A stretch of DNA of 64,000 nt from Pseudovirgaria hyperparasitica. Taxonomy: Eukaryota. The stretch lies in NCBI GenBank assembly GCA_010093815.1, contig ML996588.1; one strand, 5' to 3'. Made by a program: the position numbers and the translations under genes. Positions 1-64,000 of the stretch are shown here, piece by piece; within the stretch, counting starts at the first letter, position 1, and each line of letters opens with the position of its first letter. Under the pieces are notes generated by a model. It did not search any database. It was not told where the DNA came from and saw only the letters and a program-made list of their open reading frames with translations.

Positions 1-354
1 CTGTATCTCTTGGCATTGTTGAAAGAAATAGCTGCAGGGTGTGATCCTATCTTCAACCGTCATCCGTGCCACTACCACTACAGCGAGCCTGGAGGCGAAA
101 CCCATGTCATACTACCCCAAATACCAGTATCGGCCGTGAAGCACCTAGTCTTATATTAGCCGTTTATCTTCTTCTTGTGGAATAGCCTGACGGTGCTCAA
201 GGCTTGGGGCATCACTATAATATCTACACAGATCATGCCCTCTCTTCTCGCCACTCGAGTTACACCTCCCTCTTTTCAAGCTACAAGCTACTCCATTTCT
301 ATTACACAGGCACATCAGCAATCATAGAACATATCGTTGCATTCACTATAGAAC

Positions 355-3145
355 ATGCCTTCAGAGATTCAGAAAAGAAAACGTCCTGTTGCTGCTTGCC
401 AACCATGCTACTCGAAAAAGCAGAAGGTATGCACTCTTTCCACACTCTTGAAGGGAGACCCATACTCCAAGAGTATAATCTGTTGACTTCTTACTAGTGT
501 GACCATCAATATCCCTGCTCCAACTGTGTCAGGAGAAGACTACCAGAACTATGCAATTACACCTTCGCAGACAACGATAACGCGCAATCCAAACCAAAGT
601 CTGCTCCACAACGAAGTCCCAAACGACCTGCTCATGGCTCGCAATCACCGACATCCTCCGATGATCTGATGGATAGTAGCTCATCCTCACCTCTGCCAGC
701 TTTGGACTTGGATAGCAACACACCTTATGAAGCTAATCTGTCTTCTTGTCTTGGCTATTTTGAGGGGAGCAAGTCCAATCTTTTTAGTCTTATGGATAAG
801 GTATTCTACTTATGGCTCGATATGTTGCTGAGTCTGACAAGCTAGTATAGTTCGATTTGCTGAACACCAAAGAGCTAGACGCGGACCTCTCTGGTGTTAT
901 TCCCGACGCCAACATGCCAGAAATCAAGCTGTGCCTGGACATGTTTCCAAAACGCCCAATCATCAACTGTCTTGTACAGCATTTCATTAAAGAAGTGAAC
1001 TGGTTGTACGAGATGATCCATCCAACTTTGTTCCTAAACAAGTATGAACAGTGGTGGAAGTCTGTCCCAGGATCCAGCGTTGATAGCCTTGACTTCGGCA
1101 TCCTTATACTTCGCATTTGTGCCTACAGCGCTCAATTTATTCCATCAGGTACGCACAGTGGAGACACGATACGCAATGTCCCAGTAAATACAGTTCGTCA
1201 GCATTGTGATAAGCTGGCTACTAGATTATGGCGCCTCGTCGAACAGATCGAAGGTCCAAAGTCATTGACATGTGTCCACCACCTCTTCTATCACGCATGT
1301 TACATGCAGAATGAGGGTTCCATGCGAGATGCCTGGTACATCCTAGGAAACGCCATCCGGGTGACTCAAGATCTAGGAATGCACTTGGAAGAACCACTTC
1401 GGTCACAAACGCCATTGAATGACCTTGAGAAGGACATGAGACGCCGTGCATTCTGGAACCTCTATATCTGGGACCGTTTCCTGTCCCTTGTCCTGGATCG
1501 ATCGCCATGTATTCCAGAGGAGCATTACTGCAGTGTCGACTTGCCTAAGATGCGGATACTTTCGGGCGCACAACAAAATACGAACGCACCAGACGTTTTC
1601 ACTGAGCGTATACTACAAGCCAAACTCAGTAAACTGTGGTTTTCGCTCGTACCCGCCAACAGGGCAAAACCCGACATTTACGATCCAAGCGTAGCTGAGG
1701 AGGTCTATGAGAAGCTCTGCCGTGAGTTCGTTGCAGAGCTGCCTCTAGTGTTCAGTCTCCAGAGTCCAGATACTCAATGGGATCAGCAAATTCCGATGCT
1801 TGCTCGTCAGCGCCAAACTCTCAAGATCTCTGTCTTTGTCATCCTCTGCCAGCTCTTCCAGCCATTGCTCCACTTATCGACCGAGCAAATTCAGACGATG
1901 CCTCACTACAAACGTGATCTCATCACCACTCATCGCAATCACCTGGTGACGTCATGTGTTTCTTTGCTTGAGGGTGTATCCCAACTTCATGATTTGATGG
2001 GCAACACACCAGCACGTTTCCATTTGCTCAGTTTCTTCTCTTTCGAGCCAGCAATGTTGTTGGCAATGTACGTCATGAGTACTGCAATGAGCCACAAGGC
2101 CCTTACCAAAGCCCGCGAACAGGATGGGCGTCGCCATCTCTTTGCTTCGCCCCCTATGACGCCGACAGTCGCCTCAATTGATAACCCTAAAGGCGTCTTG
2201 ACTGCCACAGAGTGCCGCGTCCACATTGAAACGGCTCTCCAGCGTCTGACCTTGTTGCAGGAGTCTACCATGATCGCGAGAGTCTCGGCTCGCAAACTCA
2301 AGGAAGTCCTAGCCAAGCTTGATTCACTATCTGCTGAGCCCAATATCGGCAGTGATGATGAGGCAATAGACAACGACCGACTGACTCCGGCTACAAGACA
2401 TACACACTCTACTTCTGTTTCTAGTGCTCTTGGTAAAAAGAAAGCAAACTCTTCTACCACTGATACAGTCAGTACTACGAACTGGTTAAGCCCATTCGAG
2501 GTACCGGCCGTGACTACTACCACGCCTACGTCGACTCGCCAACACGGCCAGTCCGTCGGTCAAACATCTCGTCGAACATCGCGTCCACAACTCTCCCGTA
2601 TGCATTCCTTCGCAAGCATGACATCCGTCAGTCTCGATTCACCGCCTGTCCAGGGGCATAGTCATGGGCGCGAAATGAGCACATACCGTCCCAATCATCA
2701 AAATGCATATTCACACTCGCACTCCACTTCTCTCTCTCTACCACATGCCATGATCCTGGACGGAACGTCATCGCCTCACCACGGTTGGCATCTGACCTCT
2801 CCGCCGCCGGCATTCAGTCCGAACGGACCTTGTTTATCTGCACCAGTCGACGGATATCACACGAACACGTTCTCAAATTTCAGCTGCCATGACTCCGGTA
2901 TAGGGGACAGTGTTAGTAGCGCTCACTCAAGTGTTCATTTCGGATTCGATAATGGCCAGTGGCCAGCGTTGTATGATGAAAATGAGGCAAGTAATGGCCT
3001 GGGTGTCTTTGTGGGTGATATGAGCGAACAATTCGTCGATTCTAGGAAGGGGTATTTTGATTCGACCAGAAGTGTAAGGTGTGATAGCGGCGTTGGGGAC
3101 GTGCCAGAGACCACCGATTTTGATGATGGCATGGAGGCCAAATGA
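355..3145 (+). CDS. Zn(II)2Cys6 fungal transcription factor with fungal-specific middle homology region
   Basis: ATG 355 gives MPSEIQKRKRPVAACQPCYSKKQK; after the intron at ~427-497 it continues CDHQYPCSNCVRR, completing the six-Cys cluster. A second intron at ~801-850 joins the 762-aa ORF carrying AWYILGNAIRVTQDLGMH and MRRRAFWNLYIWDRFLS (Fungal_trans motifs) and a Ser/Thr-rich tail. Confidence 0.9.
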
Positions 3146-3519
3146 AGTCATGCGGGCCTATCCTTTCCTTTGCGGTCTTGTTTACAACCCTTTATTCGTA
3201 ATATTTATCAAACAGCTCACGGCCGCTTCCTTGTCAATATTGGCGTTGATGGTGTTTCTTAACCGCTTTCCTTTGTCTCTCTTTCGTCTATCTTACCAGT
3301 ATATACCCGCTCATGTCCTGATGCCCTTTCTTTAGTTTTACTATGATGTCGCATATATTTTTTCATATCTGGTGTTTTTATCATGTACACTTCAATGGGT
3401 GATGCATAGCTGGCTTGCCCGGAGGAAACCATGACTCAGCTTGTACGTTATCAAGACATATCCATTAACGCTTGAAATTCTATAGATATAAGATTATTAC
3501 TATTCGTTGTCTTGCTCAG

Positions 3520-4745
3520 TGAGTCTGTCATGCACTCGTGTATTCCGCCCCATATACTCCGCTCTTGCTAAGTAAAATCAACATCGAGTCGCCAGATTCT
3601 CTTTCCCTTTGCCACGCAGGTCCATAAACAGTCATAGTCTCCAAAGTAAACCGTCGTTCTGATCGTATGTGAAAGCACACCACCTAGGTACCTCCGCCCA
3701 TTACTCGTGACGTTGATCTTAGAACTCATCCATGGGGGGTGATCTACGTGAAGGAACTATAACTATATGGTGAGAGTAAAGGTTTCACTATAGATCGATA
3801 TGACTAACCAGGAGCGTCGTTGGGAGTCCTATCAACTCGTGATGAGGCCTACATACATTTTAGAGTGCCACAAATCTCGCTGCAGCCTCATGCGCATCTT
3901 CAAGCACGAACGCCGTAGCAACTATACCACCCTCGCCCCTGTGAATTCATTCTCGACCCAAGGACCCCTCGGCGCCTCTCTCCCAAAGCATCGCATCCGT
4001 ACTGCAACCAACGCTGACACAGTCGCACAACAATCCCTTCGGAGAGCATTCCTCGCCGTGTAACCACCAACGCGCGCGCATTTCTCCCACCAAACACGGC
4101 GCTTTCTCCTACTGGTCGTACTCACGCCACAGGGTATCCGCTCCTGTATCACCATCTAGATCTCGTATAGGGTCTTTCGCAGTACTGTATCCCAGTACGG
4201 ATCCTCACGGGGTAATACTGGGGACCCTGCCGGTATCTTGACATGGCGTGGGATTGCTGACGAGAGATTATTGCCAAGGTTAGGGGGCGGAGAGGACTGG
4301 GTAGAGAAGGAGAGTTTTGGGAGGCGAGTTGGCCCTTGCGATGGTCAAGGAGACCCTGCTCTGGAGATCTGGGGTTCACGGCCAGGGGAAAGGGGCAGGA
4401 TGAACGAATGGTAGGGGTTGCTATAGGTGGGAAGGTTATTTGTGAGGTTCGTTTAGGTGACGACGTGAGTGTTGTCTGATCCTGTTCCTGGACCCGAACA
4501 TGGGGTTCCTTGTCAGTTGAAGCACGGATAAGGTAGTTATGGGGGTCAGGGGCGATAAACTATCGTGTCTAGGTGTTACTAGTTGGTACGCGTACTTGGA
4601 GGAGAGCGCTCAACACGAATACTGCTAGCTGCTACTATTTTTACGAGTCTGGGACCCGACAGTAAGGAACGAGGTACAGTAGTGCTGTCTGTACAGCTGG
4701 ACCGAGTAACATTGATAACATACGCTATGTTATGGCGACAGGCAC
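3520..4745 (+). ncRNA. Candidate long structured non-coding RNA / fold-back element, family unknown
   Basis: No credible ORF. More than 15 mutually nested complementary segments centred near 4205, e.g. 3523-29/4737-43, 3592-99/4645-52, 3681-88/4568-75, 3808-15/4484-91, 3916-22/4417-23, 3941-48/4372-79, 4121-29/4244-52, 4191-97/4216-22. Many non-Watson-Crick positions are G-U on the + strand. Confidence 0.55.
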
Positions 4746-4921
4746 GGAAATACACAATTAAGCTAAATACAATTGACAGAACATGTTTGCAGGGGTGGGG
4801 GGTCAATGGTATGATGACAGCTCAGTCAGGTACGCAAACAAGACGCCTTACAACATCCGAAACATTCGACCCGGTGAGCACCGTATAGCCCTACTGAGTA
4901 ATCCGGAAGAATATCTCTTGA

Positions 4922-6997
4922 TCACATGTGGTGTGACCTGGTAGTCGGACCTGGCTTGAGCGACTCCTCGAAGGTTTTACTATCCTGGGCATGTTGTTCC
5001 AAGAACCTGACAGGAATCGGAACATGTACCGCCCTGATGTACTCTGCAAACCCCTTTCCAAGTCCATCCAGCAGCTTGGAACTACTTATGCCTCTTCCTA
5101 GAGGCCCATAGATGACGAAGTGTACAGCGCATATCTTCGTCATCTCAACCCTTTCTACAAAGTACCAATCTTTCCAGTCATCGCCCATCAGCTGCTTTAC
5201 TCTAGCTCTAGTCATGAAGGTGCGAAACCACTCCCATGCGTCCTGGGTAACATATAATCCCAGATTGACGTTTGCGCCTTTGTCGCCAGAACGCCCGAGT
5301 GCAATGTCGCCCAGTGGCCGCATGATAGTCGGTCCAAAGCTCTGCGATATGACAGCCGGGTCATAATTTTCGCGTGGCTGTAGTGGCTCTGTCTTTGATG
5401 GTGGCCCGACCAAGTAGCGCCGTATGGAGCTCGCATCAATGATGTTCACGGCTTCTTCGAGCTCACTCTGTGGTATAGTGGCAGGATAGAAGCCCAAGAA
5501 CGGTTTTGGTATCGCGGTCCGCATGTCCGTGGACCAATGCATACCGGCGAAATGGGCCATCCCGATGGAAGCTTCTGCTGCCGCAAGCTTGCCTAGGACA
5601 GAATGATCTCGTGCTTGGGCGAAAATGCGCATATATGTAGTCGAGGAGAGCTGAGTTCTCGGATTCTCCATAGGAGTGCCAACTCGCTGGAAGTCGAGAA
5701 CGTCGAATTTGGAAAGGATGCCCCATGCTTCGAGAGTTCTCCGTACTTGCATCTCATGATAGTTCCATTTCCAATCTGTGGCATAGCCGCTGGCATTGAG
5801 AAGGATTTCGCTTTGATAGCCGGCGCGATAGAATATGGCTAGTTTAGTCGTTGGTGGCGGAGGAAACCCGATGATTCCGGTGACTTGTATCCTATCCGTA
5901 GACTCTTCTTTGATGTCGATATCTTTGATATCGGCTTTGACGTCACTGTTTAGATATATGTTCCCTTGGAGTTCATACAAAAGCTGACACTTGACAGTGT
6001 CGACAGTTACAATCCCTCCGAGAGCTTCGTGTTTTGTCACAGTACATTCGCCCGTAGCGGCGACCTCGACAATGGGTAGTCCGAGATCCATGAGCTTGTG
6101 AATGGGATACTTATACGAGCCAGCGAAGTTTGCCCCTGTGATGTAGGTCGAGCATTCGATGAGGTGACCACCTACAAATGCTCCAGCGAGTGGAGTATAG
6201 TCGTCCTCACTCCATGAATGCCACCAAGCAGCAGCAGCGATAACAGGCGAGGCATCTGCAACACGTCCGCATATGACGATATCAGCTTCCCTATCTAGAC
6301 ACTTCTTGATTGCACGGTACCCTAGATAAGCGTTTGCGCACACGATTGGCATCTCTGAAGGATGATCCATGAATGAAGTCGAGTCTTCAATCAGTTGAAC
6401 TTCCTCATTATCCTGGTCGAGATGCGTGAGGACACCACTCTTGATGTCATGAAGTAATTGGTCGACTTTGTGCATCAGATTGTCGCCGTCGACGTAAGCA
6501 ACCTTGAGACGGAGCCCTTTCTCCTTCACCTGACGCGAAATTCAGCCAATGCAGATTGCCCCGTGGAAAATATTCTCTGTACAAACCAAAGCATAGGTCT
6601 TCTCCGCGAGACCTTCCGGATTTAGTCCTCCACCATTGATGACAATTTTGATACGCTTCTCGTGAGCAATGTCGAGAGTCTGCTGGAGACCGTCCCAGGC
6701 AGAGGAAATCCAACCAGGATTAGTTCCCTTGGCGTAGTCTTCAGCTGCACTTGCCAGATTGAGTTCTGTTCATGTTTCAGCTGTTCCGACTTGTGGTTTA
6801 GGTATCGTGATGCTCCTGACCGGCAAGATAGTCTCCCGTGATAACATCTACATCGCCATAATATGCCTGATTGTACATATGCACACCAAGATCGGCTTCA
6901 GACTTTAGCAGCAGTCATTCGCCTGACAGTGGAGCCACATACTCGCCGCGCCTGAGCAATTCGCGATTTTGACCGGCCTCTTGATCCGATGCTCCAT
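4922..6997 (-). CDS. Acyclic terpene utilisation AtuA / DUF1446 family protein
   Basis: Spliced N-terminus MEHRIKRPVKIANCSGA... and GDVDVITGDYLA. The main ORF has ANAYLG, DIVICGRVADAS, GHLIECS, QLLYELQG and RSGDKGANVNLG ...LDGLGKGFAEY, motifs typical of this family. Confidence 0.88.
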
Positions 6998-7586
6998 AGT
7001 ACTGAGTGAGGCAGTTATGGATTCGCGGTATATAGCGTTTCAGATGCCTGGCTTTTCGAACGATACTAGATCCTCTTCACGTAGTACACGAACATACAGC
7101 GCTGGCCACATGCAAGTTAGCTGGGTTGCTAACGTTCGAGTAATTGGACGGAAATGAACAAGCTGAGCGACTACGAAGTTGTAAGGGGACTAAAGTGCTT
7201 AGTCAATTACGCTTGTAACGGCAGGCCACATGGAAGCCTCATTTTAGTTAGCATTATACACACCATAAGATACTCACTATCCTATCAGATACGTTGACAG
7301 CACGGTTGTGGAGAGGGGTAGCGTATTTAGTGGGGAACCTAGTACGTCTGACGCGTATAGACTATGCACTTTTGAGTCTTGGACCACACTTTAAAACATT
7401 CCTAACCAGCCTTGAATTAATTTCCTTTGACCTAGAGCACGCTACGGCGGACTTCCTCATAAGGCTCCGGCTTGATCATGAGGCCTACCTTCAGTATTTG
7501 TGTTTGACGTCAGAAGGGCATTGTCCATTCCCCGCAGTCACTCGAGGCAGCGTAACCATTCACTCGTCACACCCACGATACTCATC

Positions 7587-9568
7587 ATGGGCTCAGCACC
7601 TCAGTACAGCGTGCCGGAAGAGGCCCAGTCTATCTTCCAGCAGGGAATACTGGATAACGACTTGGTCCCGGATTTACCCTCCGAACTGCGTTCGCTTGCT
7701 AAGCTTGTGCGTTTCAATGGGTCTTCAGAGCCGACTCTACCCATCAATTGGCGCTTCGCGGAAAGCATATCAGCACTGAAGGCATTTGAAGCTTCAATGC
7801 TGATGATCTTGATCAGTCGTAAATACAAGACGACTCCGACCGAAGTGACTATCAATACGTGAGTCGGCCAGTGAACTCTCCGTTTGAAGGCCACTCTAAC
7901 ACGTCCTCCAGTGACCATGCTACGCTTTTCATCATGTCCCCCCTTGTAGCAAAGGTCATCAAGGATGGAGAGCCGAGAAGGATTGCGTTTGATGTCAACG
8001 GAGATGAATTCTTGAAGAAGGCATTCCCATCAACAGATAAGCATCGACTAGGGGCTACGCCGCATCGAAGCCTGACAACAAACATTTACAAGACCAAAGA
8101 TGGTCGATTTTATCACGTCCACGGTATGGAACCCTACGACTCTTATTCTAGCGTTTTTTCATGTTCCGCGCAGGAAGTCTCAACCCCGAGCCGTCCCTTG
8201 AAGCGTTGGGTCTCCCAGCCGACGCTCCTGACACCGAGACTTACGAACAGACTCTGGCGAATCTCCAATCTGCAGTTTCCACCTTTGACTCTGCCGCCCT
8301 TGATGAGCTTATGAACGAGAAGTATCGTCAGGCTGGCACCATTTGCTATTCGTCGGAAGAGTTCTTTGCCAGTGCACATGGCAAAGCAAACGCCCACGTA
8401 GCTTTGTACGAACTTCCGCCGACATCAGAGTCCTCCGGCGCTCACCCACCCTCCTGGTGGCCCGAAAACAGTAGCATCCCATCATCGCCCAAGCGTCCCC
8501 TTGCAGGGCTCAAGATCGTAGACTTGACTCGCATCATCGCAGGCCCAAGCATCACACGTGGACTAGCTGAGATGGGCGCGAGTGTCATGCGTATTACGAG
8601 CCCCCACGTTGCAGACTTTTCAGTGCTACACCCAGATTTGAACTGGGGAAAGTGGAACGGAAGTCTGCACCTCACCAATGAAGAAGATAAAGAAAAGCTA
8701 CGTGCGCTGATTCGGGACGCGGACGTCGTTGTTGATGGGTATCGGCCAGGGGTTATGGAGAAACATGGGTTTGGTCGAGATGCAATTTTTGAGCTTGTGA
8801 AGGAACGTGACAGGGGAATCATCCATGTGCGGGAGAACTGTTATGGATGGCATGGCCCATGGAGCCATCGAAGTGGGTGGCAGCAGATTAGCGATGCGGT
8901 GCGTTTACGATCTCAGGATTTGTGCTCTTGCTGACTATGCAGTGTACCGGCGTTTCGATGTCTTACGCAAAGGCCATGGGTAATGACGAAGCTGTCACTC
9001 CTGTCTTTCCAAATTCCGATTACTGGTATGCTTCTTGTCTTGATCTTATTGAGCACATCTGACTGTTTCAGCACTGGCGTCTGTGGTAGCACCGCTGTTC
9101 TCCATGCTCTTGTGCGCCGTGCCGAGTTTGGCGGGAATCAGAGTGTTGATGTAAGCACAATCGACAGTAACAATAGCTTCTTCCACTAATGTTACACAGG
9201 TCGCTCTCAATTACTACTCTCAGTGGCTTATACGCTCTGTTGGTACGTACCCTCCTGAAACATGGACCAAAGTCCACCAACGTTACAAATCACCCATCTA
9301 TCGGCATTATCACAACATGGGTTACACTCTACCTGCCATGCTCAAACTTTTGAGCGAGTACAATGCCAACACCCTGTTCGATCCCGCCTTCTTCGAGAAC
9401 CGAGCGGCAAAGAATATCGAGTTGACGTTCGTGCTACCAAAACCCATCGCACAGTTCAAGGACGAAGACGTCAAGCTAGGATACAATGTTGGTACGCGTA
9501 CGAATGGTGTTGATGTTCCGAGATGGCCGGATGACCTGAATGTTGAACATGTGACAGATGAGAATTGA
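7587..9568 (+). CDS. Family III CoA-transferase (CaiB/BaiF-like), multi-exon
   Basis: Exons encode LPINWRFAESISALKA, YKTKDGRFYHVHG, PLAGLKIVDLTRIIAGP, DLNWGK, ADVVVDGYRPG, GPWSHRSGWQQISDA and FPNSDY, separated by several short GT-AG introns. Confidence 0.9.
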
Positions 9569-10233
9569 AATGAAATGTAGGAGCTTGTTTCTCGCGCTTC
9601 TAGCAGGCGCGAATATTGATAAACAGTCCTGCCTAGCTCTTTGGGTTGACACATAGAGTGACAAGAACGCATAACAGCATCCTATCTCTCTATATTTGTG
9701 AAATTAACTGGGAGACCGAACACCTAATCCCTTCGCTCCTCATAGAATTCGAAGGCAAAGGGCTGTCAAATCACCCCTACCTAGAACGCTCTGTGTATGT
9801 TACGAGCACCATCAAAGCCCTGAAATTCACAACCTCAAGCTTTTTGCTAGCAATTCGAGGCCTTTGTAGGCTTGAAACCAAGTGGCTATCAGCTGGATGC
9901 ACTTTTCACGCCTTCTTGTAACACTATCAACCTAGAAACGCTTGACATTATATACAGAGCTATAGTCTCCCATGGAGGTAGATCTACAATTTCCGTTAGT
10001 ATGTGTCGGGCAGCAATAGGTGATGCGATCCATATTCGTTTCATGTTAGACGGTCTCACATCTTCAATCAATGTTTAATAAACCAAAATCGCAAAAATGG
10101 CGCCCTCGTACCATTAGAAATGGGAAGCCAATGTTCTAGTGTCACGATGTGCACAGTCAGATATCAAAGATCAGGGTTTGCAAATGGTCTGTTACTTTCG
10201 GGGCGCCTTGTAGACGCGAGTGGTATTACATGC

Positions 10234-10973
10234 TCAAACAAGTCCGAGCTTCTTCTTCACATCTGTCTCCGAGATATCCCGGCCTGTTTCCTCGTTGAAT
10301 CGCTTCGCCACGCGCTGGAACGCGGCTTCCGCATCCTCCACGTGCATGCGAGCCAGCATCTCGCACTCCACCTCGTTGAACTCATCGTCTACAGATAGAA
10401 ACATATATCTTCCATTTCCTCCTCTCGATCCACTACTCGGCTCCGCTGCTGCCCCAGAGTCACCATTGGTCTTTTTGCCCTTACTGGGCTTGCCCTTCTT
10501 CTTGTTGTCTTTCTTTTTCTCAAGATCCGGCTTTTCGATCTCTTTGTCGTCGGACTTGATCTGTGGGAAACGTTTCTTCAGCGCCCACGCTGGCTTGCCC
10601 GTTTCGGAGGCAATGTCTTTCCAGGACTTTCCTTCGGCTTTCATGCGGAGGAGTGTAGCATCTTGGTCGGCAGTGAAGACGTCTGGTGCTGGTGTTGGTT
10701 CAGCTACGACTGCTGGGGTTTCGGCTGGAGCAGGCTCAGTCGCTGCAACAGGCTCAGGAGGTTTGTCATCTGCAGGAGCTACAGCCGCGACCGTAGCACT
10801 CTTCTCTTTCTGTATAAAGTTGTCAGTGGCCTGCGTGAGAATGAGACTGCAGCTCTAGAGTTTGATACAAGTAGAGCCATGAATACCTCCTGACGGACCT
10901 TTGGAACCCAGCTCGGTTTACCGCCCATTGCAACACGATATACGTCAAACATTGAGACGCGCTTCGGAGGCAT
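10234..10973 (-). CDS. Small lysine-rich fungal hypothetical protein with Myb/SANT-like helix-turn-helix segment
   Basis: MPPKRVSM... start, a probable intron near 10850-10890, then FTADQDATLLRMKAEGKSWKDIASETGKPAWALKKRF (W..IA..G HTH pattern). Confidence 0.6.
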
Positions 10974-11612
10974 TGTTCGTCAGTTTCGTAGATGTGAAGA
11001 TGTGTCGATTCTGTGAACGGGATGGTTTGTGGTTAGGTGAAATTTATAGGATTGAGTGTGCTTGGTCGACTTGAGATATAGACGAGTCGGTGAGCTAACG
11101 GTGGTTCACTCAGCGCCTTGATGGAAAGAATGGCGGACAATAGGCTCGTGTAATGTCAATTGGCACGCGTTCACTTCCCTTAAACCAATGTTGCCGTTGT
11201 TCAAACACGTCATTGACAGCATGGGGTACCCTTGTCCGAGAAGTGAAACAGTATAGACAGTTTTTCAGCTGATGGTCAGTCCGGCGATATTTGGATGATC
11301 TTGGGACAGTTGAAGTGCAGTATTGATCATTACTGCATACTGTTGAAGAATCGAAATCGTAAAAAATAGCATAAATCCCATAATAAAATCACAACACGTC
11401 GAGTATAACAGGTCGAGAGTGCCTTTGTGGTAAGCCATTTAGAACACACGTCAATACTGAAAATTGAAGACCGCATCTACTGCACTTACCAACACATTCA
11501 TCTGGTTGCGAACGTCAATTCTTATAGTGGAGGAAAATGGAGCAAAATATCTATGGCCTAGCACGGTTTGACACTGAAAGTGATATCAAGGACAGCGTCA
11601 ATAGCGAGTGCA

Positions 11613-12404
11613 CTACAAGAAAATAGTGATTTCGCTCTCCATGCCTGGCTCCAGTTTTAGACTTCTGAGCGCTTTTAGGGTGTCCTCCCATGGTACAGCA
11701 AATTTTCCTGCATTGATCTTACAAATGCGCAGTTCACCGACATCCTCACCTACGTTTCGTGCGTCTCGAATCTGTCGTAGCAAATCTAATAGCGCCGGTC
11801 CTGTGTTTGCGAGTATGCGTGCAGGTACATCCTTGCGCCGTCCATAGTGCCTGCTCGTAAACAAACAGCCGACATAATGTTGCGGCTCGTTCTTCTGCTC
11901 ACTAGCAGGAGAAGGTGGAATCAAGAGCGCTGTTCCAGGTTTAGCATCTGAGGGATTCTTCTTGCAGTACGAAGCGTAACGTGTGTTAGCCTTTGGATAT
12001 CGCAAACGGAATTCTGCAGCAATTCCGGTGCCCCATACGCCTGCACAATTGCAAGCATGAATGAAGACAGTGCGGGAAGGGGCGACGGAAAAGATATCGC
12101 CGTGAGTTGTAGTGATACTAAGACGCGTTGGTGGGAGAGGGGTCGCAAGTGGCGTAGATTGCAGGAGAGTACTGCGTTCTCCTAGTACTGTTCCCTCATT
12201 GATGCTGCAGGTCTCTGCTATGAAATCTGATCGAGATGTAGCTCTCGCGACCGACTCAAAGGTAACATCAGGCGCGGCCCCGTGGTCAGACTCAGGCTTA
12301 ATGACAGGTTGGACGGAAGGACTAGGGTGTGAGCTTTCAGAGGCACGAGACTCATAGTACGCATCAGCTTCCTCGCGCATCGCAGAGCTCGTTAAGCTAG
12401 GCAT
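11613..12404 (-). CDS. POA1: Macrodomain ADP-ribose 1''-phosphate phosphatase (Poa1-like)
   Basis: GDIF...IHACNCAGVWGTGIAAEFR...GCLFTS..YG...KINAGKFAVPW match the Poa1p-like macrodomain pattern. Confidence 0.82.
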   Translation of the reverse strand: MPSLTSSAMREEADAYYESRASESSHPSPSVQPVIKPESDHGAAPDVTFESVARATSRSDFIAETCSINEGTVLGERSTLLQSTPLATPLPPTRLSITTTHGDIFSVAPSRTVFIHACNCAGVWGTGIAAEFRLRYPKANTRYASYCKKNPSDAKPGTALLIPPSPASEQKNEPQHYVGCLFTSRHYGRRKDVPARILANTGPALLDLLRQIRDARNVGEDVGELRICKINAGKFAVPWEDTLKALRSLKLEPGMESEITIFL

Positions 12405-12882
12405 TCTTGCTGAAGGGCTCAGCTCTAATGATCGGTCGAACGCATCGGGGTGTTCCGAAGAGAATGAAAGAGATCGGGAGACAGACCGGAGGTCTCGCGC
12501 AAGCTGATGGTGAGCAAGAAAACCTAGATGAAAGCTGAGATTGAAGGCTTATGCTGAAAGAAGCCTACAGGGTGTTCAATGTTAGCAGTTTCCGAAGATT
12601 ATCTACGCGATATGGTGCGTTGATGTTGATGATGGTGAAAGATGACGGAGGAGCAAGCAAGTCCACACCTTAATATGGAAGTGAATGGCAGTTGCACTAA
12701 CCCCAAAGTAGCATGGTCGAGATGATGACTAAATGACTAAGCCAAAGATTCTGATTGGCCCGTATCAAGTAGCACCTTCGGCTTCACGAACTTCGACTTC
12801 TCGCTCCCGGCCAAGCTCCCCTACCTGGGTACATCACCATTGCCGTCGACCTCACCACTCCTCCATTGCCATCGCTGTCATC

Positions 12883-13772
12883 ATGCGGAACCTTGCATTC
12901 AAGGCCGGTACACTCGCCCGTGTGTGCTCACGGCAGCAATTGCCCTCTGTACATGCCTCGGGCGCTGCCGTCCAGCAAATCCAGCAGAAGAAAAACGCTT
13001 CCTCCTTCGACAACCCCTTCCGTGAGACTCAGACCACAAAGATACCTAGCTTCGACAAATATAGAAACAGTGGAGGAGAGTCGAGCGCGAAGGTCTTTCA
13101 GTATTTCATGGTGGGAACGATGGGCGCTGTGACTGCGCTGGGCGCAAAGAACACCGTGCAAGGTGCGTAACAATCAATTGACGCTCTACATCATCCTCTT
13201 AAGCTCGCGGACACCTATGGAATATCTTGTGGAGGCTAACGCTACTGTCTCGTTAGACTTCCTCGTCAACATGTCCGCATCAGCAGACGTTTTGGCCATG
13301 GCGAAGGTCGAGCTCGACCTTTCCGCAATTCCCGAGGGCAAGAATGTAGGAAATCTTGTCGTAGATTATGAAATCGTATACTGAATCACAAAAGGTCATT
13401 ATTAAGTGGCGTGGCAAGCCTATCTTTGTTCGCCACCGTACCGAGGATGAAATAAAGGAAGCCGACGAGACAAAGTGGGAAAGTCTGAGAGACCCCCAGC
13501 CCGATTCAGACCGAGTCAAGAAGCCAGAATGGTTAATTATGTTGGGTATGTCTTCTCAAATGGTATTTTTGGCCAAGCTAACACCAACAGGTGTATGCAC
13601 TCACTTGGGTTGTGTGCCCATTGGTGAGGCTGGGGACTTTGGTGGATGGTTTTGTCCTTGCCACGGTTCGCATTACGATATATCCGGCCGTATACGAAAA
13701 GGACCTGCTCCTCTCAATCTCGAAATCCCTGAATATGACTTCCCCGAGGAGGGGACTGTTGTCATTGGTTAA
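12883..13772 (+). CDS. RIP1: Cytochrome bc1 Rieske iron-sulfur subunit
   Basis: Mitochondrial presequence, FQYFMVG transmembrane helix, [17 protein letters not shown], and the 2Fe-2S motifs CTHLGC and CPCHGS; three introns. Confidence 0.97.
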
Positions 13773-15345
13773 GAACACAATTGTAGATACGGGGTGTACT
13801 TATAGCAACAGAGGAAGAGCGTCTCATTTGTGCTACTTGATTCACTGAGGCATAGAGGTGTTGCGAAATACATTTACAATTTTTGTCAAACGGCCCTGCC
13901 GTTGGTTGTTGGGATATCATGAGATAGACTGTTCGAGACGACATGAAAGTGACCGGCAGGCACCATTCCAGCAATCGCGCAAATCAGTGCTACACCAGCT
14001 ATGTAAAGACTTCACTAACATACTACCTCTGATCAACTGACTAGTGGTGTGCTTTCTTCCTCACGGGTCTTGCCGAGTAAAATTTCGGATTCAACAATTG
14101 AAACACGACCCGTCATGACAATCAATAGTACAAAGATTTTAGATGCAATGCTTACAATGTTAGCCGGGCTCTCGGCGTGGGTGGTCATAGTCAACTATCA
14201 CTGTAACTGCTCACATTCACTGCTTATCCTTGCACAATCACAATCTACGGAATTGTTGATTTGGTGCGGCACAAAGTTCCAGAACTGTGATTCGCAGTCC
14301 CTCTGCATAATCGACACATGAGGTAGACTTCTACTTATACACAGTCCTCATACCCTTTGTTACGCCCGGAGCAATAGTACATTATATCTACCTCTCATAT
14401 ACATGACTTCTCACTATAACGAGAATCTATGAGGCTCCATCTGCTGAGGGATCTCGAAAAGCAAAGACTAAAAGGCTACGCAAGCATCGCTCTGACACAT
14501 ACAAAATCAAGTTTCAAAGTCAAAACAGTTCAACCTCGGAGGGTCCATTTGGTCTCGCTAACTTCCTGGGAATGGGCAGACGCTACCATGAGGCCTTGAA
14601 GATCTTGACCGATTGTTCACTCGTACCACTACGGAGCATTAACTGGAGAGCCGTACCTTGAGTTCCAGCTTGGAAAAGGTCTTAGCTGAATCACCATCCA
14701 AAGCAATGTTGATACTAGAAAGTTCGATTCATGTACGCATCGAAAATATGAGTACACGTTACTCTCTGGCTATATGAGTTCGTACAACTCGAAGAGACTA
14801 CAGGTCAAGGACAAGAAGACAATGATTTTCGCATCAGCTGCGCAAGTAAATCTCGTTCAACCATAATGCTTTATCTCGTCATCCAAAAACTCGGATCAGC
14901 CCGTCGGATGATCGCCATACCGCCTTGCGCTATCGGAAGGTGTTCGTATACTGCCGATCACTTCTCAGTCTTCGACACCTCAGGAAACCAATCACATTCT
15001 CGACTATCGTTCACTTCTACATAGGTGTACTGCCACTAAGTATAGCTCTCGCGTAAAGTCTTGTCGGTATGCAAACCAGGAACAGATACAGGCGAAGCGT
15101 ACGCCACCCGCGTAAAGGCGTCTAGAGGGTGGTAGTACATGACGAGCGCGAATGAGCTAAGATCTGCTTGGGAGTGAGGCTCTAGCCAATGTAAAGTCCC
15201 CAAGACGACATGCAGGTCGTCGAAAGGATCTCTTCGTCTATGGATGAAGATCTTTTGACAGACACTGTGGCTCCATTGATTAGCCTATGTTTTTTGTGTT
15301 CCCCGAGCGTTGACGGAGATGGACCAAACAAAACTTGACCAAAAA

Positions 15346-15354
15346 TATATAAAA
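15346..15354 (+). promoter_or_regulatory. TATA box of the small secreted-protein gene
   Basis: TATATAAAA about 70 bp upstream of ATG 15423. Confidence 0.5.
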
Positions 15355-15422
15355 ACGTCGGTGCCCCTTAGCTACCTCTTCTGTTCACAAGTCCCAACCT
15401 CGTTCCTTGCTACAATATCGAT

Positions 15423-15950
15423 ATGAAGGTAAGAATATTAAATGCCACTCATACATTACAGTATTCAAAGATTAATGTATATCAGTTCCTTAGCACCATT
15501 GTTGTGTCCATCGCTGCCACTCTGGCAACAGCGACCCCAATTGAACAACGATCCGGATCTCCTCTCACTCAAGCACAAGCCGAAGCTCGCCTTCAACCGC
15601 AAGGTATCTCTGCAATCTCTTCCGGCGGCTGCACCGACAAGACGAATCCTAAATGTACATCGTACGCGGGTATTCTCAGCGGAACTGTGGACGGAGCCAT
15701 AACACTTAAAGGCGCATGTGGTTGTGACATCACTATCACCGGTGGTACCGAGACTGGACATGCAGGCGGCACGTATAGTCATGCCAACGGCTATAAATTC
15801 GATTTCAGGAAGAATACAGCGCTGAACAACTATGTCACGCAGACTTTCACACGCATCGCAGACCGTGGAGACGGATATCCGCAGTGGAAGAGCGCGGCTG
15901 GGAATATCTACTGCGATGAAGGTAATCATTGGGATGTGACGTATTATTGA
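15423..15950 (+). CDS. Small secreted Cys-containing protein with M15/LAS (Hedgehog/DD-peptidase-like) zinc-site motifs
   Basis: Removing intron 15429-15485 gives signal peptide MKFLSTIVVSIAATLATA. The mature part has SHANGYKFD (H-x6-D) and EGNH (E-x-x-H). Confidence 0.75.
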   Translation: MKVRILNATHTLQYSKINVYQFLSTIVVSIAATLATATPIEQRSGSPLTQAQAEARLQPQGISAISSGGCTDKTNPKCTSYAGILSGTVDGAITLKGACGCDITITGGTETGHAGGTYSHANGYKFDFRKNTALNNYVTQTFTRIADRGDGYPQWKSAAGNIYCDEGNHWDVTYY

Positions 15951-16050
15951 GTTTAGCATTCAGTCGCAAATGAAGTATACATGATGTGGCATATACCTAT
16001 CTTTATAACATGCCTTCCTGTGTGTATGTATGTCTTGTAGTCGCCTTTGG

Positions 16051-16540
16051 TTACTTTGAACCCTCCCCGAGCCAGGATTCGACTTCGATCTCAAAATGCA
16101 TGGCTGGCGACCCCAACTCCTTGACGCCAACCTCCGTCCATACTGCCGCATGCCCTGGCATCCATTTCCGCAGTTCTCCAACAATTAGGTCTGTTTGCGA
16201 AGGGATGTCTGTCGAGTACGTGACTACCTTGTACACCTGGTCCCAGCCTGTACCTCCAGCATGCTTAAGGGCGACTTCAACATTGGCGAATGCTTGGTGA
16301 ATCTCGTCAGCAAGCGAGCCGGGTATGAATGAATGATCGAGACTCGGATCAGGGTTGTGAGGATCCCAGCCTCCTGTAGGTGAGTCAGTAAACGCTACAG
16401 GAAAATAAGGTGATTGAGGAGCATCTACCTTGACCCGAAATCACGAGACGGTCACCAACGCGAACAGCTTGTGTAAAAGACATGCTCTGGCGAGCAAAGG
16501 TACCCCAGCCGGGATAGTCGTACGATTGAAGGTTGGACAT
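16051..16540 (-). CDS. RidA/YjgF/YER057c/UK114 family protein
   Basis: MSNLQSYDYPGWG...FTQAVRVGDRLVISGQG (intron) GWDP...EIHQAFANVEVAL...W.EVGVKELG...FEIEVES. Confidence 0.85.
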
Positions 16541-17202
16541 GGTAAGTGCTTGCTAATACAATAATGACTTAGGAGTGCTTAGATGTTACAGGTTTTTGTC
16601 TTCAACTGCTTGTGGAATAGGGAATTCGAATATGGCGGAACCTCCTCTCCCTTTATATAATTTCAGGCCAACACTTCTACTAGGTGTGCTCGGACAATTC
16701 TCAGTAGAAAATTCTCCTGTTGGACCAGTAGCATGTTATAGTGCTGACCGAATAAATGCTGATGGATACCGCTCCAGAGCTGAAGCATATGCTAAGACTC
16801 GTATCCATATACCCCTCAATTGATCAACTGATCACTTACTATTTTGATTGTATATTTTAGCCGCCAAGTTATTGTGCCTGGCACATTGACCATCGAAGGA
16901 AGGCTACATACTCCTAGCTGAACTGAATGTGGTTTAGTGTGGCTACTGCGATGGATTACGGAATCGCATCGCTGACAAATGCTTCTATGAATGCATCAAA
17001 CAGCCATGGGATTCAACGGTGCTCGTGTTGGGTGACTACCAGGTAATCACATATACATGGCGCTCATTTCTGCCTCCAAGACTGCAAGATTTGACTCGAA
17101 CTCGAGAAAGCACGAAGGACAGAGGTTCGAAGACTCACGAGTTTTCATGGTCATGCGTGAAGTAACCAAAAAAGAAAGGTAGCAAGGGGAGTCTAATATC
17201 CT

Positions 17203-19197
17203 CTATCGCACTCTACACAGCTTCCCGTTCTGCGTCCAAACTCCCTGGTCGCCGTCTCTGACTTCCCAGTCTTCGCTTCCCACCGCAGTGGTCGCGTAGA
17301 ACACTGCCCACGGATCCCACTTTCTCTTCAGCTCTTTCAACCTGCCATACTGCTCTCCGTAGAAGCTGCTCTGCCATTCAGGCTCCATGATATGAGCTTC
17401 GTTCAGATAGCTGCCTCCACCTGCACTTTCTGGCGCGGCGGCTCGCCACCGACCCGTCACCATGTTCAGCTCTTCAGAACCTGTTTTAATCTGCGCTGGT
17501 GTCGCATGTTCAGGAAGTACGACATTCGTTATGTGCAGACTCACAGCTTGTCTAAAGGCAGATGATACGGCGTTGTCCTGTCTCAGAGGATTCCCAGGTG
17601 CCATCGCGAAGCCGATCGTCAAGTAGCCGGCCTCTACGTTTTTGCGCACGGCGTCGAACGTGGCGGCAAACTTGATCTTATCGACAAAGTTTGAGCGTGG
17701 GAATAGCCTGTTCCCAGGCATAACGGTCGTCGAACCAATGGGGTTGTCGTCGCCAAAGTTGGCATCATAGGCTGAGTAGAAATCTTCATAATAAGTTGTA
17801 TTCGGGGTGAACGGTACATTTAGTCGGCGCAGTTGAGCAAACCATGGATCAACGAGAGCGGTGAATTGAGTGGGCGTGTAGTCGGGTGCGAAAAATGGGA
17901 TAATTTGCAGGCTGAGTGTACCTCCGGTGTTGGTGATGAAGAAGTAGACATAGCTGCCGGCATCCGTGAAGCGGGTGAAATTCTCATAAAAAGACTTCAC
18001 GGCAGCCCAGAAAGTCCCTCTGCTGACGGTAGAGGAGGTACTAATGGTGAACCGAGAGGTTGTGACCGGGGTCTTCGGGTGGACTCTTATAAGAGCTGAT
18101 GTGACAACACCATAGGTGCTCCCACCACCACCTCGAAGTGCCCAGTAAAGGTCAGGATTTTGCTCAGAAGACGCCGTGACGAATTTTCCGTCGGCTGTGA
18201 CGACCTCGAAAGCGAGCACCTGGTCTGCGGCCATACCGTACTTCGATGAAAGTGAGCTGTGGCCGCCGCCCTGTATGTAGCCTCCCGCGAGACCAACATT
18301 GGGGCAAATACCGCCAATGGCTGTCACCCCATGCTTCTGCGCTGCGATATATACATCTCGTACCAGAACACCTGCGCTGATCTTCATTGCTGGCCCCTGA
18401 TATTCTTTATTTTTGAAAGTCCTAACGAATCGAATGTCTCTCAAGCCGTGTGTCCACACGCTCAAACCCCCGGCACCACTCGATTTACCAAGATAACAAT
18501 GCCCAGTATTCTTGATGACCAGCCGCATATTGGCATTTCTAGCAAAGTTGACTGAGAGTTGGATCTGAGCGACATTTTCGACCTTTACTGCATAACTCGG
18601 ATAACCGCCCAGCGAACAATTTGAAGTCCCGTTCTGCCCATCAATCGGCAGACACGTTCGACCTTGGAATATGGGCCACATCATCGATGTTGGATCCGCT
18701 TCACTATTTCGTTGATCAGTTGTATCTTGTTCAAACCGCAAGCTTGACCCTTACTGTAGTTCTGTCGTGCCGAAATTTTCCATCACAGCGTCGCACTTCT
18801 CCTTACTGTATATTCCAAAGTCCTGGTAGCACGGCGCCGCGATCGGCACGGTCGGGACCAACGCACCTCCAAGTAAGAAGTCGAAAGCTTGCCATTCTTG
18901 TGGCGACGGCCAATTGTGATCTCCAGGAAATACTTTGCACTGCCCTATGGCTACGGGTCGCTTTTCCGCTGATGAAATGTTGTTCTCGAAGCCGAATAAC
19001 TGCGTGAAGTTGACCGGAGCATCCACTGCATTGATGCGTCGAATAGATGCGTCCGTTACTTGAATCATTTCAGCATCGAAAAGGCTCACCCCTGAAGACG
19101 ACTTTGCTGGAACTTTGGTGACGGCCGGAGGTGTGGCACAGGCAGGCGCTATGGAAAGTTCGACCACTAACAGAACAAAAGTAGAGGCACAAAGCAT
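17203..19197 (-). CDS. Secreted FAD-linked oxidase (berberine-bridge/AA7-like, isoamyl alcohol oxidase type)
   Basis: Signal peptide, CKVFPGD..WPS, KNTGHCYLGKSSG (flavinylation His), GGYIQGGGHS, LYWALRGGGG and SYLNEA...LKRKWDP; one intron near 18705-18755. Confidence 0.9.
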
Positions 19198-19850
19198 TGT
19201 GAAGATCGAAACTCGGCAGTCAGAATTAATCTTGCCATTCGCTTTGTCTTATGTATCCAGTCACTTTGGTGTCGTGTCGATAGGGTCGGTGTTTGCTAGT
19301 TCATTACATGCGGGGTGCAAGTGATCTGCATAGAAGTTAAATCCTTCTCGGCGAAGGCTAGCTGAATCAATTATTTCTATGAGGAGGTCAAATTGAGTTC
19401 CGCTACTTTACAACTTACGAACACGCTTGCTGGGCTGACCGGTCCCTAGAGACGCAGTACATGTAGCGTCTCACCACTCAACAGGAATTTCCAGATGGTG
19501 ATGATGTAGTGGTTCAAAAGAAGTCTAGATATCTTGCAAGTGTTCTAGTGGCTGCCAATTAAATCCGTATCAAAAGTACAGTCTGTTCGTTCTCCGTGTG
19601 CCGCCATTGATATATTTGCTTGTATTGTTGTGATATGCAACAATGCGGGATTCTGTCAATGTTTGCCTCTTTTTATAACGTCAGGAATACGTAGCTGTTT
19701 TTGAACAACTCTGCTGAGGACGGAAAGGATGTCTTCGATTCATAAAAAGCCTATGAGACGTAACCTATCCGATCGTGCTTACATCCTATGACGCCAACCT
19801 TGAACTCAGACTTAGGGAAATGCCAGATAATCTTACTATGACAGATCAGT

Positions 19851-20675
19851 CTACCAAAAGAGACAGACTGCACCCACAGCCACGACAGCGCTCAATGCGC
19901 TTCCAGCGATCTTATCTGCAGCGTCAGTGCTTACTGGCATCCCCGTGGGTGTGGGGGTCATACCTCCAGGCGACGTCACGGCCGAATTGTTCACAACGCG
20001 GAAGTAGTTTCCGAGAATTGGAGTATTCAAACCAGCCGCAGCGATGAAGCCGGTTGTGTTGAACCCTCGCCGCATTTGTACCGCCTGCTGTTGGCTGTCT
20101 GGCACCGAGAAGTTTTCTGGCTGTGGGAACAATAATTGAACGTATCGATGAGGGACGGGAGGGTTTTCTGCCGGAGGCGCAGGTCTGATATATGGTGCCG
20201 GAGCGGAGGTTGTCTCGGATGAAGTCAATGTGCCATTCGGGGTGAACGAATAGCCTGGGACAAGAGCGTGGAGGAGCTGGACACGGCCGGCCGAGGCATT
20301 CCCAAGCTGGGCTGGGACATCCAGGTCTACGACGAGGTGGTGTTATTATTCCGTTAGACCGGACTCGAGGCTTTTGCAACTTACCAATCATCATGAAGAT
20401 GTATTGACCTGAGATATTCCCGCTTGCAGCGAGAGTAGGGATGCTCTGCGTGACTATCACGGTCTTAGTATTGCAAGGTCGTATTGGCCTCTCAAGTACC
20501 GTGACTTGCCCTCTCGAGCCAACGTAATACCAGCAGGGCTCACGACTGTCGAGCCAAAAGTTACAGACAGCATGTCTGAGACCGCAGGCTGAAACCCATC
20601 AGGGGTTTGTGCTATTGCCAGTGGGAGCGCCGAGGTGGCAGCAAGAAGGCCAATGTTACGGATGGAACAGCGCAT
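19851..20675 (-). CDS. Secreted, probably GPI-anchored PEBP-family protein
   Basis: Signal peptide ending AQTPDGF, then YIFMMI|DLDVP, LLHAL, YIRPAPP...HRYVQLLF, and a Ser/Thr linker with hydrophobic C-terminus; two introns. Confidence 0.8.
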
Positions 20676-21298
20676 AACAGATAATGTCTGCAGTAGTCGA
20701 AGGGTGAAATCGTATAATAACAATAGCCGTCAGGCGTGTGAGAAGAAATCGAGCAGGTACCGGCTATAACTCGTAGATGGATCCATGGTGTTAGTTAGGG
20801 TCAGGGTCCTTGGATGATGATGACGCCAGAGATTCAGTGGGTTGTCCAGCCGCTTTCATCCGAGACGAGGTATACTCCACATACTATTTACCCTTCACTG
20901 ACTCGCATCTCTTCTAGCAAACAGGGTTGAGATCATAAACTCCCGCCACGACTACTGGAAGTTCCGCAGATGATTGCTCGTCTCTGCATGGTTTCAGTGG
21001 ACGCGCTCCAGGGACACAGGAAGTGCCCAATGATAACGCAACATCAGTCTCCGCATATTCTACGGATATATTAAAGATTCTCGGTCTGGCATAGGCAAAT
21101 TGACATGACGAGTCCAGGGAAACTCATCAGTCCACACTGCTCCCGATCTCACGTTGCCCCGCCCCACAACGATCATTATACAGCGACTCAGCTACAGGCC
21201 GATTTTCGCATGATGTCCGTTATCACAGCCTTTGTGTAGGCCTGTATTGAGGTTCTTGTATTATATTGCTTGGACGAAAGAAGCCGATCCGAGGATTT

Positions 21299-21925
21299 TC
21301 ACGCACGCTTTCCTACAGCTTCTCTTACCGCTGCATCTGCCATACCCATGAGTTCTTCCTTATCTTCCCAAGATGAGCTCGAGCATATGCACAATAGGTC
21401 ATCGTAAGATGCATTGTGAACAATAAGGTGGCCGCAGATGTACCTATGCAACCCGCAAAACGGACCACCAGGCTGGAAAGATTCACGCTCTCCTAATAAT
21501 GGCATTTCTGTGGTTGCTACTTTTGTGGAGCATCTTTGAAATCTGTTTCATGTCTGTCATAACTTTGGCTTAGTCTGAGATATAGCATGCCAAGTATCGT
21601 GTACGTATCCGTATGCGACCGGGTTTGCTTTCGGGCTTGCATACATGGCCTGCGGGAATTGGGCTTTTCGCAGTTGCTGGGTAAAGAATACCGGGTGGCG
21701 CGTAGCGCTGTCATAAGGCATGAACAAAGTATGCGGCTTCGAGTGTTGCGCAGGTGGCATCGCTTCTATCTGAGACCGCGGCCTCTGCTGTATGGAGTCT
21801 CGAGAGAGCGACACAGGTGCAGGTTGCGGAGGCTGCACCGTTCAACATCAGCGATCACAATGATGAAGAGTCAAAGTGAAGGGCTTCTGTACCTTAGGTC
21901 TATTAGGCTGAGACCTTGAAATCAT
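21299..21925 (-). CDS. Possible small spliced hypothetical gene
   Basis: Short ORF pieces can be joined by plausible GT-AG introns (MISRSQPNRPK|PPQPAPV...; last piece FCGLHRYICGH...CIC). No family recognised. Confidence 0.3.
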
Positions 21926-22505
21926 TCTCCTTGAACGCGAGACGAACAGTGACTAGACGAGGATTTCTAGTGCTAGTGCGATTCGGGGGAAGGTGAAGTA
22001 GTTGTAGGTCAGTGGGAACTGAAGTCAAGAATCACACTCAGATGTATTCACTCTGTCATATCGCAGTGTGCTTTGTATGAAGGAATCTGTCCCGGCAAGC
22101 CATTACATGATTACAGCTGGCTGTTACGCCGACCAGACCCGAGCCACAGCCAGACTAATCCAGAAACGGTTAGAGTACAAGCCTCAAACGGAGCAATCCC
22201 AGACAGCCGGTTGCCGGTCCATTGGATCGGATCGTCCTATCGGAGGCCGGGTTTGAGTTGGGAATTTGCACATTCAATGCATCTATTACATCTCTGTCAT
22301 CGACTTCCGCTCACACCATATCTTATAGATGCTCTCTATATCAGCTACTTCCTGGGGCACGACAGTACGGGGTCTTTCTCACTGGATACTGTTAAGTCAG
22401 GCTGTCCTCATGTCGTAAAGAAGAATTCGAGACCCGGCTTCAACATCTACACTTTCTTCCAATCTTCTAGAGAAAGGGTATCCAACGCTGTATGGGAGGC
22501 TCATT

Positions 22506-24549
22506 ATGCGCAAATTGTCTCGTGATTCGCGCTACATCACTCAACGTGTATTCAGACGAACAACGAGCTCCGACATCCGAAATCATCCTCTTATAAAGAT
22601 CTCTAATGGCACATTTTACCAGCTGCACCCTCAGACGAAGCCGTCAGGGTGCATCACTTCGGCTCCAAGGCCACTGTTTGAGAACTTGAGCATTTCCATC
22701 CCCTCCTTCACAACGCCAAACCAGCACTGGGCTATACTGAGCCCTTCCTCCACAGTGCGAACTTCTTTCTTAAAAATTCTCCATGGGCAAATGATATGTC
22801 AACCTCCGACAGCACGGACTTATCCCTATCTCACCACAAGGGCCTCTGCAACCCATACACAGAACATTCGATCTCCCGAGAGGTCTATTACTTACGTGGG
22901 CTTCGATAATGATAAGAAGTCTTTTGGTGGCGCTTATTTGAGTGCGCGGTACGAAAGTCGTGTCGAGGAAACTGATTTCACTCTTCAGCAGTATCTCACC
23001 GGCGATACTCAACTCAATCCCAGTGCGGACTGCATGCAACCAAACACACTAGCCGAAGAGGTCTCCATCGCGGTAGCGACCGACCTAGACCTTATGAAGT
23101 TGCTCAAAAAGCCCGTCAACATGCTCAGTAATGGTCAATCGAGACGGGCGAGAATTGGTAAAGCACTGCTCACCAAGCCAGAATTACTTCTCCTGGATGC
23201 GCCTTTCATAGGTCTAGACCCTTTCGTAACAGAGCAAATCTCCTCACTACTTGAGCGCCTGTCAAACACATTGCAGCCACGAATCTTCATAGCTTTGCGC
23301 CCGCAAGATGTCATTCCCGCATGGATAACGCATATTATATATGCTAACAGGAACAGCAAAGTTATGTGCCTAGGCCCTCGAGAGGATGTGATGGATGTAC
23401 TCCGGCAAGAATATGAGGCTGTTGAAGCCATGGACTCTTATTCTTCCCTCAGTGCCGATAAGCTCGAGACTCTAGAAGTAGGGCGCCATCTTGTACGTAA
23501 GGGTGACTTCATTCGAAATAATGCGCGCGTCCAGCGCAGCATAAGTGTGGACGGATACCATCATACCGACCCAGTTGACCATGCAACTAGCGAGGTCCTT
23601 GTGGAGATGAAAGGTGTGAACGTGAAATATGGCGATAACTCTGTGCTTGGAGACTGGTCTCAGATAGTTGACAGTCGGGAGCAGAAAGGTTTATGGTGGA
23701 ATGTGCGAAGAGGGGAACGATGGGGGATTTTTGGTGCCAATGGTATATCAAGTGCACGAGCAAGGTCTTTGATATTTGTGCTGAAACATTGCAGGTTCTG
23801 GGAAGACAACGCTCTTGTCATTGATCACGTCTGATCATCCTCAAACGTACTCTGCCCCAGTCAAGCTCTTTGGGCGCGCTCGCCTACCTTCTCCAGGTCG
23901 ACCTGGGATTTCCATTTTCGACATTCAATCACGAATAGGCCACGCGTCGCCAGAAGTACATGCTCTCTTTCCTCGACACCTCACTATACGTGGTACTCTT
24001 GAGAGCGCCTTCGGGGATACTCCTCTCACAAAACCTAGACTAGATCCGTTCGCTGTGGCAAGGGTGAATGCATGCCTGGCGTGGTTTTCTGAGGAGCTTA
24101 ATCCCGGGTACAAACCGAGGGCAAGTCATGATCTGCACTGGTCAGTAGCAGCAAACTTTGCAGATCTCTCGTTCTCGTCGCAGCGAGTCCTTCTCTTCTT
24201 GCGGGCTTTGGTGCGTCAGCCAGACATAATTATCCTTGACGAAGCTTTTAGTGGAATGGATGATACGGTCCGCACTAAATGTCTTCTGTTCCTGAGCTGG
24301 GGCGAAACTAAGACTTTACACGATGATGCTTACATGGCCGATAAGCCTGTCGTGAACGGGATCAATGCAAACCAGGCGCTGTTGTGTGTCAGTCATAGTA
24401 TGGATGATGTACCTGGGTGTGTTAGACAATGGATCTGCTTACCGGAATCGGGTACAGGCTCACCAAGGATTGGAAAGCTTAATGGGCCCGTTGGCCTGGA
24501 CGCTCGACGATGGGACAACATATGGAACTATGGCGGCAGTGTGATGTAG
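22506..24549 (+). CDS. Soluble twin-NBD ABC ATPase, ModF/YDR061W-like
   Basis: First NBD has LSNGQSRR and LLLLDAPF. Second has GANG|SGKT across the intron at ~23743-23794, LSFSSQR and IILDEAF. No transmembrane domain. Confidence 0.88.
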
Positions 24550-25278
24550 CCACGAAGTTTGCATACTCGTATTATACTCTGCCTGCCTCATACGAGCACC
24601 GAGTCGATCAGCAGGCTGTAGCTCAACACTTACGGAAGTACCTGAGTAATAGTGGCTTGACAACGACTACCAATCAAGATATGGGGCTCGTAATCTGACA
24701 CTCAGCTTTGGGACCCGCTATCAAACGTGGGACCCAATCCTCGTTTGTTCCATACCGTATTCCATCGTCGAGATTACCAACCTTTGCATTGGAGAATGAT
24801 CTTACTGCTGCCTTGGCTCAAATCGATCGACGCTTGCTGCCGTGCGGAAGTTGCCGAACTGGTAATAACCAGGCAAAAGAGTGCATTATCAGACGCTAAT
24901 GCGGCATTAATGCTTTCTACCGCCCTTCCTTTATGCATAACCATCCTCGACGAATAGAAATGGCAGAACCGAGATGAGTTGGCTGCATCCTTCCGTAGTA
25001 TCTGATGCCCCTTCGGAAGTTCCAATATCAACGCAAACGCCGACCGAACAAGCACAAAGTCCTTGCAAGGGTCATGATACAACAGTCTGTGAGCTACGTA
25101 TGATCTTCGATATGCAGCTTTGAGCGCTGAGGCTTGAATCGAGGTCTCTGTCCATGCACCTCGACCGCTGTCCTCTTTGCGTAGTCTGCTTCAGGGACTA
25201 CGGCATAAGTTCTTCCAGCTCTGAGGTCGGAACCTGACAATTAATTGGACAGCCACCAAACTCTATACACCCGCATTC

Positions 25279-26221
25279 GGCCAGGTGGCGTAGTGGTAGT
25301 GTGCTACGTTACTGGAAGCGTTTGTCATCCAACGTCGTGGGTTCGAATCCTACAACGGCCACCTTTTCACACACCAGTTTTCGCACGCTCTATTAAAAAG
25401 TGTGCGGGGCTAAGCGAGCACGTGACGTGAAGGTTACCGTCACATGACTACTTAGTCCTAAGCGACCATTAGGTAATATGAAAATGACTATACCGTCATC
25501 ACATAATGAGAATTACCTAATATAGCCACCTGCTAAGCCACCTTAAGTGGTAGAGCGACGCCTAGAGCGGCTAGACCCATAACTAGCTTAGCTCGAATCA
25601 TAGAATTTTCACTATATACCGGGGCCTTATCCACCCTAATCCGGCTTAGCTCGCGCTTACTCCGGCTCGGTAACCACGAAATAGACGGTAATACCTAATT
25701 AAGTATCCCGCCTACCCATAGACGATTATATAGCCCCGAAGAATAATTTCCGAATTCGGCCTAGCTAGGGTTAGTGCTAAGGCATAGACCTATTAGATAT
25801 ACACCCCCTCCGGCATTAGTCATCTTAATTAATAACTACTACCCGGCGCAAAGCTATATTCCCATGGATAGGAAAAAAACACGGTAACATAGGAATAAAA
25901 GACTAGGCCTAGCCTAGCGACCTACCTAATCATAAGAAAGGTAATACCTACTATAGTTAGTTAGGGCGTTATTAAGAGCCGGTACTAATATAATAATAAA
26001 AGCCTAATATAAGGATAAGAAGTAAGTTTATCACCTAATGGGATTCGAGGACTTAGACTAGGCTAGGTTAGGTTAGTAATAGGGTCTAGTTAGGGAGCTA
26101 ATCACAGGAGGTTTTCTTATATACATAGTAGCCAATACTAGAGGAGGCCTGAGCCTGTGGAGCATATATATGGCTATATATATAGTTCTTCCTAGTTAAA
26201 CACTAATATTATTATTATTAT
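25279..26221 (+). mobile_element. tRNA-derived SINE-like retroelement (~940 bp), partly RIP-mutated
   Basis: Flanked by the direct repeat TATACACCCGCATTC at 25264-25278 and 26222-26236. The 5' head has a Pol III A-box (TGGCGTAGTGG) and B-box (GGTTCGAATCC) with an intact T-arm. The body is TpA-rich and the 3' end is an (ATT)n tail. Confidence 0.85.
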
Positions 26222-26833
26222 TATACACCCGCATTCAAATCTCATGCACGCATCAAGCAGGTTGTTGTGTTTAGGCTCAGCTATCATACTATAAATAGTA
26301 CACGTATCGTGGCATGACAGTAGAGCGTTAGAGGAGGTTCACAAGATCAGGCCATCAAAGCTTAATGGATTCGGAAGATTTTCCTTTACTGATCAAACGT
26401 CTGTGTGGACCATTGTTTACGTGCCGCGGTGCAGCACAACAACGCCGACGGCAGCAAATATTTTCGCGATCTCTTGTTGTAACTCTACTCAGATCGTAAT
26501 ACGAGCATTACTTCGGCTAGCCTAATCTCGTCTGTTCCTACAACGTACAAGCCATGATAGCCAATCAGATGCTACTCAACATCGATCCGATTGCAACTCT
26601 GGTACTATCTGTCAATGGCTGCCAACAAAACCATAACAAGCCAACCTGCTATTGCATAGCATCCAAATGAGCCATCTAGAGCTAGCCTTCGTCTTTTTCC
26701 CAGACCTTCAATACTACACAGCGTACGACAGTTGTTCGAGAGGTGAAACAAGCCAAAGAGTTTGGGGCTCTGTGCGATCATGTATGAGTCAGAGCCCAGA
26801 GTCGCAGTATTCCAGCTCAGGTGGTGCACAGCC

Positions 26834-28855
26834 TTATGCCTGACTCCTCTCTGTGAAGCGCACGACTATCGGTGCCTTCCACCACATTATATGGCAATGA
26901 CTGGCTCTCTCCCAATCGAGCTCCTTGTTGATGAGCTCCAAGTCATATCTAAACATGATTTTGGCCATCAGGAGCGACATCTGGACATATGCAAAGCTGC
27001 AGACGTGATCAGCACGTCATATCCATTCAGTATCCCAAGCAAGACGTCCGAATAGTGACTCACTTGCGACCCACACACGCACGCAGTCCCAGCGAAAACG
27101 GCTGGCTTGCCTCCTTTATATCGGCACAGTCTGGATCCGTCCAACGTTCTGGCTTGAACTTTTCAGGCTCATGAAAGTATGCTGCGTCATGCGTGACAGT
27201 CCAGGCGGAGGTATATACTTCAGTCTATGCTATCAAGTCAGTTGTATGATCTTGGTTCGATTGAAGTGTGATTATATGCTGACTCCTGCGGGAACGTAAA
27301 TCCCGTCGATCTCCTGTCCAGCACTTATACGAGGAAATCCCTGGCTGCCGGGCGGATGAATGCGTAAACCTTCATTAATGCAAGCTTGAAGATATGGTAA
27401 CTTTAGAGCCGAGCTGGAGTCGATGGCTTGATAAGAGGTGTATGCGGTGCGAACCTCATGCTGCAGCTTTTGCAGAGCTCTTGGGGTTTTGAGAAGGTAA
27501 TATGTTGTTGCTGCCATGCATGTAGAAACAGTTTCGCCACCAGCGATGCTAGACTATCTATTAACTGTGGAGTTTCCCGGGTATGTATGGAGACGTACAT
27601 GAGTGTGGAGGCGTGAGCGGTCATCTCCTCGAGAGATACCTCGCCGCTGCGGACCTTGTCGGTGATGTTAGTGAGAAAGTCTTGGCGATTGTCTGCACCT
27701 TCAAGACGACTGGTTCAGAGTCAATTCTCGGGAGTGTGGAAGAGAGTATTGGATGGAGAACCTACCGCTGAACTTTAGCTCGACTGTGTCCAGAGTGTTT
27801 TTTGCGAATTTTTACTGTGAGTCGTGGTAGGAGATATCTTCCAAGGATCTCTAAGAGCTTAATACGACGTAGATTATCAACGAGCGTGATCTCAAGGAGG
27901 TGCTCCAAGATGAGGTCGATCCAAAAATGGTGCTTCTCTGTTGCACAAGCTCGTCAGTAAACTTGAAGCCAGAAGGATCTTCTTTCTTACCCTCTCTCAC
28001 ACATCCAAAGCTTTCTCCAAAGGCCATTTCTCCTAGAATGTCGAAAGATACCATCTCATACCACTTCGTGACGTTCAGCCCATTGGTCAAACTCAGTGGA
28101 CCGATCTTTGCTACAAACTCATCAATGCATCTCTGAATAATTGGCTCTTGTGCATTTAAAGCCTTAAGCGAAAAAGCCGGTGTCAGGTTCTTCTTCTTCT
28201 GGGCGTGGACCTTTGGATCACGTTCACTGCCTATGCAGCCAGTTTTGAAGCCAGCGCCGTATATGTCGTAGAATTCACCCTTTATCAGTTGGGGCTTTCC
28301 AATGGCTGGGAAGCCATATATAGACTTCCACGATCCGGCAGACGCAAAAGACAATTCATTTGGGGATACTCGGAACACTGCCCCTATGGTAGCTGTCAGT
28401 ACGGTATCTAGACTAAGTGTAGATCAGTGTGAGTAGATACCATGCTTCTGGTGCATTCGTTGTATGCCTCGATGTGACCGGCCTCGGGTCGTGTGGTATA
28501 TTCTCCATAACTATGGTGTTTGTGTTGGCCGCAGCATTTGTCGGTATGCTTGGTATGACTATTGGCGAATGGGTATATAGCTTACCAGAGAGGCTCGGCC
28601 AAGAAATGGTCCGGGTATGTGAGACAGTGGATGGAAGTACAGATTGTACACAGCATGGGTGACAGTGTAGATGATAAGCTGTTTTCAGTGTCAGGCAGTC
28701 GAAATTCGGCGAGGCTCATGGTATGGGCTTACTGTAGAAATGATCATATGCATAATATATGGCTGAAAGTGGATTCTGAGAAGGGTTTGCAGCGATGTAA
28801 GATCAGTCAGCGGTATACTTAGAGAGTCTTGAACTTCACGCCATCGAGGTAACAT
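26834..28855 (-). CDS. Cytochrome P450 (CYP65/Tri11-like), cluster gene
   Basis: Exons give YNLYFHPLSHIPGP, RVSPNELSF, FDILGEMAFGESFG, AGGETVST, INEGLRIHPP, FKPERW and PFSLGLRACVG (heme Cys). Confidence 0.92.
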
Positions 28856-29814
28856 TTTGAAGATGGACAGTATGGTAAGTTAGCCTAATCTAGCGATAAT
28901 GTTGATCCACCTTGCAAGAAAGGATGGCCATGTAGCAGCATATACCTCTAACTTGAGCACTCACCAGCTCCATCTTCGGATTCAATGAATGAATCTTCCC
29001 CTTCAGGCGATTGGCATGAACATGTCTCGCCATATTATTCGGATGTCTGCTTTCGCTCAAAGCCAGCGTGTGATGAACGAGGCTGCATGCATGACTAGTT
29101 CAAGAGACACTTGATTGAGGGGACTAGCTGGAAGAATAGACATTTAAGCGAGGGCGCATCCGCAAGCATAGATAATCTAGCCACTTCCATAGGGTATTCA
29201 CGACGCCAAAACACGATGAAGACGGCTTACCGGTCGGGAACGGGATCGGCACCTACGATAGCCAGAGTATTTACCTCAAGCCAACGCCATGGATAACCAC
29301 TGACTGTACTAGCCTTGTCAAGTGGCGTCTACTGTCCAACATTCCACGTATTCACTGCTGCGCGGTGACTTATGGGCCTAGTGACTATCGCTGTCGTCTC
29401 TGTTGTGTTGTGACTACTATCGAATTGTGATATGCCAGGCTGGGGCGAGCCTTGGGCTGAGCTGCACCATACGTATCGCAGGCTTCTATGCATATTGCGG
29501 CTGACGACTTTTTGCCACGGAGTAATAGATACCCAACAGTCAGCAAATCTTGAGGGCTACCGTACCGAATTTATGTCCAAGTTGTGTGGAATCTAGGCGA
29601 TTATTAGGCTTCACATCCATACACGCTGTATCGTACACTTTATAATAACCCTCTTAGCCCAAATCTGGCGGTCTCTTCAATTCTCTTATAGAGAAGACGT
29701 GGTGGCGTACCTACTCGTTTCCTATCTTGGCAAAGCAGCATGTGGATTTCGATAGAACAACTTACTATACTAGACGGTTGACTCCACACCCTTAGCTTGA
29801 TCCTCTACCTCACC

Positions 29815-30508
29815 ATGTTCGGTACATGGAGATATGATCCGACAGACAACAAGCTAATAGGCATCCAAGATTCTAGCGTCAAAGCAAAGACATGGAATCG
29901 TGGCAAACTAAATTCTGCTTGTAAGGCATGCAAGGATAAGAAGGTTAGCTTTTGTATATCCAGAAATTTTTGCGCAAACCCTCCATTATTCCCCTACTTG
30001 ATCTCTCAATACTTGCTGACCAGGCTCCTGCGCTTTTTAGTTACGCTGCACAGCGCAGAGGACTGGCTGCGACAGATGCAAGGCGAACGGAACTACTTGC
30101 ATCTATGTCCCACGTCGAGCTTCGTCAAGAGCAACTACAAATCCGCATCGAGCAGAGGGTGAAAGTCATGGTGGACGTGAGAAAACAGTAGAGAAAGCCG
30201 ATAGCAGATACCAGAGTCGGAGCAGCTCTAGTCCAGTCGGTGATCCTTCAGAGTCAGAACAGCTCAATGGCGAATCAAGTACCCTCGCATCTGGGATGTC
30301 AATGTCTCCAGCTCCGAGTCTTGATTCCTTGCACTTTCTACAAGAAGCAATCCTTCCCAGTGGAAGTCTCGATATATTTGAAGTAGCGATGCAGCCAGAC
30401 TACAGCTTGGGGGGCGGGGGCCTGGAATTCGAGCTGTCTGATGACAATAATAATGAGGACAACGATGACAACGACAATGGTAATGCCAATTGCAACAGCA
30501 ACAGTATT

Positions 30509-30540
<32 letters not shown>

Positions 30541-31488
30541 TGTTAATGGCTTCCATGTGTTCGATCAAGACCAAGACCTCCTATTGTCAACCGAACAAGA
30601 TCTTGACAGTAAGTTCAATATGCTTTCGATCGCAATTTACAACATGACATTCCTTTTGCTGATATTCTTCCGATTACAGGCCTAGGGTTTCCTTTACCAA
30701 CCCCCAGTGATTCTACTAGCCCGCCCCGCTCCCGTACCGAGCGCCAACCACCGGCGCTAGCACTAGCTCCGGAGCCAGCTCCGGCACACTTATCCCTGGG
30801 CCCTGACCCTTTTACTTTCACTGGGAGCCCGCGTCCACGTCCGTCACACCATCGGCGGAACACCACTACAAACATCAAGGTCGCTACCTGCCCCTGCTCT
30901 TGTCTGCAGAACCTGGCTGCACTCCTAGAACGACTTATGCTTATGACCTCTGGCATATCCACACCACAAACCCAATCGCTCGATGTCCAACTTGCCATCC
31001 ATAAAGCAGCTTTAGCCCGCTGTGATGCAGTCCTCTGCTGCACTTTATGTGACACACGCTCTGAAAACACCATGCTGTTAATCACGGTCTGTGAGCGCAT
31101 TGTGGACATGTGTGCTAACATTGTTGATACCTACCACCTTCACCTCGATGCTGATCAAAGTGCCACTGCTTCGCTGGACTCGCTGCTACAAAACTCAGGT
31201 GCATCGGCACCTTCCATACCAGAGTCGGCTTCTTCGTCTAATACACTAGTCTCAGGTCCAGTTAGTCCTCTGTCTGTGGGGTCTTTTCAGATCTCGTCGA
31301 TGAATGAGTGGGCAGCGGTCATAAGGACCATCATCAGGCTTCAATTGCAGAGAATGGGGTCGCTACTTGGGCGTATGAAGTCTCTATCGACTGGAGAAGT
31401 GCAGGATGTACATTCAGATATGCTGAAGAAGCTTCGTGATAGGGTTCGGTCACTCTTACATGTAGCTGGAGGAGGCGACTTGGACTGA
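29815..31488 (+). CDS. Cluster-situated Zn(II)2Cys6 regulator with AflR-like C-terminal region
   Basis: MFGTWRY...ACKACKDKK|LRCTAQRTGCDRCKANGTTCIY six-Cys motif split by an intron. C-terminal region has CPCSCLQ...CDAVLCCTLC. An Asn/Ser-rich low-complexity tract lies at ~30440-30545. Confidence 0.9.
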
Positions 31489-31878
31489 GACACCGGACTT
31501 GCGTTCCTTTAGGGGACCTCTAAGACTTTTTGTCTTTTAGGTTCTCTTAACCAAAGGAGCAAGATGATACTCCATGGATGGTACATGATTAGACGCTAGG
31601 GCTTCGAAGTATAAGTAGTCCGATTCACTACGATCATATTGTCGTCTGCAAGTGACTTGTACAGACAGTCGTGCTTTGATTCTACAAGCGTGGCTTGACG
31701 ATGCATATGCAAATGACACATCGCCTCGGAAATAGTACAGGGTAAGATTTGGGCAGGCTAGCTCAACGTTGAACGTGTATAGGTCTGCTCATACGTCGAA
31801 CTATCACACCAGCACACAGCTCGTGTTTGGGGCCGCGGATACATGACTAATCACCCTCCATGCTAGTCTCAGAGGCAG

Positions 31879-33487
31879 CTATCTCAACGGGAATGGCTTA
31901 CCAAGTAGCCTATTCAAGGTACCATCTGGGTCGTACTTTCTTTGAATGTCCTTCAAGCGCTTCAAACTTGACCCATCCTTTCCATACGTTGGATAGGGAT
32001 CCTGGCCCGGCGAGGCGTCGTTCAGATAAATGTACGGATAGTCCAGGCCCAGCTTTTTGGTCTGCGCGAGGATAGATTTCCCAGCCTTACGAGAAAATTC
32101 CAAGACCTTCGCGTCATCGGCCGGGTTCGTCCACGATGTAGAAATGAGTCCGGCGATGAATGTTCCCTTGCCAGGATCCAGGTCAATTGGATTGCCACCC
32201 GCAGCGCGAGATGCCTCAAGCCAGGCCTTTGAGACTGGCTGATATGTGAGCGTGATAGCGCAATTGGTTACATCCTTTAGCCCAGTCAGTGAGGCTGTGA
32301 TGACGGTCTCGTTAACGAGGGCGAAGGTCCGCGCATCAGCCTTAAAGGAGACCGAGTAAAACAGCTGTCGTAGGTTGCGGGATGCGAACTCAGGAGTGTT
32401 AAGGGCATTGGCCAGAAACGTCCAGCTATCTCTTGGGCCAAAATCGTGGACTAGGCTTGGTGCGTTGATGGCGGTGAAGTTCTCAAAGGATTTGGGAGAA
32501 ACATCTCTGCCGGAACGGAAACCCAGGAATATAGACTCGACAACTTCATCGGATGGGGTTGCGGCGATGATCATACTGATGGCTGCATCGGCGTCTTCTA
32601 CGCCGCCTCCTGGTGCCATATATGAAACGGCAGCCTGAAAGAACGCAGGAAGGGATTCGCGCTTCCAGATAGCTGCACCAGCCCATGCAGGGCCTGCGGT
32701 GAATGTCTGTACATCGAAACGAGTTACAATACCAAAATTGTTGGAACCACCCTTGAGAGCCCAGAAAAGGTCGGGATAGGCGGTCTTTGTCGCGTATACA
32801 ACACGGCTGTCTGGTAGCACGACTTCATATCCTACAACACCATCAGCAGCCCACCCCTTGCGAGAAGCAAAATAGCCGATGCCACCGCCTAGGAGCACAC
32901 CACCAACGCCCACAGAGCCATAGCGACCGCCGTTGACAGCAAGACCATACGGGGCGATCCAGTTGTATACATCAGACCAAACCTGGCCGGGCCCTATGCG
33001 AGCGATGGATTTGTCGGGACTCAACTCGCGGCCGTTCAAAGCTGACAGGCTCACCAAAATACTGTCGTCACTTTCTTGTGCCCCGGGAACTGGCATGTGA
33101 CCCCCAGCCCGAACAGTGAAGGGGACACGAGCCCCTCGCATGATTCGAAGACCATCAGCAAGATGGCGGGCTGAGCGTGGTAAAAAGACGCACTTCGGCT
33201 CCGCAAGGCAGGTCTGTGACCACACAACTAACAGACGTTGTCAGCATGTGCGAACATGAGCATAAGATAGATAATGACACACGCGCTGTCTGATTGTGGT
33301 AAATCTGCGAATCTTCCTCGAAGAGCGCGTCTGGTTGCAGACTAGCTAATGACTTGCATGCAATCTCACTGCCAACTGGACCTGCAGACGAACGATCTGC
33401 AAGTGTAGACACTGCGGTAGGTATCGCAACAGCGGACGATTCAAATAAGCTTATAACGCCTACTAAGAGAGAAAGGAACGTCTTCAT
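31879..33487 (-). CDS. Signal-peptide-bearing FAD-linked oxidoreductase (BBE-like), cluster gene
   Basis: Signal peptide MKTFLSLLVG, RAGGH flavinylation motif, VGVGGVLLGGG, LFWALKGGSNNFGIVT and YLNDA...YDP; one intron near 33220-33280. Confidence 0.92.
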
Positions 33488-34277
33488 GGCTGGCGATGAG
33501 AAAGAAACACCCTGTGAGTCAATCTTAGCTTATAACTTACAAGGGTCGAATCTCTACAAAGTGCCATTCGGTCGAAGTAGGATCGGATCGGGTCGAATCG
33601 AATCGAGTCCTTGTAGGACCTTGCCGCGCGGCAACCTGTCACCACATGGCAGAGACTGTGCAAAGTCTGGACTGAGTGGCAGGAGAATCCTAACGGAAGT
33701 TTGTGAAATTTCCGTTTCGGGACGTCCGACGGAAAGGGAAGTATTTGACGATTTGATAGACAGAAGCTTTAGCATTTAGCCCGGGTAATTTGCGGGTTTC
33801 AATGCCTGCTCCGAGTGATAACGAGGATGCCACATCGGTGTGCCGAAAGAAGTCCTTTTGGATCAAGCTTATGTTATAGAAACGTTATTATGGCTGACGG
33901 ATGGTTTGTTGAACTGCATCGGGACGCCATGTAGAGTAGCTGCATGACCAAAAATCCTTCGCCTCAAAAGGAAATCCGGTCAGTTCATTAGAACCAATAC
34001 AGATGGCCGAGCATATTTTAGTCCGTTAAAAGTAACTCAGATGATATTTGGTCAATGAGGACTAACACATACGGCTGACGGACCAATGTGCCCGAGAGTT
34101 TCGCTTCCGCCGTTCTTTGTCCCGCATGAGGGCGCTAGGGGCGGCGTAGCTGCATGACTGACTTATCTTCAGCTGAAAGGGCCTCGAATGTCATCCGTGG
34201 CATTAGGTCGGCATCCCAGCATTGGCCTTCAACGGCAGTCCGACAAGCTCTCCGATAGCAGCACGCAGCATACCAAC

Positions 34278-35254
34278 ATGGCTACCGCCTTCAATCCCAA
34301 GACTGACATCCCCGACCTAACCGGCAAGGTCATCTTCATTACCGGAGGTAACACTGAGAGAATTCAAGGCCCTCATAGTCAAGGAGGTGTTGACAAAGGC
34401 TTTCAGGTACCGCGGGTTTAGGAGCTGAGGCTACCTACCAATTAGCCGTGCACAACCCAGCTCGAATTTATATCAGCGGCCGGAATGCAAAAAGAGCTGC
34501 TGTCGTCATTAAAAAGGTAGAAGAGCTTGGCTCTAAAAGTACGGTCCACTTCATTGAGCTCGATCAAGGCAAAGTGTCCAGTGTAAAAGCAGCCACAGAG
34601 CGCTTCGTCGCTCAGGAGTCGCAGCTCGACATTCTGATCGCCAATGGCGGTATCATGGCTGTTCCGGCTGGTCTTTCAAGCGATGGCTACGAGGTGCAAT
34701 TCGGCGTCAATCATATGGGCCACGCCATGCTCGTCAAGCATCTCCTGCCACTCCTACAGCGTACAGCGGAGAAGCCAGGCTCAGATGTGCGAATCATCTT
34801 CCTCACATCCCTCGGATTCCAATTCGCACGTAAAGGTATTGCATATGACACCCTCAAAACAACACAAGATGCCGCGGTCCTAGGGCTCTGGATCAGGTAT
34901 GGCCAGAGCAAGCTTGCAAACATCTGGTACGCGCGAGAGCTCGCGAAACGGTATCCGTCCATCACAAGCATCTCAGTCCATCCTGGAGTTACCAAAACCG
35001 ACTTGGTGGGACAACTATCTCTTGCAAACCGCCTCTTTGTCTATGCGACCAACATAGGTAGTATGGTCGAGCCGCACGAAGGCGCATACAACATGTGTTG
35101 GGCCGTGGGAGTGGACAAGGCCAAGCTGCAGAATGGGCATATGTACGAACCAGTGGGAAAAGCCACAAAACGATTGGATGCGAAGCCTTTTAATGACGAC
35201 GAGGCGGCCGAGAAGCTGTGGACGTGGACTGAGAGGGAATTGGGGGCTTCTTAA
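34278..35254 (+). CDS. Short-chain dehydrogenase/reductase (retinol-DH-like), cluster gene
   Basis: ITGG|TAGLG Rossmann motif across an intron, ANGG, VNHMGH, catalytic YGQSK and VHPG. Confidence 0.92.
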
Positions 35255-35469
35255 CTGTGTGAGTGAACGTTGGAATGGGACGCATTGATATTAGGTAATT
35301 ACTAGCCTTGGTCTCGAGGTTTTCAGTGGAGGATTTGTCAGCTAGCGCCTCGCCACCTATCTTACCGCCTTAGCGTAGATAATTATACTAATTAATTAAA
35401 CATTCGACAACGCTTCATCCACTCGCGGATACAGATTTAATGACTGCTCGATTATGCACATCGCACGTG

Positions 35470-37298
35470 TTACTCTGCCCCATTCAACTGCGCATGCGGA
35501 GTCAGATAAACCTTGACGTCTTCTGGTGGCGTCAAAGTGACTGGGCTACCTCCTGCTCGCAATCTCAACATCTTCTCGACTTCCGCACCATCAAGGTCCT
35601 TAGCCAATCGCAACGTATGCTGTTCCAACAGGCACGAGAAAAAGGCAATGAATTCCACCTGTGCAAAGCGCTTCCCGAGGCATGCCCTTGGGCCTTCGTT
35701 GAAGGTCATGAATGAGCCGCGCTGGTGACTAGGGATGGTGTTTGTACCTGCCTCCACCTCTGCGAGATGCTGAGCAGATGGGTTATTCGGGTCGAACGCA
35801 TTTGGGCTACTGCAAAGCCACCTACGAGGATCTATGACGGCTGGCGATGGCCAATGCGTCGTGTTGTAGTGTATCCCCGTGATGTTGATCACAACCCCTG
35901 TGCCTGGAGGTAGTGTTGCGCCGTTGAGAACTTCCGATGTGGTCGGAGGTGTGACACGACCGATAGGTATGACGATGGGGAAGACCCGCATCACCTCGTA
36001 CATGAACGCCAGTAAGTAGCGGAACTTGGGGAGGTCATGGTCGAAGCAGAGACTTTTGCGCCCTGCAGTACGCGCCATGGCGTGTATACGGATGTTCTCT
36101 GCAATGACAGCGTCCTGAATGTGTGGATGAAGCGTGAGGATCAAAGAGCTGTATAGGATAGTGTTTGCTGTAGTGTCGTAGCCTTGCGAATGTGAGTTGT
36201 AATCAGGTGATTGCACGAGAAAGTTCGAGACTTACCTGCAAGCAGGAAAATAAAGACGTTTCCTTTGATCTCTTCATCCGTTAAGCTCAATCTTCCTCCT
36301 GGTCCTTTCATAATTTGTTTCTCTCTCCCGCTTGAGTCATTTTCCTTCAAAACAGCAGTCAGGAGGTTTCCCTTCGCTAGCCCGTCGTCCCTTTGTCCAT
36401 TGTTCATTCTGCGTTTCTCCTCTTCCAGAAGTTCGTTCATATACTTCTCATACTCCGAGTAGGCCTCGTAAACATGTTTCCAAGGTCCATATCTGAGGAT
36501 GAGCTTTGGAATTAAGAGAATCAGTGGTAAGTTCATCACAACCCCGTATATCGCTTTAACTAGTGTAAGGCTATGGCCAGCCGGTATAGCATTCGCGTCA
36601 TCAGTCCATTCTGCCTGCTGCCCGAAGGCAACACAGGACATAACATTGACAGTGAGCAAGTAGATGTCCGATTTCAGGCTCCGAGATCCATGTTCCGCCC
36701 ACGACGTTATCAGCATATGAGTCTGACGCATCGTTTCGTCCCAGACCAGTCGATTAACTGCCTCCCCAAAAGGAGGTAGCGTGATACGAATATGGAACCT
36801 CCAAATGTCACCTTCTGTGGATACCACGTTCGGACCGAAAGGCTCTAGCATTTCTATGGAACATCAGTCGTCATCACTACCCTAGCCATCTGAGAACACA
36901 CTCATCTTCTCTGCCGGTTTGATGAAACTTTTTCGCTTCTGGGCGACCTGCATCGCAACCTGGGCATTCCCTACGTAGCAGATGATCCCACCAGGAGATA
37001 CAACTAGAAATACGTCGCCATACTCGGCGTGTGCTCGCCCTTTGTCTTCGTACATCCATTCACGTATCATGAAGCGTGCCCAGCGTGGCCAACCATCGCC
37101 TCTCATGAGGTAAGAGCCCAGCGCCCATCGCAGGATGGGATCAGTCAAGAATGATATGGTCTGGAGTTCGATGACGGGAGAATACGTGTATGGAAGACCA
37201 GTCGCTTTTGCCTTCTGCACGAATTCATAGAAGAAGTACAAAGTACGGATGGCTTGCACGATGACAATTAGCAAGACGATGTTGATGTACGAGAACAT
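35470..37298 (-). CDS. Cytochrome P450, cluster gene
   Basis: N-terminal membrane anchor, FLLA|GYDTT I-helix, YEVMR, DPRRW and FNEGPRACLG heme motif; two introns. Confidence 0.92.
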
Positions 37299-37740
37299 GA
37301 TGCTGTTGCGAAGATATCTGGTGATGACCTCAGCGATAAGAATGAGTTTGGTCAGCTAGACTGACCATTATTCCAGGACTAAAGGACACCCAAACACACA
37401 TTCCCCGAAAGCGTTGCAGGACTCGGAAGTTCCGATGAGGGTTAGTCCGAGTGGCGGATGATTATCGGGCAGTCTCCGCTTACTCTCAAACAGGTCATGT
37501 AGTGATAGTTCCAGCCAACAACTCGGGCCGATCTCGCTCCATGAAGGAGTATAGCTTTCAATTGAGGTGGTAGCAAAGGCTTGCCCCAAGGTAGCCATCG
37601 AAAGATTGTTGCAGACGTTTTACTTACATACACACAGACAGATTGGTTCCAAGTATACTATGTTCTGCAAAATCTCGAAGCTTTAAAAGATAGTGGTGAC
37701 GTTATTCAAATCTATAAGCACATACTCCCGGGTCCTCACA

Positions 37741-39213
37741 CTAATGGCAGACGACTTTAGCATACTTCGTAAAAAGTGCATCCTTCTCTAAACGTAACAT
37801 CTCTTCCTTCGGCAAAGACATAGAGACCTCAAACCCGCCGCCTTTTTGTAGTGGGAGTACAACACAGCGCCTGCACACACCATCGAACTCTCTTCTAGGT
37901 ACGCGCAGCAAGTCTGGTTGGCCACCGTTGGCAAAGATGTCACCAAAGTCGAGGTCGAATAAGCTCCATGCTATCCACGACGTGATACAAATTTCAGGAG
38001 GAATGAATGAAGCGAAAGGGAACGTGACTTTCGTGTAGTCTGATATCGCAGTAGCGAGTCCATACGCAGCATGTAACCGCTCCTTCGTGATATCATCAGC
38101 AGATTTCCGTATGGCCATTGTAATCGTTGAGAGGGGGGTTTCCGGGTTCACGAGTGTTGACAAAGCCATCCGTGTTGTCACAATAAATATCAGGGTACCT
38201 AGATACGTCCACGGAAGCGAGGATGAGAAGTCTGCGCGGCCATCCATTGTGGTGTCCAGGATAGCATGTACTTCTTGCTGGCTCTGGGGATGCGGGTACC
38301 GCGCTGCTATAATTCCTCTCCACAGGACCGCCATAAGGGCATCGTTGGCGCTGATGGAGCCGCGGGCACTGCTTCTCGGACACGATGACTCTACGCTCGC
38401 ATCTTTCTTCAATGCAATGAACGAGCTTTGAGAGAAATAGAAGACTGTTGCACGCATCTCGGGGGCATCTTGGACGGCGTGTTCAGTTTCTGATGGTAGA
38501 GTGAATTCGGCCTGATCCGTATTCAACGGGTTGAGGCCTATGAGCCGCCAAAGATCCTCTGTTGACTTGTTCCCATGCTCTTCGTCGAGATCTATGTCTA
38601 CATTGCCCTCAAGCTTCCAGTAGTTGGTCAAAAGATCCGTCCGATGGCTTTCTGCAGCAAGCTCAAATGATGGTCCAGTGTCCTGCAGATTTTGTAACTG
38701 CCGAACGTGTTGAGACCAGAGTTTCATAACCCACATCCCGCTCGTACCATCAATGGCCGAATGAAACATACCAATCGACAGTAGTATCCCTCCTGCTAGG
38801 ATGTTGGCTTGTGCCACAAAAGTCGGAGCGCCAGCATCGAGATCAGGGGTAAAGGCTGGAGGGAAAAGGACGTTGCCGTCCATGGAGTCCTGGGGCATAC
38901 CGGCGTCGATCAGATCATCATAATCCCACGAATCACTGATATTGTTCAAAACGATATTCGGCACCCAATGGAAGTTTGTTTCAAGCTCCAAGCGCCCTTT
39001 GGCTGAGTCTGTGGCGCTCGGCTTCTTCTCAAAGATCTTCGAGGTCAGAACCGGCAAACTCTTACACGTTCTCTCCAAACCCTTCTGGAGTGTATCGCAT
39101 ACGTAGTACGGGTCGCTATTGGGTTTTGTTCGAAAGCAAAAGATCAATCTGGCGTAGAATCGTGGCATAACATTGTCCATTGGACTAAGGGCTATTCGGG
39201 TAGATGGGGACAT
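37741..39213 (-). CDS. O-acyltransferase, Tri101/BAHD-like (HXXXD) family
   Basis: Likely start MSPSTRIALSPMD; catalytic HSAIDG, SANDAL, DGRA, ITSW and DLDFG motifs. Confidence 0.9.
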   Translation of the reverse strand: MSPSTRIALSPMDNVMPRFYARLIFCFRTKPNSDPYYVCDTLQKGLERTCKSLPVLTSKIFEKKPSATDSAKGRLELETNFHWVPNIVLNNISDSWDYDDLIDAGMPQDSMDGNVLFPPAFTPDLDAGAPTFVAQANILAGGILLSIGMFHSAIDGTSGMWVMKLWSQHVRQLQNLQDTGPSFELAAESHRTDLLTNYWKLEGNVDIDLDEEHGNKSTEDLWRLIGLNPLNTDQAEFTLPSETEHAVQDAPEMRATVFYFSQSSFIALKKDASVESSCPRSSARGSISANDALMAVLWRGIIAARYPHPQSQQEVHAILDTTMDGRADFSSSLPWTYLGTLIFIVTTRMALSTLVNPETPLSTITMAIRKSADDITKERLHAAYGLATAISDYTKVTFPFASFIPPEICITSWIAWSLFDLDFGDIFANGGQPDLLRVPRREFDGVCRRCVVLPLQKGGGFEVSMSLPKEEMLRLEKDALFTKYAKVVCH

Positions 39214-39614
39214 GGTGGAGTGATAGTTTGTAACGTCACACAAGAGCTCCAAAATACCTAGAGGAGGATCGTGCAATAAATATGTTGCTCTAGTACTATA
39301 TCTCATGGTTCTGGCTGCGGAGTGTGGTATCTATGCGGCAGGAATATGTCCTTGTACTCGGAAGTCCTCTTGCAGAAATCGAAGGATTGCCCGACTCCAC
39401 ATCCATAGTGTTGTGCTAACCAATCAGGGTATTGTGCTCAATGCATCGCAATCGTCTTGCCATTCTCTATCACGAGTACATTCATATTTGGGAATAATCT
39501 AATTCATCACACGAACGAATACGCGTTTGACTCTGTATCTCCGTCGATCCCACACCGAAACAGCACCCAGCCCCAATCCACTCCTCGCATCTTTCCACCA
39601 AATCGGAGATCCGC

Positions 39615-40797
39615 CTATTCAGGCTTAAGATATCTATGAGTGGTCTTACTCCACTGCTCATTACCACTCATTTGATACTCTAGTCCCTTCATGTAAGCTC
39701 TAAGCTCGGGATTGCCCTTCTTGGGATCGCCCCCGATCTGTGTCACAACACTGATGAAACGTAGTTCCCACTCTCTGCAGAGCCTGAGCAATATCCTCTT
39801 CGCTGCGTTGGTACTGATGTCTGCTTCTTCTGCCAATATTTGCACGGAGTTACAAAGGATTCCCCCTTCCTCGTGTGCAGTTTTAGAAGCAAGTACCTCC
39901 TTCTCAAAGGACCAAATGTCGTTCATAATAGATAAATGCTTGGAGCATAGGTCATCAGCCGGGCGGGCGTTATTGAGGTCTTCTTTAGTCACTTGCAGTT
40001 TCATGGAGAAGCGCATAAGGGCTCCGAGGAGGCTGATGACACACGTTAGATGGTGATGAGATAGTACTCAGCAGGTCACGTACGCTTTACCAACATCCTT
40101 CTCTCGGTAGACATAATACTCGCCCATGCTTAGGTGTTTTGCGCGAGTCCGGTCTACCTGGGCCCTCATAAAAGTGAAGACTGGCTCGAGGATGTCGTTC
40201 GCCATATGATGATCGTGGTTCCGCATGCTCTCCCATAAGTCATAGAACTGTGCACGTCAGCGATAAGTAAGCTCAGCCTTTTGTTCTAGAGTTTGAATAT
40301 CATACTATGTACTCAACTGGGATAGTTCTGTCAGGTAGTTTATCTCCTTTAGCTATAGAGATCAGATTTTCGTTATAGGCGGAGCCTTCATCAAATGACA
40401 TGAACTCAAGTAGATCTACTGCAAGTCAGCTACGGTGTCTATTGTGTAGTGTATGAAGTGTACCGTCAGTGAGAAACAAAATAGTCAGCAAACGACAAGC
40501 GAAATGAATTCTGTCATCTAACGCTAGTGGAAAGTAAAGACAAGTGACTCGGGAGAATCCTGCTGCAACAAACTTCTTACGGGACTTTTCGGTAGGGAAT
40601 GGCCAGTGTAAGAGGAAGTAATTATTGACTTCCTTAGATATCTGTTCAACCAAGGGATGGCAGAGGTAGCCAAAGTTAGACGGGGGCTCGTCCAGGACCA
40701 CGGCTGAAGTGTAAGCAAGACTGTGGTCTTCATACCTCCAGAATACCTGGCTTATTAAGGAGAGTACGCGACTCAGTACACTGTTATTGACACTCAT
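39615..40797 (-). CDS. ari1: Aristolochene synthase (class I sesquiterpene cyclase)
   Basis: Spliced protein has FVAAGFSRVTCLYFPLALDDRIHFACRLLTILFLTD|DLLE (DDXXE), YDLWESMR, YREKDVGKALL, NDIWSFEKE (NSE) and YQMSGNEQWSKTTHRY. These blocks closely match Penicillium roqueforti and Aspergillus terreus aristolochene synthases as I recall them. Three introns. Confidence 0.95.
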
Positions 40798-41235
40798 TGT
40801 TGTCCAAAGTATGTCTCTGGGGATATTCGAAGGGTTCTTAAGAGACAGACGTCGTGACAATATGCAGGGGAAGTGATTTCTGACTTGAGTATTAGAGCCC
40901 ATAGCGCTGAGAATTTGTCCACAAAGCGTGAACACCTCCGTAGGAAGTAAACTGTGGTTCCGATTAGGGACGAACCGCCGGAAGTAGACCTGTTCGTCAG
41001 TACTACACGTGGGCACAGACCTTTCGTGACAGGTACTCCATTTCTGGACATCCGAGAACTCCGTTGTTGTCTTCGGCTAGAGCTTCGGTTGATCAAGCAG
41101 GAGTTTATGGCCAATAGGGTCAATAGAAATCACACTGCCGGATGCAAAAAACGAGAAATCGTCCTAGTTTAGATGTATGTGAAGTTCGCGTAGATAGATC
41201 AATGAATGATTGCAAATGCCTCTGTGCGAGTAGAC

Positions 41236-43107
41236 ATGGATACCATTATGCCAAATTCCTCGAGCCCCAGGGAGGCACTTACATTTCATGATACCTGGTT
41301 CACATGGCTATTATTCACCATCGGGTTTATACCAATCAGTACATACTTTGTTACAAACGTGCTATCTTTGCTCGCTCTACAAACCCCAAAAAGTATCAAA
41401 GATCCTCCACTGCTGCCCTATTGGATTCCGTTCATAGGAAACGCGTTCACTTTGCTGTACGATGTTGGGGGACTCGCTAACATGATCAAGTGAGTGAACC
41501 ATCATTGCAGAAATATGACACTTCGATTCCCTGCTGACCATCCCAACTTGCAGAAAGAGATATGGCGAATCCACACCGGTTTTGGTAACTCTAGGACCGA
41601 TCAAAGGATACGTGGTGTCTAAGCCTGAGCATTTTGCGACGTTACTCAAGTCATCTGCAAGAACCCTCACCCCAAAGCCTCTCATTGCTCTGGTAATGGA
41701 GAATGTGTTTGGTACCCCAAAAGACGCCATACATATCTATCGCAATGACAACTCCGGTGTTGCACCAAATCCAATCCCTGGCACTAATGTCAAACATAGA
41801 GTCTTCTACCATCAGCACTTATCCGCTCATCGATTTCTAACGGGTCATAATCTCAAGAGAATGACGGAACGATTCGTGGATTTCCTGAGTGAAGAATGCT
41901 ACCAGGACCGAAGTATTGGTGAGGACTGGATAGATATGCCTGATCTCTTCGATTTTTGGAAGACTCGTGTCCTCTGTGCAGCTGTAAAAGCCTTGTTCGG
42001 AACCTGGATCCTTAAACTAAATCCTTCATTTCAAGAAGATTTTTGGACCTATGTCAACGCTACGCCAACTCTTATGAAAGGCATTCCTCGATTTCTAGCA
42101 CCAGGAGCTTATGCCGCACGCGATCGTGTTTTCGAAAGTATCAAAATATGGCACCGATATGCCAGTGAGCACTCTGATTACAAGGACAATGGACCAGAAA
42201 GTAAGGAATGGGACGAGTACTGGGGTTCGTCTTGGCTCAAGGTCCGCCAGCAATTTGCGCGAAACACAGGAGAGATGAGCGAAGATGCCATAGCCGCCGA
42301 AGACACGGCGCTTCTGATTGCGTAAGTATCTCATTCGGACAGCTCGGTCGGCACTGATAAGCTGACCTGTTCAGTGCAAACGCAAATGCTATTTTCAGTG
42401 CAATATGGTTCCTCTTGGCAATTTACACCGATCCTGCGCTCGAAAAGATGGTCAATTACGAGGTCCAAAATAGCATAACTCAGGACACCGCCGGAGCTAA
42501 CAAGCCTCTAGCATTGGATATTACTGGAATAATTGATTCTCCACTATTGCAATCAATCTATGCAGAAGTTCTGCGCATGCGTGTTGCGCTGGTCTTGAAC
42601 AGGACGCCCGACAAGGCGGATTACGAGCTGGGAGGGTGGAAGTTTCGGAAGGGCCGGTCCATCACTTTCAGTACCCAAGTAGCTGCGCATAACGAGAAGG
42701 CCTGGAGTGTGGATAAGCCGCAGAGAGTGCAGAGACCACTGAGTCAGTTTTGGGCAGAAAGGTTTCTCACATCCACGGGAAATGGCTCGGCAGAAAAACA
42801 GTTCTCCACGGATGGATTGGCCGGCGCTTGGATTCCCTATGGGGGCGGTGTTTTCATGTGCCCAGGAAGGCACTTTGCAAAACAGGAAATAATGGGCAGT
42901 GTGGCAGCTTTCTCTGCTTATTATGACTTACTTATCCCCAATAGAGAGGCTGGGTGGATGCCCAAGGAGGACAAGCGTTTCTATGGGCTGGGGGCTATGC
43001 CCCCTGGAGAGAAGATTCGCTTTCGTATCCGGAAGAAGTCTGGTGCGCCCATGGGACCCCCAAAACACAAGAATTCGAGGTTGAGAGGCAACTGGTTCTG
43101 TGATTAA
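41236..43107 (+). CDS. Cytochrome P450, CYP7/CYP8-like type, cluster gene
   Basis: PPLLPYWIPFIGNA, I-helix LLIA|ANANAI, AEVLR, WAERF and YGGGVFMCPGRHFA; two introns. Confidence 0.92.
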
Positions 43108-43517
43108 GTAACCTTTCGCCAGAGCAGAAGATGACGAGACATGTGTATGGCGAGTGTTTACAATCAAGTAGTAGTAAGGATGACTAGAATATGATACCGA
43201 TACATGTGGGAAGTTTCTGGGACAAGAACGTAATAAAGTTGATCGACGGAAGGAATTATTTAATCTAGCTGAGGTCTATCCATGATATACTTACTTAGCT
43301 AAGCAGCTATATCAATGAATAAGCACTGAATAAGCCGATTAGCTTAGCCCGTCTGTGGACAGATCACGTGTATAGTATTTCTTTTTGGCATTTATCCTAG
43401 GTAACTCCTATGAAACTACAGACCACTGGTCCTCTTCAATATTTCAAGCTTCGAAGCGTCCATCTACTTCATTCACGCTGACACTTCTTAGCAAGCCCCT
43501 CTCGTCCCGTTCACCAA

Positions 43518-44541
43518 CTAGCGGAAGTCCGTAGCCGCCTGTTGCAGCCTCGTCAGCTCAAGGTTCGACCGACCAAACCAGAACGGACGCAGCTCAGCCA
43601 ACGGCCCTTCCATCTCTGTGTACTGATCTCCGAGTGTGAGGATGACTCGCCCATTCCATCGTTCTTCCGCCAACGCATCTTTCTCGGTCTCCTTTCCGTA
43701 GGGTTCCACCCTCCTAGCCTGCTTTGCCGTCGCCGAAAAGACTAAAGCAAGACCAACAAAGTGAGCCGAGCTCACCGGCAAGCCCATCGCGATGATAGGG
43801 GCAGCAAGGTCCTGCGGAAGTAACTTTGTGATCGTCGCGGCGGGAGCAACACCATTGATGGTGATATTGTCTCCGGCGATGATAGATCTAAGAGCTCGAA
43901 TCAATCCAATGAGCTTGCATGGGCGTCAGCAAATGCAAAATGGTACCGATCAATTTCAATCCTGCTCAATACATACTCCATGCTTGGCTCCTGCATAGAC
44001 CGGTAATGACTGCTCCGGAGCGTACGCAGTCGCACTGGTAGTCAGGACGATACTTCCAGCAACACCATGCGCCTTCATAGAGCTCCAAGCAAGCTTGATG
44101 AGGTTGATTGGTCCTTTGAAGTTAACATCGAGTATTCGATTGCTAGGCTCCAGGAGATTTCCCTTATCGTCGAATGTATCTGCGAAATAATTCGTCTCCT
44201 CGGTCACACCAGCATTGGCGAACGCGTAGTCAATCCGCCCAATTTCAGCAAACTTGTCCCGCAGCTGTGCCCAGTCTGAAATATCGACGACATGGAATAT
44301 TATGTTCAGATGGCTCTTATGTTCCTCGCTATCTGGTAGTGAGAGGTCTAGGACATGGACTGTAGCGCCCTTGGCCGCCATGATGCACGCAGCTGCATAC
44401 CCAATACCGGACGCACCACCTGCAAGATTATTTACTTTGCAAATAACTCTCTCCAGTCTTTTACAGTAACTTACCTGTAATGAGGGCAACTCTATTACCT
44501 AATTCTGGTATCAAGGATTCCCTAATGTTGATCGAAGTCAT
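43518..44541 (-). CDS. Short-chain dehydrogenase/reductase (15-PGDH-like, Prx4-like), cluster gene
   Basis: [37 protein letters not shown], catalytic YAGAK and VAP; two introns. Confidence 0.92.
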
Positions 44542-44970
44542 GTTGAGTGGTTTGAAACGAAGACTTTATGAAGAAGTCTAACCTCACCCGTGGCAAGAGG
44601 TTACACACTCATCTGGGTTGCGCTACGCTAATTTATGATCCAATCGTGGATGGACCTAAACCGTTAAGTGACCTTCCGAGACCATTCCAAGGAGAGTGCC
44701 GCACATGTTTTCTCCGGAATGGCACAGATTTGGCCCGGGCACCATTTTGGGGTTCCCACCTCTGGGCCGGGAAGACGGTGTCTATTTTTGCACATACTGT
44801 AGTGATGGCTCTACAATACTAGCGGTATGGAAACAACGACATATGCCACCACTGAAGCTCAACATAGTTCTACAGACGACTGTCTCCCAACATGACTGAT
44901 TAGCCCATATGACCGTCTCTCATGTTTGTTATTGGCTCTTTCCGAGCAACTAATACTTGATACACCGACC

Positions 44971-46660
44971 TCATGGCCTAGCTACAGCTCTCACTATCAA
45001 CTTAGGCTTATTCCACAACGTTCTCATCCGCACATCCCTCTGCCAATCAACCTCCTCGTTGAGAAGTTCAAAGTCGTATTTCCAATGTAATTTTACCAAC
45101 GTCGTCCGCAGTTCGACCCAAGCAAGACTAAGTTGACATATTAGCGGAGAAAAGGCAATACTGGGACTTAACCAAGATTTGCCTTACTTTCGACCAATAC
45201 ATGCTCTTGCCCCAAGTGAGAATGGCTGGCTGGCTTCCACGACATCGATCTCGTTCTTCCCTAGCCATCGTTCGGGTTTATACTCCAGTGGATCTGTGAA
45301 ATTGCTTGGATCCAGGCTCGCGGCAAGTGGGTTGACTGACACAATTGTTCCCTCTGGCAGAAAGTGACCATCAACGGTGTCCCCACCACGAGGCACCACG
45401 CGCGGAAGGCCTAATGGCAGAGGGGGGAAGATTCGGAAAGACTCTCTGATCACCGCATCAAGATATCGCAACTTCGATGTTGACTGCGCAGTGATACTTT
45501 CGTATTTGTCGAAGGTCGACCGAATCTCTCGCTGAAGTGACTGTCGGACACTGGCATTCTTCAGGACATAGTAGAAGATGCATGTAAGTGCTGTTGCTGT
45601 TGTCTCACTCCCAGCAACTATGAAGTCTGAAGAATGCGCAGCAAGCTGAACATCGGATACTTCGACTGAATTGTGCCGCTCCAATATTCGTGTCATAAAG
45701 TCCTTACGTGTCGTACGTTTCGCAATTCGTCTATGGTGTGACGAACGTCAACAGCGCACTGCAATATGACAGTTGTTGGGCTACTTACTTCCTTACGAGG
45801 TCCAAAGCCATCCCTTCGTTCTTTTTCGTATCTTGAACGATCTTGGCCATTTTGCCTGGAAACAGTAATACAAACACCCTAGCAAATGTTGGCATTCGGC
45901 TGAAAGCATCGGCGAGTGCACCTTGTGTTAGCGCACCGAGCGTAATAGCGATCCAGGGATGGACATTGCCACTTTCCACCCCACCGAATGACTCTCCAAA
46001 AGCAAGATCCCCGATGATATCAAAAGTCATCATTTCGAATGCTTTACCAATGTCGAAACCATGAACGCCCTGCTTCCCAGTCATATCGACTAGCATGTCG
46101 ACTGTTTTTGAGATCAAATGTTCTTGTTCGCTCAAAGAAGCATCTGAGAAGGCATGTGATAAGTATCTTCTCATCTTCCCATGAGCGATGGGGTCGCGCT
46201 CGCTCACGATGCTACCGCATTGATCAGCAAAGGGGCCGCCTTCGTAGAAACTGCTCTTAATGAAGGTCTGGTGTCCGGGACGGAAGTTATATATATCTTT
46301 CCAAGCCTGAGCACTGTTGAATGATAACTCGTTTGGCGCAGTTCGAACGACAGCACCGTATTTTCGATGCAGAGCCAAAAGTTTGTGGGGCTGTCGGCCG
46401 CCCATGTACCATAAAATATACGGAACATTGCTCAGAGCCGCTAACCTTGGACCAGGGAACTTCTTCAGAGGATGACGGTGAGATTTGTAAAGAGTATGTA
46501 AAGCCCATTGTACGACGTACTGGTCATATTAGAGACGCAGGAGTCAGCCATCTAACATGATACTCACACAAATGGCAAACAGCACAGACAGATCGAGTGC
46601 GAGACGCCCAGGCTTGACCTGTTCAAAAACATGTTGCGGATTGACACGAAACTGGCGCAT
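44971..46660 (-). CDS. Cytochrome P450 (CYP65/Tri11-like), second copy in cluster
   Basis: HPLKKFPGP, RTAPNELSF, FDIIGDLAFGESFG, AGSETTAT, RESFRIFPP, YKPERW and PFSLGARACIG; three introns. Confidence 0.93.
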
Positions 46661-47239
46661 AGCTAGCACCTGGCTGATTGAATGTAAATGTTCGAGAAGG
46701 AACAGCGTATTCGATTGTCACTGACGTGCTCCGCCTACATTCTATCTCTAACCGAGAAGATGCTCGATCGCCGGGAAGGATGCAGCAACGGAGGTGCTAT
46801 ATTAGGACACCCCACGCCCCCTAACCCTCGTAACGGATGTCTTGATCCATACAGCCGACAACAATCCGGCCTCACTTTACTACCCAATCAAGATATCGAC
46901 TTCGGAATTATACGATTGGTCTTTGCTGACTGCGATATTGCTCACGGATGGTTTACTCTCGCCAATACTGCCCGTGGTATCCGATTGACTCCATCTACAC
47001 CTACCGAAGGCGTGAGGAGGCGTCCCAGAGACGCATGAATGAAATTTTCTGATTCGTCTTCATAACACAACGCCCTCTTCCTCGTTCTACCATGTCGACT
47101 TTTCATTAAAGCCGCTCCGCTGTGCTTCCCGTCATTATTGCGAACACCCACCTCTCCATATATATTGCCATTCTTAGCTACTACTTGCGTTCTACGGGAC
47201 CCCATGTGTCTTCATAATTTCATGACTTTGTGAATGATC

Positions 47240-50200
47240 ATGCATTACAATGGCGCTCCAGTTGACAGCCAAGATGGTCTGAAGGCTAGCCTTGACGGGT
47301 TCAGCTCTACCTTAAGCAGGGCAACGGAAGAGCACACTCACAACCACAAGAATGGTGCAAGAAAAGAATCGCAAACCAATGGGTGGACAGATAGCACGAA
47401 TGGGACCCCATGCGGGATGCCAAGTATTCCCATAGCGATAGTGGGGATGAGCTGTCGATTCTCTGGCGGAGCGTCGAACCCTCAGAAACTTTGGGATCTT
47501 GTGGCTCAAGGACGGTCAGCATGGTCAAAGATTCCTGCTTCCCGGTACAATAGCACGGCCTTTTATCACCCTCATCCGGAAAAGCTTGGCACGGTGAGCG
47601 CTCCGTGAACTACTAGTAGCCTTCACTGACGACTGCATAGTCAAACGTGGAGGGGGGATACTTCCTCGAGGAAGATGTCAGCTATTTTGATCTCTCGTTC
47701 TTCAGTTTCTCTGCTGAAGTTGCCGCTGTAATCGTCCTTCGACATGCCTTGAAACGTGAGCATAAGCTGAAGTTCATATAGTGCATGGACCCTCAAATCC
47801 GCATTCAGCTTGAGTTGGTATATGAAGCCCTGGAAGATGGTACGTCATGCGATAGATGACAAGACTCTTATGTAACTAATGGGTTTCAGCTGGCATACCA
47901 TTGTCAAAGATTGCGGGAACCAATACCTCTTGTTTTGCTGGAACTTTCATCAGGGATTACCATGACCTCTTGATGAGAGATCCTGCAACCCTGCCTCGAC
48001 ATTTCACCACTGGTAACTTTACGGCCATGGTCGCCAACAGGATCTCCCACTTCTTCGATCTGCGTGGACCCAGCACCTCAGTTGACACGGGCTGCTCGAC
48101 ATCTCTCACAGCTTTGCACTTGGCATGTCAGACAATCCGCACGGGCGAATCTGACTGCTCAATTGTCGGTGGCGCTTGCGTGATGTCAAATCCAGATATG
48201 TTTTGTCAACTTTCAAGCCTCGGATTCATCGGCATAGATGGTAAATCGTATTCTTTTGACCACCGTGCACAGGGTTATGGTCGTGGAGAGGGTGTCGCCA
48301 CCTTGGTCTTGAAGAGATTGGATGATGCAATTAGAGACCGTGACCCAATAAGAGCGGTGATTCGAGAAACTGGTCTCAATCAGGATGGCAAAACGCCGAC
48401 CCTGACATCCCCTTCCGGGGAGGCTCAAGAATCCTTAATGAGGGACTGCTATCGGCGAGCCGGGCTCAATCCCCTCGATACAACTTATGTAGAAACACAC
48501 GGTACCGGCACGAAGAAAGGTGATCCTGTAAGTGATGATCCGTACTATTCATTCATCGTGCAAATCTTACAGCAGGTGTAGATTGAAACAACTGCGATTG
48601 GTAAAGTGTTCGGAAGGCCAAGCACTATCGAACCTCTACTCATTGGATCCATCAAATCCAACATCGGACACACAGAGGCTGCCAGTGGGATAGCATCCAT
48701 AATCAAAGTAGCTATGGCGTTCGAAAATAGACAGATACCACCTAGTATCAATTTTGAGAAACCAAACCCGCTGATTGATTTCACCAACCTCGGGATTCAG
48801 CCTGCTCGCAGTCTTGAACCTTGGCCAGAATGTGATATTCGGCGAGCCAGCATTTCCAACTTTGGCTATGGAGGTTCCAACACGCATGTCATCATGGAGG
48901 ATGCTGCTTACCACAGGGAGGACCCCCCGATGAGTACGGAGAAATATGCCACGCCACGAAAGGTGTTCATCTTGAGTGCACGTGACAGGGAAGCTGCGAG
49001 CACTATGCGATCCAAGTTGAAAGACTATATACTAGCAGCGGTCGAACGTAGCGAAGATATTGATTTCTCAGATCTCGCGTATACTCTAGATCAACGACGG
49101 TCAAAGTTCTCTTGGACAACAGCCATCACTGCTGGGACTGTAGGCGAGCTCATCGATGGACTCAAGGACGCTACTCTCAAACCTTCAAGCGTGCTCTCGA
49201 AACCCCGGGTTGGCTTCGTCTTTAACGGACAGGGTGCCCAATGGCATGCTATGGGCAGAGAGCTGATGCAGACCTATCCAGTCTACACTGAAACGCTACA
49301 AGAAGCAGACGCTGTCATTAAGAGCTTTGGCTCAACTTGGTCTGTTGTAGGGGAGCTCTCCAAAGAATCTGATCATACGCGGGTCAATGAAGTCACCTTC
49401 AGCTTCCCACTGTCCTGTGTGGTCCAGCTAGCTCTTGTCCGTCTTCTATCTTCCTGGGGCATCAAACCGTCTGCAGTTACTGGTCATTCCAGCGGCGAGG
49501 TCGCGGCAGCCTTTGCAGCCGGAGCCTTGAGTTTCAAGGAGGCTATCGCAGTCACTTACTTCAGAGGTCTACTAACGGATCAGTATGTCGTCAAGGCCAA
49601 GAGTCAAGGTGGTATGCTTGCTGTCGGTCTAGGCGCCGCAGAAGTCAACGAATACCTTGGTAAGCCATTGCCTGGAAAGGTCGTTGTAGCCTGCGAGAAC
49701 AGTCCGTCGAGTGTGACGCTGTCTGGTGATGTGAGTGCTATCGATGCGCTGGAGGTCTTATTTCGCGATCGGAAGATATTTGCGCGAAAATTGAAGGTCG
49801 CAGCCGCCTATCACAGCCATCATATGCTCCCAATCGCAGAGGGCTACCATGCTGCACTCTCAGAAAATATGGACTTAAAAGGATCATTCGGTGATGTTCT
49901 CTTCTCCTCGCCAGTGTCCGGCTCGTGGATCTCAGATGTCGAGTCTCTGGGACCTTCACACTGGGTCGAAAACATGATGAGGCCAGTGCTATTCACTCAA
50001 TCACTCTCAAACATGATCGCTGGTCTCACAGAATCCAACCCCTTAGGGCAGAACGTAGATTTTTTAGTCGAGATTGGTCCTCATGGAGCACTTAGCGGCC
50101 CAATCCGACAGAACATCACACATGCTAACCTCAAGCACCTCAAGTTAGATTATGGGTCATGTCTGACCAGAGGACAGGATGCTGTTAGCACAATTCAGCA

Positions 50201-53200
50201 GCTAGCCGCGCTCCTCGTATGCAGAGGATACCCTGTGGACTTGGCCAACGTCAACTTTCCAAAGGGTTTACACGGTCTGAAAGCCCTGCCTAGTCTTCCA
50301 TCGTATCCTTGGAACCACACCACTAAGTTCTGGGCCGAGCCTCGTGTAAGTCGAGAGCATAGGTTCAGAAAACATGCTTCGCACGACCTGCTCGGCGTCC
50401 GGGTCCCCGGTGCTAACCCGTTCTCTCCTTCATGGCGGCACATTATCCGAACAGGTGATATTCCCTGGGTACGCGATCACGAAGTGCAGTCGAATATCGT
50501 TTATCCGGGCGCTGGATGTATCGCAATGGCCATTGAAGCCATGCGTCAGCTGTCTTTGGATGAGGGCAAGACCATTACTGGCTACAATCTTCGTGATATA
50601 CAAATCACCAGGGCGCTAGTGATTCCTGACACGCCTGAAGGGATCGAAGTGCAGCTAACACTCTCGGCACCAGACGACAAAGCCTTGATGGGGGATTGGC
50701 GCAATTTCCATGTCTACTCCGCGCTCTCCAATGGCGAGTGGGCCGAGAATTGCAGCGGATACATCGCCGTCGCGGTAGAGCATGTGCGCAATTCTATCAA
50801 CAACATCCCTCCTGAAGCATCAAAAGGCCATCTCACAAGCTCTGTGGAGCCTAGTGCTCTATTTAAAAAATTACACCAGGCTGGCGTACGTCATGGTCCT
50901 TCGTTCCAGAACCTTATGACAATTGAAGTCGGACATAGCAAGTCGAGGGCAACATTCAAAGTACCTGATACAGCATCCCTGATGCCATCGAACTATCAAA
51001 GCCGTCATGTGATACATCCTATCACTTTAGACGCCGTGTTCCAGGTCGCTTATTCCACTTTGACCGTGGAGCAGCAAGATAGGGTCGGGGCTGCGGTACC
51101 AAGATCTATCACAACAATGTACATCTCGGAAGAGATCAACAGTAATCCCGGTGATGTACTTATAGCTTGCTCAGATCTCTTGCATGTAGATCGTCAGGGA
51201 TTTGAAACAAGTATACTGGTGACAGGCACAGATTCAGTGGCACCACTTCTGCAGATAGGCGATATGCACTACCGCAGTCTCGGGTTGAGTCTTGAGTCCC
51301 AAGATGAAGAAGAGGTAGACCTTTGCTTGACAGTCAACTGGGTCCCTAGTCTCGATCATGGCGATCTGCAAGAGCTGCATGGGACGTTGTCATATGCAGT
51401 CGATATCGACGAGAAGATTATAGGAGAAGACTTGACTCGAGCGACTTATCACTTCATTCATGACACTATCAATGCCCTGAGCGATGAAGATATCTCCGGC
51501 CTAAAGTCCCATCACGCAACATGGCTGGATTGGATGCGCCGTATCGAAGCGCAAGCTATGAACAATGAGCTTGCTCCTAAAAGCTCTAAATGGCCCGAAA
51601 CCAGCGATGGTGTCAAACAGATGCTCTACGACCGAGTTGCTTCTCACAGCGTCAATGGGCAGATGCTTGTACGTCTTGGGAAGCATTTCGTCAATATCAT
51701 GCGCAACAAAGTCGAACCTTTGGAGATCATGATGGAGGGCCAACTGTTATACAAATTTTATCGTGAGATGTTACATTTTACTCGGTCCATCCTGCAAGCT
51801 GTGGAGCTACTAAAAGTCTATTCTCGGCAGCATCCCTGTGCCAATATCCTGGAGATAGGCGCCGGAACCGGGTCATGTACAGGACCTGCCTTATACGCTC
51901 TTGGTGGCAATACGGATAACTCGAAACCTCAATTCGCACATTACGAATTTACAGATATTTCCTCTGGGTTCTTCGGTGAGGCAAGAAAGAACTTTGCTGC
52001 CTGGGGCGATCTTGTCACTTACCGGACGCTTGACATCGAAAAGAGCCCTGAAGAACAATCCTTCCAGCTTGCGACGTACGATGTTATCATAGCATGCCTG
52101 GTCTTGCATGCAACAAAAGATATTGACAATACGATGAGGAATGTCAGAAGTCTACTCAAACCTGGTGGCAAGTTGATTCTTGTTGAGACTACACAAGACT
52201 CAATCGACGTAAATATGATATTCGGCTCACTGCCTGGCTGGTGGCTCAGTAGGTCACTGTCGCTGCATATTTAATGAAATCTGCTGACCCCATCTGAAGG
52301 TCAGGAGTCGGAGCGAAAGCATAGCCCCAACCTTAATCTTGACATGTGGAAAGACGTACTCCCGCGAACGGGCTTTTCCGGAATTGACTTCGATGTTTGG
52401 GACTGCGAAGATGCCAAGCATCGATCAATGAGCGTTATACTATCCACGGCAGTCCCGGAGAACGTTGTTCAATTCCCGACGAAGATCTCTCTGATACACA
52501 GTGACGATACTCCGCCTGAAGCTTGGCTACGGACACTCTGTGACGCTTTCCAGAAGGTAACGGGTAGTGTGCCCATGATAGAACGGCTGGAGGACTTGAG
52601 ATCTGACGGTAAAGCTTGTGTGTTTGTCACTGAGATGTCTACGCCCACCTTGAGTAAGATGAATGAGACTCAATTTGAGGCTATCAAGGGCATGGTTGGA
52701 AATTCTAAGGGCTTACTCTGGGTCACAAGGGGCGCGACCGGAGGTTGTGTCAATCCAGAGCTGAGTTTACACTCTGGACTACTACGTGTGAGAAGGGTCG
52801 AGGATGCAGCGAAGAAGTACATCTCCCTCGATCTCGACCCGTCAGAGGAAACCTTTACAGTCGCCAACGCACACCATATCGCGAGCATTTTCAGGCACAC
52901 TTTTGATGAAAGTCGCGCCGGTGACGAGATAGAGACCGAGTATGCAACCAGGGCGTCACGTGTACTCATACCTCGTGTTCGCTTCAGCCGCCCCGAAAGT
53001 GAAGACGCGCTCAATCCAAAGGATCGCCCGGCTGAGCTACAGCCCTTCCAGCGACCTGACCGTAGATTACGCATGTTCGTAGACACGCCTGGTTCTCTGG
53101 ACAGTATCTTGTTCAAGACTGATCCTCAAGACGATGATTATCTGCCCTGCAACTTCGTTGAGATCGAAGGCAAGGCATTTGGCCTCAATTTCCGTGATGT

Positions 53201-55337
53201 CATGGTAGCGATGGGGCAGCTGAAGGAGAAGAACATGGGCTTCGAATGTGGCGGCGTTATCACTCGAGTCGGCTCTGCAGTCTCAGACTTCGAGGTCGGC
53301 GACCGCGTCTGCGCTCTTACGGCTCATGGTCACTGGGCCAGTCGAAGTCGTGTTCCATCAACCTCTTGTGCTCGGATCCCCCCTTCGATGAGCTTTGAAA
53401 CTGCAGCCTCCATTCCCATGGTCTTCCTTACGGCGTATTATTCACTGTTCGAGGCTGGACGGCTAGAGAGAGGTGAATCGGTTCTGATACATGCCGCTTC
53501 TGGTGGTGTTGGTCAAGCTGCTATCATGCTCGCTTCATTGAAGGGTGCAGAAATATTTGCTACTGTTTCGACAAAAGAGAAGCGCGAATTCCTTAAGCAT
53601 ACGTACCATTTGGATGACGATCACATATTTTCAAGTCGTACTGCTTCGTTCGCGACGGACCTCAAGGTGGCGACTGGTGGAAGGGGTGTCGACATCGTCC
53701 TCAACTCTCTCGCCGGTAAGCTCCTGGACGAAAGCTGGCATTGCTTAGCCCCATATGGCCGTTTCATTGAGCTTGGCAAAAGGGATATCCAGTCGAACAA
53801 ACGACTAGAGATGCAGCCATTCGGCACCGCAGTTTCTTTTGTGGCATTCGACCTGATACACCTAAGCGACTACAGACCCGCAGTCGTTTCTCGCATGCTG
53901 AATCATATCCTGCAGCTTCTAGGAGAAGGACTGATAACCACAATCTCACCAATTAAAGTGTCCCCTATCTCGGACATCGTCCGCGCGTTTCGTACGATGC
54001 AGGCTGGTAAGCACGTCGGAAAGATTGTGCTCCGTGTTGGAGAGGAAGATGTAGTATCGGTAAGCACATCTTAGATGAACCCGACGAAGTGGCTAATTAG
54101 AAAACAGGCAGTGCCAGATTGCAAGCATACACGGTTGTCACCGGATGTAACCTACCTTCTCGTCGGGGGTGTCGGAGGCATTGGTCGTTCACTGGCCCGC
54201 TGGTTCGTGGCCCATGGAGCGCGCTACCTTCTTCTGCTATCGCGCAATGCTGCTTCTAGATCCGAGTCTGAGCAGCTCATCGAATCACTCAAGGCCGATG
54301 GCTGTATAGTCTTGGTCAAGAACTGCGATATCGCGGATAAAGAAAGCCTTGCCACTGTTGTGCGGGACTGTGGTACAGTTCTTCCTCCTATCAAAGGACT
54401 TGTACAGGGAGCAATGGTCCTTCAGGTAAGCAAAGTTAAATCATTCTGCGTTCAGCTCGTTTCTCTTTCCCCCGTATCGTATCTGACCTTCTCCCAGGAT
54501 TCTATATGGGAACGAATGACCTTTGCGAAGTGGCGGGCGGCAGTCTCCCCGAAAGTGGCTGGTTCGTATAACCTGCACGCCCAGTTTGCGGACTCTCTCG
54601 ACTTCTTCATCATGCTCTCCTCAGTTGCCGGTTTCATTGGGAATGCGAGTCAGGCGAATTATGCGGCTGGTAATACCTACCAAGATGCTCTTGCCCGCCA
54701 CCGCACCTCGTTGAACCTTCCTGCGGTATCCATCGACCTCGGTCTGGTCAAGGAGATTGGCTACGTATCCGAAAATAAAGAGCTAGGCGAGCGCCTCCTC
54801 AGGGACGGTCACCGCGCCCTCGAAGAGAAGGAGGTCCTTGACCTTGTTTCAGCTGCTATACGTAATCCATACCGCGCTCTCAACGCAAGTCAAATCATTA
54901 CTGGCCTTCTTCCAATCGCCGTGCCGCAGCAGACTCAAACTGGGTGGCGCGCCGATCCACGTTTTGTTGGTCTGAAGCAGCAGGCACGTTCCAAAAGTGG
55001 TATGTGCCAGGGCTATAATACTGCCACGGGTACCATCACGCTTAGTCTGAAGGACCAGATAGGCGGGGCCGAATCAGAGATTGATGCGGTGAATGTCCTC
55101 ACGCGTGCTATCGTGGCGAAGCTCGCAGAGATGTTTCTGATCCCAGAGGTAGATATAGATGTTTCGTTGCCTCTGGCGAAGTACGGCGTGGACTCACTAG
55201 TGGCGGTGGAGATGCGGAATTGGCTGGTTGCGGCTACACGGTGTGAGGTATCGATCTTCGACATCCTGGGATGTAGTAGCCTGAGAGAATTGGCTGGGAA
55301 GGTTTCCGGGAGGTGTAAAGCCTTAGGAAAGAAGTAG
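47240..55337 (+). CDS. Highly reducing iterative type I PKS (KS-AT-DH-CMeT-ER-KR-ACP), no release domain
   Basis: [47 protein letters not shown]. CMe[47 protein letters not shown] shortly before the stop. About seven GT-AG introns; no frameshift seen. Confidence 0.96.
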
Positions 55338-55460
55338 AGCGATATACATTCCTAAATTTTTAGTATTATATAGATTTATAACTATCCGAATAGTAAATTA
55401 CTCTTCTTAATGTTTATAGAGTATTATATAAGTCTTAAATTATATACTTATTATTAGCTA

Positions 55461-55858
55461 TAATAATAATAATAGTATTATTATATAACTAGATAGAGTA
55501 GTTTCTACTCTATAGATATATACCTTCTCTAGTCTAAGCTATTATATAAGAAGAAACCTTTAAAGAAAAAAATCCCTTCTCTCTATAACTATATCTTATT
55601 AAGTCTTTATATCTTCTAAGGTATATAGCTATTAGATATATCTATAGATCTATAATCTATATTACTATTATTTTATTCTTAAATAGTATATATAGAGTAT
55701 ATAGATTATTAGTTAAGGGTTACCCTTAACTAATAATTAGAGTTCTTCTAGAGTTCTTCTAGTATATACTAGGGTCTATCTAGTATATATCTAGTTTCTT
55801 CTAGTATATATATCTAGATCTACTAGTATTAAGGAAGTAGAAGATATATAAGTATCTA
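55461..55858 (-). mobile_element. (AAT)n-tailed repeat end, copy 1 (probable non-LTR retroelement 3' end)
   Basis: About 380 bp align by eye with 57013-57393. Both copies follow an (AAT)n tract and contain the same hairpin (55705-55737). Confidence 0.6.
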
Positions 55859-56810
55859 TAAAAAAACTTCTTATACTCTAAGGGACTAAAACTAGTTAAT
55901 TTAGGGTAATATAGTAATCTATATATATTAATTAATAGAGTATACTAAGTATAATAACCTTTAATCTATATATATAGTATATAATATATAATAGTACTAA
56001 TATATAGAGATACTATATATATATACTTAAAAACTCTTTAGAGTAGTAAGTATAGACTACTACTAATAAATACTAATATACTAACTCTCTTTTATTAGTT
56101 AAGAGTAGTTCTTAACTAATAATTATAGTAGCCTTAGATACTAATATACTCTAGCTTCTACTAGGTATACCCCTACTATTAATATAATAGAAATAGCTAT
56201 ATAGTAGTATATTCTAGAATAACTAATCTACTATCTAAAAAATAAAAAATAACTAAGAGTATAAAATACTATAGATAACTAGAATAGAGAGAACTCTACT
56301 TAGAGATACTCTTATAGATAAGATTAAATACTAGATAATATATATATAGAGAGAGAGATTAAGAAAGAAGAGACTACTCTTCTTAATATCTTCTAGAGTC
56401 TAGTCTAGAATATTAAAGAACTTATTATAGAAGTAAAATAGATACTAAAAGTAAATCTAGAGTCTAGACTAGACTAAATTAAGACTAGTCTACTAAGAAT
56501 CTAGAAAGACCTTATCTAGAAGAAATATCTAACTACTTAAATATAAGTTATAGTACTATTAAATAGTATAATTAGAATAATCTAAATACTAAGAATATCT
56601 ATAAAAGAAGTATATAATATATAGATTATTATTTAGAATAAAGAAATTCTTATATAGGTCTAGAAGGTATCTCTAAAGAATATTATTAATAAGATTAATA
56701 AATAAAAAGAAATATAGTTAAATATAATTATAGCTAAACTTACTCTAGAAGATATAATACTAACTACTACTATTAATATAGTCTAGTAGACTATCTTCTA
56801 TAATCTAAAT

Positions 56811-56815
<5 letters not shown>

Positions 56816-56908
<93 letters not shown>

Positions 56909-56918
56909 NNNNNNNNNN

Positions 56919-57012
<94 letters not shown>
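56816..57012. repeat. (AAT)n microsatellite spanning an assembly gap (N at 56909-56918)
   Basis: Read directly from the sequence; true length unknown. Confidence 0.98.
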
Positions 57013-57013
<1 letters not shown>

Positions 57014-57393
57014 TTATATAACTAGGTAGAGTAGTTTACTCTATAGATATATATCTTCTCTAGTCTAAGCTATTATATAAGAAGAAACCTTTATAAAAGG
57101 AAAAACTCTCTTCTTTCTATAACTATATCTTATAAAGTCTCTATATTATCTTAAGTATATAGCTATTAAGAATATCTATAGATCTATAATCTATAGTACT
57201 ATTATTTTTACCCTTAGATAGTATATATAGAGTATAGGGGTTATTAGTTAAGGGTTACCCTTTAACTAATAATTAGAGTTCTTCTAGAGTTCTTCCGGCG
57301 TATACTAGGGTCTATCTAGTATATATCTAGTTATATCTAATATATATATCTAGATCTATTAGTATTAGGGGAGAGAGAGATATATAAATATCT
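57013..57393 (-). mobile_element. (AAT)n-tailed repeat end, copy 2
   Basis: Diverged direct copy of 55481-55858. Confidence 0.6.
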
Positions 57394-57417
57394 ACTAGGC
57401 GATCTTCTTAGAATACT

Positions 57418-60400
57418 TATTAAGCTACTATATAATATTAGAGGTCCTTATTATATAGATAAGTAATTATCTCTATATATAGAGGTCCGGGTATATTATA
57501 AGATAGTATTATATTATATATCTCTAGCTATATACTTTATACTATAGAGACCTCCCTTATTAAACTTACTATATTCTATAAATACTCTTACGTCTATATA
57601 TATATCGTATTTCTATAATATTAAGTTTAATTCTATTTTACTCTCTAAGTACTTTACTATAGACTTTAGAGATAATATATAGAGTAATACTAGAGGCGAG
57701 CCGGGCTAAGACCTAGGTCTAAATACTAGGTTATAAAGCGCTAAAGAGATAATCTTTAATCTATTATAGCGCTAGTAAGCTCTTAAATAAGAGATTCTTA
57801 CTATAAGAAACTAAGTCTTCTAGAATTAATTAAGCTCTACTATAAATAAACTACTAAAGTCTCTACTTAAAAAGATAACCTTAACTCTATAAACTAACTA
57901 GGAACTATTAGGACCTAGGGACTAGAAACCGCCCTTCTAGAATAGTAAAGTAGCTACCTTCTAAGACTATCTATTATAGTTATATAGCTTCTATAAGATA
58001 TAATCCACGCTTAAGCTAAAGCTATCTCTAGATTACTACTAGAACGCTATCTATAATACTCTACTAGCTTATAAGAGAAACTAAATATAATACTTCTAGG
58101 AAAGAGGAGACTCTATAAAAGGTAAGAACCCTAAAGCCTTCTTTATATAACTTAAGTATATATTTACGGATAGTAATAAGAAGGCTAAGGCCTTAGAAAA
58201 GCTTTTATTACTTAAATATATAAATAGCTAATCTTAGTATAAATACTAACTTAAATTTAATAGGCTTCTACTAAGCGCTAATAGAGATAACTAGAAAGAT
58301 AGTATAAAAATTAGCTATCTCTAAAATATCTTCTTAAACCCTACTTATATATATATAGTCTCTATACTAAGAATTATAGACTACTATAGCTTCACGGAAG
58401 AGGTTAAGAGAATTATAATAAACTTAGAAGATACTAAGTAGTTTAAGGTAGCTAATAAGAAGTAGAAAAAGAATATAGTTACTATAATAAAAAGCATAGT
58501 AGCTATAAGATTATATAAGTATTATACTATAGCTAAAAAGAATAAAGATAGAGATACTATTATAGACTCTATATATATAAGTAGAGACTAGAAGAAAGAA
58601 TCTAGATTCTACTATAAGACGGAGGAGATACTAAAGGTAAAGTAGATTAACTAAGTAGAAAGGGATAGATACTAGAAAGAAGGGCTCTACTTCCGTTATA
58701 GAGTATTAGAATACTAGATTAAAGACTATCTATATACTAATCCCTCCTTAACCTCTAAAAGAATTATAAAGATTAATTAAGTTAAAATTATACCTCTATT
58801 AGAGATTAAAGATAATCTTATAGATTCTAGTAATAAGTACTTAGAAAATATATAACTCTCTCTTAAAGTTAAGAGTAGAGAGTAGAGAATATACTAGTAG
58901 ATAGATAGATTAAGTTCTAAAGTATAATAGATAGAAACCTTATATATATGGACGTAGTCCTCTAAAAAGCTATTAGGACTTTTATACTTATTAATAAAGA
59001 CTACTAGTACTATACTATAATTTAAGAAGATCTAATAGAAGGTCTAGGACTCCCCTATATAAATTATATAAAGTATATAATTAAGGGAGTAATAGATACT
59101 ATAAATAACTCTAAAATTTAGGGAGTTATCGCGTTTTATATAGAGATAGATAATTATAGATAAGATATCTATACTTATATAGTATCTAACTTAGTCTTCC
59201 CGCTTATCCTTAGAAACCCTTAGAAAGTATATAATAAGATATAGACCGCGCCCGATAAGCGATAGTACTACTATAGCTAAGTAAAGTAATAGATAGACGA
59301 AGGTCTTAACTACTATAAGCTAGAGACCGCTAAAGAGTAGACGGACCCTATAAAAGAATATAAGAACTCTAAAGAGACTCTTATAGTAAATATAGTATCT
59401 ATAGAGAATATCTATAAGGCGCTAGAGAAGAAGAAAGAGCTATTACTAGAATAGATACGGAAGATACTACCCCTATAACTCTAGAATATAGCTCTACTAT
59501 TTTCTAAAAGGAAAGTAGATAAACTTACGCCGTACTAACTAGAGATTAATTATAAAATTAAGATATATAAGAAAGCGGATAGAATACTAATAGACTTACT
59601 ATAGGGGCGGCTATTTAGTATAGTAAAGAACGAGCTCCTTATACTAGTAAAACTTCTAAGAGACCTCCTAGTAAAAGGGCTAATTTAGTATACTATATTA
59701 GAAGCTACGGCCTCTATATTATTTATAAGAAAGTCTAGCGGAGGACTCTAGTTCTATTATAACTACTACGCCTTAAATACTATTACTAAGCCTAACTAAT
59801 ACCCCTTACTACTAATACTAGAGACTCTCTAAAATCTAATAGACGCTAAATAGTTAACTAAGGTAGACGTTATTACCGCCTTCTACTAGATCTATATAGC
59901 CTCTAGCTATAAATATAAGATAGCGTTTAGAACTCGGCTAGGGTTATTTAAATAGATAGTATATCTATTCGGGTTATTAGGGGCTCTAGTAACCTTCTAA
60001 TAGTATATTAACTCCTTACTATAAGAATAGCTAGACGACTTTACTTTAGTCTATATAGATAATATAATTATCTACTTAAATAGGTCGAAGGAAGACTACT
60101 TTAGTAAAGTATATATTATTCTTTAGAAGCTCTAGAACGGAGGCCTCTACCTAGACCCTAGGAAAAGTAAGTTTACTTATAAAAAGATTAAGTATCTTAG
60201 ATTTATTATATATACTAATAGAAAAGATATAGACTCTAACCTAGAGAAGCTAGAAGTAGTAAAGGACTAGTAGAAGCTAAATACCTAGAAGGAAGTATAA
60301 CGGTTCCTTAGATTCTATAACTACTACTAGATATTTATTATAAACTATTCTAAGCTAGCCGGGCCTCTTACGGCGCTTACTAGTAAGAATACTCTATTCT

Positions 60401-62640
60401 TCTAGAGAAAGAATAAGGAAGAGTTATTCTAGACCCTAAAGAAGAAGTTCTTAGAGACCCTAGTTATAGTATACTAGGACCCTCGTTAGAAGACGTTTCT
60501 TAAGATAGACTATAGTAGGTTCGCGCTTAGAGAAGTACTACTTTAGAAAAATAAAGGAACTCTTAGATCTATTAGGTTTTTCTTATAGAAGCTAAATAAA
60601 GTAGAGATTAACTATAATATCTATAATAAGGAGATACTCGCTATAATCTTCTACTTAAAGTTCTAGAACTCTAAGTTAAAAGCGTATAGTCCCTTTACTA
60701 TATAGATAGACTATAAGAATCTTAAATACTTTATAATAAAGTATTATCTATTAGAATACTAAATATAGTAGTATAAAACCTTATCTAAGTACTAGTTCTC
60801 TCTAGTTTACTAACCGGGATCTAAAGCGGTTATCTCTAACACTCTATTAAGATAGAAATAAGATATACTTAGAGTAGATAATAAAGAGTCTAGGTTCCGT
60901 AGGTTTCTAGACCCTAAGAATATAAAAGATTAGCTAGTCCCTAAGATAAGGCTATTAGCGGCCTATACTATTAACTTACTATTTAAAGATATATTACTAG
61001 AGACTAAGTCTACCTATAAAGAGCTAGCTTCCCTAGAATCTTTCTAGAACTACTCTCTAAATAATCTATAGGCTATAATAATAGAAAAGAACTTAATATA
61101 CTAAACTATACTCTATATAGTAATAGAAGAAGTATAGTTATTTCTAAGTAAGATAAAGCTAAAAGTCTAAGTAGTAGATTATAGTATTAGCTTAGAGGGC
61201 TACCTTAACTACTATAGAAAATTATAGATACTAGGCGCGAAGGTAACTACGGAAGCTAAGTATAAAGTACTAGAGCCTAGTAAGTTAGAAGGGGATATTC
61301 TTTAGACTAAGCTTATCTAGTCTATATACGACTTACTACTCTATAGCTATCTAGACTAAGATTCTACCGCTTCTATACTAGTATAAAGCTTCTACTAGCC
61401 GCTATAGGTAAGATATATAAGATAGTTTCTATAAAATTATAACTACTATAGATAGAATAAGGTATAGTAGAAATAAAAATACGGACTTCTAAAGCCTTTT
61501 CTAGTCCCTAATTATTTCTTCTAGAAGATCTTAATAGACTTTATTACTAACCTACCCGGCTTAGAAGGGAACCGCTACTTATAGATTATTAAAGACCGCC
61601 TAAGTAAGACTATAGTATTATAAGTAATATCTACTATAAAGGTAGAGAAATACGCTAAGACGTTTATAGATTACTAGGTAAGGTACTACGGTATACCCTT
61701 AGTAATAATAAGTAATTAAGAAATAAACTAGACTAGCTATTTCTAGAAGACCTTTTATAGTCTTACTAGAGTAATCTAAAGACTAAGCTCTATATACTAT
61801 CCTTAAATAGATAGAGGCCTAGAGAGAATAAACTAGAAGATATAGAGCTACTTACGAAACTTTATTAATTAGGAATAGTCTAATTAGAAAACCTAGCTTC
61901 TAACTACGTAACTAGTACTAAACGCACGCTACTAAGTAGAGCTAGAAATAAGTCTATTCTTTACTATCTATAGATATAATCTACTATCCTCTATACCTCT
62001 ATAGATAGAAGCTAACTCTAGTTCCTCGCTCTCTACTAAATAAAGAGCGGAAACCTTTATAAAAAAGATAAAGAATATTACTAAGCTATATTAAGTAAAT
62101 ATAGCGGAGGCTATCTAAAAGTAAGAGAAGTCTATAAATAGAAAGTAAACTCTAGTACTAGTATACTATATAGAAGATAAAGTATAGCTTAATTTAAGAA
62201 ACTATATAATAAGTTAACTAAAGAAGAACCTAGACTTAAAGCACGCGAAATATACTATAGATAAAGTTCTATTATTAGTATCTATTAGACTAAGGGGACT
62301 TCCTAGTAATATCTACCTAGTATTCTATATAGATCTACTTAGACTAGCTAGCGAAGACCCTCTATCTAGATAGAAGACTAATAATAAATAACTAGACTCT
62401 ATACTTATTAAGATATATAAAGAGTAGTAAATTAAAGAGATACTATATACTAGAAATAAAGGGCGAGGATAGAGAAGAGAAGTCCTAGTAAAATAGGCCG
62501 GATACTATAATCTAATATAGGAACCCTTAGTAAATCTAATAGATACTACTATATTAGATAAGTTTAAATAGAAGTTTAGACCTACTAAGATAAATAATAG
62601 TCTACTAGAGTAGTAGACTATAAAGAAAAAGAAGGTATCT
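57418..62640 (+). mobile_element. RIP-inactivated Ty3/gypsy chromovirus (gag-PR-RT-RH-IN-chromodomain)
   Basis: Mentally reversing RIP gives a CCHC knuckle at ~58682-58732, GLRFC.DYRALN at ~59740-59780, YMDD (tat ata gat aat) at 60052-60063, NY.I.DKEMLA at ~60610, MDFITDLP at ~61535 and a chromodomain (VLVKWAGY..PTWEP) at ~62420-62530. Putative 5' LTR ~57418-57620; boundaries approximate. Confidence 0.9.
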
Positions 62641-64000
62641 ATCTAGTAATCTATAGAATATATAGATAAAGAAGAGGAAGACTATATAGTCTTAAGAGAG
62701 AATAGAAAAGAAATTCATTCTATAGAAAGAAAAGAATAAAAAAAGAGAGAGAGAACTAAATACTAAAGAAAAAGGCCTAGAGACTAGTATATTCTAATAG
62801 ACCTATAGATTAGTCTAATAGAGCCCTAATACTAACGCCGGAAGAATACCGCCTATACTATAATAGAAGGTTAGTAAGAGAATTTAACTAGATTCTAGAA
62901 TTAAACTTATATTTAACTCTACTAGGCTACTATATTAGTTATCTAAGTAGTTATCTAGAAGGCAACGGTACTAAAAGTATAGTTAGTAATTATTTATCTA
63001 GAGAGTCTAAATAGTCTTATATAGGAAGTAGACTAGCTACTTATAAGGGCTATAAAGTCTTTATAGCTTTTAGAATCTAGGCGAGGTTCTTATAGATATC
63101 TAGTCTAAACTAACTATTAGCCGGGCGTTAAAATATAGAACTAGAAGAGAAAAGAACTTACGCCCTAGTATTAGCTAACCGAGTCTATACTATATAAGTA
63201 ATATAAGTAATCTCCGGCCTAAAATACTCGGTTAGTAGTTATTATAATAAGGGTTTCTAAGTTAGCTTATAGATTCTAGTAATTTACCTTTCTTAGGGTA
63301 TAACGAGTATAGAAGTAACTTTAGTTTAACTAAGCGAATTAGCGGAGCCTAATATAAATAATATAGAGTCTAATACTTACTACTTAGTTAGTATAGTCTT
63401 TACTAGCTAGAGTATAGCTCTAGTAGTAGATAATATTATTTATCTATAGAACCCGAGCGTTAGTAACTAGACCCTAACTAGATAAGAAAGAAGAATCTAA
63501 TCTTATAATAGAGAAGAATAAGATTATTAAGGTCTAGAAAAATAGAAGAGAAGCTATACCTTTATACTCGGGACCCTTAAAATTATAAATAGATCTTCGT
63601 AAATAGAATATTATAAATAAGATATCTATAATATATAAATATCTATTTATATATAACTCCGGAACGTATAAATAACTCTTATTTATATACTCTTAATAGA
63701 TAAGTAAATAGTTCCGGCGTATATAATAATAGACACCCTATTAACCGAGAAGCACCTGGTAAGAGATAGATTAATATAAAAATAGTCCTTAATTAAAGAA
63801 CTAAACCCTTTCTTCTATATACTTAATAATAGGTCTAAGGCCTAAGGAGTTATAGGGCTAAAGCCTAAGAAGATATAGGGCTAAATTAAAGTAGATACAC
63901 GGATAGTAAGTCTAGTAAAATTTTACTAGACTTACTACACGAATATATATATTAAATCTAAGTAGCCTAGCTTATAGAGAGTACTATACACGGTAGCGAT
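62641..64000. mobile_element. Unclassified RIP-degraded repeat
   Basis: Same RIP dinucleotide signature. It does not match the putative 5' LTR and no domain was confidently recognised. Confidence 0.5.

What the first reader, a model, noticed from the sequence alone, without database searches (positions are those of the whole stretch)
26834..55337. Intact hybrid cluster: aristolochene synthase + HR-PKS + acyltransferase + four P450s, predicting a polyketide-esterified eremophilane
Seen: 11 contiguous genes in ~28.5 kb (P450, Zn2Cys6 TF, FAD oxidase, SDR, P450, acyltransferase, aristolochene synthase, P450, SDR, P450, HR-PKS) with catalytic motifs present. Known: the PR-toxin pathway uses aristolochene synthase with SDRs, a FAD oxidase, P450s, an acetyltransferase and a regulator, but no PKS. 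Eremophilanes carrying methyl-branched acyl esters are known fungal metabolites (integric acid, eremoxylarins, dendryphiellins, KM-01). Inference: a PR-toxin-like core whose acetyl group is replaced by a dedicated polyketide chain. The compound class has precedent; whether this gene set and product are characterised cannot be told from the sequence.
Basis: partly seen in the sequence, partly recalled or inferred. Interest (0 to 1): 0.88.

Follow-up and report, generated by a model that had tools for sequence, protein, structure and literature searches.

The report
Eremophilane–polyketide hybrid gene cluster, known type
This is an intact fungal gene cluster that should make an eremophilane sesquiterpene carrying a polyketide ester, but clusters built this way have already been described in other fungi, so it is a new example and not a new kind.

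Summary
All 11 read as complete frames through GT-AG introns, and their catalytic motifs are present.

The cyclase matches solved Aspergillus terreus aristolochene synthase over its full length (E 4.6e-138). The synthase is a complete KS-AT-DH-CMeT-ER-KR-ACP highly reducing PKS with no release domain. Beside the cyclase sits a TRI101/BAHD-type HxxxD acyltransferase.

The sources name the window's own proteins as Pseudovirgaria hyperparasitica.

The reading, a polyketide-esterified eremophilane, is supported, but the architecture is in print:
- The putative eremoxylarin cluster of Xylaria hypoxylon (Sun 2023).
- "Group C" eremophilane clusters, 37 plus 7 hybrids, defined by a PKS with an HxxxD acyltransferase (Shi 2026).
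- A similar Annulohypoxylon cluster (Kuhnert 2021).

Homologous P450-SDR-P450-acyltransferase-PKS blocks also occur in metagenome contigs.

Still open: the product, the acylated position, and whether the PKS-acyltransferase step works, which the papers I read do not report testing.

Verdict: new member of a known kind, with modest interest.

The parts
26834..29033 (-). g1, cytochrome P450 (498 aa, 9 exons)
   Evidence: The deposited protein P0142 maps exactly onto the window. Heme motif FSLGLRACVG, EGLR and AGGETV are present. It is 67% identical to a Xylaria acuta P450 and 36% to PR-toxin ORF11. g1-like P450s lie beside the acyltransferase and PKS in L002 and L003.
29815..31488 (+). g2, Zn2Cys6 transcription factor (474 aa in my model)
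   Evidence: After removing the intron at 29944-30040, the motif CKACKDKKLRCTAQRTGCDRCKANGTTC appears. Pfam on a single exon was weak (E 0.079). The second intron is predicted only.
31879..33487 (-). g3, FAD-linked oxidase (517 aa) with a signal-like N-terminus
   Evidence: FAD_binding_4, E 1.4e-27. Complete frame with one intron. A 43%-identical fragment lies at the edge of L003.
34278..35254 (+). g4, short-chain dehydrogenase (305 aa)
   Evidence: adh_short, E 4.2e-17. TGGTAGLG and YGQSK are present after the 59-nt intron. The start codon is uncertain; 34188 is the alternative.
35470..37298 (-). g5, cytochrome P450 (575 aa)
   Evidence: P450 Pfam hits on two exons. AGYDTT, EVMR and FNEGPRACLG are present. 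The intron position and the AGYDTTANTI stretch are shared with the L003 homologue. Identity to L002 and L003 is 45-52%.
37741..39213 (-). g6, BAHD/TRI101-like acyltransferase (about 490 aa, no intron)
   Evidence: PF02458 with PF22664. H and D of HSAIDG are invariant in 22 aligned homologues. Best solved match is trichothecene 3-O-acetyltransferase 2zba, E 1.7e-16. The deposited model P0001 starts 31 codons further upstream, at 39306.
39615..40797 (-). g7, aristolochene synthase (341 aa in my model)
   Evidence: Full-length match to A. terreus aristolochene synthase 2e4o (E 4.6e-138) and to the P. roqueforti enzyme 1dgp (E 9.2e-112). DDLLE and NDIWSFEKE are present. DDLLE depends on using the acceptor at 40416.
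41236..43107 (+). g8, divergent cytochrome P450 (584 aa in my model), divergently transcribed from the cyclase
   Evidence: Pfam P450 hit on the C-terminal exon only. The heme cysteine sits in YGGGVFMCPG, and the I-helix has no acid-alcohol pair (sequence; regexes). Homologues of 550-585 aa are 41-54% identical. The Cercophora homologue OQA88_2951 is next to cyclase OQA88_2952, and the A. granulosus homologue is on the acyltransferase contig.
43518..44541 (-). g9, short-chain dehydrogenase (301 aa), the conserved partner of g10
   Evidence: adh_short, E 3.1e-21. TGGASGIG and YAGAK are present. It is 53-69% identical to the SDR parts of models that fuse an SDR with a g10-type P450 or with a cyclase in other fungi.
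44971..46660 (-). g10, conserved eremophilane-cluster P450 (507 aa)
   Evidence: The deposited protein P0133 maps exactly. It is 57% identical over its full length to P. roqueforti PR-toxin ORF11 and 60-70% to homologues that share a contig with a cyclase in at least 19 cases. FSLGARACIG, ESFR and AGSETT are present.
47234..55337 (+). g11, highly reducing PKS (2575 aa, 8 exons): KS-AT-DH-CMeT-psiKR-ER-KR-ACP, no release domain
   Evidence: Pfam domains. All seven introns are skipped in run contigs. Motifs present: [40 protein letters not shown], the KR tyrosine and GVDSL. Identity to the PKS next to the acyltransferase in L002-L004 is 42-57%.
55338..64000 (.). AT-rich, RIP-like block that closes the cluster on the right
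   Evidence: GC is 0.21-0.30. TpA/ApT is 1.5-2.1 and (CpA+TpG)/(ApC+GpT) is 0-0.05, against 0.72 and 1.26 inside the cluster. The only frames of 70 aa or more lie at 56798-57035, across the run of 10 N at 56909.

Best explanation
This is a functional-looking eremophilane biosynthetic gene cluster of the PKS-bearing type that Shi et al. 2026 call 'group C'. The sources name the organism Pseudovirgaria hyperparasitica.

Proposed route:
1. g7 cyclises farnesyl diphosphate to aristolochene. Close homology to the solved enzyme is shown here; the product is inferred from it.
2. The conserved pair g10 (P450) and g9 (SDR) installs the C8 oxygen and ketone, giving the common enone intermediate. This is inferred from orthology and from the published role of the 'common P450 and common SDR'.
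3. P450s g1, g5 and g8, the FAD oxidase g3 and the SDR g4 oxidise ring A and the isopropenyl side chain. This is inferred, and no position can be assigned.
4. The HR-PKS g11 builds a reduced, probably methyl-branched acyl chain. The intact CMeT, ER, KR and DH motifs are shown here.
5. The PKS has no release domain. I infer that the HxxxD acyltransferase g6 moves the chain onto an eremophilane hydroxyl, giving an acyl-eremophilane of the integric acid, eremoxylarin or dendryphiellin kind.
6. g2 is the pathway regulator (inferred).
For: - All 11 genes are present in the stated order and read as complete frames.
- The cyclase matches solved aristolochene synthases: E 4.6e-138 for A. terreus and 9.2e-112 for P. 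roqueforti. Both metal-binding motifs are present.
- g10 is 57% identical to PR-toxin ORF11.
- g9 is 53-69% identical to the SDR halves of 13 models that fuse an SDR with a g10-type P450 or a cyclase.
- g10-type P450s share organism name and contig length with a cyclase in at least 19 cases (hand count across). Locus tags are adjacent or nearly so in Hypoxylon sp. CI-4A (322581 and 322583) and Drepanopeziza (007997 and 007994).
- Cyclase and acyltransferase are 1-5 accession numbers apart in Arachnomyces, A. cavernicola and Xylariaceae sp. FL1272.
- In 2 of the 4 metagenome loci found with the acyltransferase (L002, L003), a g5-like P450, a g9-like SDR, a g1-like P450, the acyltransferase and a PKS are contiguous. 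In a third, L004, the acyltransferase is followed by the PKS. The fourth, L001, is 2.1 kb and holds only the acyltransferase.
- The PKS domain set and active-site motifs are complete, and its seven introns are confirmed by contigs.
- Print precedent: Sun 2023, Shi 2026 and Kuhnert 2021.
Against: - No chemistry is known for this organism. Among the 24 papers that hold 'Pseudovirgaria' (23 titles and abstract starts listed, one passage read), none of the listed titles concerns eremophilanes.
- In the two papers read (Sun 2023 in full, Shi 2026 in part), the PKS-to-acyltransferase hand-over is not reported as tested. Shi 2026 says the order of the tailoring steps is not established.
- The deposited cyclase model reads DVDLLE, not DDLLE. 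My DDLLE depends on an acceptor 3 nt downstream that no read supports.
- The contigs laid over g5, g8 and g10 carry introns of the opposite strand and leave the shown g10 sense introns in place. They give no support for the tailoring-gene models.
- I could not match any P450 to the published key enzymes XhL4 or XhR1, because no reference sequence could be reached.
- The window's acyltransferase groups, with weak support (81), beside a Eurotiomycete clade and not with the Xylariales clade. Its acceptor position may therefore differ.
Confidence: 0.8

Rival explanations
1. Two independent pathways lie side by side: an ordinary eremophilane cluster (g1-g10) and an unrelated HR-PKS whose product is released and used separately. 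The acyltransferase would then use acetyl-CoA or another small acyl-CoA, as in PR-toxin.
For: The PKS sits at the far end of the cluster, 8 kb from the acyltransferase and next to a RIP-like block. BAHD/TRI101-type enzymes normally use acyl-CoA donors (recalled). The best solved matches are CoA-dependent acetyl- and hydroxycinnamoyl-transferases.
Against: Homologues of the acyltransferase and of this PKS are directly adjacent in 3 of the 4 metagenome loci found; the fourth is too short to tell. Shi 2026 report 37 plus 7 clusters that pair a PKS with this acyltransferase type and link them to C1-O-acyl eremophilanes. The PKS has no thioesterase or reductase domain to release its own product.
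Confidence: 0.08
2. The cluster is intact on paper but silent or decaying in this strain. The cyclase may be mis-spliced into an inactive DVDLLE form, antisense transcripts may cover the tailoring genes, and RIP may be advancing from the right flank.
For: The tandem CAG/TAG acceptor in the cyclase gives DVDLLE if the first AG is used, as the deposited model does. Opposite-strand GT-AG joints lie inside g5, g8 and g10. An extreme RIP signature begins one base after the PKS stop.
Against: All 11 frames are open and all motifs are kept. RIP indices inside the cluster are normal, at 0.72 and 1.26. PKS transcripts are correctly spliced at 7 of 7 introns. The first AG lies only about 6 nt from the CTGAC branch site, which favours the second AG; the spacing rule is recalled.
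Confidence: 0.1
3. The cyclase makes a sesquiterpene other than aristolochene, such as valencene or another eudesmane- or eremophilane-type olefin. The product would then not be an eremophilane.
For: Terpene synthase products can change with a few residues (general knowledge). Shi 2026 has a section heading on valencene-derived metabolites (outline; section not read).
Against: Gap-free full-length alignment to A. terreus aristolochene synthase apart from the splice-site Val. The cluster also holds the P450-SDR pair that accompanies aristolochene synthases in many fungi.
Confidence: 0.04

Closest known systems
Putative eremoxylarin cluster of Xylaria hypoxylon (xhR3-xhPKS; Sun et al. 2023) and the 'group C' eremophilane clusters of Shi et al. 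2026
   Same: Both have an aristolochene synthase, the common P450 and SDR, further P450s, a PF02458 HxxxD acyltransferase and an HR-PKS. The predicted product is an O-acyl eremophilane.
   Different: The window's acyltransferase is only 43-45% identical to the Xylaria ones and falls outside their clade. The host is a Dothideomycete rust hyperparasite. If the published gene names are positional, gene order differs: here the acyltransferase and the PKS lie on opposite sides of the cyclase. I could not test orthology to XhL4 or XhR1.
PR-toxin cluster of Penicillium roqueforti (ORF1-ORF11)
   Same: Both have an aristolochene synthase (E 9.2e-112 to the solved P. roqueforti enzyme) and an ORF11-type P450 (57% identity). 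Both also have SDRs, an FAD oxidase, an acyl/acetyl-transferase and a regulator.
   Different: The PR-toxin cluster has no PKS. Its product carries an acetate on C3. The window has no gene beyond the 11, so nothing is left over for the ORF7-type protein (the ORF7 family is recalled, not tested).
hrPKS plus aristolochene-synthase-like cluster of Annulohypoxylon truncatum (Kuhnert et al. 2021; passage read)
   Same: Both have an hrPKS, a cyclase similar to aristolochene synthase, an acyltransferase, P450s, an FAD enzyme and oxidoreductases. That paper describes it as fumagillin-like in logic.
   Different: That cluster has two acyltransferases and three P450s. The window has one and four. A. truncatum cyclase and g10-type P450 share one contig (353,509 bp); whether they belong to that published cluster was not checked.
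Fumagillin (Fma-TC, Fma-PKS, Fma-AT) and lovastatin (LovF with LovD) acyl-transfer logic (recalled, not tested here)
   Same: A release-domain-free HR-PKS hands its chain to a discrete acyltransferase, which esterifies a separately made core.
   Different: The terpene or polyketide core is different. LovD belongs to a different enzyme family, as Shi 2026 also note. No sequence comparison was made here.

Membership tests
Aristolochene synthase (class I fungal sesquiterpene cyclase) | Full-length similarity to biochemically and structurally characterised aristolochene synthases | tested here: met
   E 4.6e-138 to A. terreus 2e4o over residues 34-338, and E 9.2e-112 to P. roqueforti 1dgp.
Aristolochene synthase (class I fungal sesquiterpene cyclase) | Aspartate-rich DDxxE motif and NSE triad NDxxSxxxE | tested here: met
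   DDLLE and NDIWSFEKE are present in my model. DDLLE needs the acceptor at 40416. The deposited model reads DVDLLE, with the Val aligned to a gap in the solved enzyme.
Aristolochene synthase (class I fungal sesquiterpene cyclase) | Product is (+)-aristolochene | not testable with these tools
   Needs expression and GC-MS.
Group C eremophilane cluster (Shi et al. 2026) | Core set: cyclase, common P450 and common SDR | tested here: met
   g7, g10 and g9. g10 is 57% identical to PR-toxin ORF11. g9 is 53-69% identical to SDRs fused or adjacent to g10-type P450s or cyclases. My mapping of ORF11 to the papers' 'common P450' is my own reading of gene numbering and is not confirmed.
Group C eremophilane cluster (Shi et al. 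2026) | Polyketide synthase (Emp12) in the cluster | tested here: met
   g11 is a complete HR-PKS, 574 bp from g10.
Group C eremophilane cluster (Shi et al. 2026) | PF02458 acyltransferase with an HxxxD motif (XhL1 type) | tested here: met
   (H and D invariant). Identity to a Xylaria hypoxylon homologue, E0Z10_g3637, is 43%. Whether that protein is XhL1 is not known.
Group C eremophilane cluster (Shi et al. 2026) | Key P450 Emp6C (XhL4 orthologue) | not testable with these tools
   No XhL4 sequence could be reached. g1 and g5 are candidates only because their homologues sit by the acyltransferase and PKS in L002 and L003.
Group C eremophilane cluster (Shi et al. 2026) | Group-C-specific P450 (XhR1 type) | tested here: inconclusive
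   g8 lies next to the cyclase, as the name XhR1 suggests. A g8 homologue is adjacent to the cyclase in Cercophora sp. LCS_1. No comparison with XhR1 was possible.
Group A (PR-toxin type) eremophilane cluster | Emp6, Emp7 and Emp8 together, without a PKS | tested here: not met
   A PKS is present. All 11 genes are assigned to other families and the gaps between genes are 216-790 bp, so there is no candidate for an Emp7-type protein. The Emp7 family itself is recalled, not tested.
Fungal highly reducing PKS | KS-AT-DH-(CMeT)-ER-KR-ACP with active-site residues | tested here: met
   Pfam domains and motifs. The DH motif reads [10 protein letters not shown], which is HxxxSxxxxP where HxxxGxxxxP is usual.
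BAHD/TRI101-like acyltransferase (PF02458) | HxxxD catalytic motif and a DFGWG-like structural motif | tested here: met
   HSAIDG and DLDFG are present. PF02458 E 7.7e-21. Solved TRI101 E 1.7e-16. Whether the acyl donor is CoA or ACP cannot be tested here.

The most novel reading that the evidence does not exclude
The cluster belongs to a separate lineage of PKS-bearing eremophilane clusters. Its acyltransferase groups with a Eurotiomycete clade and not with the Xylariales group C clade. A rust hyperparasite would use it to make a not-yet-seen acyl-eremophilane, perhaps acylated at a position other than C1, that acts in mycoparasitism. The opposite-strand spliced transcripts over three of its four P450 genes would be part of how the cluster is kept off in culture.
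Probability: 0.25. Interest if true: 0.45.

Novelty: new member of a known kind. Interest (0 to 1): 0.3.

Why it matters
Acyl-eremophilanes include integric acid, named in a cited title as an HIV-1 integrase inhibitor, and the antibacterial eremoxylarins.

The step that joins the polyketide to the terpene has only been proposed in the papers I read. A compact, intron-mapped 28.5-kb cluster with one acyltransferase and one PKS is a convenient system for testing that step.

A producer that parasitises rust fungi would add an ecological angle.

As genomics it is an expected member of a catalogued cluster class, so it does not change what is known.

Tried and rejected
**Rejected reading**
- PKS pseudogene. 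The frame from 47880 to 55337 has in-frame stops. They lie in in-frame GT-AG introns, and run contigs skip those introns.

- No whole genome is held for this window.
I could not see the list of 371 clusters or the reference accession numbers.
- A search of the metagenome records behind L002 and L003 for a cyclase was not possible. Whether those contigs hold one is unknown.

**Sequencing runs**
- No RNA holder is listed. The two runs are of unknown kind and come from one sample and one study.
- I read their contigs as transcript assemblies only because they skip GT-AG stretches.
- The cyclase region (39.4-41.4 kb) has almost no cover in those contigs. That is no evidence about expression.

**My own methods**
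- My first gene finder mis-spliced the cyclase and g1, g2, g4, g5, g8 and g9. I replaced those models by hand curation and exact mapping of deposited proteins.

**Mapping to the published X. hypoxylon gene names**
- This failed. The X. hypoxylon acyltransferase homologue (g3637, contig 185,177) and the g10-type P450 (g3715, contig 180,659) are on different contigs.

**Trees**
- The cyclase tree used 41 of the 78 hits, picked for named and diverse organisms. It left the window's cyclase in an unresolved fork.
- The acyltransferase tree used 33 of the 53 hits. I dropped P0015, P0018, P0020, P0022, P0028-31, P0034-36, P0039, P0040, P0042, P0044-47, P0052 and P0053 as near-duplicates or unnamed. 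It gave only 81% support for the window's placement.

**Other searches**
- Earlier notes of this scan held nothing relevant.
- PMC13293291 mentions eremoxylarins only as background.

Full report
**1. What is there**

The window is fungal DNA with short introns. GC is about 0.49 up to 55.3 kb and then drops to 0.21-0.30.

The transcription factor was the only weak one (Zn_clus E 0.079 on one exon). With a 97-nt GT-AG intron removed, its N-terminus reads as a perfect Zn2Cys6 motif, CX2CX6CX6CX2CX6C.

**2. Intactness**

The PKS frame has in-frame stops, which could suggest a pseudogene. Each stop lies in an intron whose length is a multiple of three.

Contigs of two public runs skip seven GT-AG stretches in the PKS: 47594-47640, 47728-47781, 47840-47889, 48528-48581, 52249-52299, 54060-54107 and 54426-54497. 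The runs are of unknown kind and come from one sample and one study. With those seven introns removed, the PKS is one open frame of 2575 codons.

My first automatic models were wrong in several places. I corrected them in three ways:
- by reading the three frames;
- by mapping four deposited proteins of the window exactly onto the DNA;
- by comparison with homologous loci.

The final models give 11 complete frames, and every intron is GT..AG.

Motifs found:
- Heme-binding cysteine, ExxR and I-helix motifs in g1, g5 and g10.
- TGxxxGxG and YxxxK in both SDRs.
- HxxxD and a DFGWG-like motif in the acyltransferase.
- DDLLE and NDIWSFEKE in the cyclase.
- In the PKS: the KS cysteine and histidines, AT GHSSG, CMe[19 protein letters not shown], the KR glycine motif and tyrosine, and the ACP serine.

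g8 is an atypical P450. Pfam matches only its C-terminal third. Its cysteine sits in YGGGVFMCPG, and its I-helix lacks the acid-alcohol pair (sequence; the regexes found none).

**3. A weak point in the cyclase**

The intron between the two aspartates of the first metal-binding motif ends in a tandem acceptor, CAG then TAG. The deposited model uses the first AG and reads LFLTDVDLLEF. The second AG gives LFLTDDLLEF.

In the alignment to the solved A. terreus enzyme, the extra Val faces a gap. The first AG is also only about 6 nt from the CTGAC branch site. From a recalled spacing rule, that favours the second AG. No contig covers this junction, so the choice is inferred.

**4. Identity of the parts**

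*Cyclase.* It matches A. terreus aristolochene synthase at E 4.6e-138 over residues 34-338, and the P. roqueforti enzyme at E 9.2e-112.

*Acyltransferase.* Its best solved relatives are trichothecene 3-O-acetyltransferases and plant hydroxycinnamoyl transferases. In an alignment of 22 homologues, the H and D of HxxxD are invariant.

*g10.* It is 57% identical over its full length to the P450 that UniProt names PR-toxin ORF11 of P. roqueforti. It has 60-70% identical homologues across three fungal classes (558 proteins at E <= 1e-15 among 4340 candidates, 120 listed).

I matched organism name and contig length between the listed cyclase hits (78 at E <= 1e-20 among 249 candidates) and the listed g10-type hits. 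By hand count, at least 19 contigs hold both. For small contigs and adjacent locus tags this shows clustering (Hypoxylon sp. CI-4A 322581 and 322583; Drepanopeziza 007997 and 007994). For megabase contigs it shows little.

*g9.* It is 53-69% identical to the SDR parts of 13 proteins that are, or contain, an SDR joined to a g10-type P450 or to a cyclase. These fusions are probably annotation errors across neighbouring genes. So g9 and g10 are the conserved pair that Sun et al. call the common SDR and common P450, to which they assign the C8 oxidation.

*g8.* It has 41-54% identical homologues. One is next to the cyclase in Cercophora sp. LCS_1 (OQA88_2951 and 2952). Another is on the contig that holds the acyltransferase and the g10-type P450 of A. 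granulosus.

*g1.* It is a paralogue of g10 (42% identity over the aligned N-terminal exons). It has a 67% identical relative in Xylaria acuta.

**5. Is the PKS part of the pathway?**

A scan of metagenome contigs with the acyltransferase alignment gave 4 loci out of 147 pattern matches.
- In L002 and L003, a g5-like P450, a g9-like SDR, a g1-like P450, the acyltransferase and a PKS lie in one row. The PKS is 42-46% identical over the large blocks.
- In L004, the acyltransferase is followed by the PKS.
- L001 is too short to tell.

Cyclase and acyltransferase are 1-5 accession numbers apart in Arachnomyces sp. PD_36, Aspergillus cavernicola and Xylariaceae sp. FL1272.

The PKS has no thioesterase, reductase or other release domain. 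A trans-acting transferase is therefore the simplest way to free its product.

**6. What is in print**

*Sun et al. 2023* (PMC10686045, whole main text read; figures and ESI not seen) found one aristolochene cluster in each of four fungi. [quoted passage not shown] The paper's Fig. 1 legend also lists an acyl transferase (AT) among the genes of the four BGCs. They expressed P450s and other tailoring genes, but not the PKS or the acyltransferase.

*Shi et al. 2026* (PMC13736955; outline, sections 5, 6 part 1, 10, 11 and passages read; supplements closed) sorted 371 clusters into groups. Group C (37 clusters) and BC hybrids (7) are defined by the P450 XhL4, a PKS and a group-specific P450, with an HxxxD PF02458 acyltransferase. 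They link these clusters to integric acid, eremoxylarins, xylarenals and related compounds. They state that the order of the tailoring steps is not established.

*Kuhnert et al. 2021* (PMC8403587, passages only) noted an hrPKS plus aristolochene-synthase-like cluster in Annulohypoxylon truncatum.

The architecture is therefore known. Its key coupling step is still only proposed in what I read.

**7. The organism and this particular cluster**

The sources name the window's own cyclase, g1 and g10 proteins as Pseudovirgaria hyperparasitica, on a 329,896-bp contig.

The word 'Pseudovirgaria' occurs in 24 papers of the library (23 listed). None of the listed titles deals with eremophilanes, and the word does not occur in the main text of Shi 2026. 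I cannot say whether the cluster is in that paper's supplementary list.

The window's acyltransferase is at most 53% identical to any other protein found (53 hits among 7930 candidates). In a tree of 33 of those hits it sits, with 81% support, beside a clade from Aspergillus, Penicillium and Arachnomyces. The Xylariales and other Sordariomycete sequences form a separate clade with 100% support.

The cyclase tree is unresolved for the window.

**8. Borders**

On the right, a RIP-like block starts one base after the PKS stop. TpA/ApT is 1.5-2.1 and (CpA+TpG)/(ApC+GpT) is 0-0.05. The thresholds of about 0.89 and 1.03 are recalled. Inside the cluster the values are 0.72 and 1.26.

On the left, the next frames with Pfam hits are ABC ATPase domains without membrane domains, a PEBP protein and a BBE-like oxidase at 17-19 kb. 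I do not count them as part of the cluster.

No transporter gene lies within 26.8-55.3 kb.

**9. Verdict**

The finding is real and well read. It is an intact PKS-bearing eremophilane cluster. The kind is already described, so it counts as a new member. Modest interest attaches to the untested acyl-transfer step, the unknown product and the host's lifestyle.

Noticed in passing
window 36192-36245, 42314-42366, 45584-45641 (also 36527-36660/3, 37321-37376, 37441-37493, 44825-44875): Run contigs skip canonical GT-AG introns that lie on the strand opposite to P450 genes g5, g8 and g10, or (37321-37493) just upstream of g5. The shown pieces over g10 keep its sense introns. One contig runs unbroken, apart from the skipped introns, from 43416 into the spliced PKS. 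Two of the three best-supported antisense introns overlap the sense intron, and in g8 the antisense donor GTCAGC is the reverse complement of the sense branch site GCTGAC. The strand is my inference from the splice dinucleotides.
   Followed up: partly
window 40416-40421: There is a tandem CAG/TAG acceptor in the cyclase. The deposited model uses the first AG and so inserts a Val inside the DDxxE metal-binding motif. The solved A. terreus enzyme has no residue at that place.
   Followed up: yes
window 41236-43107 and 37741-39306: The deposited g8 model (452 aa) starts at residue 133 of my 584-aa model, while homologues are 550-585 aa long and align from about residue 24. It also differs from my model somewhere else that I did not locate. 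The deposited acyltransferase model (521 aa) starts 31 codons before the methionine where most homologues begin.
   Followed up: partly
window 55338-64000: This is an AT-rich block with an extreme RIP-like dinucleotide bias, beginning directly after the PKS stop. It has a run of 10 N at 56909, and the only frames of 70 aa or more lie across that run.
   Followed up: partly
window 851-9568: This stretch holds a Fungal_trans transcription factor, an AtuA-family protein (E 8.8e-121) and a CoA-transferase family III fragment. They could form a small catabolic gene group unrelated to the finding.
   Followed up: no
window 17203-19248: A BBE-like FAD oxidase (FAD_binding_4 with BBE) lies 8 kb left of the cluster. 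PEBP and ABC-ATPase genes separate it from the cluster.
   Followed up: no
proteins P0132, P0137, P0138, P0150, P0166, P0185, P0096, P0098, P0099: Many public fungal gene models fuse the g9-type SDR with the g10-type P450 or with the cyclase; one model holds three P450 segments. These are probably annotation run-throughs of neighbouring cluster genes.
   Followed up: no
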